From: Octopus sinensis
Taxonomy: Eukaryota
Assembly: GCF_006345805.1 (NCBI RefSeq)
Contig: NC_042999.1
Location: forward strand, 70,804,001 to 70,868,000
Direction of reading: 5' to 3'
DNA length: 64,000 bases
Positions within the stretch are counted from its first letter, which is position 1. The number at the start of each line of letters is the position of its first letter. Positions 1-64,000 of the stretch are shown here, piece by piece. The position numbers and the translations under genes were made by a program. Under the pieces are notes generated by a model. That model saw only the letters and a list, made by a program, of their open reading frames with translations, made no database searches and was not told the DNA's origin.

Positions 1-879
1 TGTACAGCCCTCCTCGTGTAATGCCAAGAGAGTTCATTAAATCAGATTTCTCTTATCTCTCTCTGTTTTTCTATCTGCTGATTTGTATGCGCTAATATAC
101 ATCCTCTGTATTCAATGCCCATGTGTAATATTCATGTAATGTTACACAGTGCACACATGTATATTACGCTTTGTTACCTTCCCTTTGAAAACCTCTTTGG
201 TGTTACCACTAGTTGTAGTAGTTTCTTGATGTTTTTTTACTTATTCTTGTTTTAGTTACTATGCTTTTGGAACACTTTTGTCTCATGTAATTTGTCACAA
301 TGAGTTGTTCATTGCTGATCTTATTGCAAAACTTATTTCAATCTGGCACTTATTTTGCCTTTTTTTTTTTTTTGTTAAACTGCTTTTTTAAAGGTCATAA
401 ACGTCAATCTTTTTTTTTTTAAATATTAGTCGAGTGTAAAAACATGCTCACACACAAAATTTATTTATAAAGATCATGGGCTTCTGTATAGTTTCCATTT
501 ACCTTATTGTTCTCACAAGATTGGTTAAGCTAAAGTAAAAGACACTCAAGGTGTCTCACAAATTGCATTCATAACCATGCGGTTGTAAAATAATCTTAAC
601 AACTACCTCAACACCCCACACTCTTCTATATGATGTGGCTATGGAAACTACATACATTATGGTTAATAAACATATTTACTCTAACTTTGGAAATATAATC
701 TCCAGATAAACCACAGAAAGAATGTAGCTTGCCTAATTTCATATTTTTTAATAATCATCATTCATGTTTACCTCATCAGTCACTTGCTGAGATCCAGAAT
801 AATATATTTTATACAACATCTAACAAACTGTCATAGGTATGTTGTTAATGAGGTTGTTATATATGTTGCCTTCTCTGTC

Positions 880-1400
880 ACTTGCTCACTCACCTGTCTA
901 TTCGCCCTTGTCCACTCACTAATCAAACCTTGGTCACACATACTTACTCACTCACTCATGCTCTTTAATTCACTTACTCACTCACTCAATTACTCTTGCT
1001 TGCTCGCTCATTCACTCTTGCTCCCTCATTCACGCACTCTTGCTCACCTATTCACTCACTCACTCTTGCTCACTCATTCACTCTTGCTCACTCATACTCT
1101 CTCTTGCTCACTCATTCACTCTTGCTCACTCACTCACTCACATGCATTCATTCACTCACTCTTGCTTGCTCATTCACTAACTCACTCTTCACTCATTCAC
1201 TCACAGTCTTGTTTGCTCATTCATTTACTCTTGCTCACTCATGCCCTCTTACTCACTCATTCTTGCTTGCTCATTAACTCGCACATTTAGTCTTGCTTGC
1301 TCACTCACTCACTCTTGCTCACTCTTGCTCGCTCACTCACTCTTGCTCGCTCACTCACTCTTTCTTGCTCGCTCACTCACTTAGTCTCACTCAGTCACTC
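880..1400. repeat. Degenerate CTCA/CACTCACTCTTGCT tandem repeat
   Basis: Repeated cactcactcttgct-like units read directly; produces the spurious His/Leu/Ser/Thr ORFs at 784-1508. Confidence 0.9.
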
Positions 1401-2409
1401 TTTGTCACTCTTCCTTTCTCTCTTCCCTCTCCCTCTTACTCTCATGCAAATAAACTCTTCTCCACATACCAAGTCCACCCCTCTTTTACTTCAGTTGTAA
1501 ATTTATGAGTATTGGTCCTAAGTACTCTACAGTATTAGTTTTGCCCTTTTCACTTCCAAGGTCTGGAATTAGTTTTGTCTTTTATGCTTTGTCTACTGTC
1601 TTAGCTTGGTCATTTGAGAGTTGATAAAGTAATTCCTAATGCAGAGTTATTGTCATAAGCTAATACTCCAGGTTACTGGAGTTGGAATCAATAAAAATGT
1701 GCTAATTCTGACTGTCGTTTTGAATCATTCAACACACTGGAGAAGCATTTATTTGATATCAAGCATGTGTTTGAATTAAAACCTTTTATGAAGATTTGGT
1801 CAACAAAAATATTTCACTCAGAGCTATTGGGTACAAGTGACACTTTTAGAAAGTCTACCACTAAACAGTTGCAATCTGAGGATTTAACATTCGTAAATTC
1901 TTGTTGGAATTGAAAAGCTTAGCCTAGGATCTGACAAAAGTGGAAGATTGATTGTTGAAGGCATTGTATCTTCAGTGACTAAAAGAGAGGCCCTGTTGCT
2001 GTTGTTTATATTGATCCAATGAGCAGATCTATGCTTGGAGCAAGCTTCCTGTGAAATGGGTGACATGGGTGTTAGAACAGTACTGTAGCAGATGGAGCAT
2101 AAAAGCCAAACAAGAGACGTAGAAAGTTTGGAAGATGATAAGCGAGATGTTATACAGATCTTCACTCCATAACAGAAGAGTTTAAAATCAACTGTCTGTG
2201 AGAACTCTTGTATGCTAAAGGCTTAGTTCTCATTGCTAAATGTCAAAAACTGAATGAAGAAATCCTGAATGTACAAGTAGAGACAATAATCAAGTGGTAA
2301 ATCTACCAAAAAAAAAAAAAAAAAGTTTTACTTGGGAGCAAAGAAGACAGGACTCTACATTTATTTGTGTACTGGCTTCATATACAGGACTCTACATTTA
2401 TTTGTGTAC

Positions 2410-3060
2410 TGGCTTCATTTGATATGTAGAAAGATAAGATTTCTATATGGTAAACTTAATGTAAGCTATGGATACAGAAGATGCAAAGGATTGGCAGGCA
2501 AGCTGACAGAAAACTTCATACATAGCAGATGCATAAAAGTGGTTAGCAGTAAGATGACCCATGAAATGAATTTTTAAAAATTCCTGGAAGGCTAGATGAC
2601 CTTATCAGCCATGGAGGTGAGTATTCCAAAATTATAGTTGTCACAGTGAGAACAAAAAATTGGAAAATGTTTAGTTATTACCTCTGCAGGTAATGAAGTA
2701 ATGAAATGATTACCTCTTGATGAAGTGTGATATTGTATGGTTGTGAAATATGGACATTAAATATAGAAGATGTGCAAAAGCAGGAAAGGAGAGAAGTAAG
2801 CATGCTCTGCTGGATGTATAATGTTAAGTGTAATTGCACAATTGAGCATAAATCGGAGTGCAAGAGAGGAGACTGCTTTGGTACAGACATTTGATACATA
2901 TTGAAAATGACAGTTGAGTAAAGAAGTGCCAAGCAATCCAGTGGAAGAAAATCTGCAGAAATTAAAGATTGACAAAGGCACGAGGGGGAGAGGTGCAAAT
3001 GGCAAAATTTTGTGCTGGAACAGGTGCTTGCAACCCATACAAGGATTGAAAAAGACATAA
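2410..3060 (+). mobile_element. Degenerate RTE-clade LINE, 3' part of ORF2
   Basis: Broken translation resembles the RTE ORF2 C-terminus (LYGCEIWTLNIEDVQK..., RRLLWYRH-like) and parallels the copy at 19560-21050; many stops and frameshifts. Confidence 0.6.
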
Positions 3061-3085
3061 AGTCATATATATATATATATATATA

Positions 3086-3479
3086 CTAGCAGTATCGCCC
3101 GGCGTTGCTCGGGTTGTAAGGGAAATAACTATATAAGCATTTTTAGAGAGTTATAGCCAAAAAATAGCAAAAAAATGCATTAAAAATTGAAAAAAAATTA
3201 AGGTAAATTTTTTTTAAATCATTGACACATCGTAGATATTTTTAGAGAGTTACTTCCCTTATATAAAAGCGAAAAAAATGCATTAAAATGGAAAAATATG
3301 ATGGTAAATTTTTTTTAAATCGTAGACTCATCGTAGACGCGCGCTAATACCCAGAAGGGCTCGATATGAATCACGACTATAAGATACCCGCTTTTGGTTA
3401 AACTGCACCGCAAAATGTGGGAGTAGTTACGAATCTAAATCGTAGGAGACAGACACACAACTTCACTCTTATATAAAGA
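3086..3479 (-). mobile_element. Non-autonomous Helitron
   Basis: On the minus strand it starts TC (3479-3478) and ends with hairpin CCCGAGCAACGCCGGG then CTAG (3089-3086), inserted between A and T; no TSD. Confidence 0.8.
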
Positions 3480-3480
3480 T

Positions 3481-3834
3481 GCTTTTTTTTTTCAGTCATA
3501 GAGTTAGATTTATGAAGGTCTTCAGTAGAAAATCCTTCGAATTCTGACTCGCTGCTTGATATAATGAAATTCGTATCCATTTTTTGTCAGAATTACAAAT
3601 TTTGAAAACACAATAGGAACAAATTTCGGAAAAAAATCTCCCATAATTCACGGAATTAAAATTACACTTCGATTTTTGTACAAAACTGTATTCTGGGAAC
3701 TGCACTTCCACTGACTAAGCCATAAAGAATGTGTCCTTTTCAGCTAAGCAGAGGTGTGGCTAAGAGATTTACTCTGATATTCTCATTTAAATATGAATAG
3801 GTAAATTCGGGCGGTTTGGTAACGAAAGGGTTAA
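3481..3834. mobile_element. Possible piggyBac-like MITE end
   Basis: Ends ...ggtaacgaaaggg|TTAA at 3831-3834; the matching left TIR is not seen. Confidence 0.3.
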
Positions 3835-3839
3835 ACGGA

Positions 3840-4350
3840 TGCATACATAACTATATATAAGTGTCGTCTGTTTATACATAAACACTGTTTCATACTTTCA
3901 GTTTAGTCTTCCTCAAATCACTCTGTCGCTATTTACTCTCTTCCAAGAACATTTTCACTCACTCTTATCTCTTAGCTTGCCATACATTTTACTCATGTAT
4001 CTATCAGCGTGATAGACAGAAACAAATATTACATCGCCATCGCATTCTATTGTCTACCTGTCAACACACACACAGTGAATTAGTTTCAGTTTATTCGTTG
4101 CACACTGTGTGTGTGCGTTTGTGTGTGCTGTAAACCAGACTAAGAAAAGCATTTGACATACACACCAGAATGTGAGTTTTCTGTAAATTTTGCTTAATTG
4201 GAGTTTAAATTTTAAAAACTGGACCTGGCATGACCCGATGCATTCTACTCTTAAAAATGCTAGGTAAATTGTAATTGAAGAAATCCTATATTGTAGATTT
4301 CTATAACTGACAAAGGGAGGCAGATAAAATCTGCCTTTTATAATAAGAGA
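3840..4350 (-). mobile_element. Possible second non-autonomous Helitron fragment
   Basis: Minus-strand 5' end a|TCTCTTATTATAAAAGGCAGATTTTATCTGCC at 4350; the 3' end is not defined. Confidence 0.3.
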
Positions 4351-5570
4351 TAATGGATTTCAGAATTAGTAGTGTTGGACAAAATACTTTTCTATTTGAA
4401 TAAGTATCTTTTTGTTTTGAGTTCAAATTGCACTTAAGTTGAATTTTCCTTTCATTCTTACAAAGTTGATAAAGTAAATACCAGTTAAGTACTGGGTTGA
4501 CATAATGATTAGGTGGTATCCAATGACTGAAACCTGTCAAAAAATAAAGATAAATAGAGGGGAATTGTAAAAAAAGAAGTTATTGATTTATAACCTTTAT
4601 TAGCTGTAAGCACATTAGATTTTGTTTGCTCATACTAATTACTTATCAATTACCTAATTTCTAGGCTTCTATATTTCTGCACTACCCTAATCAATTAACA
4701 AACAATTCATATTGATTTGATACTTTAAAAAAAAATCTAAATCATTAATAGATGGGCTAGTATGTTATTTGTCTCTTCTAATTATATGATGCATTAGTTG
4801 CCAATAAGTATATTAAGTTTGATTCATAAAACACAAACACACACACCACCACCACCACCACCACCATCCTTTTAAAGTCCATTTTCCATGCTGGCATGGG
4901 TTGGCTGGTTTGACATGGAGATGGGCAGCTGGGGAGCTGTCCAGACTACAGTTGTCAGTTGTGGCAAGTTTGTATGGCTGAATGCCCTTCCTAATGCCAA
5001 CCACTCTACAGTGTGCTGCTTGCTATGATTTGCTAAATTAAAATGATTGATTACTTCTAATTTGAAATGTCTTCTTCACCATTGTTTTATTTGTCCACTT
5101 TTCCATAGTTGCATGAGAGTTAAATAGAATTCATCGAGGCAAATTTTCATTGGCTGAATGTTCTTTCATGTTACCAACCCTCACCTGTTTCCTCATGGCT
5201 GGCTGGACATGTTTATGCAGAAAAGTGGAAATAGACAAAAGCCTACCCACACATGCACATACGTTTCTTTCTGTTTCCATCTACCACATTCATTTACAAG
5301 GTTTTTGTTGATTCTAGTTCTGTAGCATAAAACACCCAAAGTGCTATGCCTGTATATCATGATAAATATGTAGGCTTGTACCAGTATACTATCATAAATT
5401 TTTGTCTGTTTACACTCCCAAACCTCAGCCATTAGTAAAGAGGTTTGGAGGAATTGAGCAGTTCATGCATCATGAGTATGGCAAAAGTCCAGTTTTTGTT
5501 TTAGTAACAGTATTAAAAATGTATTAGTGTTTTTTTTTATTGCCATAAGGGGTACACAGTCCTTTCTGCT

Positions 5571-5775
5571 ATAGGCACAAGGCCTGAAATTTGGTGGGAG
5601 GGGGATAGTCGATTATATTGACCTCAGTACTTAATGGCTACTTATTTCATTGACCCTAAAGAGATGAAAGGTAAAGTCAACTTTGGCAGAATTTGAACTT
5701 AGAATGTAAAGGCAAATGAAATACTACGTAGCATTTTGTCTGGTGTGCTAACAATTCTGTCAGCTCACCGCCTTA
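5571..5775 (-). mobile_element. tRNA-derived SINE, family 1
   Basis: Reverse complement matches the copies at 37715-38370 and 62420-62625 (gagttcaaattc B-box-like head; ggccttgtgcctatagtagaaagg 3' end). Confidence 0.8.
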
Positions 5776-7001
5776 AAGTGGGGTACACAATGATGTGATT
5801 TATTATATACTCGATTAATTACAGTTTTCTTTTTCGTTACTGATTTTCTAGTCCCTTGTCAACAGTTATGTTGTTGTCCTGTGATCAAAAGTGTAACTAA
5901 TTTGCCTTTTTTTTTATATATCACATTGTCCAGCGTATCCTTCTTTAATACATTAGGTTGTGATTTGGTGAACTTTGGCTACCATTTTTAACAGAGTGAT
6001 TGCATAAAAGCTATCTTGGAGTGCCACTTGTTTTTTTTCTTCTTTTTTTTCTCATTTTCTCTCTTCACAAACTAGAGGGTTTGAAGCTAGATGAATTGTT
6101 GCAGATTCCAATTGTTGGTATTCTGAATTCTTTATACTTCAACTTAAATTTGAATAATAAAATGTTAACTGAAAGGAGTATTGGTCAGTTAGTGAATGGC
6201 TGGTGGTTCATATTCTGCTGCTGCACTGTGTTCATGGTTAAAGCAACTTTTCTATCTAGCAGAAAGTGAATATTCACCGTAAGATAACATTTATTGATAG
6301 TGTCAGCATTGTGAAATTGATGTTTTATTACTTTGCATGTCTGTCTAAAGTTGTTTATGTGAGAATAGTTTTCAGATGGGTATCTTCACTATCAAATTCA
6401 TTCACTCTAGATGTGCATTGTGAAGGCAAAATGGTTTCAGTTGTGCCTAAGGAAACTGTTTTAAAACTTGTCAGATTCTCAGCCTTAGCTCAAATGTGTG
6501 TGTATTTATCCAAATATTTTACCCAACTATTTTATAAATTTCCTCATAACCTAGATTATCAGAAAGCTTTGTTGAATTATACTCTTAGTTGTCTACATGT
6601 TTGTTTCTTGAATTTAAGTCTTAATTTTTAATCTGTTAGGTGAACAGTCTCATTAAATAAACTTTATTATTTTCCCCCTATTTGTGTAATTATAATAATA
6701 ATAATAGTAATTTTATTTTTCTAGAACTCTTTCACATAAAAAAATGTATGTAGAATTAATATATTTTTTGTTCTTATTTCACAGTAAAAACACAAATGAT
6801 TTTATGTGCAAGCATACAATTATAGCACATTTATGTGTTTGTATGTTGGCAATTATAAAACTGTATTTGATTATGCTTTTTTTAAATAAACAATTAGCAA
6901 TTTTACCTAATGTTAGCTTTTTCACCTAATGTACAGCATTTTCTTGCTCTTCTCATTTGGTGATTTGTATTCCTACTGGACTCTTTTCTTTTTCTGTCCA
7001 G

Positions 7002-7155
7002 AAATGAAGGAAGAATACGAGGATTGTACAAAGGATTTCCAGTCTACATGGTTCATGTCACTCCCAACATATGCATCGTTTTACTAGTTTACGAGTACAT
7101 CACTTCACTTCATCAGGCGAACCATTCAGTGAAATCAGACCAATGGAAAACTTGA
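7002..7155 (+). CDS. SLC25A32: Terminal coding exon A of a mitochondrial carrier, variant H6 of SLC25A32 type: (R)NEGRIRGLYKGFPVYMVHVTPNICIVLLVYEYITSLHQANHSVKSDQWKT*
   Basis: Strong acceptor ctcttttctttttctgtccAG (AG at 7000-7001), phase 2; carrier motif EG..GLYKG followed by a hydrophobic helix VTPNICIVLLVYE; TGA at 7153-7155; aligns residue for residue with exon B apart from one inserted residue. Too short for the supplied ORF track. Confidence 0.8.
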
Positions 7156-9849
7156 AACGGTAACAAGGTCTGTGTTAAAAACAAACAATAAATAGATTGA
7201 AAAAAAAAAAAAGAAAGAAAAAAAGGGAAAAAATAAAGCAAAGAAAGAAAGCAAACATTCACTGGTCCTTCAGATGCTGCCCTTCTCAAAACATTGAAAT
7301 TAACCTGTCTGAAAGGGCATAGTTGACCTATTTTATTAACCTAGTTTTGACAAATATCATTACTAAAAGTCATTTATGTCATTTTCATTAATTTTGTCTT
7401 TCACATTTAATATTTTGTTTCACATTATTATTATTATTATTATTATTATTACTACTACTACTACTAATCATCATTATTTATATTAATAAAAAAGAAAGAA
7501 TTGCATGTATTTCTTTTCTTTTTTTTTTTCGGTTAAAGCTCCTCTTCATGCTCTTAAACCAATGACCTTTTCAGATGAATCATTAGATGAACATTTTTCG
7601 ATATATTCCTGAAGGGTGGGGGTGGGATACATAGCTATCTCCAATAGCTAAATATCATTAATTGTACTTTTAACTGCAACATTTCCTCTAAAAGGTACTG
7701 CTATCCCCCAAACACAAAGTTAATAATATTAATAATAATGATTATAGCGGTAATAGCAATAATAACGGTGATAATGATAGCAATGAGAATATTAATAACA
7801 ATGCTGATGACTCTATTAGGTAAATTCCTTTAGTTTTATTGAAAAAATAAATTGCTGATAATAATAATGATAATAATAATAATAATATTTGCAAACTATC
7901 ACCTGAGCATGAGGTTTTACTCTCTTTGCTTCTGCATCTTTCAAGGTCTTGGCTGATATTTATTTCTTCTCACACAGTAAGATTTCTTGCTTAACTTTGT
8001 TTCTTTTTTTTTTAATGTTCGTAAACTTTTATCACATCAGAATAACCTCCTTTTCCAGTTCCTTCATATCGCATTAAAAAATCTTACTGAAAGTAAAATA
8101 AAATATAGCATGATTTGAGCTGGATGGAATGGAAAGAAGTGTCATTCAAAAAACAAAGAAAACCCACATGAATTTAATTTCATTATTGTTAGAGTTCATT
8201 TTATTTATGTATATTTATCATAGGATATATTATGATTTTAGTAGTTGTCAAATTTGATATCATAACCAACTCATTCATTTCACTACCCCACTCACCTTGT
8301 AGTTATATTTTATTTGTTTAAACTCAATATATTTATGACTATTAGTTTCACCAATAATTCTTGCTTTTAAGCAATAATAAACCCGTGCCTTTATAAGGTG
8401 TGTAGTTTCTGCTACGTAGTTGAATATCTAATATGTTATAGACTTTGGTAATCCTTTTCTTTTAACTGTTTCTTTTTAAAGAATTTATCAGTGTTTTGTT
8501 TCAATGTATCTGCGACTTTTCTTAGCCATTCCACCATATTATTACCCATTAACAATGACAATACTGTAAGCTATGAAACTGGTTTGTGGTTCACCGAAAT
8601 CTATGTAGGGTTTTATGAAGTAGTTGTACTTATCAGAAATGTATATTTTAAAAAATTGAAGTGTTTGTGTATGTTAGACTATGTACATGCATTCTACTGA
8701 TGATGTTTTAATAAGGTTTCGAGTGGGCAAAAGCCAAGTTATTGAAGGCTTGATGTTCAGTATATTCATTGATCTCAGACTTTTGAGGGAAGAAAATGAA
8801 AATATGACATTGATGATTGTTTTATGAATAAAAATGTGTTATTTTCTGCCACTTGTGTGAAGTAGGAATAATAGCAATTCTTTTATATATGTGCAATGCT
8901 TTAAATTGTCAAGAAGGAGCAAAACTACTTCATGCTTGGTGCCTCAGAGAGAAGACAGACAATAATATTCTCACACACAACTGGTTGTTAAAGGGGAAAT
9001 GCTTTGTTAATTACATCAAGTACAATATATTGATGGTACTTGTTTAATAAACCTTGGAAGGATGACAAGCAAAGCTAGACTTTGCCGTGATTTGAAGATA
9101 TAAAATGAAGTACTGTAAAACATTGAATCAAGCGCTATATTGTGCTAATCATTTACCTTTGTTAATATTGGAATTTAGAAGTGAATATATAGATTTGTGG
9201 AGTTGGAATCAGTAAAGCACATGTCTTCTGTTCTCAGTTAAAATCTTTTTACTGGTACTTGTTTACCAGTAATACGCTAATTAATTATGCTCTTTCTTTA
9301 CCAAAATTAACCTTGTTCCCAATCAAATAAACCTATAATATAATTACAATGAGAACTGTAGAGTTAATAAACAGGTTAGTTAAAATTAAAGTGACTAGTG
9401 TGATTACAAACAAGAATTAGATGTGAGATAACTCCACTTATTTACTAATTTTCTATGGGAAAAGTATGAATGTCATATATTTCATTCTCTCTTTATAAAT
9501 CTGAGGCACCATAATGTCATTATTAATAATGACAATAATGTGATTATTTCTTTATTTTTTAATTAGCCCTGAAGATAATTGTTATTGTCTGGGTTTTGAA
9601 ATCTTGACACTAATAATTTTGTTTTAACTTTTGAATGGAAGTAGCTTTATAAAAATATTCTTTTAAAAATGTTCACAGGCCTGATTATGTGGTTAAGAAG
9701 TTTGTTCTGCAACCATGTAGTACTAGGTTTTGCTACACTAGGTTTTCTGCCATAGTCTTGGTTTGATCTGTACCTTGTAAGTGGAATTTGCTAGATATAA
9801 ATTGTGTTTAGAGCATATTGTGTGTGTGTGTGTTTATATAGCTTACCCA

Positions 9850-10080
9850 TATTATATTGGTGAAGGAGTAAACATCAGCAAAAACTGGTGCTATTCAAAT
9901 GAAGTCTTTCCCACCCAGATAATAGATGCTCTCCTCTTCCACTCTGTCTTCTCTCATTGTCAGAAATGTAATGAAGCAGTCATTAACCATTGGAAACCAG
10001 TAACCAACAACATCATTATTCACAAACAAACGAATAAAAGTTACCAAGCAATTGGTGAGTTATTGGAATTTAAAAAGAAA
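9850..10080. mobile_element. Possible Tc1-like transposase fragment
   Basis: Translation IIIHKQTNKSYQAIGELLE resembles a Tc1 N-terminal HTH; degenerate, no TIRs seen. Confidence 0.3.
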
Positions 10081-13000
10081 ATAAAAGCCAAAAAGAACTA
10101 CAGACAGTTTTACTGGTTGGCACTAGAAAGAACCCTTTTAAATGTATAAAAGCATGCAGGGTGTAGTGTTTAAGATCATAATTTTATTGATAGCAACTTC
10201 AGTTTTGCTCATTTTTTTTGTGTCTTGTTAGAAATAAGGTGAGTTAGGATTGATGAACATGTCATTATTTAATTTGGGAATGTTGCTTTACTTCATACTT
10301 TGAACAAGCTACAATTTGGGGAGCTTATCCATCCCGCTTCTTTGTCAGATGGGGATGACTTGACTCTGATTTCCACTTGCTTAGTGTTTAATATAATGTT
10401 TCTTTTCTCTTATTTTTTGTTGTCATATTTTGCATTTAAAGTGGGATATTGTTTGTATTGTTTTTCATCCTTTGACCTTCAGGAGTTTTTCAATATTTTA
10501 AAATATATATAAATTTTCGGCAACATTTTCTAAACATTAATGCAGAAAAGACTCACAGGTTACATGTTGATTAAACACCTTTAACTCAGTGCTTCTTTAT
10601 GGTATTGTTTGTAGTTGGTTAGTTTGTTTATATAAATGTTAGGGTTGATATTTTGCCATCTATGTCTTGTGTACTAAACCTTACAGAAATTGTATATACA
10701 TATCTCTCTCTCACACATGCATGTGTGTACACATACACACGAATATATCCATTTTCATAAAACAAGAAGCTCTGAGTAATGTCAGTCTAAACAAATTTTG
10801 CATGTATTGGATGAGATATCTTCCAACTATGTGTGTGTGTACCTGTATCGTTTTCTGAATAAAGGTAATGTATGTCTTAGGTGTATAAGTGAATCCAAAT
10901 AACAAATCCATTTGTGACATAAATCTTATTTCTATGATGGCCAGCTGAAAATGGGTACATATATGTTGTATGTACTGTATTTCAATTTTATGGCTTTGAT
11001 TTTTTTTGAGACAGCTTGCTCTGTCTTTAGCACCAAGACTTTCTCTTGATTGTGTATGTGAATATATGTATGATGCATACATACACACGCGTTTAGTTTG
11101 GATAGAATCTGTACTTTAAAAACTTTGTAGATTTTATGCTGCTGGTGGCAATAATAACAGTGGGATTTGAAATCAAGGAACTTTATTCTTTTGTTTTGTG
11201 ATATTTATTTTCAAATGTACATATAGCACTGTATATTCAATACTCTTCAAAAGTTATTTCAACACAAGTTTTTCTTTTTTTCATTTTCACACAATTTTTT
11301 AAAGAAATTTGTCTATTTTAGAGTTTCTGTATTGTTTGTATTTTATTTCATTTTGCTATAGTAGTTTGTTAAACATTTACAACTAGTAATTTTGGTTATT
11401 TTAATGCACTTTTGTCTTATTGGTATTTATTGCTAATAGATCTAACTAATCTTTGGAAACAAATGGTTAACAAGTGAAATCAAGAAGCAAATGTAGCTTG
11501 CAAATTTAATTAATCAATTAACTTAATGTTGTTTGCATCATATAAACTGACAAAAATTATGGAGTTAGAAACAGTTGTCATCAGCTGTATATAACCAGTC
11601 TGTTCCTGATTCCAATTTGTAGTCACTTCATTCCTTATATGATTAATATATTAGGGAAAGGGATGCACTTTTGCTTATCCTAAATCTCTTTGCTTATGCA
11701 TATGTGTTAAAAAAAGTTTTACAAAATATAATTCCATAACATATATTTAATAATTTCTTGGGAATTTTTTGTAGTCTGAGAAATCATGGAATTTAATAAT
11801 TACAAATATTAAGAAATATGGTACAGATATTTTTGAGAATGACAATTATGTTTTTAGTTTCATTCCATTTTCTCTACAAATCTGATGCCTTATGTTTTTA
11901 TAGAAAATCATCTGGAGAATTGGTTTGACAATTTTGGCCAGTCATGTCTTTGTGAATGGTAACTGTGGCAGCGTTCTTTGCAAATTGCTTTTTCAAAATA
12001 TGGTTTTAAAGTGTATACAGGTACATTTAAAGATTTATTGTCAATGCTAGTCAATATATAAAGTATGATGATTTGCCAGCTCCAGTCATTCCTCAATTTT
12101 GACTACTTTGGCATATTTAACACTCATAACATCACTTCTATCTTATCTTAGAAGAAAAGTTTTTGTCTTTATTGTATCATAACATTATGATGTAATATTT
12201 TATAGTCTATAAAATAGGTTCACTAAGGTGAGTTGAAAGAGTACTTTACAAATTTGTAGTGTTGTGTACAAATCTTACAATAGATCTAGCTTGGAGAGAG
12301 ATGGACCTTTTCATACTTGATTTTAGGCTTTTAACATGAAGTTTTCAGTAGTGTATTAATGACTCAAATGATTATGGTTATGGGATGTATGTATTCAAGT
12401 TCACTTATTCTTGCCAAACGTAACACAGTAAAAACAAAACATTATTTTGAATTTGGATAGTTTTTCTTTGTATGGTTTGTTACCTTAAAATTAAACTCTA
12501 TGCAACCAACATGTTCAAGCACTGCATGAGTCTGGAGAAATTTGGGGAACTTATTCCAGATCTTTATGCAGGCTTCATATTTAGTGTCACAATTATCCGT
12601 CAGGGATCATCTTGTTTTAAATTTTAATATATTATCACCAGACTCTGTTCTAATCCTCTCTCTGTTTTGGCTGCAATATTTATCAAGCCAGGAACTTCTC
12701 CAAATAGTTATCCAAAATTAGTTTTGATAATATAATTTAGAACAATAATCACTTTGAAATACAACCCAGAATCTTTCATAGCTGTAGAGTTGTTATTTTT
12801 TAAAAAATTACTTTCCTGATGTCATTTTACTTTAGGATCTACTTCACTGGTGTAGAAAACACTTCAACTTTATATCATTCATAAGATCAGTGTTATTATC
12901 CTAGAATGCATTCATATACAAAATTTTGAAACTAAGAAAAATGTCGCTATTTGATTAGGGACCAATGCAGTGCAAATGGTAGGGAAACATTAGTTGTACT

Positions 13001-14529
13001 GCTTGTGTGTGTGTTGCATATATCTAATTGCGAGTTTCATTCTTTATTTTGTTGTATCTGCAATGATATGAAATCCAAAATTCAGCATGCCGTATTTACT
13101 GATGAGTAAATACAAACATGTACACACTGTTATATGAATGCAGACTTAGACTTATACATTATACCCCTAAAATTTGATAACATTGAAGAACATTTCTTGC
13201 AGATACAGTTTTGTGTCATTATAGTGAAATTTATAGGGGAAACAAAAAAAGGAGACGAGATCTAATTTATGTCCTATTTATGTTGTACAGTCTTGCTAAT
13301 TAGGTTTGTTGCCCACTTAATTTCTAACCAGTGTTCTTTGGGCATTTAAAAATTTTTCTCATAAATTTCTTTCTCTTAAAATGTTTGCACCATTTGTATT
13401 GGAATTCATGTGGAGTATTTTTGTTTCAAAATTTAGTAGCAAAATGTGTAACTCTCAATTAAAAAAAAAACAAAAAAAAAACAGCAAAAAAAGCAAAAAC
13501 AAATTAAAACAAAATCAGTTAAAAATATCTTATTTATACTTTAAGAATAATATATGGATTTTAATTGTATGTATTGCAGAGGATTAGTGAGGTTATATCA
13601 TTTTAATTTATTTTTATTGTCAAATTGATAAAACAGATGTTTTTATTAATTATAGTTGTATGTAAAATTATTAAATAGGAAAACTTAAAAAAAAAAAAAA
13701 TAATTATGTTTAACAATATATTGGAATTCAACAATGAAACAAAAGCCAAGATAAAAGCAACAATGACACACACAACATATACATGATAATTCAATTTCTT
13801 TTTGATAATTTTTATTTATTGAAATATCAATTTTATCTGTTTTTTTTCCCTGCAATTTTCAATAATGAAAGCATCTCAGTGTTATTAAAATTTGAAATTG
13901 GAGTTTGTATTTGAATTGAAACTCCTATCTTTCATTTATTGTAAGTTTGTTCAAAGAATGATATTTCAACAGAAACAGAATAACACTGTTACTAAGAATC
14001 AGTGGCAGTAATTAAAAAAATAAAATGAGAATGGAGAAAAAAGAAGGAAGAAAAATAAACCTCAACAAAAAAACAAAACAACAGTACTTTATATTTTAGA
14101 TGACTGTTACAGGGTTGGCTCCTGGTGAGTCAAGATTACCACCCTGTCTTGATACTTGATAATAAAAGCCATTTTAAATTTACTGTTGCTTTTGGACAAG
14201 GCATGTGCATCAGGATATCCCTAATATCTCTTTTGTATACATTTCTTCTTCTTTTTTCCCCATTCTACCTTGTGTAATCAAGCAATTAAATTGTGAATTA
14301 TTTATTCTTGTTTTGCACCCAACTTTTGTCCAATGTGGCAGGTATGAAGAGAATTTGGTAAATCCCGGTACATATCATAAATAGCATGAAATTATATTTT
14401 TTATTTTTTTTTTGCATGTCTTTATATTACCATTATCCCTTTCCCCTCCCAAATTTCCTCACCATTTCTGATATATAAATCTGTCAAGTACATTACTGAA
14501 AATAACCACCTGAAAAACTAAAAAAAAAA

Positions 14530-14720
14530 AAAAACTGACAACAGTGACAGAATTGGGTAAAACATAGGACAAAAAGTCCTGCAGTATTTAAGTAGATCTC
14601 TTTGCATCTGAAACTCAAACCCTGTCAAGTTTGATTTTGCTTTCCATTTTTCTGGCATTGATACAAGTACCAGTTGGGTACTGGAGTTGATTTGACTGTA
14701 CCCTCTCTCCAAATGTGTGG
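14530..14720 (-). mobile_element. SINE family 1 fragment
   Basis: gatacaagtaccagttg...ggccttgtgcctatgatag core and a gagtttcagatgc head remnant; diverged, with mixed orientation of pieces. Confidence 0.5.
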
Positions 14721-14944
14721 CCTTGTGCCTATGATAGTAATAAAAATTATTATTAAAAAAGGGCAGTAGACTAGCAGAAACAGTAGTACTAGACTATGTA
14801 AATACCTCACAGTTTTTAGTTATATTGTATGTTCTGTGTTCAGTTACTGCCAGTTTGTACCAGTCATATTCATGATTTGATTCAGTCAGCTACAAACCTT
14901 TCTTGTGCCAACACCAGAGATTCATATTATTAGAAAAGTGCTAG

Positions 14945-15150
14945 AACTGGTAGATCATCAGCTAAATATCTTTGCATGTCTAGTTCCATCCCTGTTTTGA
15001 GTTCAGATCCTTCTGATGTTGACTTTGTATATCACCCTTTCACAGTCAATAAATAAAGTGCTATCTGGCATGCAGAAGAGTTGATTCATTTGACAATACT
15101 CCTCCAGTGAAACTGTGGTCTTGTGCCAATCTGTGGAATTCATATATCAT
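14945..15150 (+). mobile_element. SINE family 1 copy
   Basis: gagttcagatcc head, gttgactttg...aataaa core, ggtcttgtgccaatc end, (att)n tail. Confidence 0.6.
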
Positions 15151-16571
15151 TATTATTACTCAATATTTAGTAGTGACTTGATAGAATTAAGATGACGACA
15201 ATACAATACACAGAGAACATAACGTAAAATGATTTCTAACTCAAGACATCTATTTTGCATTTGTTACTATAATTTGGTTTTTTAATGTACTAGGATGTAT
15301 TTGATTGAATATACTCTGATCTTTCCATTATTTCTTGATTTTCCTTTCTATCTTTCATTATCTCTCATCATAATTTTCAATATTCATGACTACTATATAC
15401 ATGTATAAAATTTTTCCAGTATACATGTATAAAATTTTATCTTTGGATTTTGTGTACACAACTGTTTGTGTTCTGTTTGAGAGATACTTTTGTGTCCGAA
15501 TAATTTTATGTTGAACGTAAATATAGAAATTCCAACATGGCACATTTTAAAGTTCTCTCCCTACCATCCCTGCTATTCTCACTCTTGTACTCAAATGATT
15601 TTTATTTCTTACAATTCTACAGGCCTTTATAACAGTAATAATTAAAAACAAGCTGCAATACCCCAGTAGACAAAAAACAAACAAAAAACCCCCCAAAAAA
15701 TAACATGCCCACCCCCATAAAAGAAAATATAAATTACACTTTTTAAAAAAAAATTATTCAGAACTATGTGATTTGGTGCTTATTTTAACTCTGACCATAA
15801 CCTATGTTCAAAACAAATGTATAAAAGCAAAATTCTATGTGGACATAAATAAAAGCCCAACAAAACTAAAATTTATTTTCTCTATTAACAAATAGTAGAT
15901 TATGTTTCTAGCTGTTTCTTTCTTTTTATTTTTCAAGTTACAACTTTTTGTATATTTTTCTTTTAACGCTTTCCTTTCTTATTTGGCTTTTTTTTCTTTT
16001 AATGCTTTTTCTATTATAATTTATTATTGTAATTGGCACTGAGGTTTAAGTTGTAAGATGTTTGACTTTGGTGCTTTGTTAGCTTCTCTAATCAACCAAG
16101 TACCATTTCACATCATTGGGTGGTGGACTCAGAAATATGACTTTCTCTACTTAGACAAATGAGTGATGTTTTGTCAGAGAGACTATTTTTGGCAGGTGCC
16201 AGAGTATTGTTACAAGATCTTCAGGTCTTCATTCCATACCTTGGTTTTGATTTCCATTTGTATGTAATCTAATTTGTTAATGACCTTGGGAAAGGCATGA
16301 ACATCACATTTTATCATTTTCTATTCATTATTGCCCATGCCTAATTTGGAAAAAAAAAAAATTAATTTTTTCTTTCTAATTATGTGGAGGTCATTTTATA
16401 ATTGTTGTAGCACTTATTTCTTTTCTTTTCACATTCCTTTGAGGCCATTAATTTACTTTTTGAAACAAACATGCCTGCACACATACATATACAACATATA
16501 TACAACATATATACTTACATACAAACATACATACACCGATTCACACATATTTATATGGACATAAAGACATA

Positions 16572-16618
<47 letters not shown>

Positions 16619-18051
16619 TGCCAACTTTTTAATCCACTGAAAGACAGTAGTGGCAACATCTATCTTTCTCACTTGACTTCTGTGAAGGACAAGCTAATAA
16701 TAATGATAATGTATTGATACTTTTGTATATCCCATGCCAAGTATTCCACTTGGAATTCTTGAAGAAATTAAACAAAAGGACATTTTTTTTTGTTTTTTTT
16801 TTTGAGTGTATGTGGTATATATTTTGCATACCTTGTTGAATGAATCTTAAATAAAAAAAATTACAAATGCTTTATTGAATTGTTTTTTTCCTTACATAAA
16901 TTGTTTTTGTTTTTCTATTTTTTTTACAGTAAAGTACACATAAATGTAATGCTGTATGAAATTTAAGCAATGAATTTATAGTGACTGGGCAGGAACGAAT
17001 TGAATTATGATTTGCTGGATTATATTGACTGTAAAATTGAGGTGTTTGATTATTCCTCATATTGTCATGAGTTCGAGCATTACTAAGAATCATGTTGAAT
17101 TCTTGAATGTGATAACTTAGTGTGTTTCTGGTTCCCTGATGGGTAAAACCAAATTCTGATTCTATTTGATAGTTGAGTTATTATCAACTGGATGTATATC
17201 CTATTGTAAAAATAAGTGGTCCAATTAAAGCTCTTCCCTCTTCCAGTAGTATGGAAAATATTGGGCAAAATGGATGTAGAGAATTAATAACAGGCCCTGC
17301 CATCTAATGACATAGTTATTGCTTCCAATATTTTTCACCTTGAGTTCTTTTCATTACCACAGTTTCCATAGAACCAAGATTTGCTACTCTGCGTTATGCT
17401 TGTGATCTTCAACTTTTCAGAATGCTACTGAAAACAATATTGTTGCCTTGAAATCCACAAAACCTTTAATAATATTTGACACAATTACTTCTCGCTAAGT
17501 CTTGCATTTGTGGGTTCCACCCATCTCTGGTAGTTTACTTAGAAAATTTCTTATCAAGCTATTCTATCACACATTTCGTAATTCTCTCAATCCACATTCT
17601 ATTAACATTAGTGTTGCTCAGTTATACTTCTCATGCCCCTTTCCTACACATTGACCTACTTCCAATTAAATACTGGTAATGTAAAGGCCCTCATCTTTAC
17701 ATATTCACTCATCTACATAAGACAATCTTTATGCAATTCATGGAAATTTTATTCTTCCTACAGTGTTAAACAGTAACTACACATGTGAGGAACTAACCAT
17801 ACTGCATCTTTACATATGAATAGCTATTCACAACTAAAACATTAAAAAACTATATGAATGCTAACTCTCACAATATATATAAAATTCTCAAGAATATCAC
17901 ATATTTGTAACAAACTATGCCTCCTCAGAGACTAAATGTTCTCTTAAGATACAAGTGAACACCATATAGACTACTGCTAAGACATCTAAAGCAGAACAGT
18001 TGCTAAACAACTATTCTAGAATCCTTCTCCATCTCACTCTACCCTCTAAAG

Positions 18052-18380
18052 CAGCGTTCCTCAACCAGGGTTCACCAGAGCCTTATGGTTCTGCAAAAAG
18101 GTTCCTAGGGGTTCCCTTGAGAAAGAGATAAGCTAATGGTAATATTACCATACGTGCGCAACATATTAGTTATTGTAATATAGACATCATCCTGTCAAAC
18201 CTGTTATGTTATTAAAAAAATATGACAACCGTGTATATATATATATATATGATATTTACCACATGAATAATGAAAAAATATGAGAAAGATATGGTATATA
18301 ATATTTTTTGTACAGGGGTTCCTTGAGATATGTAATTTATTTTAAGGGTTATGCAGGGGTAAAAATGTTGAGAAACACTG
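18052..18380. mobile_element. hAT (Charlie-like) MITE
   Basis: TIRs CAGCGTTCCTCAACC and TGTTGAGAAACACTG; perfect 8-bp TSD CTCTAAAG at 18044-18051 and 18381-18388. Confidence 0.9.
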
Positions 18381-19559
18381 CTCTAAAGGCTATCCAACAG
18401 CAAATCACTCCCAGAAATGCTCTCAATACCTTACCTCTGTCTCTTCTATTATTATCTACAGCAATTCATTTGAATTTGCAAGTTGTTTTAATGTAATTAA
18501 CTTGCTACATTTTGTCATCCTATATGTCTTATCTTAATTCCCCCCAAACTGTTATCTTTACGCATGTTTTTTTTCTTGAGTTTCTTTCCTGGCCCTGTTC
18601 CCCCTGTCCTTTAAAGCTATCATTCTGTTCAAATTCAAACTGAGCCTTAACCATGATGTCTGGCAACAAGCTGAAAGAGAAGAGGGATTATTGGGCATAG
18701 CTGTTTGGACACTAACTTTGTTTTAGTGGTACTTTTTTTTTTTATTTGGCAGGCATTTTGATGCTAAAAGCAAATATGCAGTCACATGCATGGATACATG
18801 TAAACAGAGAGAGAAAGGGAGAGATTGAGATGTTACACATACAAAGAGAAACTTTAAAATTGATTGAGAAAATTGATACAGACACATCCTCTCTTCACAT
18901 AGACAAAAAGAAAAAGAAGTGCATGCACAGACAGACTGACAGACAGATGGCTTTGTTAAAATGGAATTATCTCATATATGAAAGCAATAAAAAGTGAAAG
19001 ATAATATTAAAAGCAAAAATGATTACAATGCTGATTTATTGAAAATCAGTTCTTCATTTGGTAATTACGAGCAATGCTCCTCCAGAAGTTGGTTATGTAG
19101 AACAGACAATATTTTCTTGGTATCAAAATGTTTAGGGACAAAATGTTCAATCTAAATAGATTCAATAACTGAATCAGCAAAGCTTAATGAACGGTGTCAG
19201 ATAAGCTACACGAAATCCCTAACCTGCTTGGAAAGGACTGCTAGAGTTATGGGTTTTATCACCTTCCTGGACTAAAATGTTTAAAAAAAAAACGAAAAGT
19301 TTGCTTTGATTGATCATCATCATCATGTCCATCTTTCTGTACTTACATGGGTCAAATAGAAATTGTTGAGGCAGATTTTTTATGGCTTGATACTCTTTCT
19401 GTTACCAATCTTCATGTTTCTAAGCAAGATATTTCCCCATGGTCAAAACCTCTTTTCACAGAAGTTTTGAAATGAATAACACTACTTGTATTATGGTGAT
19501 ACTTGTTCACAACTAATACTCAATATCAAGACAAAGAGATTAAAAAAAAAAAAATCCAA

Positions 19560-21050
19560 ATGTGTGCAGATGGATCATGGTACACTTGCACTTGGTGATT
19601 CTGGAAAGAAAGAGGTATAGAAGTGCTACTATAAAGCTTAGTAAATGTAGAGAATGTATGAGAGAAGAGAATTTTCCCAGCATGGACCCAACAGAGAAAC
19701 CAGCTTTCTTGTTGACAGTATTATGATAAAGCAGTTAAGGATATGATGGCAAAGAAAGCTCCTGGTCATCAGGAATCATTGCTGAAATGCTTAAAATATC
19801 TGGTGGTGTAGGATACGGAATAGTCACTCATATAATTAATCAGGTTGTACAGGGAAAGTGTTATACCTGATGACAGCATTATAGTCAACAGTTACAAGAG
19901 TAAAGGAGATGCCTTAGAAAAAAGTTATTAAAGAGGTATCCAATTGCTGGACCAGGTCATGAAGCTTACAGAATGAGTTATAGCCCAATTAATTAAGAAT
20001 AGGATGAGATGAGATGCAGTTTGGTTTTGTGCCTGTGAGGAATACTACTGATGTTGTCTTTCTGGTAAGACAACTGCAAGAAGAGTATTTAGCTAATCCA
20101 TTATACTTGGTATTTGTTGATGTGGAGAAAGCCTTTCACAGGATCCTTTACTCTGTGTGATCTGATGGTCTTTGAGCAAGCTAGGAGTAGACAGATAGCT
20201 TGTTAGAGACTTACAAGTCATGTCGTGTGGAGTTGTCAGTTGAGTAAGAGTTAACTACAAGTACAGTAACAAATTGAGTGTACAGGTAGGATTTCCAGGT
20301 CTGTAAGCAAAACTTGGAATCAAAGGGCCTTAAATTTAATTTAGCAAAAAACCAAAGTTCTAGTAAGCTGGAAAATACAGGACTCTTACTCCCTTCAGGG
20401 ATACATAGAGAAGGTGTAGGCAGAAATTCCATTAGATGTACCCACTGCAAGAAATGGACATACAAGAGGTGCAGTGAAATCACATGAAGGTTCATGGAAA
20501 CATAGATCTTGTAGCAAATGTACAGGGGCAATATACACTAAGAATGCATGGGGAATAGATTCTCATAAATAAGAAATAGTAGATGGTTTCTGTTATCTAG
20601 GTGACTAATTAGCAATGGAGGATGCTGTTCTGAAATTATAGTTGCTAGAATAAGAATTGGAGAGATACAGTTCAGCAAGTTATCATTTTTGTTTGTAATA
20701 AAAAGACTCTCCTTTAGAGGGAAGGGCACATGGTACAGTGCTTACGTACAAACAGCAATGCTACTTGGTAGAAAGACAGTGGCCTCGAATGCCGAGAATT
20801 TTTGAAGATTAGAAAGGAATGAAGCTATTATGCTCTGATGAATGTTACAACGTTAGTGTGCATGTACAAGAAAGTACAAGTGAGGTGAGAGAAAAGTAGG
20901 GCATAAAAAGACTCAAATGTAGTGTGCAAGAGAGAAGATTGCACTGGTATGATTAAGTGATGTGTATGGATGATGACAGCTGTGTAAAAAAGGACTGATC
21001 ATTTAAAGTAGATGGAATTTATAGAAGAAAGAAGACATGGTACAAAGTAA
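19560..21050 (+). mobile_element. Degenerate RTE-clade LINE (RT and C-terminal region)
   Basis: Remnant RT motifs such as LVFVDVEKAF and LIADFIIL-like blocks shared with the minus copy at 25960-27290; numerous stops. Confidence 0.75.
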
Positions 21051-21684
21051 TGAAGTCTGATCTCTCCATGCCACTAATGATGTCCAAGGGAAAGCCAAAG
21101 TCTGATACAGCTTGGCACCAGTGATGTCACACCTTATTTTTACAGCTGAGTGAACTGGAGCAATGTAAAATAAAGTGTCTTGCTTAAGAACACAGCACAT
21201 AACCTGATCCAGAAATTGAACACAACCTCGCAATCATAAGCCTGGTGCTCTAACCACTGAGTCATGCACCTATACAGTATATAGATTCATAATATAGATA
21301 CATGATCTAGGAACAGACTCAGTTCACTATATCTTTTATCTTATTTTATTACAATAAAACCATGGAGAGAGTAATGTAAGTACTTGGGAAAAAATGTTTG
21401 AATTTTCTGATTAGTGAAGTGTACATACAGTCAAAACAATACAACTGTTTTGAATTAAGATCCTGTTGGAATTGACTTTGTGTTTTCTCTTCTGTGGACA
21501 ATAAGGTAGAATATACAATCATGTTGGGTTCATCAACCATTCTTTTGCCCCTCTCTCTGCACAGTAATAGTTTTGGGCAGTAGATATTTCTGTATGAGGT
21601 ACATCTTTAGAGTAGATTTCTGTATTTGTTGATGTTGTTGTTTAGCACCAGGTCACAGTGAATTAAACAAACCTATGATCACCT

Positions 21685-21685
21685 A

Positions 21686-21725
<40 letters not shown>

Positions 21726-21785
21726 CCTATGCCTGCCTGCCTTCTGTCTGTCTGCCTGTCTGTCTGTTTGCTTCTACCTACCTGT
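21685..21785. repeat. (TCTG)n/(CCTG)n microsatellite
   Basis: Read directly. Confidence 0.9.
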
Positions 21786-21806
21786 CTTTACGTCTATCGT
21801 ATTTTA

Positions 21807-22243
21807 TATGCTTGATATAGATGTTATTTCTGTAAGGAAATCTAACAGCCACAAAGCCACAAAAAAACACTAACAGTCTGTTAAGTGTATGAATAATACA
21901 TACTTCTATGCAGCATCTTATATAATAACCTACTAAAGATGCTTACCATTTCTGAAGGTTGATTGTACTCTTATGGTGTTTCTCTTTAGTTGTTTAGGCA
22001 TGATCAACACTCTCTTGATAGATCTATAATTGAATGTATTTCAACCGTATCCATCCTGTCCTACTTTTAGGCATCATATCTTTGCAACAAGATTATATGG
22101 TGTCCCCCACACCCACTTTTTTAAAAAGATGATAGCATGTAATTTGAGTCAGATTTTTGGCTGTTATCTCTTGCAGATCCAGGGGCCCATTTGTTGGTTC
22201 CTTTGTAAATTATTCTAGTTGTATTTATGTTTGCTTGGATTCT
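21807..22243 (+). repeat. Local duplication, copy 1
   Basis: About 430 bp closely matching 24096-24508, e.g. gcttaccatttctgaaggttgattgtactcttatggtgtttctctttagttgtttaggcatgatcaacac is identical in both. Confidence 0.9.
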
Positions 22244-22467
22244 ATATATCTTAATTAAAATGATATATCTTTTTGTAGTCTTATTTTAATTAAGATATTA
22301 CCTAGTTGTTGATACATCTTTTTTCTGTTCACACCCACCCAAATGTGGGTACCCCTGTCTCACACATGCATGCATGTATGGACAAGAGTATCTTTGTGTG
22401 TATGTGTGTGTGTGTATATTTGTTCCATGTCCTCGGGTTGTTGTGTTTTTTTTTGCACTTTCTTGTT

Positions 22468-22578
<111 letters not shown>

Positions 22579-24095
22579 CATACATGTATATACATTTGTA
22601 TGTGTATTCATTTTTTTTAATTTTAAGAGTTTACTGTTGTTCTGTTTTTTTAAGTGTGTTATAACTGAATAGGTAGTTATCAGATAGGGCCTCAACAAAA
22701 TTTTGAAAGCATTTTTTTGTTCTTTTTCAAAATCTGTAAGAGAAGGAAGTGATGAAGACTTAGCAGGAACATGTTGGGTGAAAAAACCAAATGTAAATAC
22801 ATCATGCATCACCACCACCACCACTCCCGCCGCCGTTGTTGTCATTGTCGTCATCAATAGTTTAATGATGCCATTTACTTGTATTTATGAATGCATATGT
22901 GTGTGTGTGTGTGTGTCTGTTTTGCATTTATGCATATGTGTATGTGTATAAGTACAGTCATCCCTAGGTTTAAATTGTAGGTTAATTCTGTGACTCACTG
23001 TACACATTGAAAATGCATAAATAGTAAATAGTAGGGGGTAGGCTTCAAATTCTATTATCAATGACCTTCCATCATGCATTTAAAATTGTTTTTTTTAATT
23101 TTACAAATTACTACTGAAATTATCTTCACACAGTCTTTTATCTTTTGTCTTTTACATGTTTCAGTCATTAGACTGTAGACATACTGGGGCATCACCTTAG
23201 AGAATTTTTTAGCCTAATGAATTGACCTCAGTACTTTTTAAAAGCCTGGTACTTATTCTATCAGTCTCTTTTTATTTTGATGTTGGTGTTGACGTACTTG
23301 ACTCAATAGGTCTCCTCAAGAACAGCGGGTCACTCTACGATCCAAGGTTAGCACAGCAGGCTGGCCTGCGAGCCATGAACTCACTTCATTTGTCAGGTCT
23401 TCACAGTCACAGCATATCTCAGACGTCTCAGTCTTTGTCATTTCCTCTGTGAGGCCCAACGTATTTTTAATATAACTGTTTATCATAATTTTGTTTCAAA
23501 ATTACAAATTATACCTTCATCTAATATTTGGTTAAATGGTATGATAATGACTAGCAAGAACAGAACTTGAACATAAAGGTTGTACTAAATGGCAGGGATG
23601 TGAAAGAATGTTATCAGTTAGTAATAAAATTTGAAGACAATATTATTTTCCATTGTATATAATTCAACTTCAGGAAATAAGTTTTTTTTTTAGACCAGTT
23701 TTCAAATAATGTAGCAGTTATTCTGAATTTTTCATTTACATACCAATGAATTGGGAAGGTATTTTTACTCAGCTATCTCAGACCAAGTATTAAAAGTACT
23801 CTACTGTAAGTAGGTACGTCTGTCACTGGGTTTGCAGTTCAGCTAATTGGATGGAAAACAAAAAATAAGCACAATTGTGTGTGTATGAGTGTATATTTAT
23901 ATATTTATACATGTTCTTGTGTGTGTGTGTGTGTGTATATATATATGTATATAATACACACACACGTGTAGATGATATATGTATGTGAGTGTATGTGTGT
24001 GTGTGTGTATAAGTGTATATGATAAATTATTTTTATTCCTAGTGTACTTTTGTCGGTTGTCTCATATCATTTTTATCTAATTTGTGGCTGTTCTA

Positions 24096-24508
24096 TGTGC
24101 TTGATGCATATGTTATTTCTGTAAGGAAATCTAACAGCCACAAAAACACTAACAGTCTGTTAAGTGTATGAATAATACATACTTTTAAGCAGCTCTTATA
24201 TAACAACCTACTAAAGGTGCTTACCATTTCTGAAGGTTGATTGTACTCTTATGGTGTTTCTCTTTAGTTGTTTAGGCATGATCAACACTCACTTGATAGA
24301 TCTATAATTGAATGTATTTCAACCGTATCCATCCTGTCCTACATTCAGGCATCATGTATTTGCAACTAGATAATATGCTTCCTCCCTTTTTTTTAAAGAT
24401 GGTAACATTTAATTTGACTTTTGGCTGCTATTTCTTGCAGGTCTCAAGGCCTTACTTATTGGTGGTTTTGTTTATTATTCTGACTGTATTCATGTTTGCT
24501 TGGAAACC
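24096..24508 (+). repeat. Local duplication, copy 2
   Basis: Direct copy of 21807-22243. Confidence 0.9.
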
Positions 24509-24659
24509 TGTTTTTTTTTTTTCAATTAAATTATGTCCTGCTGTTAATGTGCCTTGTTTCTATCCATATACATCTGGGTGCATAAATATATGTGTATTGG
24601 TCTGCTTGTTTTTTTTATATAGATATTTATGTGTGAATATGTGTGTTTGTGAGTGTGTA

Positions 24660-24726
<67 letters not shown>

Positions 24727-24728
<2 letters not shown>

Positions 24729-24935
24729 CTCTCTCTTTCGGAGAGGCACTGAGCAGCTATACGCACATATACACACACGGCAGTAACTTCCACCTACCGA
24801 ATTCAATCACAAAGCTCCTGTCGGCTCGGGGCTATAGTGAAAGACACCTACCCAAAGTGCCACGCAGTGGGACTGAACCCCAAACCATGTAGCTAGGAAG
24901 CAAGCTCCCTAACCACACAGCCATGCCCGCGCCTA
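24727..24935 (-). mobile_element. tRNA-derived SINE, family 2
   Basis: Reverse complement has the head aggcgcgggcatggctgtgtggttagggagcttgc and ggttcagtcccactgcg, as in the copies at 55647 and 60462. Confidence 0.8.
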
Positions 24936-25168
24936 CATATATATATATATTATATGGTCCAGAAAAGAACAAAAAAAAAAACATGAAGATGCGGTGAAAG
25001 AACAACAATCAGAGTGTATTTAGTTTATACTCAGGAAAAATAGAAGTTTTTAATGTTTCAAATTTACGCTCTTCTTCGGAAAGGATAGATGAGGAGAGGA
25101 AAAAAATAGAGAGAAAAATAACATGATTGAATAAAACACACACACACAACACATGCATGCACACACAT

Positions 25169-25201
<33 letters not shown>

Positions 25202-25959
25202 TAATGGCCTTCTTCCATGCTGGCATGGGTTGGATGGTTTGACAAGAGCTAGCAAGCCAGAGACCAGCATCAGGCTCCATTGTCTGCTTTGGTATGGTCT
25301 CTATGGCTGGATGTTCTAACACCAGCCACTTTATAGAGTATACTGGTTTTTATGTGCTTTTTACAAGGCACCAGCATTGGTGCTTTTTACATGGCACCAA
25401 CACCAGTTAGGTCACCAAGTAACTTGCGAGATGAAGACCTCTCACCTAAGAGAGAGAGCGGAATCAAGGGAAGTGGTTTTGTGCCAGATGAGAGGTTAAA
25501 GTATTAGAGGGACAGAAATAGATTTCTTACTATAGAGGAGATACTTGACTACCACCGTCGGAAAAGAAAGAAGAGGAAAGAGAGAGTGAGAGAGAGAGAG
25601 AGAGGTTCAGAGTGAGAGAAGGAAATAAATAGTGTTGGAGATGCATTGGGTCCTATCAATAAGGAACAGTGGTGGGAGTATAAGTGGTACAGAATGGGAT
25701 GCTCTCTGAGAATGTGAGGGGAGATGTTTAGAGATAAAGAATTGATGAGTATAGCAAATTGTGAGAGAAATTGGAGTGGCTGGGATGGGGAGTATAGTAG
25801 ATATGTGGGGGCATGGAGAGTGTATAGATAGGCACATGAGGGGCTTACCACTGGTGGTTATCATGGGTGGAGAGAAGCTGGGTTGTTTGGGAGTTTTGAC
25901 TGAGGACAAATCATGTATATGTGTATGTGAGTGGGGCATGGCTGTAAAGGACATGCCTG

Positions 25960-27290
25960 GATGGCCATGATTTTACTTAGCTTCATGTGTCTTCTCAAGT
26001 ACAGCAAATTGTCAGAAGTTTCAATTCCTTGTCATCTCCCTTGTGAGGTCCAACATCTGAAGATCATTTCTCACCACTTTGTTCCACATCTTCTTGGGTC
26101 TATCTTTTCCACAAATTCCCTTCACAATTAGAGATTGGCACTTCTTTATGCAGCTGTCCTCATCTATATGCATACATTCCTATAGGCATTACATGAACAT
26201 AACAGTGCAGTCTTCTCTCTTGCATACTACATTTGATGCCTCTTAAGCGTTTGCATGTCCTCTGCAGTCATAGCCCATGTTTCACTCCCATGTAGCATAG
26301 CTGACCATACACAGGCATCATACAGTTTTTGTTTCACTTTGAAGGAGAGACCTTTGTTAGCAACAAAGGTAATAGCTCTCTGAACTTTGCCCAGTTCATT
26401 CTTATTCGAGTCACTATGCTTTCAGAGCATCCTCTTCCACTGCTAACTTTGTTGCCTAGGTAATGGAGGCTATCTATTACTTTTAAGGATCCTTTCAAAT
26501 ATTTGAGAAAGTCTATTTCCTGTACATTCTAAGTGTTTATTGTACAAGCACATTTGCCACTTACAAAGACTACTCTCTCTGCTTCCTGTGATATCACTGC
26601 ACCTGTTATGTGTCTATACCTTTCACTGGGTATGCTGCACAGAGTTTCTGTCTATACTTATTCTGCATATTGAGCAGGGCCATCTCCCTGAAGAAATTAT
26701 TTGTCTGCTTTCCTTTTTATCAGGACTTTGCTAAATTAATTCTTAGGCCTTGATTCCAGACCATGCTTCCACACCTGAAATTTCTTCTCTAATTCTAGTA
26801 GAGATTCAGCTATAAGAACAAGATCATCAGCATAGAAGAGCTCCCAATGGCAACCAGCCTTTAATAGCTGCTGATATAGCCTGGAGGTCTATGATAAACA
26901 AGAGGGGTGCTGAGAACCGATCCTTGGTGAATTCTGACCTGTACACTAAATTTGTTACTATACTCATTGCTGATTTCATCATATTGACAGCATCCCTTTA
27001 CATGACTTATACAACTCTCATCAGCCACTCATCTTTCTCTAGCTTCTTCATTGTCCACCAGATAAAGGAGCACAGTAACCTGTCAAAAGCTTCCTCCACG
27101 TTAACAAAAGCCAAGTACAGAGGTTTATATTTTGCAAAATACTTCTCCTGCTGTTGCCTTAACAGGAAGATAGCATCAACACATGCATACATAAATACAT
27201 ACACATTTCAAATTTATGTAGATCGTTTCTCACCACTTTGTTCCACATCTTATGGGTTTATCTTTTCCACAAATTCCCTTCACAATTAGA
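25960..27290 (-). mobile_element. Degenerate RTE-clade LINE
   Basis: ORF 27007-27204(-) QEKYFAKYKPLYLAFVNVEEAFDRL is an RT motif; the rest is homologous to 19560-21050. Confidence 0.8.
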
Positions 27291-27409
27291 GGATAGAAAC
27301 AAAGAAAGCTTTGAAAGTATCTTTTGAGTTTATTCTTTTTTCAAAACTCACTTTGAACATAAATTTATTCAATAACATCTATTTGTAAACAACCCCTCAG
27401 ACACACACA

Positions 27410-27457
<48 letters not shown>

Positions 27458-27552
27458 TAGAAATGGTAAGACAACAAAAGAATGAAAGAGACCTCGATAT
27501 GTAAATAGAGGAATTTATCTGTAAATGTAATATGTGACAATCATTCGGTAGC

Positions 27553-28374
27553 CATGAGCTGATCAATAAGTATCCAGACTGTTGCCATAGTAACAATGCT
27601 AAAGCACGTAGAGTGAAGCTACTTGACACAGATTGACCTTAAACTCTGCTGTGCATGTGCACTAAGTTTTAACATTCTATCTCACTTCCACTGTTTACAG
27701 TAGTGCTTAGAAGGATCATATGTAATATGTGATTGTTGCATTGGCCATGACAGAAAGTCGAGCAGAGATTTTGCATCAAATTTTGCCAAAAAGTTTTTGT
27801 TATTCTCGACATGGTCAAAGAGATCTTTTGCAACTGAAACTCAAGCCTCTTTTTGGTCAGCTGAAAGCAGTTTTGGTACAAACTTGGCAGACACGTGTCT
27901 CATATACAAATCTTCAGTGATAATGGATTGAACTGAACTGTAACTAATCTGCACATCCTCTGATAACTCACAGATAGCAATTCAATGATTTCCCCTCACA
28001 GCTGCATGCACATCTGTGATGTTTTTCTCATTTCTACTGGTGGTGGGTTTCCCAGAACGTTCATCACTATTGACATGTTTTCGGCCATCTTGGAAACTTT
28101 TGAACCACTCATACACTTGTGTGCGGTTCATACATTATTCTCCATACACTTTCTACAACTTTGTGTAAGCTTCTGAGCAGGTATTGCTATGACAACTTTC
28201 CCTATCATGGTCAATATGATGATCACACGCTATACATGTTCCTTCCAAGCACTGTAAATGGTGGAAGCCAGCTAGAATGTTAAAACTTAGTGCACATGTG
28301 TCAAGTGGCTTCACTCTGCGTGCTTTAGCTTCGTTACTATGGCAACAGTCCAGATACTTTTTGATCAGACCTCG
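27553..28374. mobile_element. Mariner-derived element built from two inverted 5' ends
   Basis: TIR ctgatcaa(t/a)aagtatc..gactgttgccatagtaac at both ends, TA at 28375-28376; transposase N-terminal remnants on + (EQRFCIKFCQK) and on - (CMNRTQVYEWFKSFQDGRKHVNSDERSGKP). Confidence 0.75.
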
Positions 28375-28989
28375 TATATATATATGTATACACACACACA
28401 CATATACATTTATTATCATCACCATCATCATTGTTTGTAGTTTTTTTAATGAAAATACTGACCGGCTTTTAATACAGCATGTATTTTCTATTTGTGTGTA
28501 TATTTGTGGACATACTCTACCTGCTTTATAACCTTTTGTGTAATTCTTCTTATGCACTGGCTTGAAATCCTGTTTGTATTTATAACTACCCATAATCATT
28601 GGAAGTTCGGTATTATTATTTGCATAAAAGCACTATGTGAGATCACCAGGTATTGTGAAGTCTAGCAATTGTAGCAACTATGAAGGCTATAATTATGTGT
28701 TGATCATTTGTTAAAAACATGTGGTACAAAATTGTTTTCTTGAGATGTGCATTTTCTTGTACGTTTGAAGAAATTCCTTTCGGAAGATATTTTTTCTGAG
28801 ATCTCTGTTCATGGATGCAGTGTGAGTGTAGTATGATGCGTTCAGGTTGCATGTGGTGTGCAGCCAGTTGAAGAAATATTTGTTAGTCATATAGTACTGT
28901 AATTAAGAGATACAGGAGAGTGCAGTACTAAATGCTCTACAGCTCTTAGTGTACGAATGAGTTTATTTAAAATTTACATAAACATATAA

Positions 28990-29232
28990 AAAGCACCAAC
29001 CGATCGTGGCCGCTGCCAGCCTCCCCTGGCACCTGTGCCGGTGGCACGTGAAAAGCACCCACTAAACTCACGGAGTAGTTGGCGTTAGGAAGGGCATCCA
29101 GCTGTAGAAACACTGCCAGATCAGACTGGAGCCTGGTGCAGCCTCCTGGCTTCCCAGAACCCGGTTGAACCATCCAATCCGTGCTAGCACGGAAAATGGA
29201 TGTTAAACGATGATGATGATGATGATGATGAT
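28990..29232 (+). mobile_element. RTE-type 3' tail or SINE ending in (GAT)n
   Basis: ggcgttaggaagggcatccagctgtagaaac...gatgttaaacgatgatgat; recurs at 4840-5030, 25170-25400, 29390-29550 and 42085-42230. Confidence 0.75.
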
Positions 29233-29384
29233 ATTTGTATAAGAAACAGTGTACCTTTCAGTGCAGGCTCTGGATTCCATAAAAAATCTGTAGAGATAAA
29301 CTTAAAAATGCAACATTGCACTGCTAACACAAAAGTAAGACACAGTACTGACTTGTAAGCTTTTAATATACTTGGTAGTATATT

Positions 29385-29550
29385 ACATCATCATCATCAT
29401 CATCATCATCGTTTAACGTCCGCTTTCCATACTAGCATGGGTTGGACGGTTCAACTGGGGTCTGGGAAGCCTGAAGGCTGCACCAGGCCAGTCAGATCTG
29501 GCAGTGTTTCTACAGCTGGATGCCCTTCCTAAAGCCAACCACTCCGAAAT
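29385..29550 (-). mobile_element. RTE-type 3' tail or SINE, inverted relative to 28990-29232
   Basis: catcatcatcgtttaacgtccgctttccat...cagctggatgcccttcctaa is the reverse complement of the preceding copy. Confidence 0.8.
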
Positions 29551-30447
29551 AAAATATTGTATCCTTGCTAGCAATTAATATTTGTGCATCAGCTGCCAGG
29601 AATATGTTTCATATGTAAATTGGTCTGTCCAATAGTATTATACCACTAGACTTACTGGGTATTTAAGAAATACGTTTGGAGATAGTTGAAGATTTGGATG
29701 TGGTGCTGACGAAAGAGTAATAACTCTTGAAATTTATATATATATATATTCACCGACTATCTATTTTTTCTATCTTTGATATCATTGTTTAGAATGTAAA
29801 CAATGAGATCAAAGTAGAAAAAGTATGAAACACGATGTTAAATGATGATGATGATGATGATGTCCATAATGTGGTTTACCACAAGCCTTCCTTGCCAGCA
29901 CTGCTTGAGCAGGGTTTTTTTTTATCATAGGTGTCCCACACATAACCATCCTGTCTCGTTAAGAATCTCTGAAACATTATCCATTGTGTTCTTTCTGCTT
30001 TTTCATGTGGTTGGATGTTGATTAACGAAAATTTTGTTGCTCTTTCTTGCAACAGGTTAATAAATATAGATACATGTGAGATATGTAGGAACACTAATAT
30101 AATTCTATGTTATATCGTAAGATCATCATCATCATCATTGTCATCGTCATTATTTTATGTTTGACTTTTGCTTTGTATTTGTACAAGTTGGCTCCAAGTC
30201 TCACCCAGAGACCTCAAGAAACAATAAGTTAGAAATTCATGTTGGTGTTATGCCTAGGGTGCCATATATTTGGTTTTGTACATAGTGTTGTTCTAGAGAA
30301 TGTTTAAGAAACCATAAGAAAATTATGTTTGTTTCAAAATTTGAGATTACATAGACAGTATTGGGCACTTCCCATGAACACTATCATTTGAATTTCTGCC
30401 ATTTTTGGGTTTCCTGGTATCTGAGCTAGGTAGCAATCAGCCATTAC

Positions 30448-30486
<39 letters not shown>

Positions 30487-31042
30487 CACCGCCGCCACCA
30501 CCAGCAGGAGGAGGAGGAGGAGGAGGAGGCAGAATCATTAGCATGTTGGGCATTCTGTCTTTATATTCTGAATTCAAACTCTGCCAAGGTCAATTTTAAT
30601 TTTCAACCTTTTTTTTGGTGGTGGTGGTGGTGGTGAAATAAGTACCAGTTGAGCTTTTTAGCTTTTCTGTAACTCTCTCTCTTCACTTTCCTTATCCACT
30701 TATCATCTGGGAGTTGCACTCCGCTATTGCTGCTGCTGTTGTTGTTGTTGTCATCATTTGTTTGTTTGTCTGTTTATTTTAAGTAATTATTGATATCTAA
30801 ATTCAAATCTTTTCTAATTAACTTTTCTGATAGCATTCTTTTTATATTTGGCAACTACTCATAGTAATGAATCTCGGGCTTGTAATAGCTCTGGGCTATG
30901 TAAGAAACCAGTTTATTAAGTATATAAAAGTTATTTTTATAAGATGGTGAGACTAGTTTTATTTGGTAATAAATCTTGTACTGTTGGAAGGCATGTAGCT
31001 AAATAGCTTGGGATGTTCAACCTCACATCATAAGCTTTTGGA

Positions 31043-31318
31043 CATTATCTACATTATTTACATTTGACGGATATTTGTCCTCATCTTGTTCGCTGTTAAC
31101 ACAACATTTCGGCTGATATACCCTCCAGCCTTCATCAGGTATCTTGGGGAAATTTCGAACTTGGGTCCTCATTCCTAACGTATTTTTCAATGTTGTTGTT
31201 GTTGGTGTTGGTATTGTTGATGTTGTTGTTGTTAATATTATTATTATTTATTATTATTATTATTATTCAAACAAGATGAGGACAAATATCCATTAAATGT
31301 AACTAATGTAAATAATAT
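31043..31318. mobile_element. Short fold-back element with Penelope-like terminus
   Basis: Inverted arms of about 45 bp (31043-31090 and 31270-31318); the interior, read on minus, contains cctgatgaaggc...ccgaaatgttg, resembling Penelope 3' termini. Confidence 0.55.
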
Positions 31319-31700
31319 ACGTAATTCCTCATCTCTTAAATATAGAACTGCCTAAGCTTTTGGGTTTGATTCCTAGACTGATTAATGTATTGCTGCTATT
31401 ACTTATTGTTAATGACAATGTAACATATTAAGATCAATCTTATTGATTTTATCAGATGTGTTACTCTTATACATGGCCCTCCTCCTCTCTCTTATTTTAT
31501 ACTTGTAATATTGTAGCGCACCAGGCTGTTTGATGTCACTGTCTTGCATTTAGATATCTCATCTGGCCCCCTTTCTCTTTATACATTCCTACTTATGTAA
31601 CATATCAGACCTATGTCATCAGCTCACCATCTGTCTCCCTCATATACATATGCATGTGCACATGTGTGTGTGTACACACATGCACACACACACACACACA

Positions 31701-31735
<35 letters not shown>

Positions 31736-32119
31736 TCTGTTTCTCATGATGAATCATACTTAGTGGAATATTGAGAGTGTTGGATAGAATGTTTAGTATT
31801 TGTTCTGGCTTTTGGTGCTCAGAGTTCAAATCTTGCTGAAGGTAACTTTGCCATTTATCTTCCCAGGGTCAATGCTGGGGTTGTCTAAACAACCGTAGTG
31901 ATGAAATGTGTGTAGGAACTAATATTGATTTCAGATTTTGGCACAAGGCCAGCAGTTTTGAAGTAGGGGCTAAGTCAAATTGACCCTGGTGCTCATCATC
32001 ATCATCATCATTATCATCATCATCATCATATGTTCAATTCCCATGCTGCCATGGATTGGACAGTTTGACAGAAGCTGGTCAGTTGGAGAGCTGGATGCAC
32101 TTCCTAATACCACTCCAAG

Positions 32120-32505
32120 AGTGGTTGGTTTGGTAAGTAACTTGCTTACCAACCACATGGTTCCGGGTTCAGTCCCACTGCATGGCACTTTGGACAAGTG
32201 TCTACTATAGCCTCAGGCCGACTGAAGTCTTGTGAGTGGATTTGGTAGATGGAAACTGAAAGAAGCCCATTGTATATATATATATATATATATGTGTTTG
32301 TGTGTCTGTGTTTGTCCCTCCAACATTGCTTGACAACGATGCTGGTGTGTTTACATTCCCGTAACTTAGCAGTTCGGCAAAAGAGACTTATAGAACAAGT
32401 ACTAGGCTTACAAAGAATAAGTCCTGGGGTCGATTTGTTCAACTAAAGGCGGTGCTCCAGTATGGCCGCAATCAAATGACTGAAACAAGTGAAAGAGAAA
32501 AAGAG
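32120..32505 (+). mobile_element. tRNA-derived SINE, family 2
   Basis: Colinear with 55647-56045, including the internal TA/TG microsatellite and the tail aaggcggtgctccagtatggccgca.tcaaatgactgaaacaag. Confidence 0.85.
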
Positions 32506-32681
32506 TGTAGTGAGTGCTTTTATGAAATACTGGCTTTATCAACCCCAAAAAGTTGAATGGTGAAATTTGAGTTCAGAATGTGAAGACAGACGAAATACTG
32601 CCAAGCATTTAGCCCAACGTTAACGATTCTGTGATTAATAGGAACTAAGAATATTAACTTTTGTTTATATCTTGATATCTC

Positions 32682-32728
<47 letters not shown>

Positions 32729-33249
32729 TGTTTGTGTTTGTTCCTAACCATTACTTGGCAACTGGTGTTGGTTTGTTTACATCCCTGTAATCTAGTAGTT
32801 TGGCAAAAAAAAAAAAAAAAAAGAGACTGATAGAGTAAGCATCAAACTAAACAAAATAATAAGTACTGAGCTTGATTTGTTCAATTAAACCTTTCAAAGC
32901 AGTGGTCCAGCATGGCTGCAGTTCAGTGGAACCCAAGTAAAAGAAGTCAAAAAGAAAATGCTACAGGAACTATTCAAAAACAGACCATTGTGCAAAACTA
33001 CAGAACAGAAATAAAAGAAAAGAAAGAAAGATACTAAACTATTTGATATACTTAACAAATGGGTAAACAACACTTTTGAAGATAATTTTAGATATAACAG
33101 TGTAATTTGTTTGAGTTAGTTGATACCTCTTGCTCTCAATGAAATCTTCATGTCCCAATTTTGAATTTCCTGATAAAGCCTATCTTCAGTTAAATTGAAG
33201 ATGCCGACCTGCAAGGAAGACTCTTATTTAGTTATGTGATTACGTTTAT

Positions 33250-33745
33250 CCTTTCCTTGTTTTAATCATTGGACTGTGGCCATACTGGAGCACCATGGTT
33301 TTAATTGAACAAATTAACCCCAGTACTATTTTTTTTGCTTTAAAGCCGTGTATTTATTCTGTTGGCCTCTTTTGCCAAACAGCTAAGTTACAGGCACACA
33401 AACCAACCAACACTTGTCTAGTGGGGTGGGTGGGTGGAACAAAGACAAACACAGATATGAAGGTACAGATATCTATGTTTGCCTGACTGCTTGCTTGCCT
33501 ATTTCCTACCTACCCACCCACCTACCTTCCTACCTACCTACCTACCTACCTGCCTACCTACCTACCTACCCATCTGTCTACCTACCTATCTACTTACCTA
33601 CCTACTTGCCTGCCTGCCTGTCTGATGGGCTTCCACACAGTTTCTGTCAACCAAATTCATTCACAAGGCATTGGTCAGCCCAGGGCTCTAGTAGAAGATA
33701 CCTACCCAAGTTGCTATGAAGTGGAATGAACCTGAAGCCATGTTA
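33250..33745 (-). mobile_element. SINE family 2 with expanded internal (CCTA)n
   Basis: Both ends match family 2 in reverse complement; 33505-33620 is a CCTA/CCTG array. Confidence 0.7.
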
Positions 33746-34623
33746 TTGTTTAGTTGCAAATCAGCTCTGATGAAGCAAACCTGTAATCAAAGGCCTCCCA
33801 GCTCTGATCATCTATCCTTTATTCAGGCATAGTGCCATCTAGAACTATAATACTCAATAAGTACTTTCTTCTTTAAGGTAATAGGATATGGTTTAATGAA
33901 GACTTGGCGGCTATTACCCGCAACTTCAACTACCATACTCTTATTTTGATGCTCTTACAGTGATTGGAAAAGATTGTTAATAAGCTATGGTATTTTGAGA
34001 TGGTTTACACTGCTTACTTGCAATATCTTTTTCATATTTCTGCAGAAGGCAGAAAAAAAAAAATCTATTTTATTTTACTATGTCTTAGTTAAAGGTGTAC
34101 TTGGAAAGGACGTATCTGGAATGCTGCATCAATACCACTAGTAATGTTAATATAATAATGAAATGTACTTCCTTTTTTTTTAACTACAAACTATTTTTTC
34201 TTTATAAGAAAACTTTGTAGAACGTTTGTGTCTTGAATTGAAATAGTACTTATTATACACAGCTACCAATGACTAAATACTTTCAGAACTTTACTTTATG
34301 ATATATACTCTTCACTCAAGTTCCTCAATTTCATTTAGTTTAATCTAGTCGAAATTCTCTCCCCTTTAATAGTAAACTCATCTGGAACAAACCACTTGTT
34401 CAATAGTAATGATAATAATGATTTCTTTTATTGGCCACAAGGACCCATTCTGTGATTGAAATGGAGTGAAACTCTTTTAGAAGACACTTGGATACATCTG
34501 CCAAATAATAGTTACAATTTCAGCAGTCAAAAACAGCAAAGGACAAGCAAGATTAGAGGAAACTCACTAGTGATGGTTCGAGCATGGATTCCATATGTAA
34601 TGCCAATAATAATAGTAATAATG

Positions 34624-34656
<33 letters not shown>

Positions 34657-36849
34657 CCCTCATAACAATGATCTTTCCATAAAACACTGGTGGTAGTGTA
34701 AACCTAAAGTCAGTAACCTCATATAAATGTTTTATACCAAACTCAAATTTTACAAAACAACAGTCCAATGAGACTTGAGCCTCTGGTGAAGGTTTCTTGC
34801 CTAATAGGTACTTTGTAGTTCAGTAGCACATGCCTGATCATCATCTTGTTTTTGTTATGTGAAAAGTAGAGTAGACAAAGAAAGTCAACAAGAAAGTAAT
34901 GGAAGGCTACTTAAGAAGCAGAACGAAAAAGAAAAGAATTCTGGAAAAGAATGCTGAACATTTGGAATGTATGGGGGTATTTAATCTCAGAGGACAAGAG
35001 CTTATAAATTAAGTGTTGTGTATCAGGAATGGTAAAAATCTCTCTGATTTAGAAATTGAAACTGTACAAAGATCACCCAATAGTATTCAGCAACCAGTTT
35101 CTACATCTTTCATTCATCACCATCATCATTCATCATATTCAGCCATTATTTTTTCACTGTAATGTGAGGACATCCTTAAGTAGGTGTCAGTTGGAATCAT
35201 CCTGTGCTGTTTTTCTCCCTGTAATGCTCATAAAGTTATCTATTTCATCTGTCCATGTTGTGCTGTCTTTCCTGATGTAGCAAACCTCTTTTCTTCAGTC
35301 TCTGTTCTATACACAGCTTTGTCTCCCTGTTGTTATTTGTTTGAACTGCATGCTTTTTCCAGCTCCATTTTCTCATAATATGTTTTATTATATCTTGTAC
35401 TATTGCTTACTATTTTATCCATTCACAAATTTTCCATCTTTAGTCATTCCTAACAAGCATCTTTTTATACTACTTTGTGTTGTCCTAAGTTTCTGTTCCA
35501 GGCTTTTAGTTATTGTTCACGTCTCTGTTCCATAATTTTTTGCTGTTATGACAAGTTCAGGATAAAATACTCTGCACTTCAGGTACAATGGCATCTTGTC
35601 CTGATGTTAATTTATGAAAAGCACTTGTGTTATCTCAGATCCCTCTCTACTTCACCAAGATAGCTGTATCCCACTTTTACTAGCTCTCCAAAATAAATTT
35701 TGCATTTGTTAGCTCTTATTACTATAGGTGGACTTAATGACTTCATGCAGTCATAAAAACCATACCAAATTAGACTGTGGAGCACGATGCAGTCCTTTGA
35801 CTCGTCGGCTCCTGTCAAATAGTTCAACCCATGCCAACATGGAACATGGACATTAAATGATGATTGATGATTGAATAGTCAGCTATTACAGTTTTATATG
35901 TTAAAAAACCATGCAAACCGAGATATACTCTGGTCTATAGTCAATAAAGTCTGTTATGCTATGGAAGATAACGTTCTGCATAGTCGAAACAATTGAATAT
36001 TTTTTTAAACATTACTTTCAAATTATTTGTAATCTTCATTTAGTGGAATGTTTTTTGAAATTTAAATCTTGTAATTTGTAGAAGTCTAACAAATGTTATC
36101 TCCCTTTAAATTGGTGTGTCGGTTAAGAGTAATCTCCCTTGGATTGGATAACTTAAAAAACAAAAAAAAATTAAAATTACGAGTATAATTTTGAAATAGA
36201 GTTCTGTTGTGTCTGGGGAGAGTCATTTTCTTTTTGTGCCTTATAATGTAACACACTCACCGGTAAAATTTCCACTTATTTCTTATTTTTATTTTTCTAA
36301 AATTTTCGTTGCGTCTTACAACCTTTTCAATAGTCTTGACTTAGTCCATTATTTACACTCCAAATCCAAAAACGAAATTTAAAATAGAGTTTCTAAATTA
36401 AAGCTATATTTTTTGCATAGCTATTATCATTTCCCCTTGATTATTTGCTTATCTAACTTAGAATCTCCGAAACGTATAATGCCAGAGAGTCGAAATACTT
36501 ATCAAAATTAAGAACAAAAGTTTTCATTTGTGTTTACAAAATTACCTGTCGGCTCATCAGTATTAAACTATCAACATGGCGATCCAGTAATATTAAGCTG
36601 GTTATTAGAAAGCCAAGAAACTACTTTGAAATGTAATAAATTTGACGAAAAATGAAAGAGAATAGAAATACGTTCATATTCATAGTTACATTGCTATACA
36701 ATTTCTTTCAGTAATTAGCTAGTCTAAAACACATTCAAAGCTTAATGACTTCACATATCAATAAAACACTACCATACTCCAGTCTCTTATAAGCATGAAC
36801 AACATTTCAACTGGAACCCTGTAGGTCAATGCAACTGCTATATGTCACC

Positions 36850-37200
36850 ATCATGAAGAATCTCTCCTGGTGAATGTGCATCCATAACATTGCAAAGATT
36901 ACATCACAAAGATTAACTTTACTCTTCAGAGCCAGAAAATAATTTTCTCCATCCACTTAACAACTGCTTACCTTCTATAAAGGCTAAGTGAGATATTCAA
37001 TGGAATTTTGCTTCCACATCTGGGATGCTACCGCTGCTAAGCACTCAAACATTATAGACCACATCTAAAGAAAGGCTACTCAGCTAATTGGCATGAAGCC
37101 ATGCTCAATCATATTTTAACTTCTATCCCACAGATTTACTGTCTCCTCTTTATGCTTTATTTCATTGCCAAGACAGTGACTTCTGCATCTTGGTGTTGGC
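36850..37200 (+). mobile_element. Ancient CR1/Jockey-like LINE RT C-terminal remnant
   Basis: Broken frame resembling LYKA..MEFC.HIWD...LD.I..KA..LI; heavily decayed. Confidence 0.4.
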
Positions 37201-37367
37201 TGTTACCTCCACTCAAGGACTGCTAGGCCACCACCATAGCCATGATGCTTAGTCCTTCATACCTGGACTGTCAGCCACTAAAATACCTCTCTGCAGCTGT
37301 TGACTTGCAACTTGGCAAGTGTAACCATGTTAATCTCAGTCTGAGAGGGCCTGAGGAAGACATAAGG

Positions 37368-37500
37368 GCCTCCTCCTCCCCTCCCAATCCCCTCCCCCTC
37401 CCCTCCCCCTCCCCTCCCCCTCCCCTCCCCCTCCTCCTCCCCCATCTTCTTCTCCATCTCCTCATCTCCTCGTCACCCCTCCCCCTCCTCATCAGCGTCA
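37368..37500. repeat. C-rich polypyrimidine tract (CCT/CCCCT)n
   Basis: Read directly; the G-runs lie on the minus strand. Confidence 0.9.
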
Positions 37501-37714
37501 TCTAACGTCCATGTCCCACACTGGCATATGTTATTCCTGATTAAACCAGTGAGAGAGGGAGAAACAAAAGCTCTTAGACACTTCTTATGCAGAAAAAATA
37601 TTTTCTTTTGTTTGTTCTTCATTTAATGTTAATTCAAATATTTCTTTTGATTTTTGTAAGACAATGGAAGCTGTGTTGCATAGTGAATATAGTCTTTTTC
37701 TGCTTTCCCCCCCC

Positions 37715-38380
37715 CCTCTCTTCTGGCAGAATCGTTAGTACACTGGATGAAATGCTCAGTGGTATTTCACCTCTTGCTACATTCTGAGTTCAAATTCTGC
37801 TGAGGTCAACTTTGCCTTTCATCCTTTCGGAGTTGATAAATTATGTACCAGTGAAACACTGGGGTTAATTTCAGGCCTTGTGCCTATAGTAGAAAGGATT
37901 ATTATTATTGTGGTTGTTGTTATGAGCTGACAGAATTGTTAGCATGCTGGACATAATACTTAGTGATAGTTCTAGCTTTATGTTCTTAATTCAAGTTACA
38001 CCAAGATCAACTTTACCTTTCAGCCTTTTGTGGTTGATGAAATAAGTACCAGCTAAGCACTGGTATCAATATAATCAACCCCCCCCCCCAAATATTGCTG
38101 GCCCAGTGCCGAAATTTGAAACTATTATCATTATTATTGTTATTATTAATTTGGTGAGCTGGCAGAATTGTTAGCACACTGGACAAAATGCTTAGCGGTA
38201 TTGTGCCTGTTGCTACGTTCTGAGTTCAAATTCTGCCAAGGTCAACTTTACTTTTCATTCTTTCATGGTTGATAAAATAAGTACCAGTTGAACACTGGGG
38301 TCGATATAATCAACTCATCCTGTCTCTCAAAACTACTGAACTTGTGGCATAATTTGAAACCATTATTATTATTATTATGC
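37715..38380 (+). mobile_element. Three head-to-tail SINE family 1 copies
   Basis: Units start near 37720, 37925 and 38150 (ggcagaat.gttag...), each with a .agtt.aa head box and an (att)n tail. Confidence 0.85.
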
Positions 38381-38702
38381 ACAATTATGATATTAGAAAC
38401 AGAGAGAGCATCAGAAGTTTAGATGTGAGAGAAGAATGCTCATATCTCAGTAAATATCATTGAATCAGTGACTAAAGCCTTAGTACCTATCAGTCAACAC
38501 CTTTCTACAATAATTGATATCATTATTTGTATAGAAAAAAAAATCTGAAATATTAATGTAATTTGATATAATCATTTCTCACGTATTGGTTTGCAGTGAA
38601 TTATTTTTGTCTGTTTTTCTCACATAAAATAATTTATGATTATTTTTTCCCTCATTCAATAATCTGAGTATTGATTTTAATGGTTTTGTTTTTGAATTTC
38701 AG

Positions 38703-38916
38703 GCATGAAGGTGTCTATGGATTCTATAAAGGGCTTGTGCCTAATCTGGTACGAGTTACTCCTGCATGCTGCATCACGTTCCTGGTATATGAAACAATGA
38801 TGAGTAAATTTGCTGATAGACGAGAACAGCAAGAGCAACTTGAAGCTGAACTTGAAGCTGCACTTCAGTTGCAAGAGCAGAATGCAATTCCACCTGTAAA
38901 TGGCAAAACGGAGTGA
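38703..38916 (+). CDS. SLC25A32: Terminal coding exon B of the mitochondrial folate/FAD carrier: (R)[70 protein letters not shown]
   Basis: Acceptor ggttttgtttttgaatttcAG (AG at 38701-38702), phase 2; near-identical to the recalled human SLC25A32 C-terminus [29 protein letters not shown]; TGA at 38914-38916. Confidence 0.93.
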
Positions 38917-39859
38917 TTGATTGTATCAATTTTGGTGGAAGTAGCGAATTGTTTTTATTCTTATATCAAATAGAATTTTTAGTCATCATTTTTTTTCAGG
39001 CATTATTTTTTATTAGGTAAAAAAAACCCTTTTCTATTGAAAAAAATTTTGTTTCTTAAAAGTTGTTTAAAGAAGTATTTGTAGTATTAACATGGAGAGA
39101 AAAGTGGATGAAGACTTGAAATATCCTCTGTATTTATCTCTTTGTTGGTAGCGTCTAAAATTTTTGTTTGATTCATTAATATTTTAGAGTTGTTGTATGC
39201 ATTATCAACAAAATTGATTTATAAATATAATACATAAAAGACGCAGAAGTGACATGAAAACCATCTGGTAGTCATGTGTAATTACTTCCCATGTCAAAAT
39301 GGAAAGTACATCTTTTATAACAAAGATTTCAAAAAAGAAAAAAAAATATATACTAAAAAAAGCAAGGAGTCCTTACCCAAAGAATAATTTACAGATATTT
39401 GTACTTGGGCCAAGGGATTGCCAAAACCTTCTGGTTGGACTCTGTAAAAGATTGCAATATATGACTGGTATGTTAGTTGTATGAATTATTCAATTGGATT
39501 ATTGAAACCACCACCAGTATTTTATTTTGCCTGTTCTTTATTAATACATATCTGTTTGTTTGTGTTAGGTTCTGAAGGGAACAATTTTTAATAATGCATT
39601 TATTCAACTTACATTCTTCACTGTGAAAAACCTTTAGATTTTTATAATTTTTTTGATTGCTCAGTCAATTTTGATGCATTGGGAATTGGAAAACTTTTAA
39701 TAGGTATAAACATTCTATTATTTTCTTTTTGTTGTTTTTTAAAAAAATTCCTACTGCTGTGATATTTAGAAGGAAATAAAAACCAATCATGTTCTAATGT
39801 TGTTTAATTTTTTTATATATTTTAATTTCTCCATCCATGCTTTTGCAATTTGTTGTAGT

Positions 39860-41400
39860 TTGATTTTAATATTTTGTCAAACTTCATAACCGAAAATGTA
39901 CTACTGCGTTATGACGCAAAGAAAATTAAAAAAAATATAACCCTTTTAAATGGTGAATTTGTTTTTTACACAAATGAAAAAAAAAAAAAAAACTTTCCCT
40001 TTCAATTAATGTTATAAATGTTTTTCTGAGTTACCTCCCTTACAAATGTGTGAATAAAGTAACGTAACGTGTATTGTTTGTGCGCCCTGTGGCAAAAAAG
40101 CCTTTTATATTGTCCGTTGATCGCTGTCAGAGTATTTTTAATTATATTGATAGGAATCAATTGCAGCAACAAATATTAATACAATATTTTTCTTTGTGTT
40201 TTGTTTTTTCCTTTCAAATTTAGGTATTTTGTATCCTTCTCCAAACACATTAACCCATTATACTTCCTTTTTGTATGGCTTTAGATAAAGGAAGTAGGGC
40301 ACCATCTTTGACATTTTACATGGGTAAAGGTAGTTTGGAAAAGAATTTATTTCAGACTGGAGACCTGGTCTGAATACTTAGTACAGAATGTTGTCCACTG
40401 AAGGTTTCAATCGACCAGGTATTAATTAATAGAGTAAGTTTTAGCTTTTTGTGCCGAGTGGATTGGCTTTTCCTGTAAAAGCACAAACTTATCACTAATC
40501 TCCATGAATTCTACCCTTGTTTTTCACGACAAATTTCGAAGTTACAAAGATTTCTAATTCTAAATTTCTATTAGGAATAGTGTTTCAATAAATAAGATCG
40601 AGTTATATACTTAAAATTTTTGTGCACACAGTGAAACATTTCTTTAGCAAAGATATCAGTGTCAACACAACAGCTCTTAATTTGAAGGCGGTGTTATTGA
40701 ATTTATAGAGTTTTTGTTTCGAAGAAAATTGTTGAGGCCTTGTCTATGATTGTATAATCAAGGCACATAACTCTACGAAATAGTTTGATTTTAATATTTT
40801 GACAAACTTCATAACCGAAATGTGTACTATTGAAAATGTTCTACTGCATTAAGACACAAAGAAAATTAAAAATATGTAACCCTTTTAAATGGTGACTTTC
40901 TTTAATTACTCAAAGGAAAAAAAAAAAGCTTTCCCTTTCAATGGTTTATAAATGTTTTTCTGAGTTGCCTCCCCTACAAATGTGTAAAAAGAGTAATGTG
41001 ATGTGTATTGTTAGTGCGCCCTGTAGGAAAATAGCCTTTTATATTTTCCGTGGATCTCTCTGTCAGAGAATTTTTAATTATATTGATAGAACTCAATTGC
41101 AACAACAAATATTAATACAATATTTTGTATCCTTCTCCAAACACATTAACCTATTATACTTCCTTTTTGTACGGCTTAGACAAAGGATGTAGGGCACCAT
41201 TTTTGACATTTTACATGATTAAAGGTAGTTTGAAAAAGAATTTATTTCAGACTGGAGACCTGGCCTGAATATTTACAACAGAATGTTGTCCACTAAAGGT
41301 ACTCAATGGACCATGTATTAGTTGACAGAGTAAGTTTTAGCTTTTTGTGCCGAGTGAATTGACTTTTCCTGTAAAGGCACAAACTTATTTCGCAGTTGAA
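39860..41400 (+). repeat. Direct duplication of a ~620-bp AT-rich segment (39860-40497 and 40786-41390)
   Basis: Both copies run from tgattttaatattttg.caaacttcataaccgaaa to ttttcctgtaaa.gcacaaacttat with scattered substitutions and indels. Confidence 0.9.
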
Positions 41401-41846
41401 TTTTTTTGCAATTGTAAAACCATTTATTTACTTTATGAGGGGAAAAACTGAAAGAAACAATAACACAAACAAAAATCAACTCAAAATAAAACAAAATAAA
41501 AAAAAAACAAAAAAGAACTTTCCTCACGCCTTCTTCCTAATTCCCCACTGGTGATCAATAGTTAGGGCTACCTGTGATTTATAATTATTATAGTCTCTCG
41601 TAGTAATGTGTCAAAATATTGTGCACGCATACACACACACACATACATACATACATACATATATCTATATATATAATATATATATATATAGGTTATGAGA
41701 GGTAATGGTGTCAGTGAGACCCAAAGGTGTCAGGTAATGCTGAATAAGTGCTATGGATAGACCATAGTTGAGTTCCAGGTTCGGTGATTATGCAAATAAG
41801 GGGTCCAACATAGGTCATATATCAGCATGTGTATATAAAAAAATTT

Positions 41847-42488
41847 TTTTTTCCGTAATGAGATAAAAAAACCAAGGCTGTGTAGATTTTAGAATATTTA
41901 TAAATAGAAAGTCTTACAGCTTTTTCTAGGATATTTAATATATCCTGTCATCGGAGACGGTGTGAGAAGATGGTTAAGCAATAGTTAATTTACATAAGAT
42001 ATGAAGTAGAGAGTGAGGTGGAGGAATGAAAATAGATGTGAGATATGCAGGGATATTGTATTTGTAGATCCATTATTTAGGCAGAATCATCATCATCGTT
42101 TAGCGTCCGTTTTCCATGCTAGCATGGGTTGGACGGTTCTACTGGGGTCTGTGAAGCCAGTAGGCTTCATCAGGCCCAGTCTTATCTGGCAGTGTTTCTA
42201 CAGCTGGATGCCCTTCCTAACGCCAATGGTATATATATAAGATTCCAGTACCATTCTGCCTAAATAATGGATCTACAAATACAATATCCCTGCATATCTC
42301 ACATCTATTTTCATTCCTCCACCTCACTCTCTACTTCATATCTTTTGTAAATTAACAATTGCTTAACCATCTCACACTGTCTCCGATGAAGGGATATAAT
42401 AAATATCCTAGAAACAGCTGTAAGACCTATTTATAAATGTTCTAAAATCTACACAGCCTTGGTTTTTTTATCTCATTACGGAAAAAAA
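41847..42488. repeat. Long inverted repeat with ~240-bp arms (41847-42087 and 42253-42488)
   Basis: Arms are reverse complements with few mismatches; the spacer holds an RTE-type tail fragment; arm ends carry a Penelope-like ccgatgaagg...gaaacagctg motif. Confidence 0.9.
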
Positions 42489-42642
42489 TAATAATATATA
42501 TATATATATTATATATAACCTATAATACATAATTATTACACAATGTACTTTCTTGACTCATTCATTCTGACAATCCAGTTTTCTTACTGCAGATATCATT
42601 GTTATCTTGCTGAATGATTAGAAAATAAAGGAATTATTATTA

Positions 42643-42879
42643 TTGGGTTGGTGCATAATTATTGTGGGTTTTTTTCAACAAATTTTATTCAACATAAATA
42701 ATAACAATATTTAACAAAAACATCTTTAAATACGGTCTGACTGTCTGCCAAGCAAATGGGAAGCAGTAATTGAAGTAGATGGTGAATATGCTCCGGAATA
42801 ATCATTTAAAGATGTTTTTGTTATTTTTGTTGAATAAATTTTTTTGAAAAAGAGCCACAATAATTATGCACCAACCCAA
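42643..42879 (+). mobile_element. Mariner MITE
   Basis: TIRs ttgggttggtgcataattattgtgg and ccacaataattatgcaccaacccaa; TA on both sides (42641-42642, 42880-42881); retains the transposase C-terminus LPSKWEAVIEVDGEY. Confidence 0.9.
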
Positions 42880-44144
42880 TATTATTAACATTATTGTTGT
42901 TGTTGTTCTTCTTACAAGGGAATGACATCGTTTGGTGCAATAAATTGTTATTGAATTTTGCTGTGCTGCAAATTATTTTGGTTTTTATTGTACCAGTTTG
43001 TCTTTAAGTCAACTACCATCTTCTGAGGCTAAGTTTGCTTTGTGAAAGTTTCTTCTCTTCTAGGTGAGTTTTGAAATTTTAAAAAGCGAATGTACATGCT
43101 AAGGAAAAATCAATATAGCTTCTAAAATCAAGGCAAGAGATGGCTTTTGGAAGAGCCATTATGAAAATAATTTCCCACCTCTACCTGCTACAATTAACAG
43201 AAAATGTATGAATAGCAATAGCAATGGTGACAACAACAACCAAAACAAGATGTTAACTGAGAGTGTATGAATATTAATAGCAATAACAACAATGACAAAC
43301 CAACACCTGTGAAAGAAACATGAGGGCAACACTCCTGCCACGCTTCAAACTGCTACAAATACGAGCAAAAGGAACAACAACAATGATAAACAAGATAAAG
43401 AGAAATTTGAAAGGAACATGACTTTCACCATCACCACCACCTGTTCAAACTTTTATATGATAAAAACTGAACAGCAATGTTTAAATGCATTTAGAAAATT
43501 AGAGGCTGTTCTTTTTTGCCGAAAGAACTAAGAATTGCAAAAATTAATCTCACCAAAAATGACTGAAAAATATACCTAAATACATAGTAACAAATTCAAG
43601 AGAAAATCCAAAGTAAAACAATAATATATTAATGCATTGAACTGAAAATGAGGCAGTTTGAGCGAATGATGTAGGCTTGAATTGAAAAGTGCCTTAAACT
43701 CCTATGTTACTTGAGGTAGGTATTTTGGCACAGTTGAGTTGAGATTTCAAACAGATGAAGTGAAAAATTCAATAACACTTAAGAGCGATGAAATGCTCTT
43801 GATTCCAACAGATGTTGGAATCAATGTTAAAAATATAGGCGGCTGAGGTACCACCAACTACTCATGAATACATAGGTACCTATAATGACTAGTGAGTGAC
43901 CACATGGTGCATGTTACCGAGTTGTAATCACTTGCAAATATGGCTTGGTAATGGGTTTTTACAACCATGTTATTCAACATGTTTTTTTCTATATTTTATT
44001 GTTCATTTGTAAGAGCTATGCCCCTTGGTTTTAGTCAGTTTATATATCAAACACTAGTGATATCAACAACTCTTGTATATTGTGTGAGTAAATGTGTCAC
44101 TCCTTTTGTTAAATTGCAGCTGCTGAGGTAGATTGTCAGTGAAC

Positions 44145-45092
44145 TTGTTGTTCTTAGTCTTCATAAATGACTTGCCCGACGACCTCACGCAACACACCCT
44201 TCTATTTGCCGACGATATCAAACTGGTCGCTCCTCGCGGTAGTATAGAGGATCTTCGTCGATGCCTCCACCAAATTTGGAAGTGGTCTAACGATTGGGAC
44301 CTGTGTCTGAACGTGTCAAAGTGCTGTCATCTGCCTGTCGGCTCTACTCCTACAACTCAACTTGATTTCGAGCCGGGTCGTCTGCTGCTGGAGAGGACTG
44401 ATCAGGTAAAGGACCTGGGTATCTTGGTGGATTCCTCCTTTTCGCCTTCGGCCCAGTGCGTCCATGCTGCCAACAAAGCGCGCGGAATTCTGTTTTTGAT
44501 TCGACGGTCATTCGGAGTGCTCACAGCAGCCATATTCCTGCCACTCTATGTCACGCTGGTGAGACCCATATTGGAGTATGGGATTCAAGCCTCTTCTCCT
44601 TATCTCCTCAAAGACATACAGCACCTCGAAAGAGTCCAGAGGCTGGCTACCCACCTGGTTCATGGTCTCAAAAATTTGTCCTACGAAGAAAGGCTGAGGA
44701 CGCTCGACCTTTATTCTCTTGAAAAACGCCGCCGCCGTGGTGATCTCATTCTTGCCCACAACATCATATGCGGGAAGTGTAACCTCTCGAAAGAGCTGTT
44801 CTTCACTCCTGCTCCGGAGCGTCGGCTGCGGGGTCATTCCGAAAAGCTCTACCTGCGACGATTTCATCTCAATCGAAGGAGAGGAGCTTTCTCCGTCCGG
44901 GTTGCGGATCCGTGGAACAAGCTGCCAGATGAGATGGTGAAGATGCCGACGACCGCTTTGTTCAAAGCCTCCCTGGACCTCAAGTGGCCTGAACTCTTTA
45001 CATGAACACCACCCTGTACTTAACTCCATGTCCCCCTACATGGCCTTGCTATTTGCTTTTGAGCCAAATTAACTAACTAACTAACTAACTAA
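44145..45092 (+). mobile_element. 5'-truncated CR1/L2-type LINE with an intact RT C-terminal ORF (44133-45005)
   Basis: LLFLVFINDL...LLFADDIKL (FADD motif), KDLGILVD, LYSLEKRRRRGDLI; (AACT)n tail at about 45070-45092; GC-richer than the flanks. Confidence 0.92.
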
Positions 45093-45559
45093 CATACATA
45101 TAATGAATGTTTGTGGTATATTTGAAGTTCATTTTCCCTGTTTATTTATGTGGATATAAATTTAAAACACTATGTATTGACTCGTACACTTTCAGCAGTG
45201 AACTAAAATTGTACTTTCTACATTCATGTGCATCTATTTACTATATGCATCGATGTATATATCTTTCTTCTAGTTAGACTTATTTGAAAAATTCCAGTAA
45301 GGAAGGAATTGGATTTCTAACAAAGATACAAAACTTTGTCTTAAGAATGTAGACACCAAAAACAATCACATTTTGAACTTGAGGAAAGTTTTGCATATTT
45401 TTACTGTTCTGCTTACAGTATGTATTTGTAATGTGTAAGTTAGCTGGTTGATTTTTTTCCCCCTAAAAACCCTAGTTTTGTCCAGATTGTCTGACAAAAC
45501 CAGGTAGGCCAATTATTATTGATATAAATGTGAATTTATAATCTGGGTAGAGAAGCTGG

Positions 45560-47440
45560 AGATTTTGAAGTAACTGTCTGTGGTTATCCTCTTTCTATTT
45601 GATTTCTGAAGAGATATTCACATCAGGAGGGCAGCTGACCTCTATGGTAGTACATTCCTTTTCTTGTGTGTCCCAAAGAAGAGTATCCAACCTGATATGT
45701 TTGATGGGGATGTTCCACCAACATTTCAAGTGCTGATGTTTATGTATATATTGAATAACAAAAAGAGAGTGCTTCCCGAAGAGCTCACTGCCAAAACTTA
45801 GGAAGCTGTACCCTTCACTTTTCAATTCTAGGTTTATGTATTTATTTTTGCTGCTATTGTTTAGCAGGTACTGCCTGAGAAAGACAATATGACATTCGAA
45901 GGCTGACTATACTGGTCTCTGGCCTCTACCTCCTTTATCTCTTCTTAAGCAGATTCTGTTGATATCGCTGTTTCTGTGGAGTTTTCCAGTTGATGTCAGT
46001 ATCTTTTGAGTTTAATGTCTATGGAATGTATTTCCTCTACAGACAAGTTAAGTATCTCTAATGTTGGTATCAGCACTTCTACTGCATTGTGAGATACTGT
46101 CTTGTTGTATGTGGAGAGTTCTGATCGCCATATGTTTTCTAAGTCAGGTGTAATATTTTCAGGTCTCTCTATCTTTATTTATAATACCTTTGTCAATGTC
46201 TAGGCATTTGTGGTGTTCTTTATGTGGAACAGGAGAGATAGATATATCATTTATGTACAAGTTGTGAGTTCGGGGGACTGATTTTCCATTTTCAGCAATC
46301 AGTTATGCACATTTCTTTTGGTCAAATTCCATTCCCATATCAGCTGAACATGTTATTAAACTTCAGCATTTTTTGGCATTGTTTAACATTTTTAGTAAAG
46401 ATTTTCAGGTCATTCACAAAGAAATTATTGATTGCATCTGTATCTTTAAAAGGTGCAAACCCTAGTGTGTAGCCATTAGGTTTTTGTGGCAGAAATGATA
46501 ATGGATCTTAATGCCAAAATAAACAGAATTACAGAAAAACTATCTCCTTGGAATATTCCCTGTATTTATAACATCAAAGATAATTGTCCTGCTCTCAGTT
46601 ATAAGTATGTGAATTGTTGCCCAGGTCTTTGTGAGCCTCTCAATGGCTGCAACTAAGGTAGCAGATGCTTTTGTCAAGTGGAGAAAGTTCAGCAGCCATC
46701 AGTGGGGAATAGAATCGAATGCTTACCTGTAATCAAGCCATATGGCCTCAATGTTTCTGCAGTGTTTTCTTTCTTCATACTATACACCTTTGTTTATCAA
46801 AGGTTGTACAGTACTTCCAGGGAGACTATCTCCCTGGAATATTCCCTTTGAAATATTTATGGCACTGGAGACGATCGTTCCACTCTCTGTCCGAAGTGTG
46901 AGGATTGTTGTCCAGGTCTTTGTGAGCTTCTCAATGGCAGCAATTAAGACAGCAGGCACTTTTGCAAAATGGAGACACTTCAGCAGCCATGAGTGATGAA
47001 TAGAGTCAAATGCCACCCTATAATCAAGCCATACTGTTCTAAGGCGCCTGTGATGCTTTTTTTTAAACCTTGTATAGTAGAGCTTTGTTTATCAGTAGTT
47101 GTTTGGCACATCACCACAATCTTTCCACCTGACCATTAACTACTCACAATGACCCTGGAGGAATTGGTTGAAGTATCTTGCATAGAGTTTGTACATAATG
47201 TTCAGGCAAGCAATGGACATATAATTATCTGCCATCTTGGTGGATTTATTTGTGGCTACAAGATTTGTCCGTGTTATTGCAAGCCAATCTTGCATGTCTA
47301 TTTGGGTTTTCATAGTCCTTTTAAATATACATATTAATGGCTTTCTGTAAAAATCTATTAATATGTACCAGTACCTAACTATTAGTGCTCTTCTACTGAC
47401 AATTTTGAAGGATTTTCTCTTAGCACTTTTTAGTTTATAC
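45560..47440 (-). mobile_element. Degenerate R4/Dong-like non-LTR element (RT plus restriction-like endonuclease)
   Basis: Minus-strand ORFs DNYMSIACLNIMYKL, AFDSIHHSWL...KGIFQGDSL (RT) and IRLDTLLWDTQEKECTTIEVSCPPDVNI (PD-D/ExK-like RLE). Confidence 0.7.
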
Positions 47441-47497
47441 ATACCTACATACATGCACACATACGTACACATGTATGTATGTATGTATGTATGTGTA

Positions 47498-48362
47498 CGA
47501 AGGGGTATCCAAAAGTAACCGGAAACATCCTCTGTCCGTTGTAGTTCGGACTTTCTGCACTAGAAGCCACTTGATGCAGCTTTCAGGCATCAATCTGCCA
47601 ACCGGCGGCGTCGGGTGAGGTCGTACTGCCACGTGGTGCGTCTTTGTTTTGCAGTGCTTCTCCCCTGTTCATCGACTTTTGTGCTGGCTGAAATGAAGAA
47701 ACAGCGTGCTTCCGTGAAATTCTGTTTTCTGCTGGGGAAAACTGCGGCCGAAACAGTTCTCATGCTTTAAGTAGCTTACAAGGACGCTGTCATGAGCAAA
47801 ACACGTTTACGAGTGGTTTTCACGTTTTAGGAATGGTCACTTGTCACTTGAAGACCAACCTTCTTCAGGGCGACTGTCGACATCCCGAACGAATGAAAAC
47901 ATCACGAAAATTCATGAACTGATCGTGGAGGACCGTCACTGAACAATTGATTGGTGTGTCCGGGAGCTCCTGCCAGCGAATTTTGAGCGAGGAATTGCGA
48001 ATGAAAAGAGTTGCAACAAAATTTATGTCTCGCTTGCTCACGAAAGATCAAATGCAGTCACGACTGAATACGTGTCGTGAATTGAAAGTTGTTCCGGACC
48101 TCTTTTCGAAGGTCATCACTGGTGATGAAAGCTGGTGATACGGAATTTGCAGATGTGGAAGAGGTGAAGAACAAAAGTACGGAAGCGTTAAAAGGCATCA
48201 CTTCGCAAGAGTTCCATCCCTGTTTCAAGCATTGGAAAATGCGTCTGGACCGATGCATTGCTTCAAATGGAGAATACCTGGAAGGCGATAAAGGTGTAAA
48301 CATGTAAAACTAAGTGAACAAAATAACATTGCAAAATTCCAGTTTCATTTAGGTGCCCGCTC
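47498..48362 (+). mobile_element. Internally deleted mariner transposon
   Basis: Imperfect 27-bp TIRs flanked by TA; remnants MKKQRASVKFCFLLGKTAAETV, VYEWFSRF, KVITGDESW and CFKHWKMRLDRCIASNGEY; most of the catalytic domain is missing. Confidence 0.88.
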
Positions 48363-48393
<31 letters not shown>

Positions 48394-48514
48394 TAATATA
48401 TACATTATATAATATATATTGTATAATATATATTATATAATATTATATATATATTATATAATATATATTATATAATATATATTATATAATATATATATTA
48501 TATAATATATATAT

Positions 48515-48552
<38 letters not shown>

Positions 48553-48692
48553 TATATATTATATAATATATATATATAATATATATATAATATATATATA
48601 TATAATATATATAATATCTATATATATATAATAATATATAAATATATATATATAATATATATATATAATATATATATATAAATACATATATA

Positions 48693-48735
<43 letters not shown>

Positions 48736-49045
48736 TATAATATATATATATATAATATTATATGTGGAGGCGCAATGGCCCAGTGGTTAGGGCAGCGGAC
48801 TTGCGGCCGGAGGATCGCGGGGTTTCGATTCCCAGACCGGGCGTTGTGTGTGTTTATTGAGCGAAAAAAAACACCTAAAAGCTCCACGAGGCTCCGGCAG
48901 GAGGTGGTGATCCCTGCTGTACTCTTCACCACTCTAAAGGCGGGTGCTCCAGCATGGCCGCAGTCAAATGACTGAAACAAGTACCAAAAAAAAAATATAT
49001 AATATATATATATAATATATATAATATATATAGATATAATATAAT

Positions 49046-49077
<32 letters not shown>

Positions 49078-50112
49078 ATAATATATATATAAATATATAG
49101 ATATATATATATATATAATATATATAATATATATATATATAATATATATATTATATATAGTAATAATATATATATTATATAATATATATTATATAATATA
49201 TGTATATATATTATATATTATATGTATTATATAATATATATATTATATAAGATATAAATATATATATATATATATATTATATATAATATATATATATATA
49301 TATAAAATATATAATATATATATATAATATAATTATATAATATAATTATATATATAATATATGTATATATATTATATATTATATGTAATATAATATATAT
49401 ATTATATAAGATATAAATATATATATATATAATATATATTATATATATATATATATATATAAATATATATAATATATATTATATATATATATATATATAT
49501 ATTATTATAATATATATATATATTATATTATTATATAATATATATATATATTATATATATTAATAATATATATATATTATATATATTATATAATATATAT
49601 TAATTATTAATATTTATATAATATAATATATACATATATATATATTATATGTATATATATTATATAATATATATGTATATATATATATATACATATATAT
49701 ATATTATTATATATTATATAATATATATAATATATATTATAATATATTATATATATATACATATATATTATATAATGATATATTATATATATACATATAA
49801 TATATTATTATATATATTATATATATATTATATAATATATATATATATTATATAATATAATATATATTAAGATATATATATATATATAATATATATATAT
49901 ATATAATATATACTATATATAATATATATATTATATATATTACATATATATACTTATATATATATATTATATATATATATATATAATATATATATATATA
50001 TAATATATATATTATTATAATATATATATATATATTATTAATATATATATATATATAATATATATATATATATATAATATATATATATATATAATATATA
50101 TATTATATCATA
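48363..50112. repeat. Large degenerate (TA)n/(TATAA)n array, interrupted by a SINE
   Basis: Read directly; almost only A and T. Confidence 0.95.
48764..48985 (+). mobile_element. Chimeric tRNA-derived SINE (family 3 head, family 2 tail)
   Basis: 5' part matches 54915-55075 (A box tggcccagtgg, B box ggtttcgattccc); 3' part aaggcgggtgctccagcatggccgcagtcaaatgactgaaacaagta matches the family 2 tail. Confidence 0.8.
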
Positions 50113-50360
50113 TAATTAAGGGCTAAAGAGGGTAATTCTAAAGCCAATACACTGATTTATCCACTTATAATCCGCTTGCTACAGGAGAATTGAAACTGAA
50201 AACGGGCAACTAACCTTTAGAAAATTTAAATTTCGTTATCTCTATATTGAATCAATTTCGGAATTAATCTTATAAAAAGATATATTCATTCTTCAGTAGA
50301 GCTTTCGATGGGATATAAATTTTGTGTAGAGAAAAGGACTTCATCCTATATTGCTAGTAG

Positions 50361-50401
<41 letters not shown>

Positions 50402-50443
50402 TGATATATATGTATATAAATATATATATATGTATATGTATAT

Positions 50444-50479
<36 letters not shown>

Positions 50480-50572
50480 ATATAATATATATAGATATAA
50501 TATATATTATATATAATATTATATATATATATATTATATATATATATAATATATATATATATATAATATATA

Positions 50573-51430
50573 GTAAAAGTTTCAAGCTCTATACTATCAG
50601 CATGCAAAACTAAATGCAATACCCAATGAATACACTGGACCCGGAGGAATAGCAATCCCAGAGGCACAATCAGTGCGTGACCTAGGTATTTACATGAGTG
50701 ATGACGCGACCTTTCGTGTACATGTTGCTAAATTGGCAATGAAATGTAGACGACTGGCCGGATGGATCCTCAGAACCTTTAGAACAAGAGAACAAGAAAC
50801 CATGATGGTCCTCTGGAGGACACTTGTCTTAAGCCACTTTGACTACTGCTCTCAGTTATGGTCACCATCCAGTGTCAAGTTGATCACAGAGCTCGAGGCG
50901 ATCCAACGTAGCTACACGAAGAAGATAGCCTCTATGCAGAATGTAAGCTACTGGGAAAGACTCAAGAGATTAAAACTATATTCCCTGGAGCGTAGGCGGG
51001 AAAGATATGCCATAATATACATCTGGAAGATCCTGGAGGGAAGTGTCCTGAACTTTGGCATCGAGAGTACGCAAATGCCAGAACTGGGCGCCATGCGTGG
51101 TGCCTAGGACTCCAAACTTGCCATCAAGATGTAGGACAAGTTTCTGTGATAGCCTGGGCTTCCGAGGCCCACAGCTCTTCAATATCCTCCCGAAGAACCT
51201 GAGAGACCTGCATGGGGTGGATGCAGATGTCTTAAAATGAAGCTGGATCTCTTCCTGTCAGGTGTCCCAGATGAACCAACTTCACGGCAGGAGGGGCAGA
51301 TGAGGGCAGCTGCATCGAACTCTCTCATGCACCAAATGGCAGTTGCTAGAAAGCTTTCGTGAAGTGAAACCAAGTAGCAACACCAAATGGCGGTGCCCCA
51401 GCATGGCCACAGCTCATAAGCTGAAACTAG

Positions 51431-51462
<32 letters not shown>
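50573..51462 (+). mobile_element. 5'-truncated CR1/L2-type LINE inside the TA array
   Basis: VRDLGIYMSDD...LYSLERRRERYAIIYIWKILEG; frameshifts and stops near 51035-51130; (AATC)n tail at about 51433-51462. Confidence 0.88.
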
Positions 51463-52684
<1,222 letters not shown>

Positions 52685-52685
<1 letters not shown>

Positions 52686-53555
52686 AAACGAAGATTTAAC
52701 AAAATTCCTTTATTTTATTTTCGACATATGTTTCGAAGTTTGCAAAGTCCCTAATTCCGAGTGAATAAGGAGTCCATTATGCAGCTTTCTCTTCAGGAAA
52801 ATCCAGGAACTTAATTCTCCAACAAAATGCACAACAAGCTTTTCGACGACTGCTCACAAGGAGCCCATAAAAATAATGATAAATAATGTCTACGCCAGAT
52901 TGGATGAAAGCAGGAGACATTGTCCGTCGACATAGTTCAAGGGCAGAATCAAGGTAGGAGAAGGAAGGTATAGGAAAACTAAAGAGAGTGAATGTATTCT
53001 GTATGACTGGTGTTTATATTTGATTTATTTTATGAATGAGTGCTCGAATGTATGAGTGTGTAAAATTGCCTTAATGTGTGTGTGTGCGTGTGTGCGTCTT
53101 TGAATGCGTGAAAGTGTGTGTGGAAGGTATAGAGAGAGAGATAGCAAGAATTAACGGTCAAGAACTGAAATGACTGTGTCTGTGTGTTCGAATGTGTCAA
53201 CTTAATAGGGAGAGGGCGGCCACAATAGCAATGACAAGATACAAGGTTACTGTTGGGATTGGTAGTAGTTCTTGGCAACTATGAGAAAGTCTTTTATACT
53301 AAAAGGGATGAGACATCACCTTTCAAATTTTTTTAGGAAATCCAGGGGTTATCTATATTAGACTTCATTGGTATGAGAGGAAGGTATGCCTTTTCCAGTG
53401 TAGGCATCTGAAAGAACTCTCAACAATCGAGTTTATTAGTCGGCCTCGGGCAAACAGAATATGAAAGAGTTCGGAATTACACAGGGCACAGATTTTTTTG
53501 CCCATATCAAACGGTAAAGACACCGATAATATTGACCATTCCAGCCTAAAAGTTG
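52685..53555 (-). mobile_element. Probable Penelope-like element 3' remnant
   Basis: Minus-strand terminus cctgaagagaaagc...cttcgaaacatatgtcgaaaataaaataaag; ORF piece RLINSIVESSF resembles the end of a GIY-YIG domain. Confidence 0.5.
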
Positions 53556-53837
53556 AATTTAAAAAATGTTTATTCACTTGACCGGTTTCACTTTTTTAGA
53601 AAAAGATTGTCAAAAGTAAAATCTAAAGCTTTGTATAAGCTTTGTTGTGTTAAGTACTGGTGGTCACAAAAGTATCAAAATTCTTTGATAATAATAAGAA
53701 AATATTAGAAACGGTTTACAAGAAAGTATTTAGGAAAATATTCAACAAAAAGTTCAATAAAAATCATGTTAGTTTGGTAGTATCTATATACATACACAGA
53801 AAAAGTATGTGTTCAATAAAAATCATGTTTGTTTGGT

Positions 53838-53889
<52 letters not shown>

Positions 53890-54079
53890 CAAAGGAGATA
53901 TATTTACGAGATTTTAACATTTTCTTATTACTATCAAAGAATGTACATATGTATTTTAATACTTTTGTGACCACCAGTACTTAACACAACAAAGCTTATA
54001 TAAAGCTTTACATTTTACTTTTGAAAATCTATTTTCTAAAAAGGTGAAACCGGTCAAGTGAATAAACATCTTTAAAATT
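53556..54079. repeat. Inverted repeat with ~150-bp arms (53556-53703 and 53919-54079)
   Basis: aatgtttattcacttgaccggtttcac...gttaagtactggtggtcacaaaagtat and its reverse complement; the spacer has a 30-bp direct repeat and (CA)n. Confidence 0.88.
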
Positions 54080-54092
54080 ACATTTTCAAACT

Positions 54093-54189
<97 letters not shown>

Positions 54190-54496
54190 GGAAAAAAAGT
54201 CAAGATAGAAAATGCTAAAATAATTTAATAAAAAACATTTCAGTACCTGTTTCAGTCATTGAAACTTTTTCAACTGCAACAATCAAACAATTAAATTTAG
54301 AAAAATAAGAAGAAAAGTTTTTTTAAAAGAATATTTGTATAGTGTTCAAAAACAAGTGGCATTTTCCTTGTTTCAGCCTGTCTCTGTCTCTCTTGTTTAT
54401 TCTTGTGATTCGAGGTCGTATTTATATATATATATTCATACATGTATATATTCATCATATAATAATATATATATATATATATATATATTATATAAT

Positions 54497-54528
<32 letters not shown>

Positions 54529-54699
54529 GATCATATGTATATGTATATATATATTCATATGTATATGTATATATATTCATATGTATATGAATATATATAT
54601 TCATACATACATAATATATATATGCATACATACATATATATATATATGCATACATATATATATATATATTCGTATATATATATATATATATATTATTCG

Positions 54700-54731
<32 letters not shown>

Positions 54732-54748
54732 TCATACATACACACGTG

Positions 54749-54786
<38 letters not shown>

Positions 54787-54829
54787 ACGCACACACACAC
54801 ACACACATATATATTCATTCGTATGCATT

Positions 54830-55590
54830 GAAACACTTTTATGACTGCAAGTTATTTCGTTATATTCATAAATATGCACTGTACATATTCATATACGGAA
54901 ATTATTGATCTCAAGTGGAGGCGCAATGGCCCAGTGGTTAGGGCAGCGGACTCGCAGTCATAGGATCGCGGTTTCGATTCCCAGACCGGGCGTTGTGAGT
55001 GTTTATTGAGCGAAAACACCTAAAGCTCCACGAGGCTCCGGCAGGGGATGGTGGTGATCCCTGCTGTACTCTTTCACCACAACTTTCTCTCACTCTTACT
55101 TCCTGTTTCTGTTGTACTGTATTTCAAAGGGCCGGCCTTGTCACTCTCTGTGTCACGCTGAATATCCCCGAGAACTACGTTAAGGGTACACGTGTCTGTG
55201 GAATGCTCAGCCACTTACACGTTAATTTCACGAGCAGGCTGTTCCGTTGATTCGGATCAACCGGAACCCTCGTCGTCGTAACCGACGGAGTGCTTCTCTA
55301 TTGATCTCACATTTCGTTTCCAAAATTATTTATATTTTGATGACAACGTGTGTCTTGATGATTTCAGACTAACACGTTATATTTAAAAGAAAGTTAGTAG
55401 AGCTACTTGCTATCGTGATCATAAAATAAACATTTCGTTTTGGAATGGTGTGATCAAGCTGAAATATAGCAGGAATATGCGACCACAGAATTCTTAGGAC
55501 TGCAACTGGTAGAAAATTCTACTTAGTGTTAGTAAAAGTGTCGCACAACTGGGTTGTAGACTAGTTAGAATTTTACGAAATCAATCAATC
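54830..55590 (+). mobile_element. Helitron helicase fragment, split by a SINE
   Basis: After removing 54914-55298 the sequence aligns to the reverse complement of 60950-61290 (catttcgtttccaaaattattta...tgctatcgtgatcataaaataaa). Confidence 0.7.
54914..55298 (+). mobile_element. Full-length tRNA-derived SINE, family 3, with 11-bp TSD
   Basis: A and B boxes; TSD TATTGATCTCA at 54903-54913 and 55299-55309; CpG-rich. Confidence 0.9.
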
Positions 55591-55646
55591 AATCCATCAA
55601 TCCATCAATCCATCAATCCACCTATCTATCTATCTGTCTGCATACC

Positions 55647-56045
55647 TAGGCGTAGGGGTGGCTGTGTGGTAAGTAGCTTGTTTACTAACCACATGGTTCC
55701 GGGTTCAGGGCAAGCGTCTTCTATAGCCTCAGGTCGACCAAAGCCTTGTGAGTGGATTTGGTAGACGGATTTGGTAGACGGAAAGAAGCCTGTCGTATAT
55801 ATGTATATATATATGTGTGTGTGTGTGTATGTATCTGTTTGTGTGTCTGTGTTTGTCCCCCCCCCCCAACATCGCTTGACAACCGATGCTGGTGTGTTTA
55901 CATCACCGCAACTTAGCGGTTCGGCAAAAGAGACTGATAGAATAAGTACAAGGCTTACAAAGAATAAGTCCTGGGGTCGATTTGCTCGACTAAAGGCGGT
56001 GCTCCAGTATGGCCACAGTCAAATGACTGAAATAAGTAAAAGAGT
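55647..56045 (+). mobile_element. tRNA-derived SINE, family 2
   Basis: Head aggcgtaggggtggctgtgtggtaag, ggttccgggttcag, internal microsatellite and conserved tail. Confidence 0.88.
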
Positions 56046-56534
56046 AAAACAGTATATCTGTTTAAACGCGTTCGCGCGCACACATACGCACACGCATGTG
56101 TGAGTGCCTGTCTCCCACTTCACTCAGTAGCAATTGTTGTTTTAACTGATGATAAACAATAAGATGACTAAAAAATTAGATAGATTTCAAAAATAAATAA
56201 GTAGTAACGCATATGATGTGTACATAATTTTATATGAATTAAGTCCAGATTATATAAATGTTAAGAAGACATTCTTAACACTGGGAAAAAATTAATGTAC
56301 ACCATGTTCGTTTTATTTTTTAGATATTGTGACCATATGTACAGCACATTGTGTAGTTCATGACAGCAGCATGCAACTGTCTATGCGAAAGGTTTATTTT
56401 ATTAATCGATTGATAATGAGCTCTAATAATTGTCTTAAAGAAAATCATTCGGATTGGAGATTGTAATTGTGGCAGAGAGGTGTCATAAGGGCTCAGTTTT
56501 TCCTGGCACTATGGCATATTTTCCAAAATGTTTA

Positions 56535-59500
56535 TGTGGAGATGAGCCGGAAGAAGAGGGATATGGCGTCAGTGGTCAAGGGACTGACCGGAAGATGAAG
56601 CGTGAGAAAGGAAGTGCGGGGTGGTGATAGGACAGGGTCATTCTCTTTTGGCTGGCCGAGGCATCGCAAACGGACGTCAGGGAATTCGCTCTCGAGTTGG
56701 TGACATAACAGCTGCTTATACTGGGTAACAGAGTAGGGCAGGATCGTCGGAGTGACTACTACTAGACGGGCGCAGACGAGAGAGGTAGGTAGGTGCCCCT
56801 CTTTTCATTTCCCACGTACGAAAAGGTATTTCAGCAATTGTATACATACGTCGTTGTCTGTATACAATAAGGATCGGCAGTGAAGTCGTCAGACCTTTCT
56901 ATGGCGAAGGTGACATTGTAGCCTGGATTCGAAAGATCAACGTTGTGGCCGGGTTACAAGGCATCGAAGATTTAGCGAGCCTCATGGCCCTGTATTTGGA
57001 GGGGAGTGCGTTGGCACTGTACCTCGAAATAGATGAAGAAGAAAGGATTGAGCAGCTATGCACAGATGGAGAGTACGCCGCTTTTGCTAAGCTGGGAACG
57101 ATCAGATGGAGAGGGGAAAAAGTCGACGAATACGCTGCGGAGGTACAGAGGCTGGTTGTGTTGTCTGGTCTTACAGGCGAGGGACTCGAGAAAGTAGCGC
57201 GACCGGCTTTTGTGAACTGCTTTCCCGACGACGTATCGGTGCGACAACAGTTGCCAGGCGGCAACAAAATGGCGATGAGAGAGCTCATCGTTCAAGCCCG
57301 CGTGCTGACATAAAACACAAGGCTGATGGCAGCTGCAGAAGCCCGCAAATCTGCGCAACGGCTAGTGAAGGACGAAAAGAGGCCTACTGTGGAACGACAG
57401 CGGCCGTTCACAGACCGGTGTTTTAAGTGCTAAGGACCGCACATAGCGAGGGTCTGCGCGGAGCCCGGACCGGTTTGCTATCCGTGCAAATAGACTGGGT
57501 ATGTCGCCCGAAATTGTAGCCAGGGAAAAGGCCACAGAGAAGTTGTTGCCTCTCAAACTTCCCCCGCGAACGAGTAGAGGCGTTTGCGAAGTCACTGCTC
57601 GCAGTTGAGGTCGTGGTCATGTGAAACACGTTCAAGGTCCTCGTGGACACGGGCTACACAACGACTCTCGTGACCTCGAGGGTGACAAAGAAATGGAAGG
57701 GGACGAGTAGCATTCGGGCGGTCAACGGTCGCGAAATCGAACGCAAGGGTAGCAGCGATGTGGATATAGCGGTGCGAGGCACAACGCTAAGGCTTCGGGC
57801 GATCGTGATCGATCACGTGGTAGGCAGGATCGACGTGGTAATGGGGATGGACGCAATCGACCGCCTTGGAGGTGTCAGTGTTGGAGGAGACGTGGTTTCG
57901 TTTGGTGTCGTGTGCCGTGAGTCTGGAATGTGAGCAAGAGCAGAGCCTAGCGAGCAGCTGCACTGCCTACGCCATTGAAAACAAAGCTTTTCGGGCGGAG
58001 TTCGATTGTCAGCGATGGACGATAGAGTGGCACTGGAAAGAGGGACCCGCGACGCTGAAGAACAAAGTGAGCTGCTTCCAGCCTACTCTGAAAGGGCACG
58101 CATGGGGCAAGTTTGAAGAAGAGGTAGAGAAGTAGATTAAGGAAGGTGTCCTTATCCTGTGGAAAGAGGAGGTGGTGAGCGGAGTACTACCTCTAATGGC
58201 AGTGGTGCAGCCAACAAAGGGAAAAATTAGACCGGTACTGGACTTTCGGGAGATGAACGGCCATGTATCGTGCCACACAAGTGGCGAGGCGACCGACGTC
58301 TCCGATGAGACGCTGCGCGTATGAAGGCAGTCGACTAAGGCGGCGGGCGACGATCGTCGACTTGAAGTCGGCATATTTGCAGCTCCATGTGAGCGACAAA
58401 CTGACAGTACCAACTGGTGCGATACAAGGGCTGGACATATTGTCTGACAAGGCTGGGTTTTGGACTGAATTCTGCGCCGAAGATCATGGCGACAGTGCTC
58501 AATCCACCCTGGGAAAAGTGATAGGATAAGAAGGGCTACCAGTTCCTACACAGATGACATCCTAGTGAACGTAGTGTCTGCCACAGAGGTTGTGAGACAT
58601 TTGAAGAAATTCGGGTTGATTGCGAAGCCACCGGAGCCAATGGCTGGAGGAACTGCACTGGGGCTTAAGCTTCAGAGAGACAGAACAGGCGAGTTGGTGT
58701 TTCGTAGGGGGAACGAGATCCCGGAGCTGGGTACCAACGTCAGCAGGAGAGAACTGTTGTCAATGTGCGGGAAGTTAGTAGGTCACTACCCGATCGCGAG
58801 GTGGCTGCGTACGGCATGCAGTTACACCAAGAGACGAGCAGAAGGGGAGAACTGGAGTGACGAGGTAGGAGAGGGGACGGAGACGATGATGCGAGAAATC
58901 CTGGAGATGACGAGAGCGGAAGACCCAGACAGAGGGAACTGGCATGTGCCCAAATCGGATAGCGGGTCCGTATGGTGTAATACCAGCAGCATTGCGATAG
59001 GCGTTGTGTTGGAATCAGAGGTATCGAAGTGGAGGATGCCGCCTGGCTTCAAAAAGTAGACGACTACAACTACATAAATGTCGCTGAGTTGGACTCAGTG
59101 CTGAAGGGAGTGAATTTAGCCCTGAAATGGGGGCTGCGCTCCATCGAAATCAGGACGGATTCGGCTACCGTGCTTGGCTGGGTAGGATCGGTGATCACCG
59201 ATGACAAGAGGGTGCGAACCAAAGGAGCTGCGGAAATGCTAGGTATTCTTAGAGCGGGGCCCTGTGGACGAATTGCTGAAGGACAACAGCACAGCATTTC
59301 GTTAGGAGGCGCTGAAGGATATGCTTGACAGGTGGAAAGTGCACCGCTTTTTCAGAGTAGCATACAGGCCGAGTTGAAATGGGATCGTGGAGAGACATCA
59401 TGGAACGATCAAGCCCATGGCGAAGAGGGAGACATGTCTCGCCGCCGGAAGCAGTGTTCTGGTATAACATGTCGCCCCGATCAGTACAGGCCGAGTCCGT

Positions 59501-60169
59501 GTCACATAGAGCGATATTCAAAATGAATGGCGGCATCCGAGTAAACCATCGAGATGCCCTGTAGAAGAGAGAGGGCCCGACTTCATGAAGGTGGGAGATG
59601 AAGTCTTGGTCAAGCCACCAAAGGCACGCTGCACAACTCAGTGGAACAGAGGAATAGTAACGGCTGTCAATTCCAAAAACAACATCTCTGTGGATGGAAT
59701 GTCACGTCAAGTCTTGGATGTTCGTAGGATTGTCGGTTGTCGGATGATGATTGTGGAGAAGAGAAAGAGAATGAGGTTCCCAGTTTAAGAAAGTCACAAC
59801 GTGCAAAGCGCCCACCTAGGTGGGTGGTAGATTTCGGAATAAAGTGAAGTGAGGAGGTGATCTTTGAGATCAGGGGGCGTGTGGGGATGAGCCGGAAGAA
59901 GAAGGCCATTACGTCAATGGTCAAGGAACTGACTGGAAGAGGAAGCATGAGAAGGGAAGTACGGTGGGGGGGGGGACAGAACAGGGTCGTTCTCTTTTGG
60001 CGGCAGTGGCATCGCAAACGGACGTCAGGGAATTCTCTCGGGTTGGTGAGATTGCAGCAGCTTATTCTGGGTGACAGGGTAGGGCAGGATCGTCAGAGTA
60101 ACTAGTACTAGACGGGCGCAGATGAGAGAAGAAGGTAGGTGAACCTCTTTTCGTTTCCGATGCATGACA
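56535..60169 (+). mobile_element. Ty3/Gypsy-type LTR retrotransposon, decayed, with integrase largely deleted
   Basis: LTRs 56535-56823 and 59880-60169 (TG...CA on the 3' LTR); 5-bp TSD GTTTA at 56530-56534 and 60170-60174; purine-rich tract before the 3' LTR; gag with RCFKC*GPHIARVC knuckle, protease LVDTG, RT VDLKSAYLQL and YTDDILV, RNase H INVAELDSV...EIRTDSATV. Confidence 0.92.
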
Positions 60170-60461
60170 GTTTACTTTTTGTAACAATGTTACGGTGAAT
60201 CACACGTTCATGTGATTGGGTCATTTAAATTCTTGTCCCTGTAACTGAAAGCTTAATATCTAAACGTTGCGCCAGCTTTATAAAATATTTCTTACTCAAG
60301 ATTAAGACATAGCTGGAGTACTTCACTAATGTTACAGCAGTTTAAGAACTTTGGCTAACTGTACAGATTTTCTTTTCCATCGTAGGAAACAATGTTTCGT
60401 GACTTTTCCGCCAACAAATATGTTAACTTCGTCATTTATAGAATCATCATTATTACTCAGA

Positions 60462-60677
60462 CTCTCTCTTTACTCTTTACTCTTTTACTTGTTTCAGTCA
60501 TTTGCTTGTGGTCATGGTGGAGCACCGCCTTTAGTCGAGCAAATCGACCCCAGGACTTATTCATTGTAAGCCTAGTACTTATTCTATCGGTCTCTTTTGC
60601 CGAACCGCTAAGTTACAGGGACGTAAACACACCAGCATCGGTTGTCAAGCGATGTTGGGGGGACAAACACAGACACA

Positions 60678-60721
<44 letters not shown>

Positions 60722-60905
60722 TACACACACATATACATATATACGACGGGCTTCTTTCAGTTTCCGTCTACCAAATTCACTCACAAGGCTCTGGTCGGCC
60801 CGAGGCCATAGTAGAAGACACTTGCCCGAGACGCTACGCAGTGGGACTGAACCTGGAACCATGTGGTTCGTAAGCAAGTTACTTACCACACAGCCACTCC
60901 TACGC
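60462..60905 (-). mobile_element. tRNA-derived SINE, family 2
   Basis: Reverse complement colinear with 55647-56045. Confidence 0.88.
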
Positions 60906-62419
60906 CTATATACACTCCTTAGTTTGAGAGATCGAATAGACTGCCAAAAACTTGATTTATCATTTAACGTTATTCAAAACAACCTGAACTTAATCTTGCT
61001 ATCAACGTCCAGTTCTTTTCTTTCACAAACATTAAGAATATTCTCCCAGTCGCAGTCCTGTAGTCTCATCTTTATGCTACATTTCAGCCTGATCGCACCA
61101 CTCCAAAACGAAAAATTTATTTTATGATCACGATAGCAGGCAGCCTTACCACGTTTCTTTTAAATAGGAAGTGTTGGTCTAAAATCACCCAGACACATTT
61201 AACTTGTCCTCAAAATGTAAATAATTTTGGAAACGAAATGCAAAATCAATAACTTCATGCACACACTTCAACATTTGTAGTGCTTCATCCCAATAGAACA
61301 AAGTACAATTTCGAAAATCTTTTTTTTTTATTGTTGCTATTTTGTCGTTGACACCAATATTGCAAACAGAATCCCTATCAATAGAAATTGGAACATAGAA
61401 AGTTGAATGAGCTGTTGAATCGCTTTTATAGAACAATGCAGCAGTACTATAGATTCAACAATGAAAACTGGTTGGTCCAAACATGCTTTTCACATAATCA
61501 ATAATTGTTCGATTGAAATATGTCTTCCGGAGCCGTTACTTCTATCAAAAAAGAAGAATATTTGAACTTGGTTTGTTATCCTGCGTGGTATACATTATAG
61601 TGTCAAAAGTATGTCGCGATCTTGGTTAAATTTTTCTTTCTGACTATTAACTTCAGTTCACTGTAGGCTGTTGTTGGAGGTAATTAAAAGGTTTGATTCG
61701 TCTGGTGCAGACAACACAAGGATGAGCTCGCTGATAAAATGAAGTCCTGTTTTAGAAATAGGAAGGTTGTAAAATATACACTCATCGTTAGGACAATGTA
61801 ATCGATGGTCTTTTGACATAGACACCTTGAGATTTTGAACGAAACCCATTTGATTTGAGATTTCATAAAACAACTGCAATTTTTCGTATCTGAGATGCTG
61901 AAAAGCCATCAGTAATTTCTCATGAAATTTGATAAATATGAATAAATTTGCATTTGTATGTTTAGCTTTGGTACTCGCTAACAATTTTAGTTCCCGAAGT
62001 GAAGATGCCATAGACATATGTCGTGAAATTATACACAGATGATATTTTTCAGAATCGCAAGATCTGACAATTTCATTCTTTCAAGAGACAATCCACTTAT
62101 TCTCTTATCAAAGTGTCTTTATATTAATACGCATCAATTGTTTTGTAACGTCGAGATCCTTGTACTGCGAAATGAAACTATTTGCCGCTAAATTTCTGTG
62201 AAATGGCCTGGAAAGTCTATCAAAATAACTCTACGAAAGATAACTAATACATCCTACGCGTAGTGCAAGTGAAAACAAATTTCATTTGAGTTGTAGGAAA
62301 CAACTAGTTTCTCCCATATACACCATAGAAAACAATGAAATAGATGAAATTATTCAGACCTGGGGCAAAGCGTGAGAGATACATACATACACAGCTAACA
62401 ACATGCACTTTTGCAATGT

Positions 62420-62625
62420 AATCAGTATCCGTCGACGTAGAAAATCGTCTAGATCGTTTGTCTTTACGTTCTGAGTTCAAATTCCGCCGCGGTCGACTTT
62501 GCCTTTCATCCTTTCGGGGTCGATAAATTAAGTACCAGTTGCGTACTGGGGTCGATCTAATCGACTGGCCTCCTCCCCCAAAATTTCGGGCCTTGTGCCT
62601 AGAGTAGAAAAAATAGAAAAAGAAA
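62420..62625 (+). mobile_element. tRNA-derived SINE, family 1 (CpG-intact, younger)
   Basis: gagttcaaattccgccgcggtcgactttgcctttcatcctttcggggtcgataaa...ggccttgtgcctagagtagaaa. Confidence 0.85.
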
Positions 62626-63009
62626 GTCGGTCAGATTTGGGGTCATCTTCGGTGCATATTCTTCCCGATTTGAAATGCTTGCATTGCTCGCAATATTGCG
62701 TACGGCCTACACATAGCTCCATAGCTCTCTTGCAATTTCAGAACAGTCCGTGAAAGTTTTGCCTGATTTAAAACAGAATTTCACACAAATAAATAGCCAA
62801 GTACACTAAGTATATGTTTGCTCTAACATTTGTAGTTCGATACACGTATATGTTGTGTATAAGCAATCTTGAATGAAAGTCAAAATTGCTTATACATAAC
62901 ATATGACACTGCAATCGCGGGCATGCTGCGCCAGCTAGTTGGCGCGATATCTTGAAAGATTTTTCTTTTTGGACAGATCCCATATTTGTGTATGTATGTA
63001 CACACACTC

Positions 63010-63281
63010 GGTACTATTGAAGAAGAGTGGTCCCGGTGGGCGCACTCGCGTACTCGCGCATCCGCGCTAGCTAGTCGTGACTAGTCGATCCTACAACGAC
63101 TACCTAGCAAAGTAAATAAAACACAAAATAAATAATTTTGTTTACACAAAATAAATAATTTTTTAAACAAAGTAAATAAAGCACAAAAACACAAAATAAG
63201 GATCGACTAGTCACGACTAGCTAGCGCGGATGCGCAAGTACGCGAGTGCGCGCACCGAGACCACTCTTCTTAAATAGTACC
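63010..63281. mobile_element. MITE with ~75-bp CpG-rich TIRs and a 3-bp TSD
   Basis: ggtactatt.aagaagagtggtc.cggtg.gcgcactcgcgtact.gcgcatccgcgctagctagtcgtgactagtcgatcct and its reverse complement; CTC at 63007-63009 and 63282-63284; AT-rich core. Confidence 0.88.
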
Positions 63282-63804
63282 CTCACCCTCATACACACAC
63301 ACACACACACACGCTCACACACACACACACACACACGCCCACACATACATACATACACATACAGACAGACATACACGTACATATGAAGAAAATGACTGGG
63401 TGGTAAATCTGTTTTGGAAATCTGTATCAAAACGTTTCTGTCATATTTAATTTTTTTTTCTTATCTTCATTCTTTTTATCTGTAATGTCGGTTTATGTCA
63501 ACATATAAGTCTTCCCTTTTTTTTATTTTTATCTTCGTTCCTCCTCTCATTCTGTTTGTTTACGATCCCATTGCAATTCTAGGAAGTAGATTTGAAGATT
63601 ATCTTACTCCGATCGTAAATGACACCAGAAAGAGCATAAAACCTGTGCGCACACACACACTTTCGAAGAAAAAAAACAAGCAAAAAACCCCCAAGAATAA
63701 CGTAGATGAAAACACACTCCCCCCCCCAAAAGAAAACCCCAGAAAAAAAACTATGCTTTTCTGTACATGTCTTTGTCCAACCTTATCTTATTTCCTCTTT
63801 CCCA

Positions 63805-63920
63805 CCTCTGTCTGTCTGTCTGTCTGTCTGTCAGTCTGTCTGTCTCTCTGTCAGTCTGTCTGTCTGTCTGTCTGTCAGTCTGTCTGTCTGTCTGTCTGCC
63901 TGCCTGTCTGTCTGTCTCTG
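63805..63920. repeat. (TCTG)n microsatellite
   Basis: Read directly. Confidence 0.95.
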
Positions 63921-64000
63921 TCCTCTCTTCTTCGTCCTTGCCCTTTCTTTCCTTCCATCTTGATACTGTGCATTATAATAAGGTTTAAGTTATCGCTTTG

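What the first reader, a model, noticed from the sequence alone, without database searches (positions are those of the whole stretch)
7002..38916. Duplicated, mutually exclusive last exons that swap the substrate-contact helix H6 of the mitochondrial folate/FAD carrier
Seen: two homologous terminal exons 31.5 kb apart on the same strand. Each has a good acceptor, the same phase 2, a first base (A or G) that completes an Arg codon from an upstream exon ending in AG or CG, and its own stop codon. A reads NEGRIRGLYKGFPVYMVHVTPNICIVLLVYE; B reads [30 protein letters not shown]. I found none of the other carrier exons (NPIWVVKTRL-, SHGAIQFM- or YPYQVVR-type motifs) between them. Known: vertebrate SLC25A32 has a phase-2 intron at this position and, as far as I know, a single last exon. 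Inference: one gene makes two carriers that share H1-H5 and differ in H6 and the C-tail through alternative last-exon choice, a possible splicing-level specificity switch. My unverified recollection is that arthropod MFT isoforms carry a similar HVTPNIC ending, which would make this an ancient protostome arrangement.
Basis: partly seen in the sequence, partly recalled or inferred. Interest (0 to 1): 0.9.

Follow-up and report, generated by a model that had tools for sequence, protein, structure and literature searches.

The report
Octopus folate/FAD carrier: two alternative H6 exons
The window holds the 3' end of the Octopus sinensis mitochondrial folate/FAD carrier gene (SLC25A32), which has two ancient, homologous exons that give the protein alternative last membrane helices; both forms are already in RefSeq, but the arrangement is shared by molluscs and arthropods and appears unstudied.

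Summary
Exon A (7002-7155, stop included) and exon B (38703-38916) are real, lie on the same strand in the same phase, and are the only mitochondrial-carrier coding pieces in the 64 kb. Their translations equal the C-termini of Octopus sinensis RefSeq isoforms X2 (365 aa) and X1 (385 aa), which share residues 1-315. The gene spans 103 kb, so the common exons lie upstream of the window.

The one-gene, two-carrier reading is supported, with one refinement. A is an optional exon with its own stop, not only a last exon. In cuttlefish, two transcripts differ by exactly a 221-nt exon A inserted between the last common exon and B. In another cephalopod, A-type mRNAs end just after A.

Exon A is under strong purifying selection (dN/dS 0.06 against cuttlefish). 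The A-type (HVTPNIC) and B-type ([10 protein letters not shown]) helices form two clean classes across molluscs, annelids and arthropods. The order A then B also holds in abalone and ant genomes and within limpet, copepod and wasp gene models. The Arg that aligns with the third binding-site Arg of UCP1 is His in every A-type.

The isoforms are already annotated automatically; I found no paper on them. A functional difference is inferred, not shown.

The parts
6980..7001 (+). 3' splice site of exon A: pyrimidine tract (actcttttctttttctgtcc) and AG at 7000-7001
   Evidence: Read directly. Using this acceptor gives the TWR|NEG junction of the annotated 365-aa isoform.
7002..7155 (+). Exon A coding part. 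The first base completes Arg (AGA); then 50 codons follow (end of matrix helix h56, A-type transmembrane helix H6, short tail) and the stop TGA at 7153-7155.
   Evidence: 100% identical to the C-terminus of O. sinensis isoform X2 (P0225). Mito_carr profile positions 60-92 of 96; the homologous segment of a related cephalopod is modelled as a helix with pLDDT 94-96.
7160..7169 (+). Two candidate 5' splice sites just after the stop: ACG|GTAACA (GT 7160-7161) and AAG|GTCTGT (GT 7168-7169). Either would join exon A to exon B.
   Evidence: The sequence is. The function is inferred from cuttlefish, where exon A is spliced to exon B. Which site octopus uses, if any, was not determined.
7187..7212 (+). 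AATAAA (7187-7192) followed by a genomic A-run (7200-7212): a candidate poly(A) site that would make exon A a terminal exon
   Evidence: By analogy with 10 RNA contigs of another cephalopod, whose A-type mRNAs read through the homologous donor and end in an AATAAA/A-rich stretch about 75 nt later. Inferred for octopus.
7170..38702 (+). 31.5-kb interval between exon A and exon B. It is intron when A is spliced to B, and part of the last intron when A is skipped. No carrier exon and no recognisable gene lie in it.
   Evidence: Searches found no carrier match; the six longest ORFs inside it, and three more upstream of exon A, have no Pfam hit; no Rfam family in the window.
38680..38702 (+). 3' splice site of exon B (ttttgtttttgaatttcag), AG at 38701-38702
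   Evidence: Gives the TWR|HEG junction of the 385-aa isoform.
38703..38916 (+). Exon B coding part. The first base completes Arg (AGG); then 70 codons follow (B-type H6, [10 protein letters not shown], and a long acidic tail) and the stop TGA at 38914-38916.
   Evidence: 100% identical to the C-terminus of O. sinensis isoform X1 (P0227). Mito_carr E 6e-10, 39.2 bits, above the cut-off of 22.3.

Best explanation
The window is the 3' part of the single Octopus sinensis SLC25A32 gene (mitochondrial folate/FAD carrier, MFT), which spans 103 kb. Two homologous exons, A and B, descend from an ancient tandem exon duplication. Each encodes the end of matrix helix h56, transmembrane helix H6 and a C-tail. 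If the acceptor at 7001/7002 is used, translation ends at the stop inside exon A and gives the 365-aa A-type carrier. That holds whether the mRNA is polyadenylated just after A or spliced on to B, which is then 3'UTR. If A is skipped, the last common exon joins B and gives the 385-aa B-type carrier. The ending is therefore set by one decision: whether exon A's acceptor is used or skipped. Shown here: the gene anatomy, both annotated products, inclusion and skipping of A in cuttlefish mRNAs, purifying selection on A, and conservation of both helix types across protostomes. Inferred: the two carriers differ in the substrate-binding site. The B-type Arg that aligns with the third binding-site Arg of UCP1 (contact point III) is His in all A-types, and neighbouring residues change with it (N to Y, A to N, C to I). 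That would change substrate preference or kinetics.
For: Identity with the RefSeq isoforms, and identical residues 1-315 in both. The gene range is 103,040 bp, which places the common exons upstream of the window. No other carrier exon is in the window. Cuttlefish contigs L005 and L018 are 99.5-100% identical except for a 221-nt insert, which is exon A, between ...ATATGGAG and GTATGAAGG.... Ten RNA contigs of another cephalopod carry the full A-type CDS. dN/dS of exon A between octopus and cuttlefish is 0.06 (dN 0.082, dS 1.36), against 0.15 for exon B. Between O. sinensis and O. bimaculoides, A differs at 1 of 50 residues and B at 12 of 70. Among 52 H6 segments from molluscs, annelids, nemerteans and arthropods, identity is 69% within A, 75% within B and 49% between A and B. 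The nearest neighbour is always of the same type. Abalone has six common exons, then A, then B, with RefSeq X1 = A and X2 = B. The ant has A, then B 2.3 kb downstream. The AlphaFold model of an A-type protein is a regular six-helix carrier, with H6 at 345-369 and pLDDT 94-96. The Arg/His position aligns with the Arg of UCP1 ...SFLRLGSW....
Against: I saw no octopus transcript directly, because the octopus isoforms are computed gene models. The 3' end of exon A in octopus (donor or poly(A) site) is not resolved. The ratio and tissue pattern of the two forms are unknown. No transport data exist for either form, so the functional difference rests on residue positions alone. The dN/dS estimates rest on only 36 codons.
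Confidence: 0.85

Rival explanations
1. Two tandem paralogous genes: exon A ends an upstream gene, and exon B belongs to a second gene with its own upstream exons.
For: Tandem duplication is common in SLC25 genes. The two exons are 31.5 kb apart.
Against: No other carrier exon lies between A and B or anywhere else in the window. The annotated isoforms share residues 1-315 exactly. The cuttlefish transcripts have the same upstream sequence with and without A. Abalone has one set of six common exons followed by A and B.
Confidence: 0.02
2. Exon A is a decaying duplicate or a non-productive 'poison' exon. Its stop codon would only lower the output of the B-type carrier through mRNA decay, and the A-type protein would have no role.
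For: A carries an in-frame stop and can lie upstream of another exon. In cuttlefish the stop is 72 nt before the A-B junction.
Against: Selection acts at the amino-acid level: dN/dS is 0.06, and A is better conserved than B within cephalopods. The A-type helix is conserved across phyla, and every insect protein retrieved outside the Hymenoptera ends in it. It models as a confident H6. Full-length A-type mRNAs were assembled in 10 RNA samples. In octopus the stop lies only 4-12 nt before the candidate donors.
Confidence: 0.05
3. Both carriers transport the same substrates. The duplication was kept for regulation instead: different tissues, different 3'UTRs, or different tails (the acidic 40-residue tail of B against the short Trp-containing tail of A) affecting import, stability or partners.
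For: The tails differ far more than the helices. A-containing mRNAs have different 3' ends. Many tandem-exon isoform pairs are tissue-specific (PMC9741552).
Against: The type-specific differences sit inside H6 and have been fixed across phyla: H against R, N against A, I against C, Y against N. The tails are not conserved between phyla, so the helix is what selection has kept distinct.
Confidence: 0.35

Closest known systems
Vertebrate SLC25A32 (human mitochondrial folate transporter / FAD carrier)
   Same: An orthologous carrier. A read-through fragment (P0007), whose flanking sequence resembles vertebrate MFT, suggests an intron right after ...TWR, the same position.
   Different: To my knowledge vertebrates have only the B-type last exon, which was not tested here. 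Octopus and other protostomes add an A-type exon (HVTPNIC) upstream of it.
SLC25A3 phosphate carrier, isoforms A and B from exons 3A/3B
   Same: A mitochondrial-carrier gene in which tandem homologous exons swap one membrane segment and yield two carriers. The bovine isoforms A and B were expressed and characterised separately (Fiermonte et al. 1998, cited in PMC10027655). That they arise by mutually exclusive splicing is from my own knowledge.
   Different: In SLC25A3 an internal N-terminal exon is swapped by true mutually exclusive splicing in vertebrates. Here the last coding exon (H6 plus tail) is swapped, both exons can be in one mRNA, and the stop codon in A enforces exclusivity.
Tandem duplicated exon substitution events (Martinez-Gomez et al., PMC9741552, PMC8373072)
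   Same: An ancient tandem exon duplication, homologous substitution of a structural element, and strong conservation of both copies. That work also describes an event conserved across protostomes and lost in chordates.
   Different: I found no SLC25 gene in the main text of PMC9741552. Those events are internal exons of equal length, whereas this one is terminal and the tails differ in length.
Calcitonin/CGRP-type alternative 3'-terminal exon and composite exons (my own knowledge)
   Same: An upstream optional exon with its own stop and nearby poly(A) signal competes with splicing to the downstream terminal exon.
   Different: In calcitonin/CGRP the two endings are unrelated peptides. Here they are homologous versions of the same helix, and A can also act as an internal exon.

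Membership tests
Mitochondrial carrier family (SLC25, Pfam PF00153 Mito_carr) | Match to the roughly 96-residue carrier repeat above Pfam's gathering score | tested here: met
   Exon B alone scores 39.2 bits against a cut-off of 22.3. Exon A alone scores 19 bits (E 1.2e-3), below the cut-off because it covers only a third of a repeat. The cuttlefish ORF ending in A scores 136 bits.
Mitochondrial carrier family (SLC25, Pfam PF00153 Mito_carr) | Six transmembrane helices in three repeats, with the alternative exon forming H6 | tested here: met
   In the AlphaFold model of the A-type protein P0010, the six long helices are 70-102, 137-162, 173-202, 248-275, 286-314 and 345-369. pLDDT is 94-96 over the A-exon helix and pTM is 0.77.
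SLC25A32 / MFT orthologue | Best relatives are SLC25A32 proteins, and the sequence equals an annotated SLC25A32 product | tested here: met
   The window exons are 100% identical to the C-termini of XP_029633992.1 and XP_029633991.1, 'mitochondrial folate transporter/carrier' of O. sinensis. The relatives that carry a source name are called SLC25A32 or MFT, or bear an uninformative label such as 'hypothetical protein'.
SLC25A32 / MFT orthologue | Transport of folates and/or FAD | not testable with these tools
   This needs reconstitution or complementation assays.
Classical mutually exclusive exons (MXE) | Adjacent homologous exons in the same phase | tested here: met
   Same strand, same phase-2 acceptor, 49% identity over H6, and no exon in between.
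Classical mutually exclusive exons (MXE) | Exactly one of the two exons is present in any mature mRNA | tested here: not met
   Cuttlefish transcript L005 contains A followed by B. Exclusivity is at the protein level, through the stop in A.
Alternative last exons (each with its own poly(A) site) | The upstream exon ends transcripts at its own poly(A) site | tested here: inconclusive
   Ten RNA contigs of one cephalopod end in an AATAAA/A-rich stretch shortly after A. Octopus has AATAAA at 7187 followed by a genomic A-run. No octopus 3'-end data were available, and internal priming on the A-run cannot be excluded.
Poison (mRNA-decay-coupled) cassette exon | The exon is conserved for its stop or regulatory sequence, not for the encoded peptide | tested here: not met
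   dN/dS is 0.06 with saturated or near-saturated dS. The peptide class is conserved across phyla.

The most novel reading that the evidence does not exclude
The A-type and B-type H6 helices give one gene two substrate specificities, for example one form preferring FAD and the other reduced folates. The Arg/His exchange at contact point III would be the main determinant. Protostomes would have kept this switch since before molluscs and arthropods split, while vertebrates kept only the B-type. That would offer a natural handle on the long-running question of whether SLC25A32 carries folate, FAD or both.
Probability: 0.2. Interest if true: 0.8.

Novelty: new member of a known kind. Interest (0 to 1): 0.5.

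Why it matters
What SLC25A32 carries (folates, FAD or both) is still debated, and no structure exists for it. This is a naturally occurring pair of isoforms, conserved across phyla, that exchanges only helix H6 and replaces a binding-site Arg by His. It is a ready-made experiment on what that helix contributes. It also adds a second clear case, after the phosphate carrier SLC25A3, of a mitochondrial carrier diversified by tandem exon duplication. Here the stop codon in the upstream exon, not mutually exclusive splicing, decides the protein end. The practical caveat is that the isoforms are already in RefSeq. What is new is the comparative and structural reading, not the existence of the two products.

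Tried and rejected
1. The word-indexed protein search with the exon A peptide found nothing, probably because products cut by contig ends are not indexed. The exhaustive representative search did find A-type relatives.
2. A paper search for the run and assembly accessions, meant to name the organisms behind L001, L002 and L005, found no paper. The cuttlefish assignment of L005 and L018 rests on cluster membership with Acanthosepion pharaonis SLC25A32. The species behind P0010 and L002 remain unnamed.
3. DNA of the full O. sinensis gene could not be fetched because the range exceeds 100 kb. The 365-aa octopus proteins are not on record as called genes, so no octopus transcript could be inspected.
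4. Literature searches on SLC25A32 isoforms, mitochondrial-carrier tandem exon duplication, contact points and CG8026 found no description of this arrangement.
5. blastn of A and B with 500-nt flanks found no collinear DNA similarity, so the duplication is too old to date from introns.
6. Nested gene or non-coding RNA in the A-B interval: the long ORFs have no Pfam hit, and the window matches no Rfam family.
7. The tandem-gene and dead-exon models were rejected, as set out under the rival explanations.
Full report
**What is in the sequence**

At 7002 an exon opens behind a pyrimidine tract and an AG (7000-7001). It reads, in phase 2, NEGRIRGLYKGFPVYMVHVTPNICIVLLVYEYITSLHQANHSVKSDQWKT and stops at 7153-7155. 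At 38703 a second exon opens behind ...gaatttcag. It reads [43 protein letters not shown]...NGKTE and stops at 38914-38916. Both match the last third of the Pfam mitochondrial-carrier repeat: profile positions 57-94 for B at E 6e-10, and 60-92 for A at E 1.2e-3.

**No other carrier exon in the window**

Four tests found carrier-like sequence only at these two places in all 64 kb:
- tblastn with a much closer cuttlefish ORF.
- tblastn with the full O. sinensis proteins.
- A six-frame scan for the carrier signature motifs.

The long ORFs between and before the exons have no Pfam match, and the window matches no Rfam family.

**Whose gene it is**

The exhaustive protein search with exon A, followed by a homologue search with its best hit, led to annotated cephalopod proteins.
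- The window's exon A peptide is 100% identical to the C-terminus of O. sinensis 'mitochondrial folate transporter/carrier isoform X2' (XP_029633992.1 / XP_036356974.1, 365 aa).
- Exon B is 100% identical to the C-terminus of isoform X1 (XP_029633991.1, 385 aa).
- The two proteins are identical over residues 1-315 and split after ...EKTWR.
- O. vulgaris differs by one residue in B. O. bimaculoides differs by one residue in A and twelve in B. The window is therefore O. sinensis or something indistinguishable from it.
- The gene range in assembly GCA_006345805.1 is 103,040 bp. This explains why the common exons are not in the window.

The one-gene, two-product reading therefore already exists as automatic annotation in three octopus species.

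**Transcript evidence from relatives**

Logan RNA contig L005 (SRR8281680) encodes MFT residues up to ...DVILRIWR, joined to an A-type exon (73% identical to the octopus one, ending DDWKT, stop). A B-type exon follows, with no AG in front of it. Contig L018 (SRR5319792) encodes the full 382-aa B-type protein P0105. That protein clusters with Acanthosepion (Sepia) pharaonis SLC25A32.

The two contigs are 99.5-100% identical except that L005 has 221 extra bases (556-776). Those bases are exactly exon A, sitting between ...ATATGGAG and GTATGAAGG.... In cuttlefish, then, A is a cassette exon. When it is included, its stop ends the protein and B becomes 3'UTR. When it is skipped, B is translated.

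In a second decapodiform species, ten RNA contigs carry a full 383-aa A-type CDS (P0010). Their 3'UTR runs through the homologous donor (CCTAAAAT|GTATGGG...) and ends in an AATAAA/A-rich stretch about 75 nt later. There A acts as a terminal exon.

Octopus has the same layout:
- Candidate donors lie 4 and 12 nt after the stop, with GT at 7160-7161 and at 7168-7169.
- AATAAA sits at 7187-7192.
- An A-run sits at 7200-7212.

I could not determine which of these octopus uses. Two RefSeq accessions for the same 365-aa protein are compatible with two transcript forms but do not prove it.

**Is exon A under selection?**

Over the 36 core codons, octopus A against cuttlefish A gives dN 0.082, dS 1.36 and a ratio of 0.06. 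B against B gives 0.174, 1.15 and 0.15. A against B always gives dN of about 0.5, with dS saturated or near saturation. There is no collinear DNA similarity between A and B or their flanks. The duplication is very old, and an unconstrained copy would long since have decayed. Within octopuses, A is better conserved than B.

**How old and how widespread**

C-termini of the best 120 homologues fall into two classes. Fifty-two H6 segments from named taxa give 69% mean identity within A, 75% within B and 49% between the classes. Every segment's nearest neighbour is of its own class.
- A-type consensus: G[FL]YKGxxxY[LM]xHVTPNIC[ILM]V.
- B-type consensus: GFYKGLxPxLxRV[TV]PA..[IL]TF.
- A-type occurs in cephalopods, gastropods, bivalves, annelids, insects, a crayfish, a copepod, a scorpion and mites.
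- B-type occurs in cephalopods, gastropods, bivalves, a chiton, nemerteans, springtails, wasps, an ant and a copepod.

Both types in one gene, in the order A then B, were seen in several places:
- Haliotis rufescens: six common exons at 10001-17608, A at 18867-19001, B at about 24765-24890. RefSeq X1 is A-type and X2 is B-type.
- An unnamed bivalve-like genome, L002: A at 2403 and B at 10057.
- Read-through gene models of Lottia, Tigriopus, Cotesia and Trachymyrmex.

In the ant genome the A-type helix is fused to the preceding exon. A GT lies exactly at the old phase-2 position (TGGAG|GTCAGA). The B exon has a TTACAG|G acceptor 2.3 kb downstream. The simplest reading is one duplication before molluscs and arthropods diverged. 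Deuterostomes and non-bilaterians were not surveyed.

**What the swap changes**

The alternative exon starts at the end of matrix helix h56 (EGxxGxYKG) and covers all of H6. An AlphaFold model of the A-type protein is a regular six-helix carrier, with H6 at 345-369, pLDDT 94-96 and pTM 0.77.

In the HMMER alignment to UCP1, the Arg of B-type ...NLVRVTP... pairs with the Arg of ...SFLRLGSW.... From my knowledge of the family, this is the third of the three binding-site arginines, equivalent to contact point III (Arg279 of the bovine ADP/ATP carrier). In all 29 A-type segments this residue is His. Three neighbouring positions change with it: N to Y, A to N and C to I.

A change in how the carrier holds its anionic substrate is therefore plausible, but it is inference. 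A regulatory or tissue role without any change in substrate cannot be excluded.

**Comparison with what is known**

The closest precedent inside the family is the phosphate carrier SLC25A3. Its isoforms A and B come from alternative homologous exons. The isoforms are cited in PMC10027655; the splicing mechanism is from my own knowledge.

The general class is tandem duplicated exon substitution (PMC9741552, PMC8373072). This case fails one defining feature of classical mutually exclusive exons, because both exons can sit in one mRNA. It works more like a calcitonin/CGRP-type optional terminal exon, except that the two endings are homologous.

My searches found no paper describing it. The searched library omits most subscription journals, so the absence is not proof.

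**Verdict**

- At the annotation level the finding is already public.
- The comparative depth and the Arg/His exchange are, as far as I can tell, undescribed.
- I file it as a new member of a known kind, of moderate interest.

Noticed in passing
window 44133-45005 (+) and 50673-51107 (+): Fragments of non-LTR retrotransposon reverse transcriptase. The first ORF matches Pfam RVT_1 at E 3e-6, below the cut-off. The second has no Pfam hit but shares the C-terminal motif pattern of the first. Both lie downstream of the gene.
   Followed up: partly
window 56000-60000, ORF 58565-59059 (+): A GC-rich island (48-52% GC against about 33% elsewhere). One ORF matches Pfam DUF7047 at E 1e-20. It is probably a retroelement remnant; its nature was not resolved.
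   Followed up: partly
window 48363-50114, 51463-52685, 54419-54731: Very long (AT)n microsatellite arrays, up to about 1.2 kb each. They produce the GC drop to 15% and the 'YIYIYI' pseudo-ORFs.
   Followed up: yes
window 37923-38378: Two copies of a 235-nt unit in tandem (75% match), only about 325 nt upstream of the exon B acceptor. This may be a pair of SINE-like elements. Any effect on splicing is unknown.
   Followed up: no
window 784-1290 (+): A CT-rich, strongly skewed stretch (GC skew -0.29 over 1-2000) that translates as repeated HSLTHSLL units. It looks like a low-complexity repeat in the intron upstream of exon A.
   Followed up: no
L006 (Haliotis rufescens) 14093-14167 and 14485-14559: Two extra copies of the first 14 codons of the exon that starts at about 14682 (GFTTLVLTNPIWVT), each with the same upstream acceptor-like sequence and then running into stops. 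This is a recent tandem repeat that includes the 5' end of an exon, giving probable pseudo-acceptors.
   Followed up: partly
L017 (Trachymyrmex zeteki) 15992-16246 and about 18621-18792: In the ant the A-type helix is not a separate exon but continues the preceding exon. A GT lies exactly at the ancestral intron position, so the B-type form would need an internal 5' splice site. The deposited gene model instead joins A and B into one 375-aa protein, which looks like a mis-annotation. Lottia, Tigriopus and Cotesia models show the same kind of fusion.
   Followed up: partly
L005 556-776 against L007-L016 3'UTRs: Two decapodiform cephalopods treat the same exon differently. In one it is spliced on to exon B from a donor 72 nt after the stop. 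In the other the homologous donor is read through and the mRNA ends about 75 nt later.
   Followed up: partly

What the first reader, a model, noticed from the sequence alone, without database searches (positions are those of the whole stretch)
7045..7095. Arg-to-His change at carrier contact point III, plus covarying H6 changes, in exon A
Seen: [14 protein letters not shown] in exon B aligns to VYMVHVTPNICIVL in exon A, with R>H (CAT at 7054-7056), N>Y, A>N and T>V, while VTP and VYE are kept. Known: in the common substrate-binding-site model of mitochondrial carriers, contact point III is a conserved Arg on H6 (human SLC25A32 R288 by my count from the recalled sequence) that binds anionic substrate groups. 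Inference: isoform A has altered or pH-dependent substrate binding (folate versus FAD versus another solute) or acts as a regulatory form.
Basis: partly seen in the sequence, partly recalled or inferred. Interest (0 to 1): 0.75.

Follow-up and report, generated by a model that had tools for sequence, protein, structure and literature searches.

The report
Ancient His-type last exon of SLC25A32
The octopus mitochondrial folate/FAD carrier gene has two alternative last exons. The flagged one replaces a binding-site arginine with histidine; it is an old, strongly conserved, expressed form shared by molluscs, annelids and arthropods, present in automatic annotations but, in my searches, undescribed.

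Summary
Window 7002-7155 (+) is an intact exon encoding the loop and helix 6 of a mitochondrial carrier, with CAT (His) at 7054-7056. Its paralogue at 38703-38916 has CGA (Arg) at the matching position.

The window is the 3' end of Octopus sinensis SLC25A32. Exon A is the exact end of RefSeq isoform X2 (365 aa) and exon B of isoform X1 (385 aa).

The His lies 7 residues after the GxYKG motif, the register of Arg279 in bovine ADP/ATP carrier and Arg287 in TtAac, which is contact point III.

The change is not an octopus peculiarity:
- The His-type end (Y-x-x-H-V-T-P-N-I-C) is near-invariant in 125 distinct sequences.
- It pairs with an Arg-type isoform in abalone, oyster, zebra mussel and a bee.
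- It sits upstream of the Arg-type exon in limpet genomic DNA.
- It is the only form at a beetle locus.
- Cuttlefish-like transcripts show it as a 221-nt cassette with its own stop.
- dN/dS is 0.03-0.24.

Exon A is therefore a functional, ancient alternative helix 6 with a re-lined cavity face (Y/H/N/V versus N/R/A/T). Altered substrate handling is plausible but untested. A merely regulatory or inactive form is unlikely.

The parts
6961..7001 (+). Pyrimidine-rich tract and AG acceptor (7000-7001) of exon A
   Evidence...CTCTTTTCTTTTTCTGTCCAG|AAATGAAGG. The exon begins with one base plus a codon, as in exon B and both limpet exons.
7002..7155 (+). Exon A coding part, the His-type end of SLC25A32. 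It encodes the end of the matrix loop, helix 6 and a short tail (50 codons plus stop TGA at 7153-7155).
   Evidence: Exact match to the C-terminus of O. sinensis isoform X2 (XP_029633992.1 / XP_036356974.1) and O. vulgaris CAI9719493.1. Pfam Mito_carr 19 bits, below the 22.3 cut-off. dN/dS against decapodiform-like cephalopods is 0.09-0.24 for the whole exon and 0.03-0.06 for the helical core.
7045..7047 (+). Tyr codon at position -3 from contact point III (Asn in the Arg-type)
   Evidence: Tyr in 121 of 125 distinct His-type segments; Asn in 29 of 45 Arg-type segments.
7054..7056 (+). CAT, His333 of isoform X2, in the register of contact point III on helix 6
   Evidence: His in all 86 His-type full-length proteins found with a whole-protein query. 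In the AlphaFold2 model of a cephalopod isoform A the equivalent His351 lies in helix 345-371, where the 10-residue block means of pLDDT are 93-96.
7066..7080 (+). Asn (+4), Ile (+5), Cys (+6), Ile (+7) and Val (+8): the type-specific N-I-C-I-V stretch
   Evidence: Asn 122/125, Ile 113/125 and Val 114/125 in the His-type, against Ala 38/45, Cys/Thr and Thr 42/45 in the Arg-type. Jensen-Shannon divergence is 0.84-0.99 at +4, +5 and +8.
7160..7173 (+). Two candidate 5' splice sites just after the stop (ACG|GTAACA at 7160, AAG|GTCTGT at 7168). Inferred, not verified with octopus RNA.
   Evidence: Rough consensus scoring. By analogy, the cuttlefish-like transcript L001 splices exon A to exon B from a donor 70 nt after the stop.
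7187..7237 (+). Two AATAAA signals (7187-7192 and 7232-7237) in an A-rich stretch. Candidate poly(A) sites that would make exon A a terminal exon. Inferred.
   Evidence: By analogy, ten RNA-seq contigs of a related cephalopod run through the exon A donor and end in an A-run after AATAAA.
7156..38702 (+). About 31.5 kb between exon A and exon B. It is intron when A is spliced to B, and part of a longer intron when A is skipped.
   Evidence: No other carrier exon was found in the window by tblastn. The CDS range of the O. vulgaris orthologue is about 104 kb.
38703..38916 (+). Exon B coding part, the Arg-type end of SLC25A32 (70 codons plus stop at 38914-38916). Arg CGA is at 38752-38754.
   Evidence: Exact match to O. 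sinensis isoform X1 XP_029633991.1. Pfam Mito_carr 39.2 bits. The tail is modelled as a long helix continuing H6.

Best explanation
Exon A is the His-type alternative last coding exon of the Octopus sinensis SLC25A32 gene (mitochondrial folate/FAD carrier).

Shown:
- Exon A and the Arg-type exon B are tandem paralogues in the same intron phase, 31.5 kb apart, downstream of a gene body that lies outside the window.
- Using A gives the 365-aa isoform and skipping it gives the 385-aa isoform. The two share helices 1-5 and differ only in helix 6 and the tail.
- In related cephalopods, exon A is a 221-nt cassette that carries its own stop, so exon B becomes 3'UTR. Alternatively it is a terminal exon through read-through of its donor and nearby polyadenylation.
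- The pair is old. His-type and Arg-type isoforms with identical bodies occur in gastropods, bivalves and a bee, and the A-then-B order is seen in limpet DNA and in fused gene models of a copepod, an ant and a wasp.
- The His-type is under strong purifying selection and is the only form at a beetle locus.

Inferred:
- The switch re-lines one face of helix 6 at and around contact point III, from Asn/Arg/Ala/Thr to Tyr/His/Asn/Val.
- In this protein contact points I and II are Gly and Gly-Val, so the Arg is the only formally charged contact-point residue. Isoform A therefore has a less cationic, more aromatic and polar site with a titratable His.
- The most likely consequence is a different substrate preference or transport mode within the flavin/folate/nucleotide-cofactor range, not loss of function.
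For: Sequence and identity:
- Sequence and phase.
- Only two carrier exons in the window.
- Exact identity to RefSeq O. sinensis X2 (exon A) and X1 (exon B).

Splicing in related cephalopods:
- L001 equals L014 plus a 221-nt insert. The flanks are 99.5-100% identical and the junctions are GGAG|AAATGAAGG and CCTAAAAT|GTATGAAGG.
- Ten RNA-seq contigs carry a full 383-aa isoform A reading frame that ends at exon A.

Selection and conservation:
- dN/dS for exon A is 0.03-0.24 with dS 0.5-2.2.
- Between O. sinensis and O. bimaculoides, exon A differs at 1 of 50 residues and exon B at 11 of 70.
- A profile-free search with exon A found 80 hits, nearly all ...Y.xHV.PNIC....
- A whole-protein search gave 86 His-type, 24 Arg-type and 4 fused A+B models.
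- Same-body isoform pairs in Haliotis, Dreissena, Ostrea and Ceratina.
- Limpet genomic DNA has the penultimate exon, then the His exon, then the Arg exon 2.5 kb on. Each has its own stop and the same phase.
- The beetle has the His-type only, with no Arg-type exon within 10 kb.

Binding-site mapping:
- Type-specific positions -3, 0, +4, +5 and +8. Helical moment 0.44, pointing 52 degrees from the His, permutation p about 0.03.
- Contact points I = G133 and II = G236-V237.
- AlphaFold2 gives a canonical six-helix carrier for isoform A, with H6 block means of pLDDT 93-96 and TM-score 0.84 to human UCP1.
Against: - No functional data exist for either isoform in any species. As of 2022 there was no direct transport assay for SLC25A32 or FLX1 (PMC9311062).
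- Octopus expression of exon A rests on RefSeq model proteins. I found no octopus transcript contig. The donor and poly(A) sites in the window are inferred only.
- I could not read model coordinates, so 'faces the cavity' rests on homology register and helical periodicity.
- The periodicity test is modest (p about 0.03) and partly circular, because position 0 defines the classes and +4 was used in one filter.
- Some lineages manage with one type only: the beetle with His, and vertebrates with Arg (the latter from my own knowledge). This is also what one would expect if both types carry the same substrates.
Confidence: 0.65

Rival explanations
1. Both isoforms transport the same substrates. In this reading the exon choice serves regulation: tissue or stage expression, different 3'UTRs, mRNA stability, or the long charged helical tail that only octopus exon B has. 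The H6 differences would then be neutral-then-frozen or only fine-tune kinetics.
For: - The beetle locus carries only the His type, and vertebrate proteins in the hit list carry only the Arg type. Either type alone can therefore apparently suffice.
- Including exon A changes the 3'UTR, because exon B becomes untranslated.
- The exon B tail is modelled as a long extra helix that A lacks.
Against: - The class-specific residues are near-invariant within each class over very deep divergence. They sit at and around a mechanistically central position on one helix face, not in the tails.
- The tails themselves are poorly conserved.
- The pair has been kept in molluscs, a copepod and Hymenoptera, which argues for non-redundant proteins.
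Confidence: 0.25
2. Exon A is a decaying duplicate or a 'poison' cassette. Its only role would be to introduce a premature stop and send the mRNA to nonsense-mediated decay, with no functional protein made.
For: In the cuttlefish-like transcript the exon A stop lies 70 nt upstream of the last exon junction. Under the vertebrate 50-55-nt rule (my own knowledge) this could trigger decay.
Against: - dN/dS is 0.03-0.24 with saturated synonymous sites.
- The protein signature is near-invariant across phyla.
- It is the sole form in a beetle and the commonest annotated end in insects.
- In another cephalopod the transcripts end at exon A with no downstream junction.
- In the octopus the candidate donors lie only 4-12 nt after the stop.
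- AlphaFold2 models it as a confident helix 6.
Confidence: 0.03
3. Exon A is the last exon of a separate upstream paralogous gene, not an alternative exon of the gene that ends in exon B.
For: The body of the gene lies outside the window, so the window alone cannot show which upstream exons join to A or to B.
Against: - No other carrier exon lies between A and B or upstream of A in the window.
- The RefSeq octopus isoforms share an identical body up to ...VIEKTWR.
- The cuttlefish-like transcripts L001 and L014 are 99.5-100% identical outside the 221-nt insert.
- In the limpet, a single penultimate exon is followed by A and then B.
Confidence: 0.02

Closest known systems
Human SLC25A32 (mitochondrial folate transporter / FAD carrier, MFT/FLXC)
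   Same: It is the orthologue. The window's exon B end (...[25 protein letters not shown]) is nearly the vertebrate end (...[10 protein letters not shown]...). The body has three Mito_carr repeats. The gene is named accordingly in RefSeq for Octopus. Its substrate is disputed between folate and FAD/FMN (PMC9311062, PMC12410006, PMC10526428).
   Different: To my knowledge only the Arg-type end is described for human, and R288 comes from a recalled sequence. The octopus gene adds a second, His-type helix 6 by alternative exon use.
SLC25A3 (phosphate carrier) exons 3A/3B
   Same: A mitochondrial-carrier gene with tandem-duplicated exons used alternatively, giving isoforms that differ in a transmembrane segment. 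This is established knowledge; the SLC25A3 mutually exclusive exons appear in PMC5740500 and PMC10027655 (found), though I did not read the details.
   Different: Those are internal, strictly mutually exclusive exons near the N-terminus and are vertebrate-centred. Here the duplicated unit is the last coding exon (helix 6). Exon A carries its own stop and behaves as a cassette or composite terminal exon, and the swap changes a contact-point residue.
Contact point III arginine of the ADP/ATP carrier (TtAac R287; bovine AAC1 R279) and UCP1 (R277)
   Same: Same register on helix 6, 7 residues after the [FY][FY]KG motif. In TtAac it binds substrate phosphates and acts as a hinge, and R287A abolishes transport (PMC7611774, PMC11529707).
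   Different: Isoform A has His there, against the rule 'nearly always positively charged'. It also has Tyr at -3, where the Arg-type and AAC have Asn.
Insect, annelid and mollusc SLC25A32 orthologues with the His-type end (for example Ceratitis capitata W8BHA3, Aethina tumida, Capitella teleta, Haliotis rufescens X1)
   Same: They share the Y-x-x-H-V-[TLM]-P-N-[IV]-C-x-V signature found in window exon A.
   Different: In the beetle the His-type helix 6 is fused into one exon with the rest of repeat 3 and no Arg-type exon follows. The octopus keeps both.

Membership tests
Mitochondrial carrier family (SLC25, Pfam PF00153) | Three tandem repeats of about 100 residues, each matching Mito_carr | tested here: met
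   O. sinensis isoform X2 (P0225, which ends in window exon A) gives Mito_carr E 4.5e-61 with 3 stretches. Only the last half-repeat is inside the window.
Mitochondrial carrier family (SLC25, Pfam PF00153) | Six-helix bundle fold | tested here: met
   The AlphaFold2 models of cephalopod isoform A (mean pLDDT 81.3, pTM 0.76) and O. vulgaris isoform B (81.4, 0.75) each show six long helices plus three short matrix helices. For the isoform A model, Foldseek gives TM-score 0.84 to human UCP1 and 0.74 to bovine AAC.
Mitochondrial carrier family (SLC25, Pfam PF00153) | Px[DE]xx[KR] signature on odd helices | tested here: inconclusive
   P0225 has PLDLVKIR (canonical), PVFVAKTR (Phe in the acidic position) and PYQVVRSR (Gln in the acidic position). 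The atypical second and third motifs resemble what I recall for vertebrate SLC25A32, but I did not test that.
SLC25A32 orthologue group (folate/FAD carrier) | Closest named relatives are SLC25A32 / mitochondrial folate transporter proteins, and the window exons match such a protein exactly | tested here: met
   Exon A is exact in XP_029633992.1 and exon B in XP_029633991.1, both named 'mitochondrial folate transporter/carrier' of O. sinensis. Every named hit in the 120 proteins listed is either SLC25A32/folate carrier or an uninformative 'hypothetical'/'unnamed protein' label; none bears another family's name. The names are automatic annotations.
SLC25A32 orthologue group (folate/FAD carrier) | Transports folates and/or flavin nucleotides | not testable with these tools
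   Needs transport or complementation assays. Even for human SLC25A32, direct transport data were lacking in 2022 (PMC9311062).
Common substrate-binding site of carriers (contact points I-III) | Contact point III on H6 is a positively charged residue (Arg/Lys) | tested here: not met
   Exon A has His (CAT 7054-7056) in the contact-point register, while exon B has Arg (CGA 38752-38754). His is conserved in 124-125 distinct His-type segments. The rule is quoted from PMC7611774 and PMC12410006.
Common substrate-binding site of carriers (contact points I-III) | The residue lines the central cavity | not testable with these tools
   Only the homology register and helix periodicity are available.
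Alternative splicing by tandem exon duplication (as in SLC25A3 3A/3B) | Adjacent paralogous exons with the same intron phase | tested here: met
   Both exons start with one base plus a codon after AG. The same holds in limpet DNA. In the gapped alignment of exons A and B (48 aligned codon pairs), 19 residues are identical and both exons hit Mito_carr.
Alternative splicing by tandem exon duplication (as in SLC25A3 3A/3B) | Transcripts with either exon and an identical rest | tested here: met
   The cuttlefish-like contigs L001 (with A) and L014 (without A) are 99.5-100% identical outside the 221-nt insert. For octopus itself there are only RefSeq model isoforms.
Alternative splicing by tandem exon duplication (as in SLC25A3 3A/3B) | Strictly mutually exclusive internal exons, never both in one mRNA | tested here: not met
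   L001 contains exon A followed by exon B. Exclusivity holds only at the protein level, through the stop codon in A.

The most novel reading that the evidence does not exclude
The His/Arg exon pair divides the two disputed activities of SLC25A32 between two proteins made from one gene. One helix 6 would be tuned for flavin nucleotides and the other for reduced folates, or one would act as an exchanger and the other as a proton-linked or uniport mode using the titratable His. The pair would date back at least to the protostome ancestor. Lineages that kept a single type would then either have a broadened carrier or use another route for the second cofactor.
Probability: 0.15. Interest if true: 0.8.

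Novelty: new variant of a known kind. Interest (0 to 1): 0.5.

Why it matters
What SLC25A32 actually transports, folate or FAD/FMN or both, is still unsettled. Reviews from 2022 to 2025 list it as uncertain, and one notes that no direct transport assay existed (PMC9311062, PMC10526428, PMC12410006).

Contact point III is described as almost always cationic and as a hinge of the transport mechanism. A natural, ancient, strongly conserved swap of that residue and its helix face, inside an otherwise identical protein, gives a ready-made pair of proteins for comparison:
- It shows that a His at this position is compatible with a working carrier, because it is the only form in a beetle.
- It points to four or five residues (Tyr -3, His 0, Asn +4, Ile +5, Val +8) as the ones to mutate.
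- It warns that results from Arg-type vertebrate SLC25A32 may not transfer to the insect orthologues, which are His-type in the species listed here.

It is also a clear example of tandem exon duplication kept as alternative splicing at least since the protostome ancestor.

Tried and rejected
- The word-index homologue search with the 50-aa exon A found nothing. This was a false negative of the index, because P0010 shares a 27-residue identical run with the query.
- Exact-product look-ups found nothing for the window ORFs over exon A and exon B, for Ceratina X3 or for O. sinensis X2. I therefore have no octopus transcript contig.
- The O. vulgaris gene range is about 104 kb, too long for DNA to be returned. 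I could not see the upstream exons or compare flanking introns.
- phmmer against PDB aligned repeats 1-2 of the query onto repeats 2-3 of UCP1, so it was useless for mapping H6. There is no SLC25A32 structure in the PDB copy. I mapped the register by the GxYKG / P(+3) / YE(+12,+13) anchors instead.
- The ungapped 'core33' A-versus-B dN/dS values are invalid, because exon A has one extra loop codon that puts the slices out of register. I use only the gapped A-B figures (dN 0.66, dS saturated).
- The literature searches found no description of a His-type SLC25A32 end or of this exon pair: SLC25A32+CG8026 gave 0 papers, and I also tried CG8026 alone, SLC25A32+splicing, folate-transporter mutagenesis, contact point III, SLC25A3 exons and SLC25A32+Drosophila. 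The intron-position study of carriers (PMC10027655) does not contain the phrases 'alternative splicing' or 'exon duplication'.
- Lawrence et al. 2011, on folate recognition by the transporter, is not held.
- The cluster look-up of unnamed His-type hits gave no deuterostome or cnidarian names. The duplication is therefore dated only to 'at least the protostome ancestor'.
- I considered and rejected a pseudo-exon, a separate paralogous gene, and a chimeric assembly of L001. The last would need a shared k-mer, assuming k = 31 (from memory), and only 5 bases are shared at the junction.

Full report
**What is in the window.** The window is AT-rich eukaryotic DNA, with GC about 0.28-0.40 over most of its length. 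At 7002-7155 on the + strand, after a pyrimidine tract and AG (7000-7001), an open frame reads NEGRIRGLYKGFPVYMVHVTPNICIVLLVYEYITSLHQANHSVKSDQWKT and then stops. A second segment at 38703-38916 reads [36 protein letters not shown]...KTE and stops, with Arg (CGA) at 38752-38754. Both exons begin with one base plus a codon, so they share the same intron phase. A tblastn with a recalled human SLC25A32 found no other carrier exon in the 64 kb, so the body of the gene lies upstream of position 1.

**Identity.** The exon B peptide retrieves only ...[10 protein letters not shown]... ends.
- A full-length cephalopod protein (P0010) recovered with the exon A peptide was used as a query. Among the results were the Octopus proteins called 'mitochondrial folate transporter/carrier'.
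- Cluster members show two isoforms in O. sinensis, O. vulgaris and O. bimaculoides, of 385 aa and 365 aa.
- Window exon A is identical to the end of O. sinensis X2 (XP_029633992.1 / XP_036356974.1) and of O. vulgaris CAI9719493.1. Window exon B is identical to O. sinensis X1 (XP_029633991.1) and differs by one residue from O. vulgaris.
- The window is therefore the 3' end of O. sinensis SLC25A32, or of a near-identical genome. Both isoforms already exist as predicted RefSeq proteins.
- The CDS of the O. vulgaris orthologue spans about 104 kb.

**Exon A is a real, selected coding exon.**
- A Logan contig (L001) from a cuttlefish-like species carries the SLC25A32 body spliced to an exon-A-type end with its own stop. 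After 70 nt it continues into exon B in another frame. The species assignment rests on its B-isoform protein clustering at 90% identity or more with Acanthosepion pharaonis SLC25A32.
- A second contig of the same species (L014) is 99.5-100% identical on both sides but lacks a 221-nt insert. The junctions are GGAG|AAATGAAGG......CCTAAAAT|GTATGAAGG and GGAG|GTATGAAGG. This is cassette inclusion versus skipping.
- In another cephalopod, ten RNA-seq samples each gave a contig with the complete 383-aa isoform A reading frame. There the transcript runs through that donor (AAAAT|GTATGG) and ends in an A-run after AATAAA, so exon A serves as a terminal exon.
- In the octopus window I see two candidate donors 4-12 nt after the stop and AATAAA at 7187 and 7232. 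These are inferred. I found no octopus transcript.
- dN/dS of exon A between octopus and the two other cephalopods is 0.09-0.24, and 0.03-0.06 for the 33-codon helical core, with dS 0.5-2.2. The exon B core gives 0.09.
- Between O. sinensis and O. bimaculoides, exon A differs at 1 of 50 residues and exon B at 11 of 70.

**It is not an octopus peculiarity.**
- A HMMER search of 1.84 billion representatives with the 50-aa exon A peptide returned 80 hits. Nearly all carry ...Y-[LM]-x-H-V-[TLM]-P-N-[IV]-C-x-V....
- Among the 120 best whole-protein hits, 86 full-length proteins are His-type, 24 are Arg-type, one has Lys, and four gene models contain a His-type segment followed by an Arg-type one: Lottia, a copepod, Trachymyrmex and Cotesia.
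- Isoform pairs with identical bodies and His or Arg ends are annotated in Haliotis species, Dreissena, Ostrea and the bee Ceratina.
- In Lottia genomic DNA the penultimate exon is followed by the His exon and, 2.5 kb later, by the Arg exon. Each has AG plus one base plus a codon and its own stop.
- His-type ends are the annotated form in many beetles, a cockroach, a stick insect, tephritid flies, a crayfish, a scorpion, mites and annelids. Arg-type ends appear in vertebrates, nemerteans, springtails and some wasps.
- At the Aethina tumida locus the whole third repeat is one exon, His-type, and no Arg-type exon lies within 10 kb downstream.
- The duplication therefore predates the split of lophotrochozoans and ecdysozoans. 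Lineages have since kept both types or lost one.

**Is the His at contact point III?**
- In all three repeats of the octopus protein a G-x-[YF]-[KQ]-G motif precedes the even helix. The residue 7 positions later is G133 (H2), G236 followed by V237 (H4), and H333 or R332 (H6).
- The same count (FFKG + 7) gives R279 in bovine AAC1 and R277 in UCP1. Those sequences are recalled from memory.
- Published reviews identify TtAac R287 as contact point III. [quoted passage not shown]
- Pro at +3 and Tyr-Glu at +12/+13 anchor the alignment without gaps.
- The Arg of isoform B is the only charged contact-point residue of this carrier, and isoform A replaces it with a titratable His.
- The Pfam profile registers the difference: exon A scores 19 bits, below the cut-off, and exon B scores 39 bits.

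**Covarying changes.**
- I compared 125 distinct His-type and 45 Arg-type helix-6 segments.

| Position | His-type | Arg-type |
|---|---|---|
| -3 | Tyr 121/125 | Asn 29/45 |
| 0 | His | Arg |
| +4 | Asn 122/125 | Ala 38/45 |
| +5 | Ile 113/125 | Cys or Thr |
| +8 | Val 114/125 | Thr 42/45 |

- V(+1), T(+2), P(+3), Y(+12) and E(+13) are shared by both types.
- A helical-moment test of the per-position divergence gives 0.44, pointing 52 degrees from the His, with permutation p about 0.03. The test is modest and partly circular.
- By pseudo-symmetry, position -3 corresponds to TtAac N85 on H2, a documented substrate-binding Asn (PMC11529707). That is an analogy, not a test.

**Structure.** The AlphaFold2 models of a cephalopod isoform A (P0010, 87-sequence His-type alignment) and of O. 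vulgaris isoform B (P0106, 24-sequence Arg-type alignment) are both confident six-helix carriers.
- In isoform A, H6 spans residues 345-371 and the 10-residue block means of pLDDT over it are 93-96.
- In isoform B, H6 continues into a long helical tail (326-375).
- The A model matches human UCP1 (TM-score 0.84) and the c-state ADP/ATP carrier (0.74).

**Interpretation.**
- Shown: an ancient pair of alternative last exons yields two carriers that differ only in helix 6 and the tail, and the His-type is functional enough to be the only form in a beetle.
- Inferred: the binding site of isoform A is less cationic and more aromatic and polar. This should change what binds or how transport is coupled. 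The flavin-versus-folate question is the obvious candidate, but nothing here tests it.
- The main rival is that both forms carry the same substrates and the switch serves regulation or kinetics. Single-type lineages fit that view. The invariance and cavity-face clustering of the class-specific residues speak against it.
- A decaying or purely 'poison' exon, and a separate gene, are effectively excluded.

**Novelty.** The isoforms exist in automatic annotation. In the held literature I found no mention of a His-type SLC25A32, of this exon pair, or of a His at contact point III in this subfamily. I rate it a new variant of a known kind: moderately interesting, directly testable, and relevant to an open question about the carrier's substrate.

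Noticed in passing
window 44133-45005 (+) and 50673-51107 (+): These ORFs look like reverse-transcriptase remnants of LINE-like retroelements. The first hits Pfam RVT_1 (E 3.3e-6, 27.4 bits, just under the cut-off). The second has a similar RT-tail motif but no Pfam hit.
   Followed up: partly
window about 48000-52700: Extremely AT-rich stretch (GC 0.15-0.27) made of long TA-rich microsatellite blocks, which give 'YIYIYI' ORFs on both strands.
   Followed up: no
window 56900-59100: GC-rich island (0.49-0.52) with several ORFs. The ORF at 58565-59059 hits Pfam DUF7047 (E 1.1e-20). It is probably another mobile element and not a host gene.
   Followed up: partly
window 38800-38913 (exon B tail): The Gln/Glu-rich tail of octopus exon B (SKFADRREQQEQLEAELEAALQLQEQ) is modelled as one long helix continuing helix 6. 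Exon A has no such tail, and the tail is not conserved in other phyla.
   Followed up: partly
L013 (Aethina tumida) 15776-16027: In this beetle the third carrier repeat is a single exon with a His-type helix 6. The intron in front of helix 6 is gone, and no Arg-type exon lies within 10 kb downstream.
   Followed up: yes
proteins P0131 and P0168 (Babylonia areolata): In this whelk the His-type and Arg-type proteins sit on different contigs, so the two forms may have become separate genes there.
   Followed up: no
proteins P0022, P0084, P0156: Rare variants. P0022 has Tyr in place of the His (YLIYVTPNICIV). P0084 has His with Asn kept at -3 (PNLLHVLPNVCIV). P0156 has Lys in an otherwise Arg-type end. 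These may be intermediates or errors.
   Followed up: no
window 7003-7035 versus 38704-38733: Exon A has one extra residue in the loop before helix 6 (NEGRIRGLYKG versus [10 protein letters not shown]). The extra residue is also present in the other cephalopod exon A sequences.
   Followed up: partly
(tool behaviour): The word-index protein search missed P0010 although it shares a 27-residue identical run with the 50-aa query. Negative results with short queries in that tool should not be trusted.
   Followed up: yes
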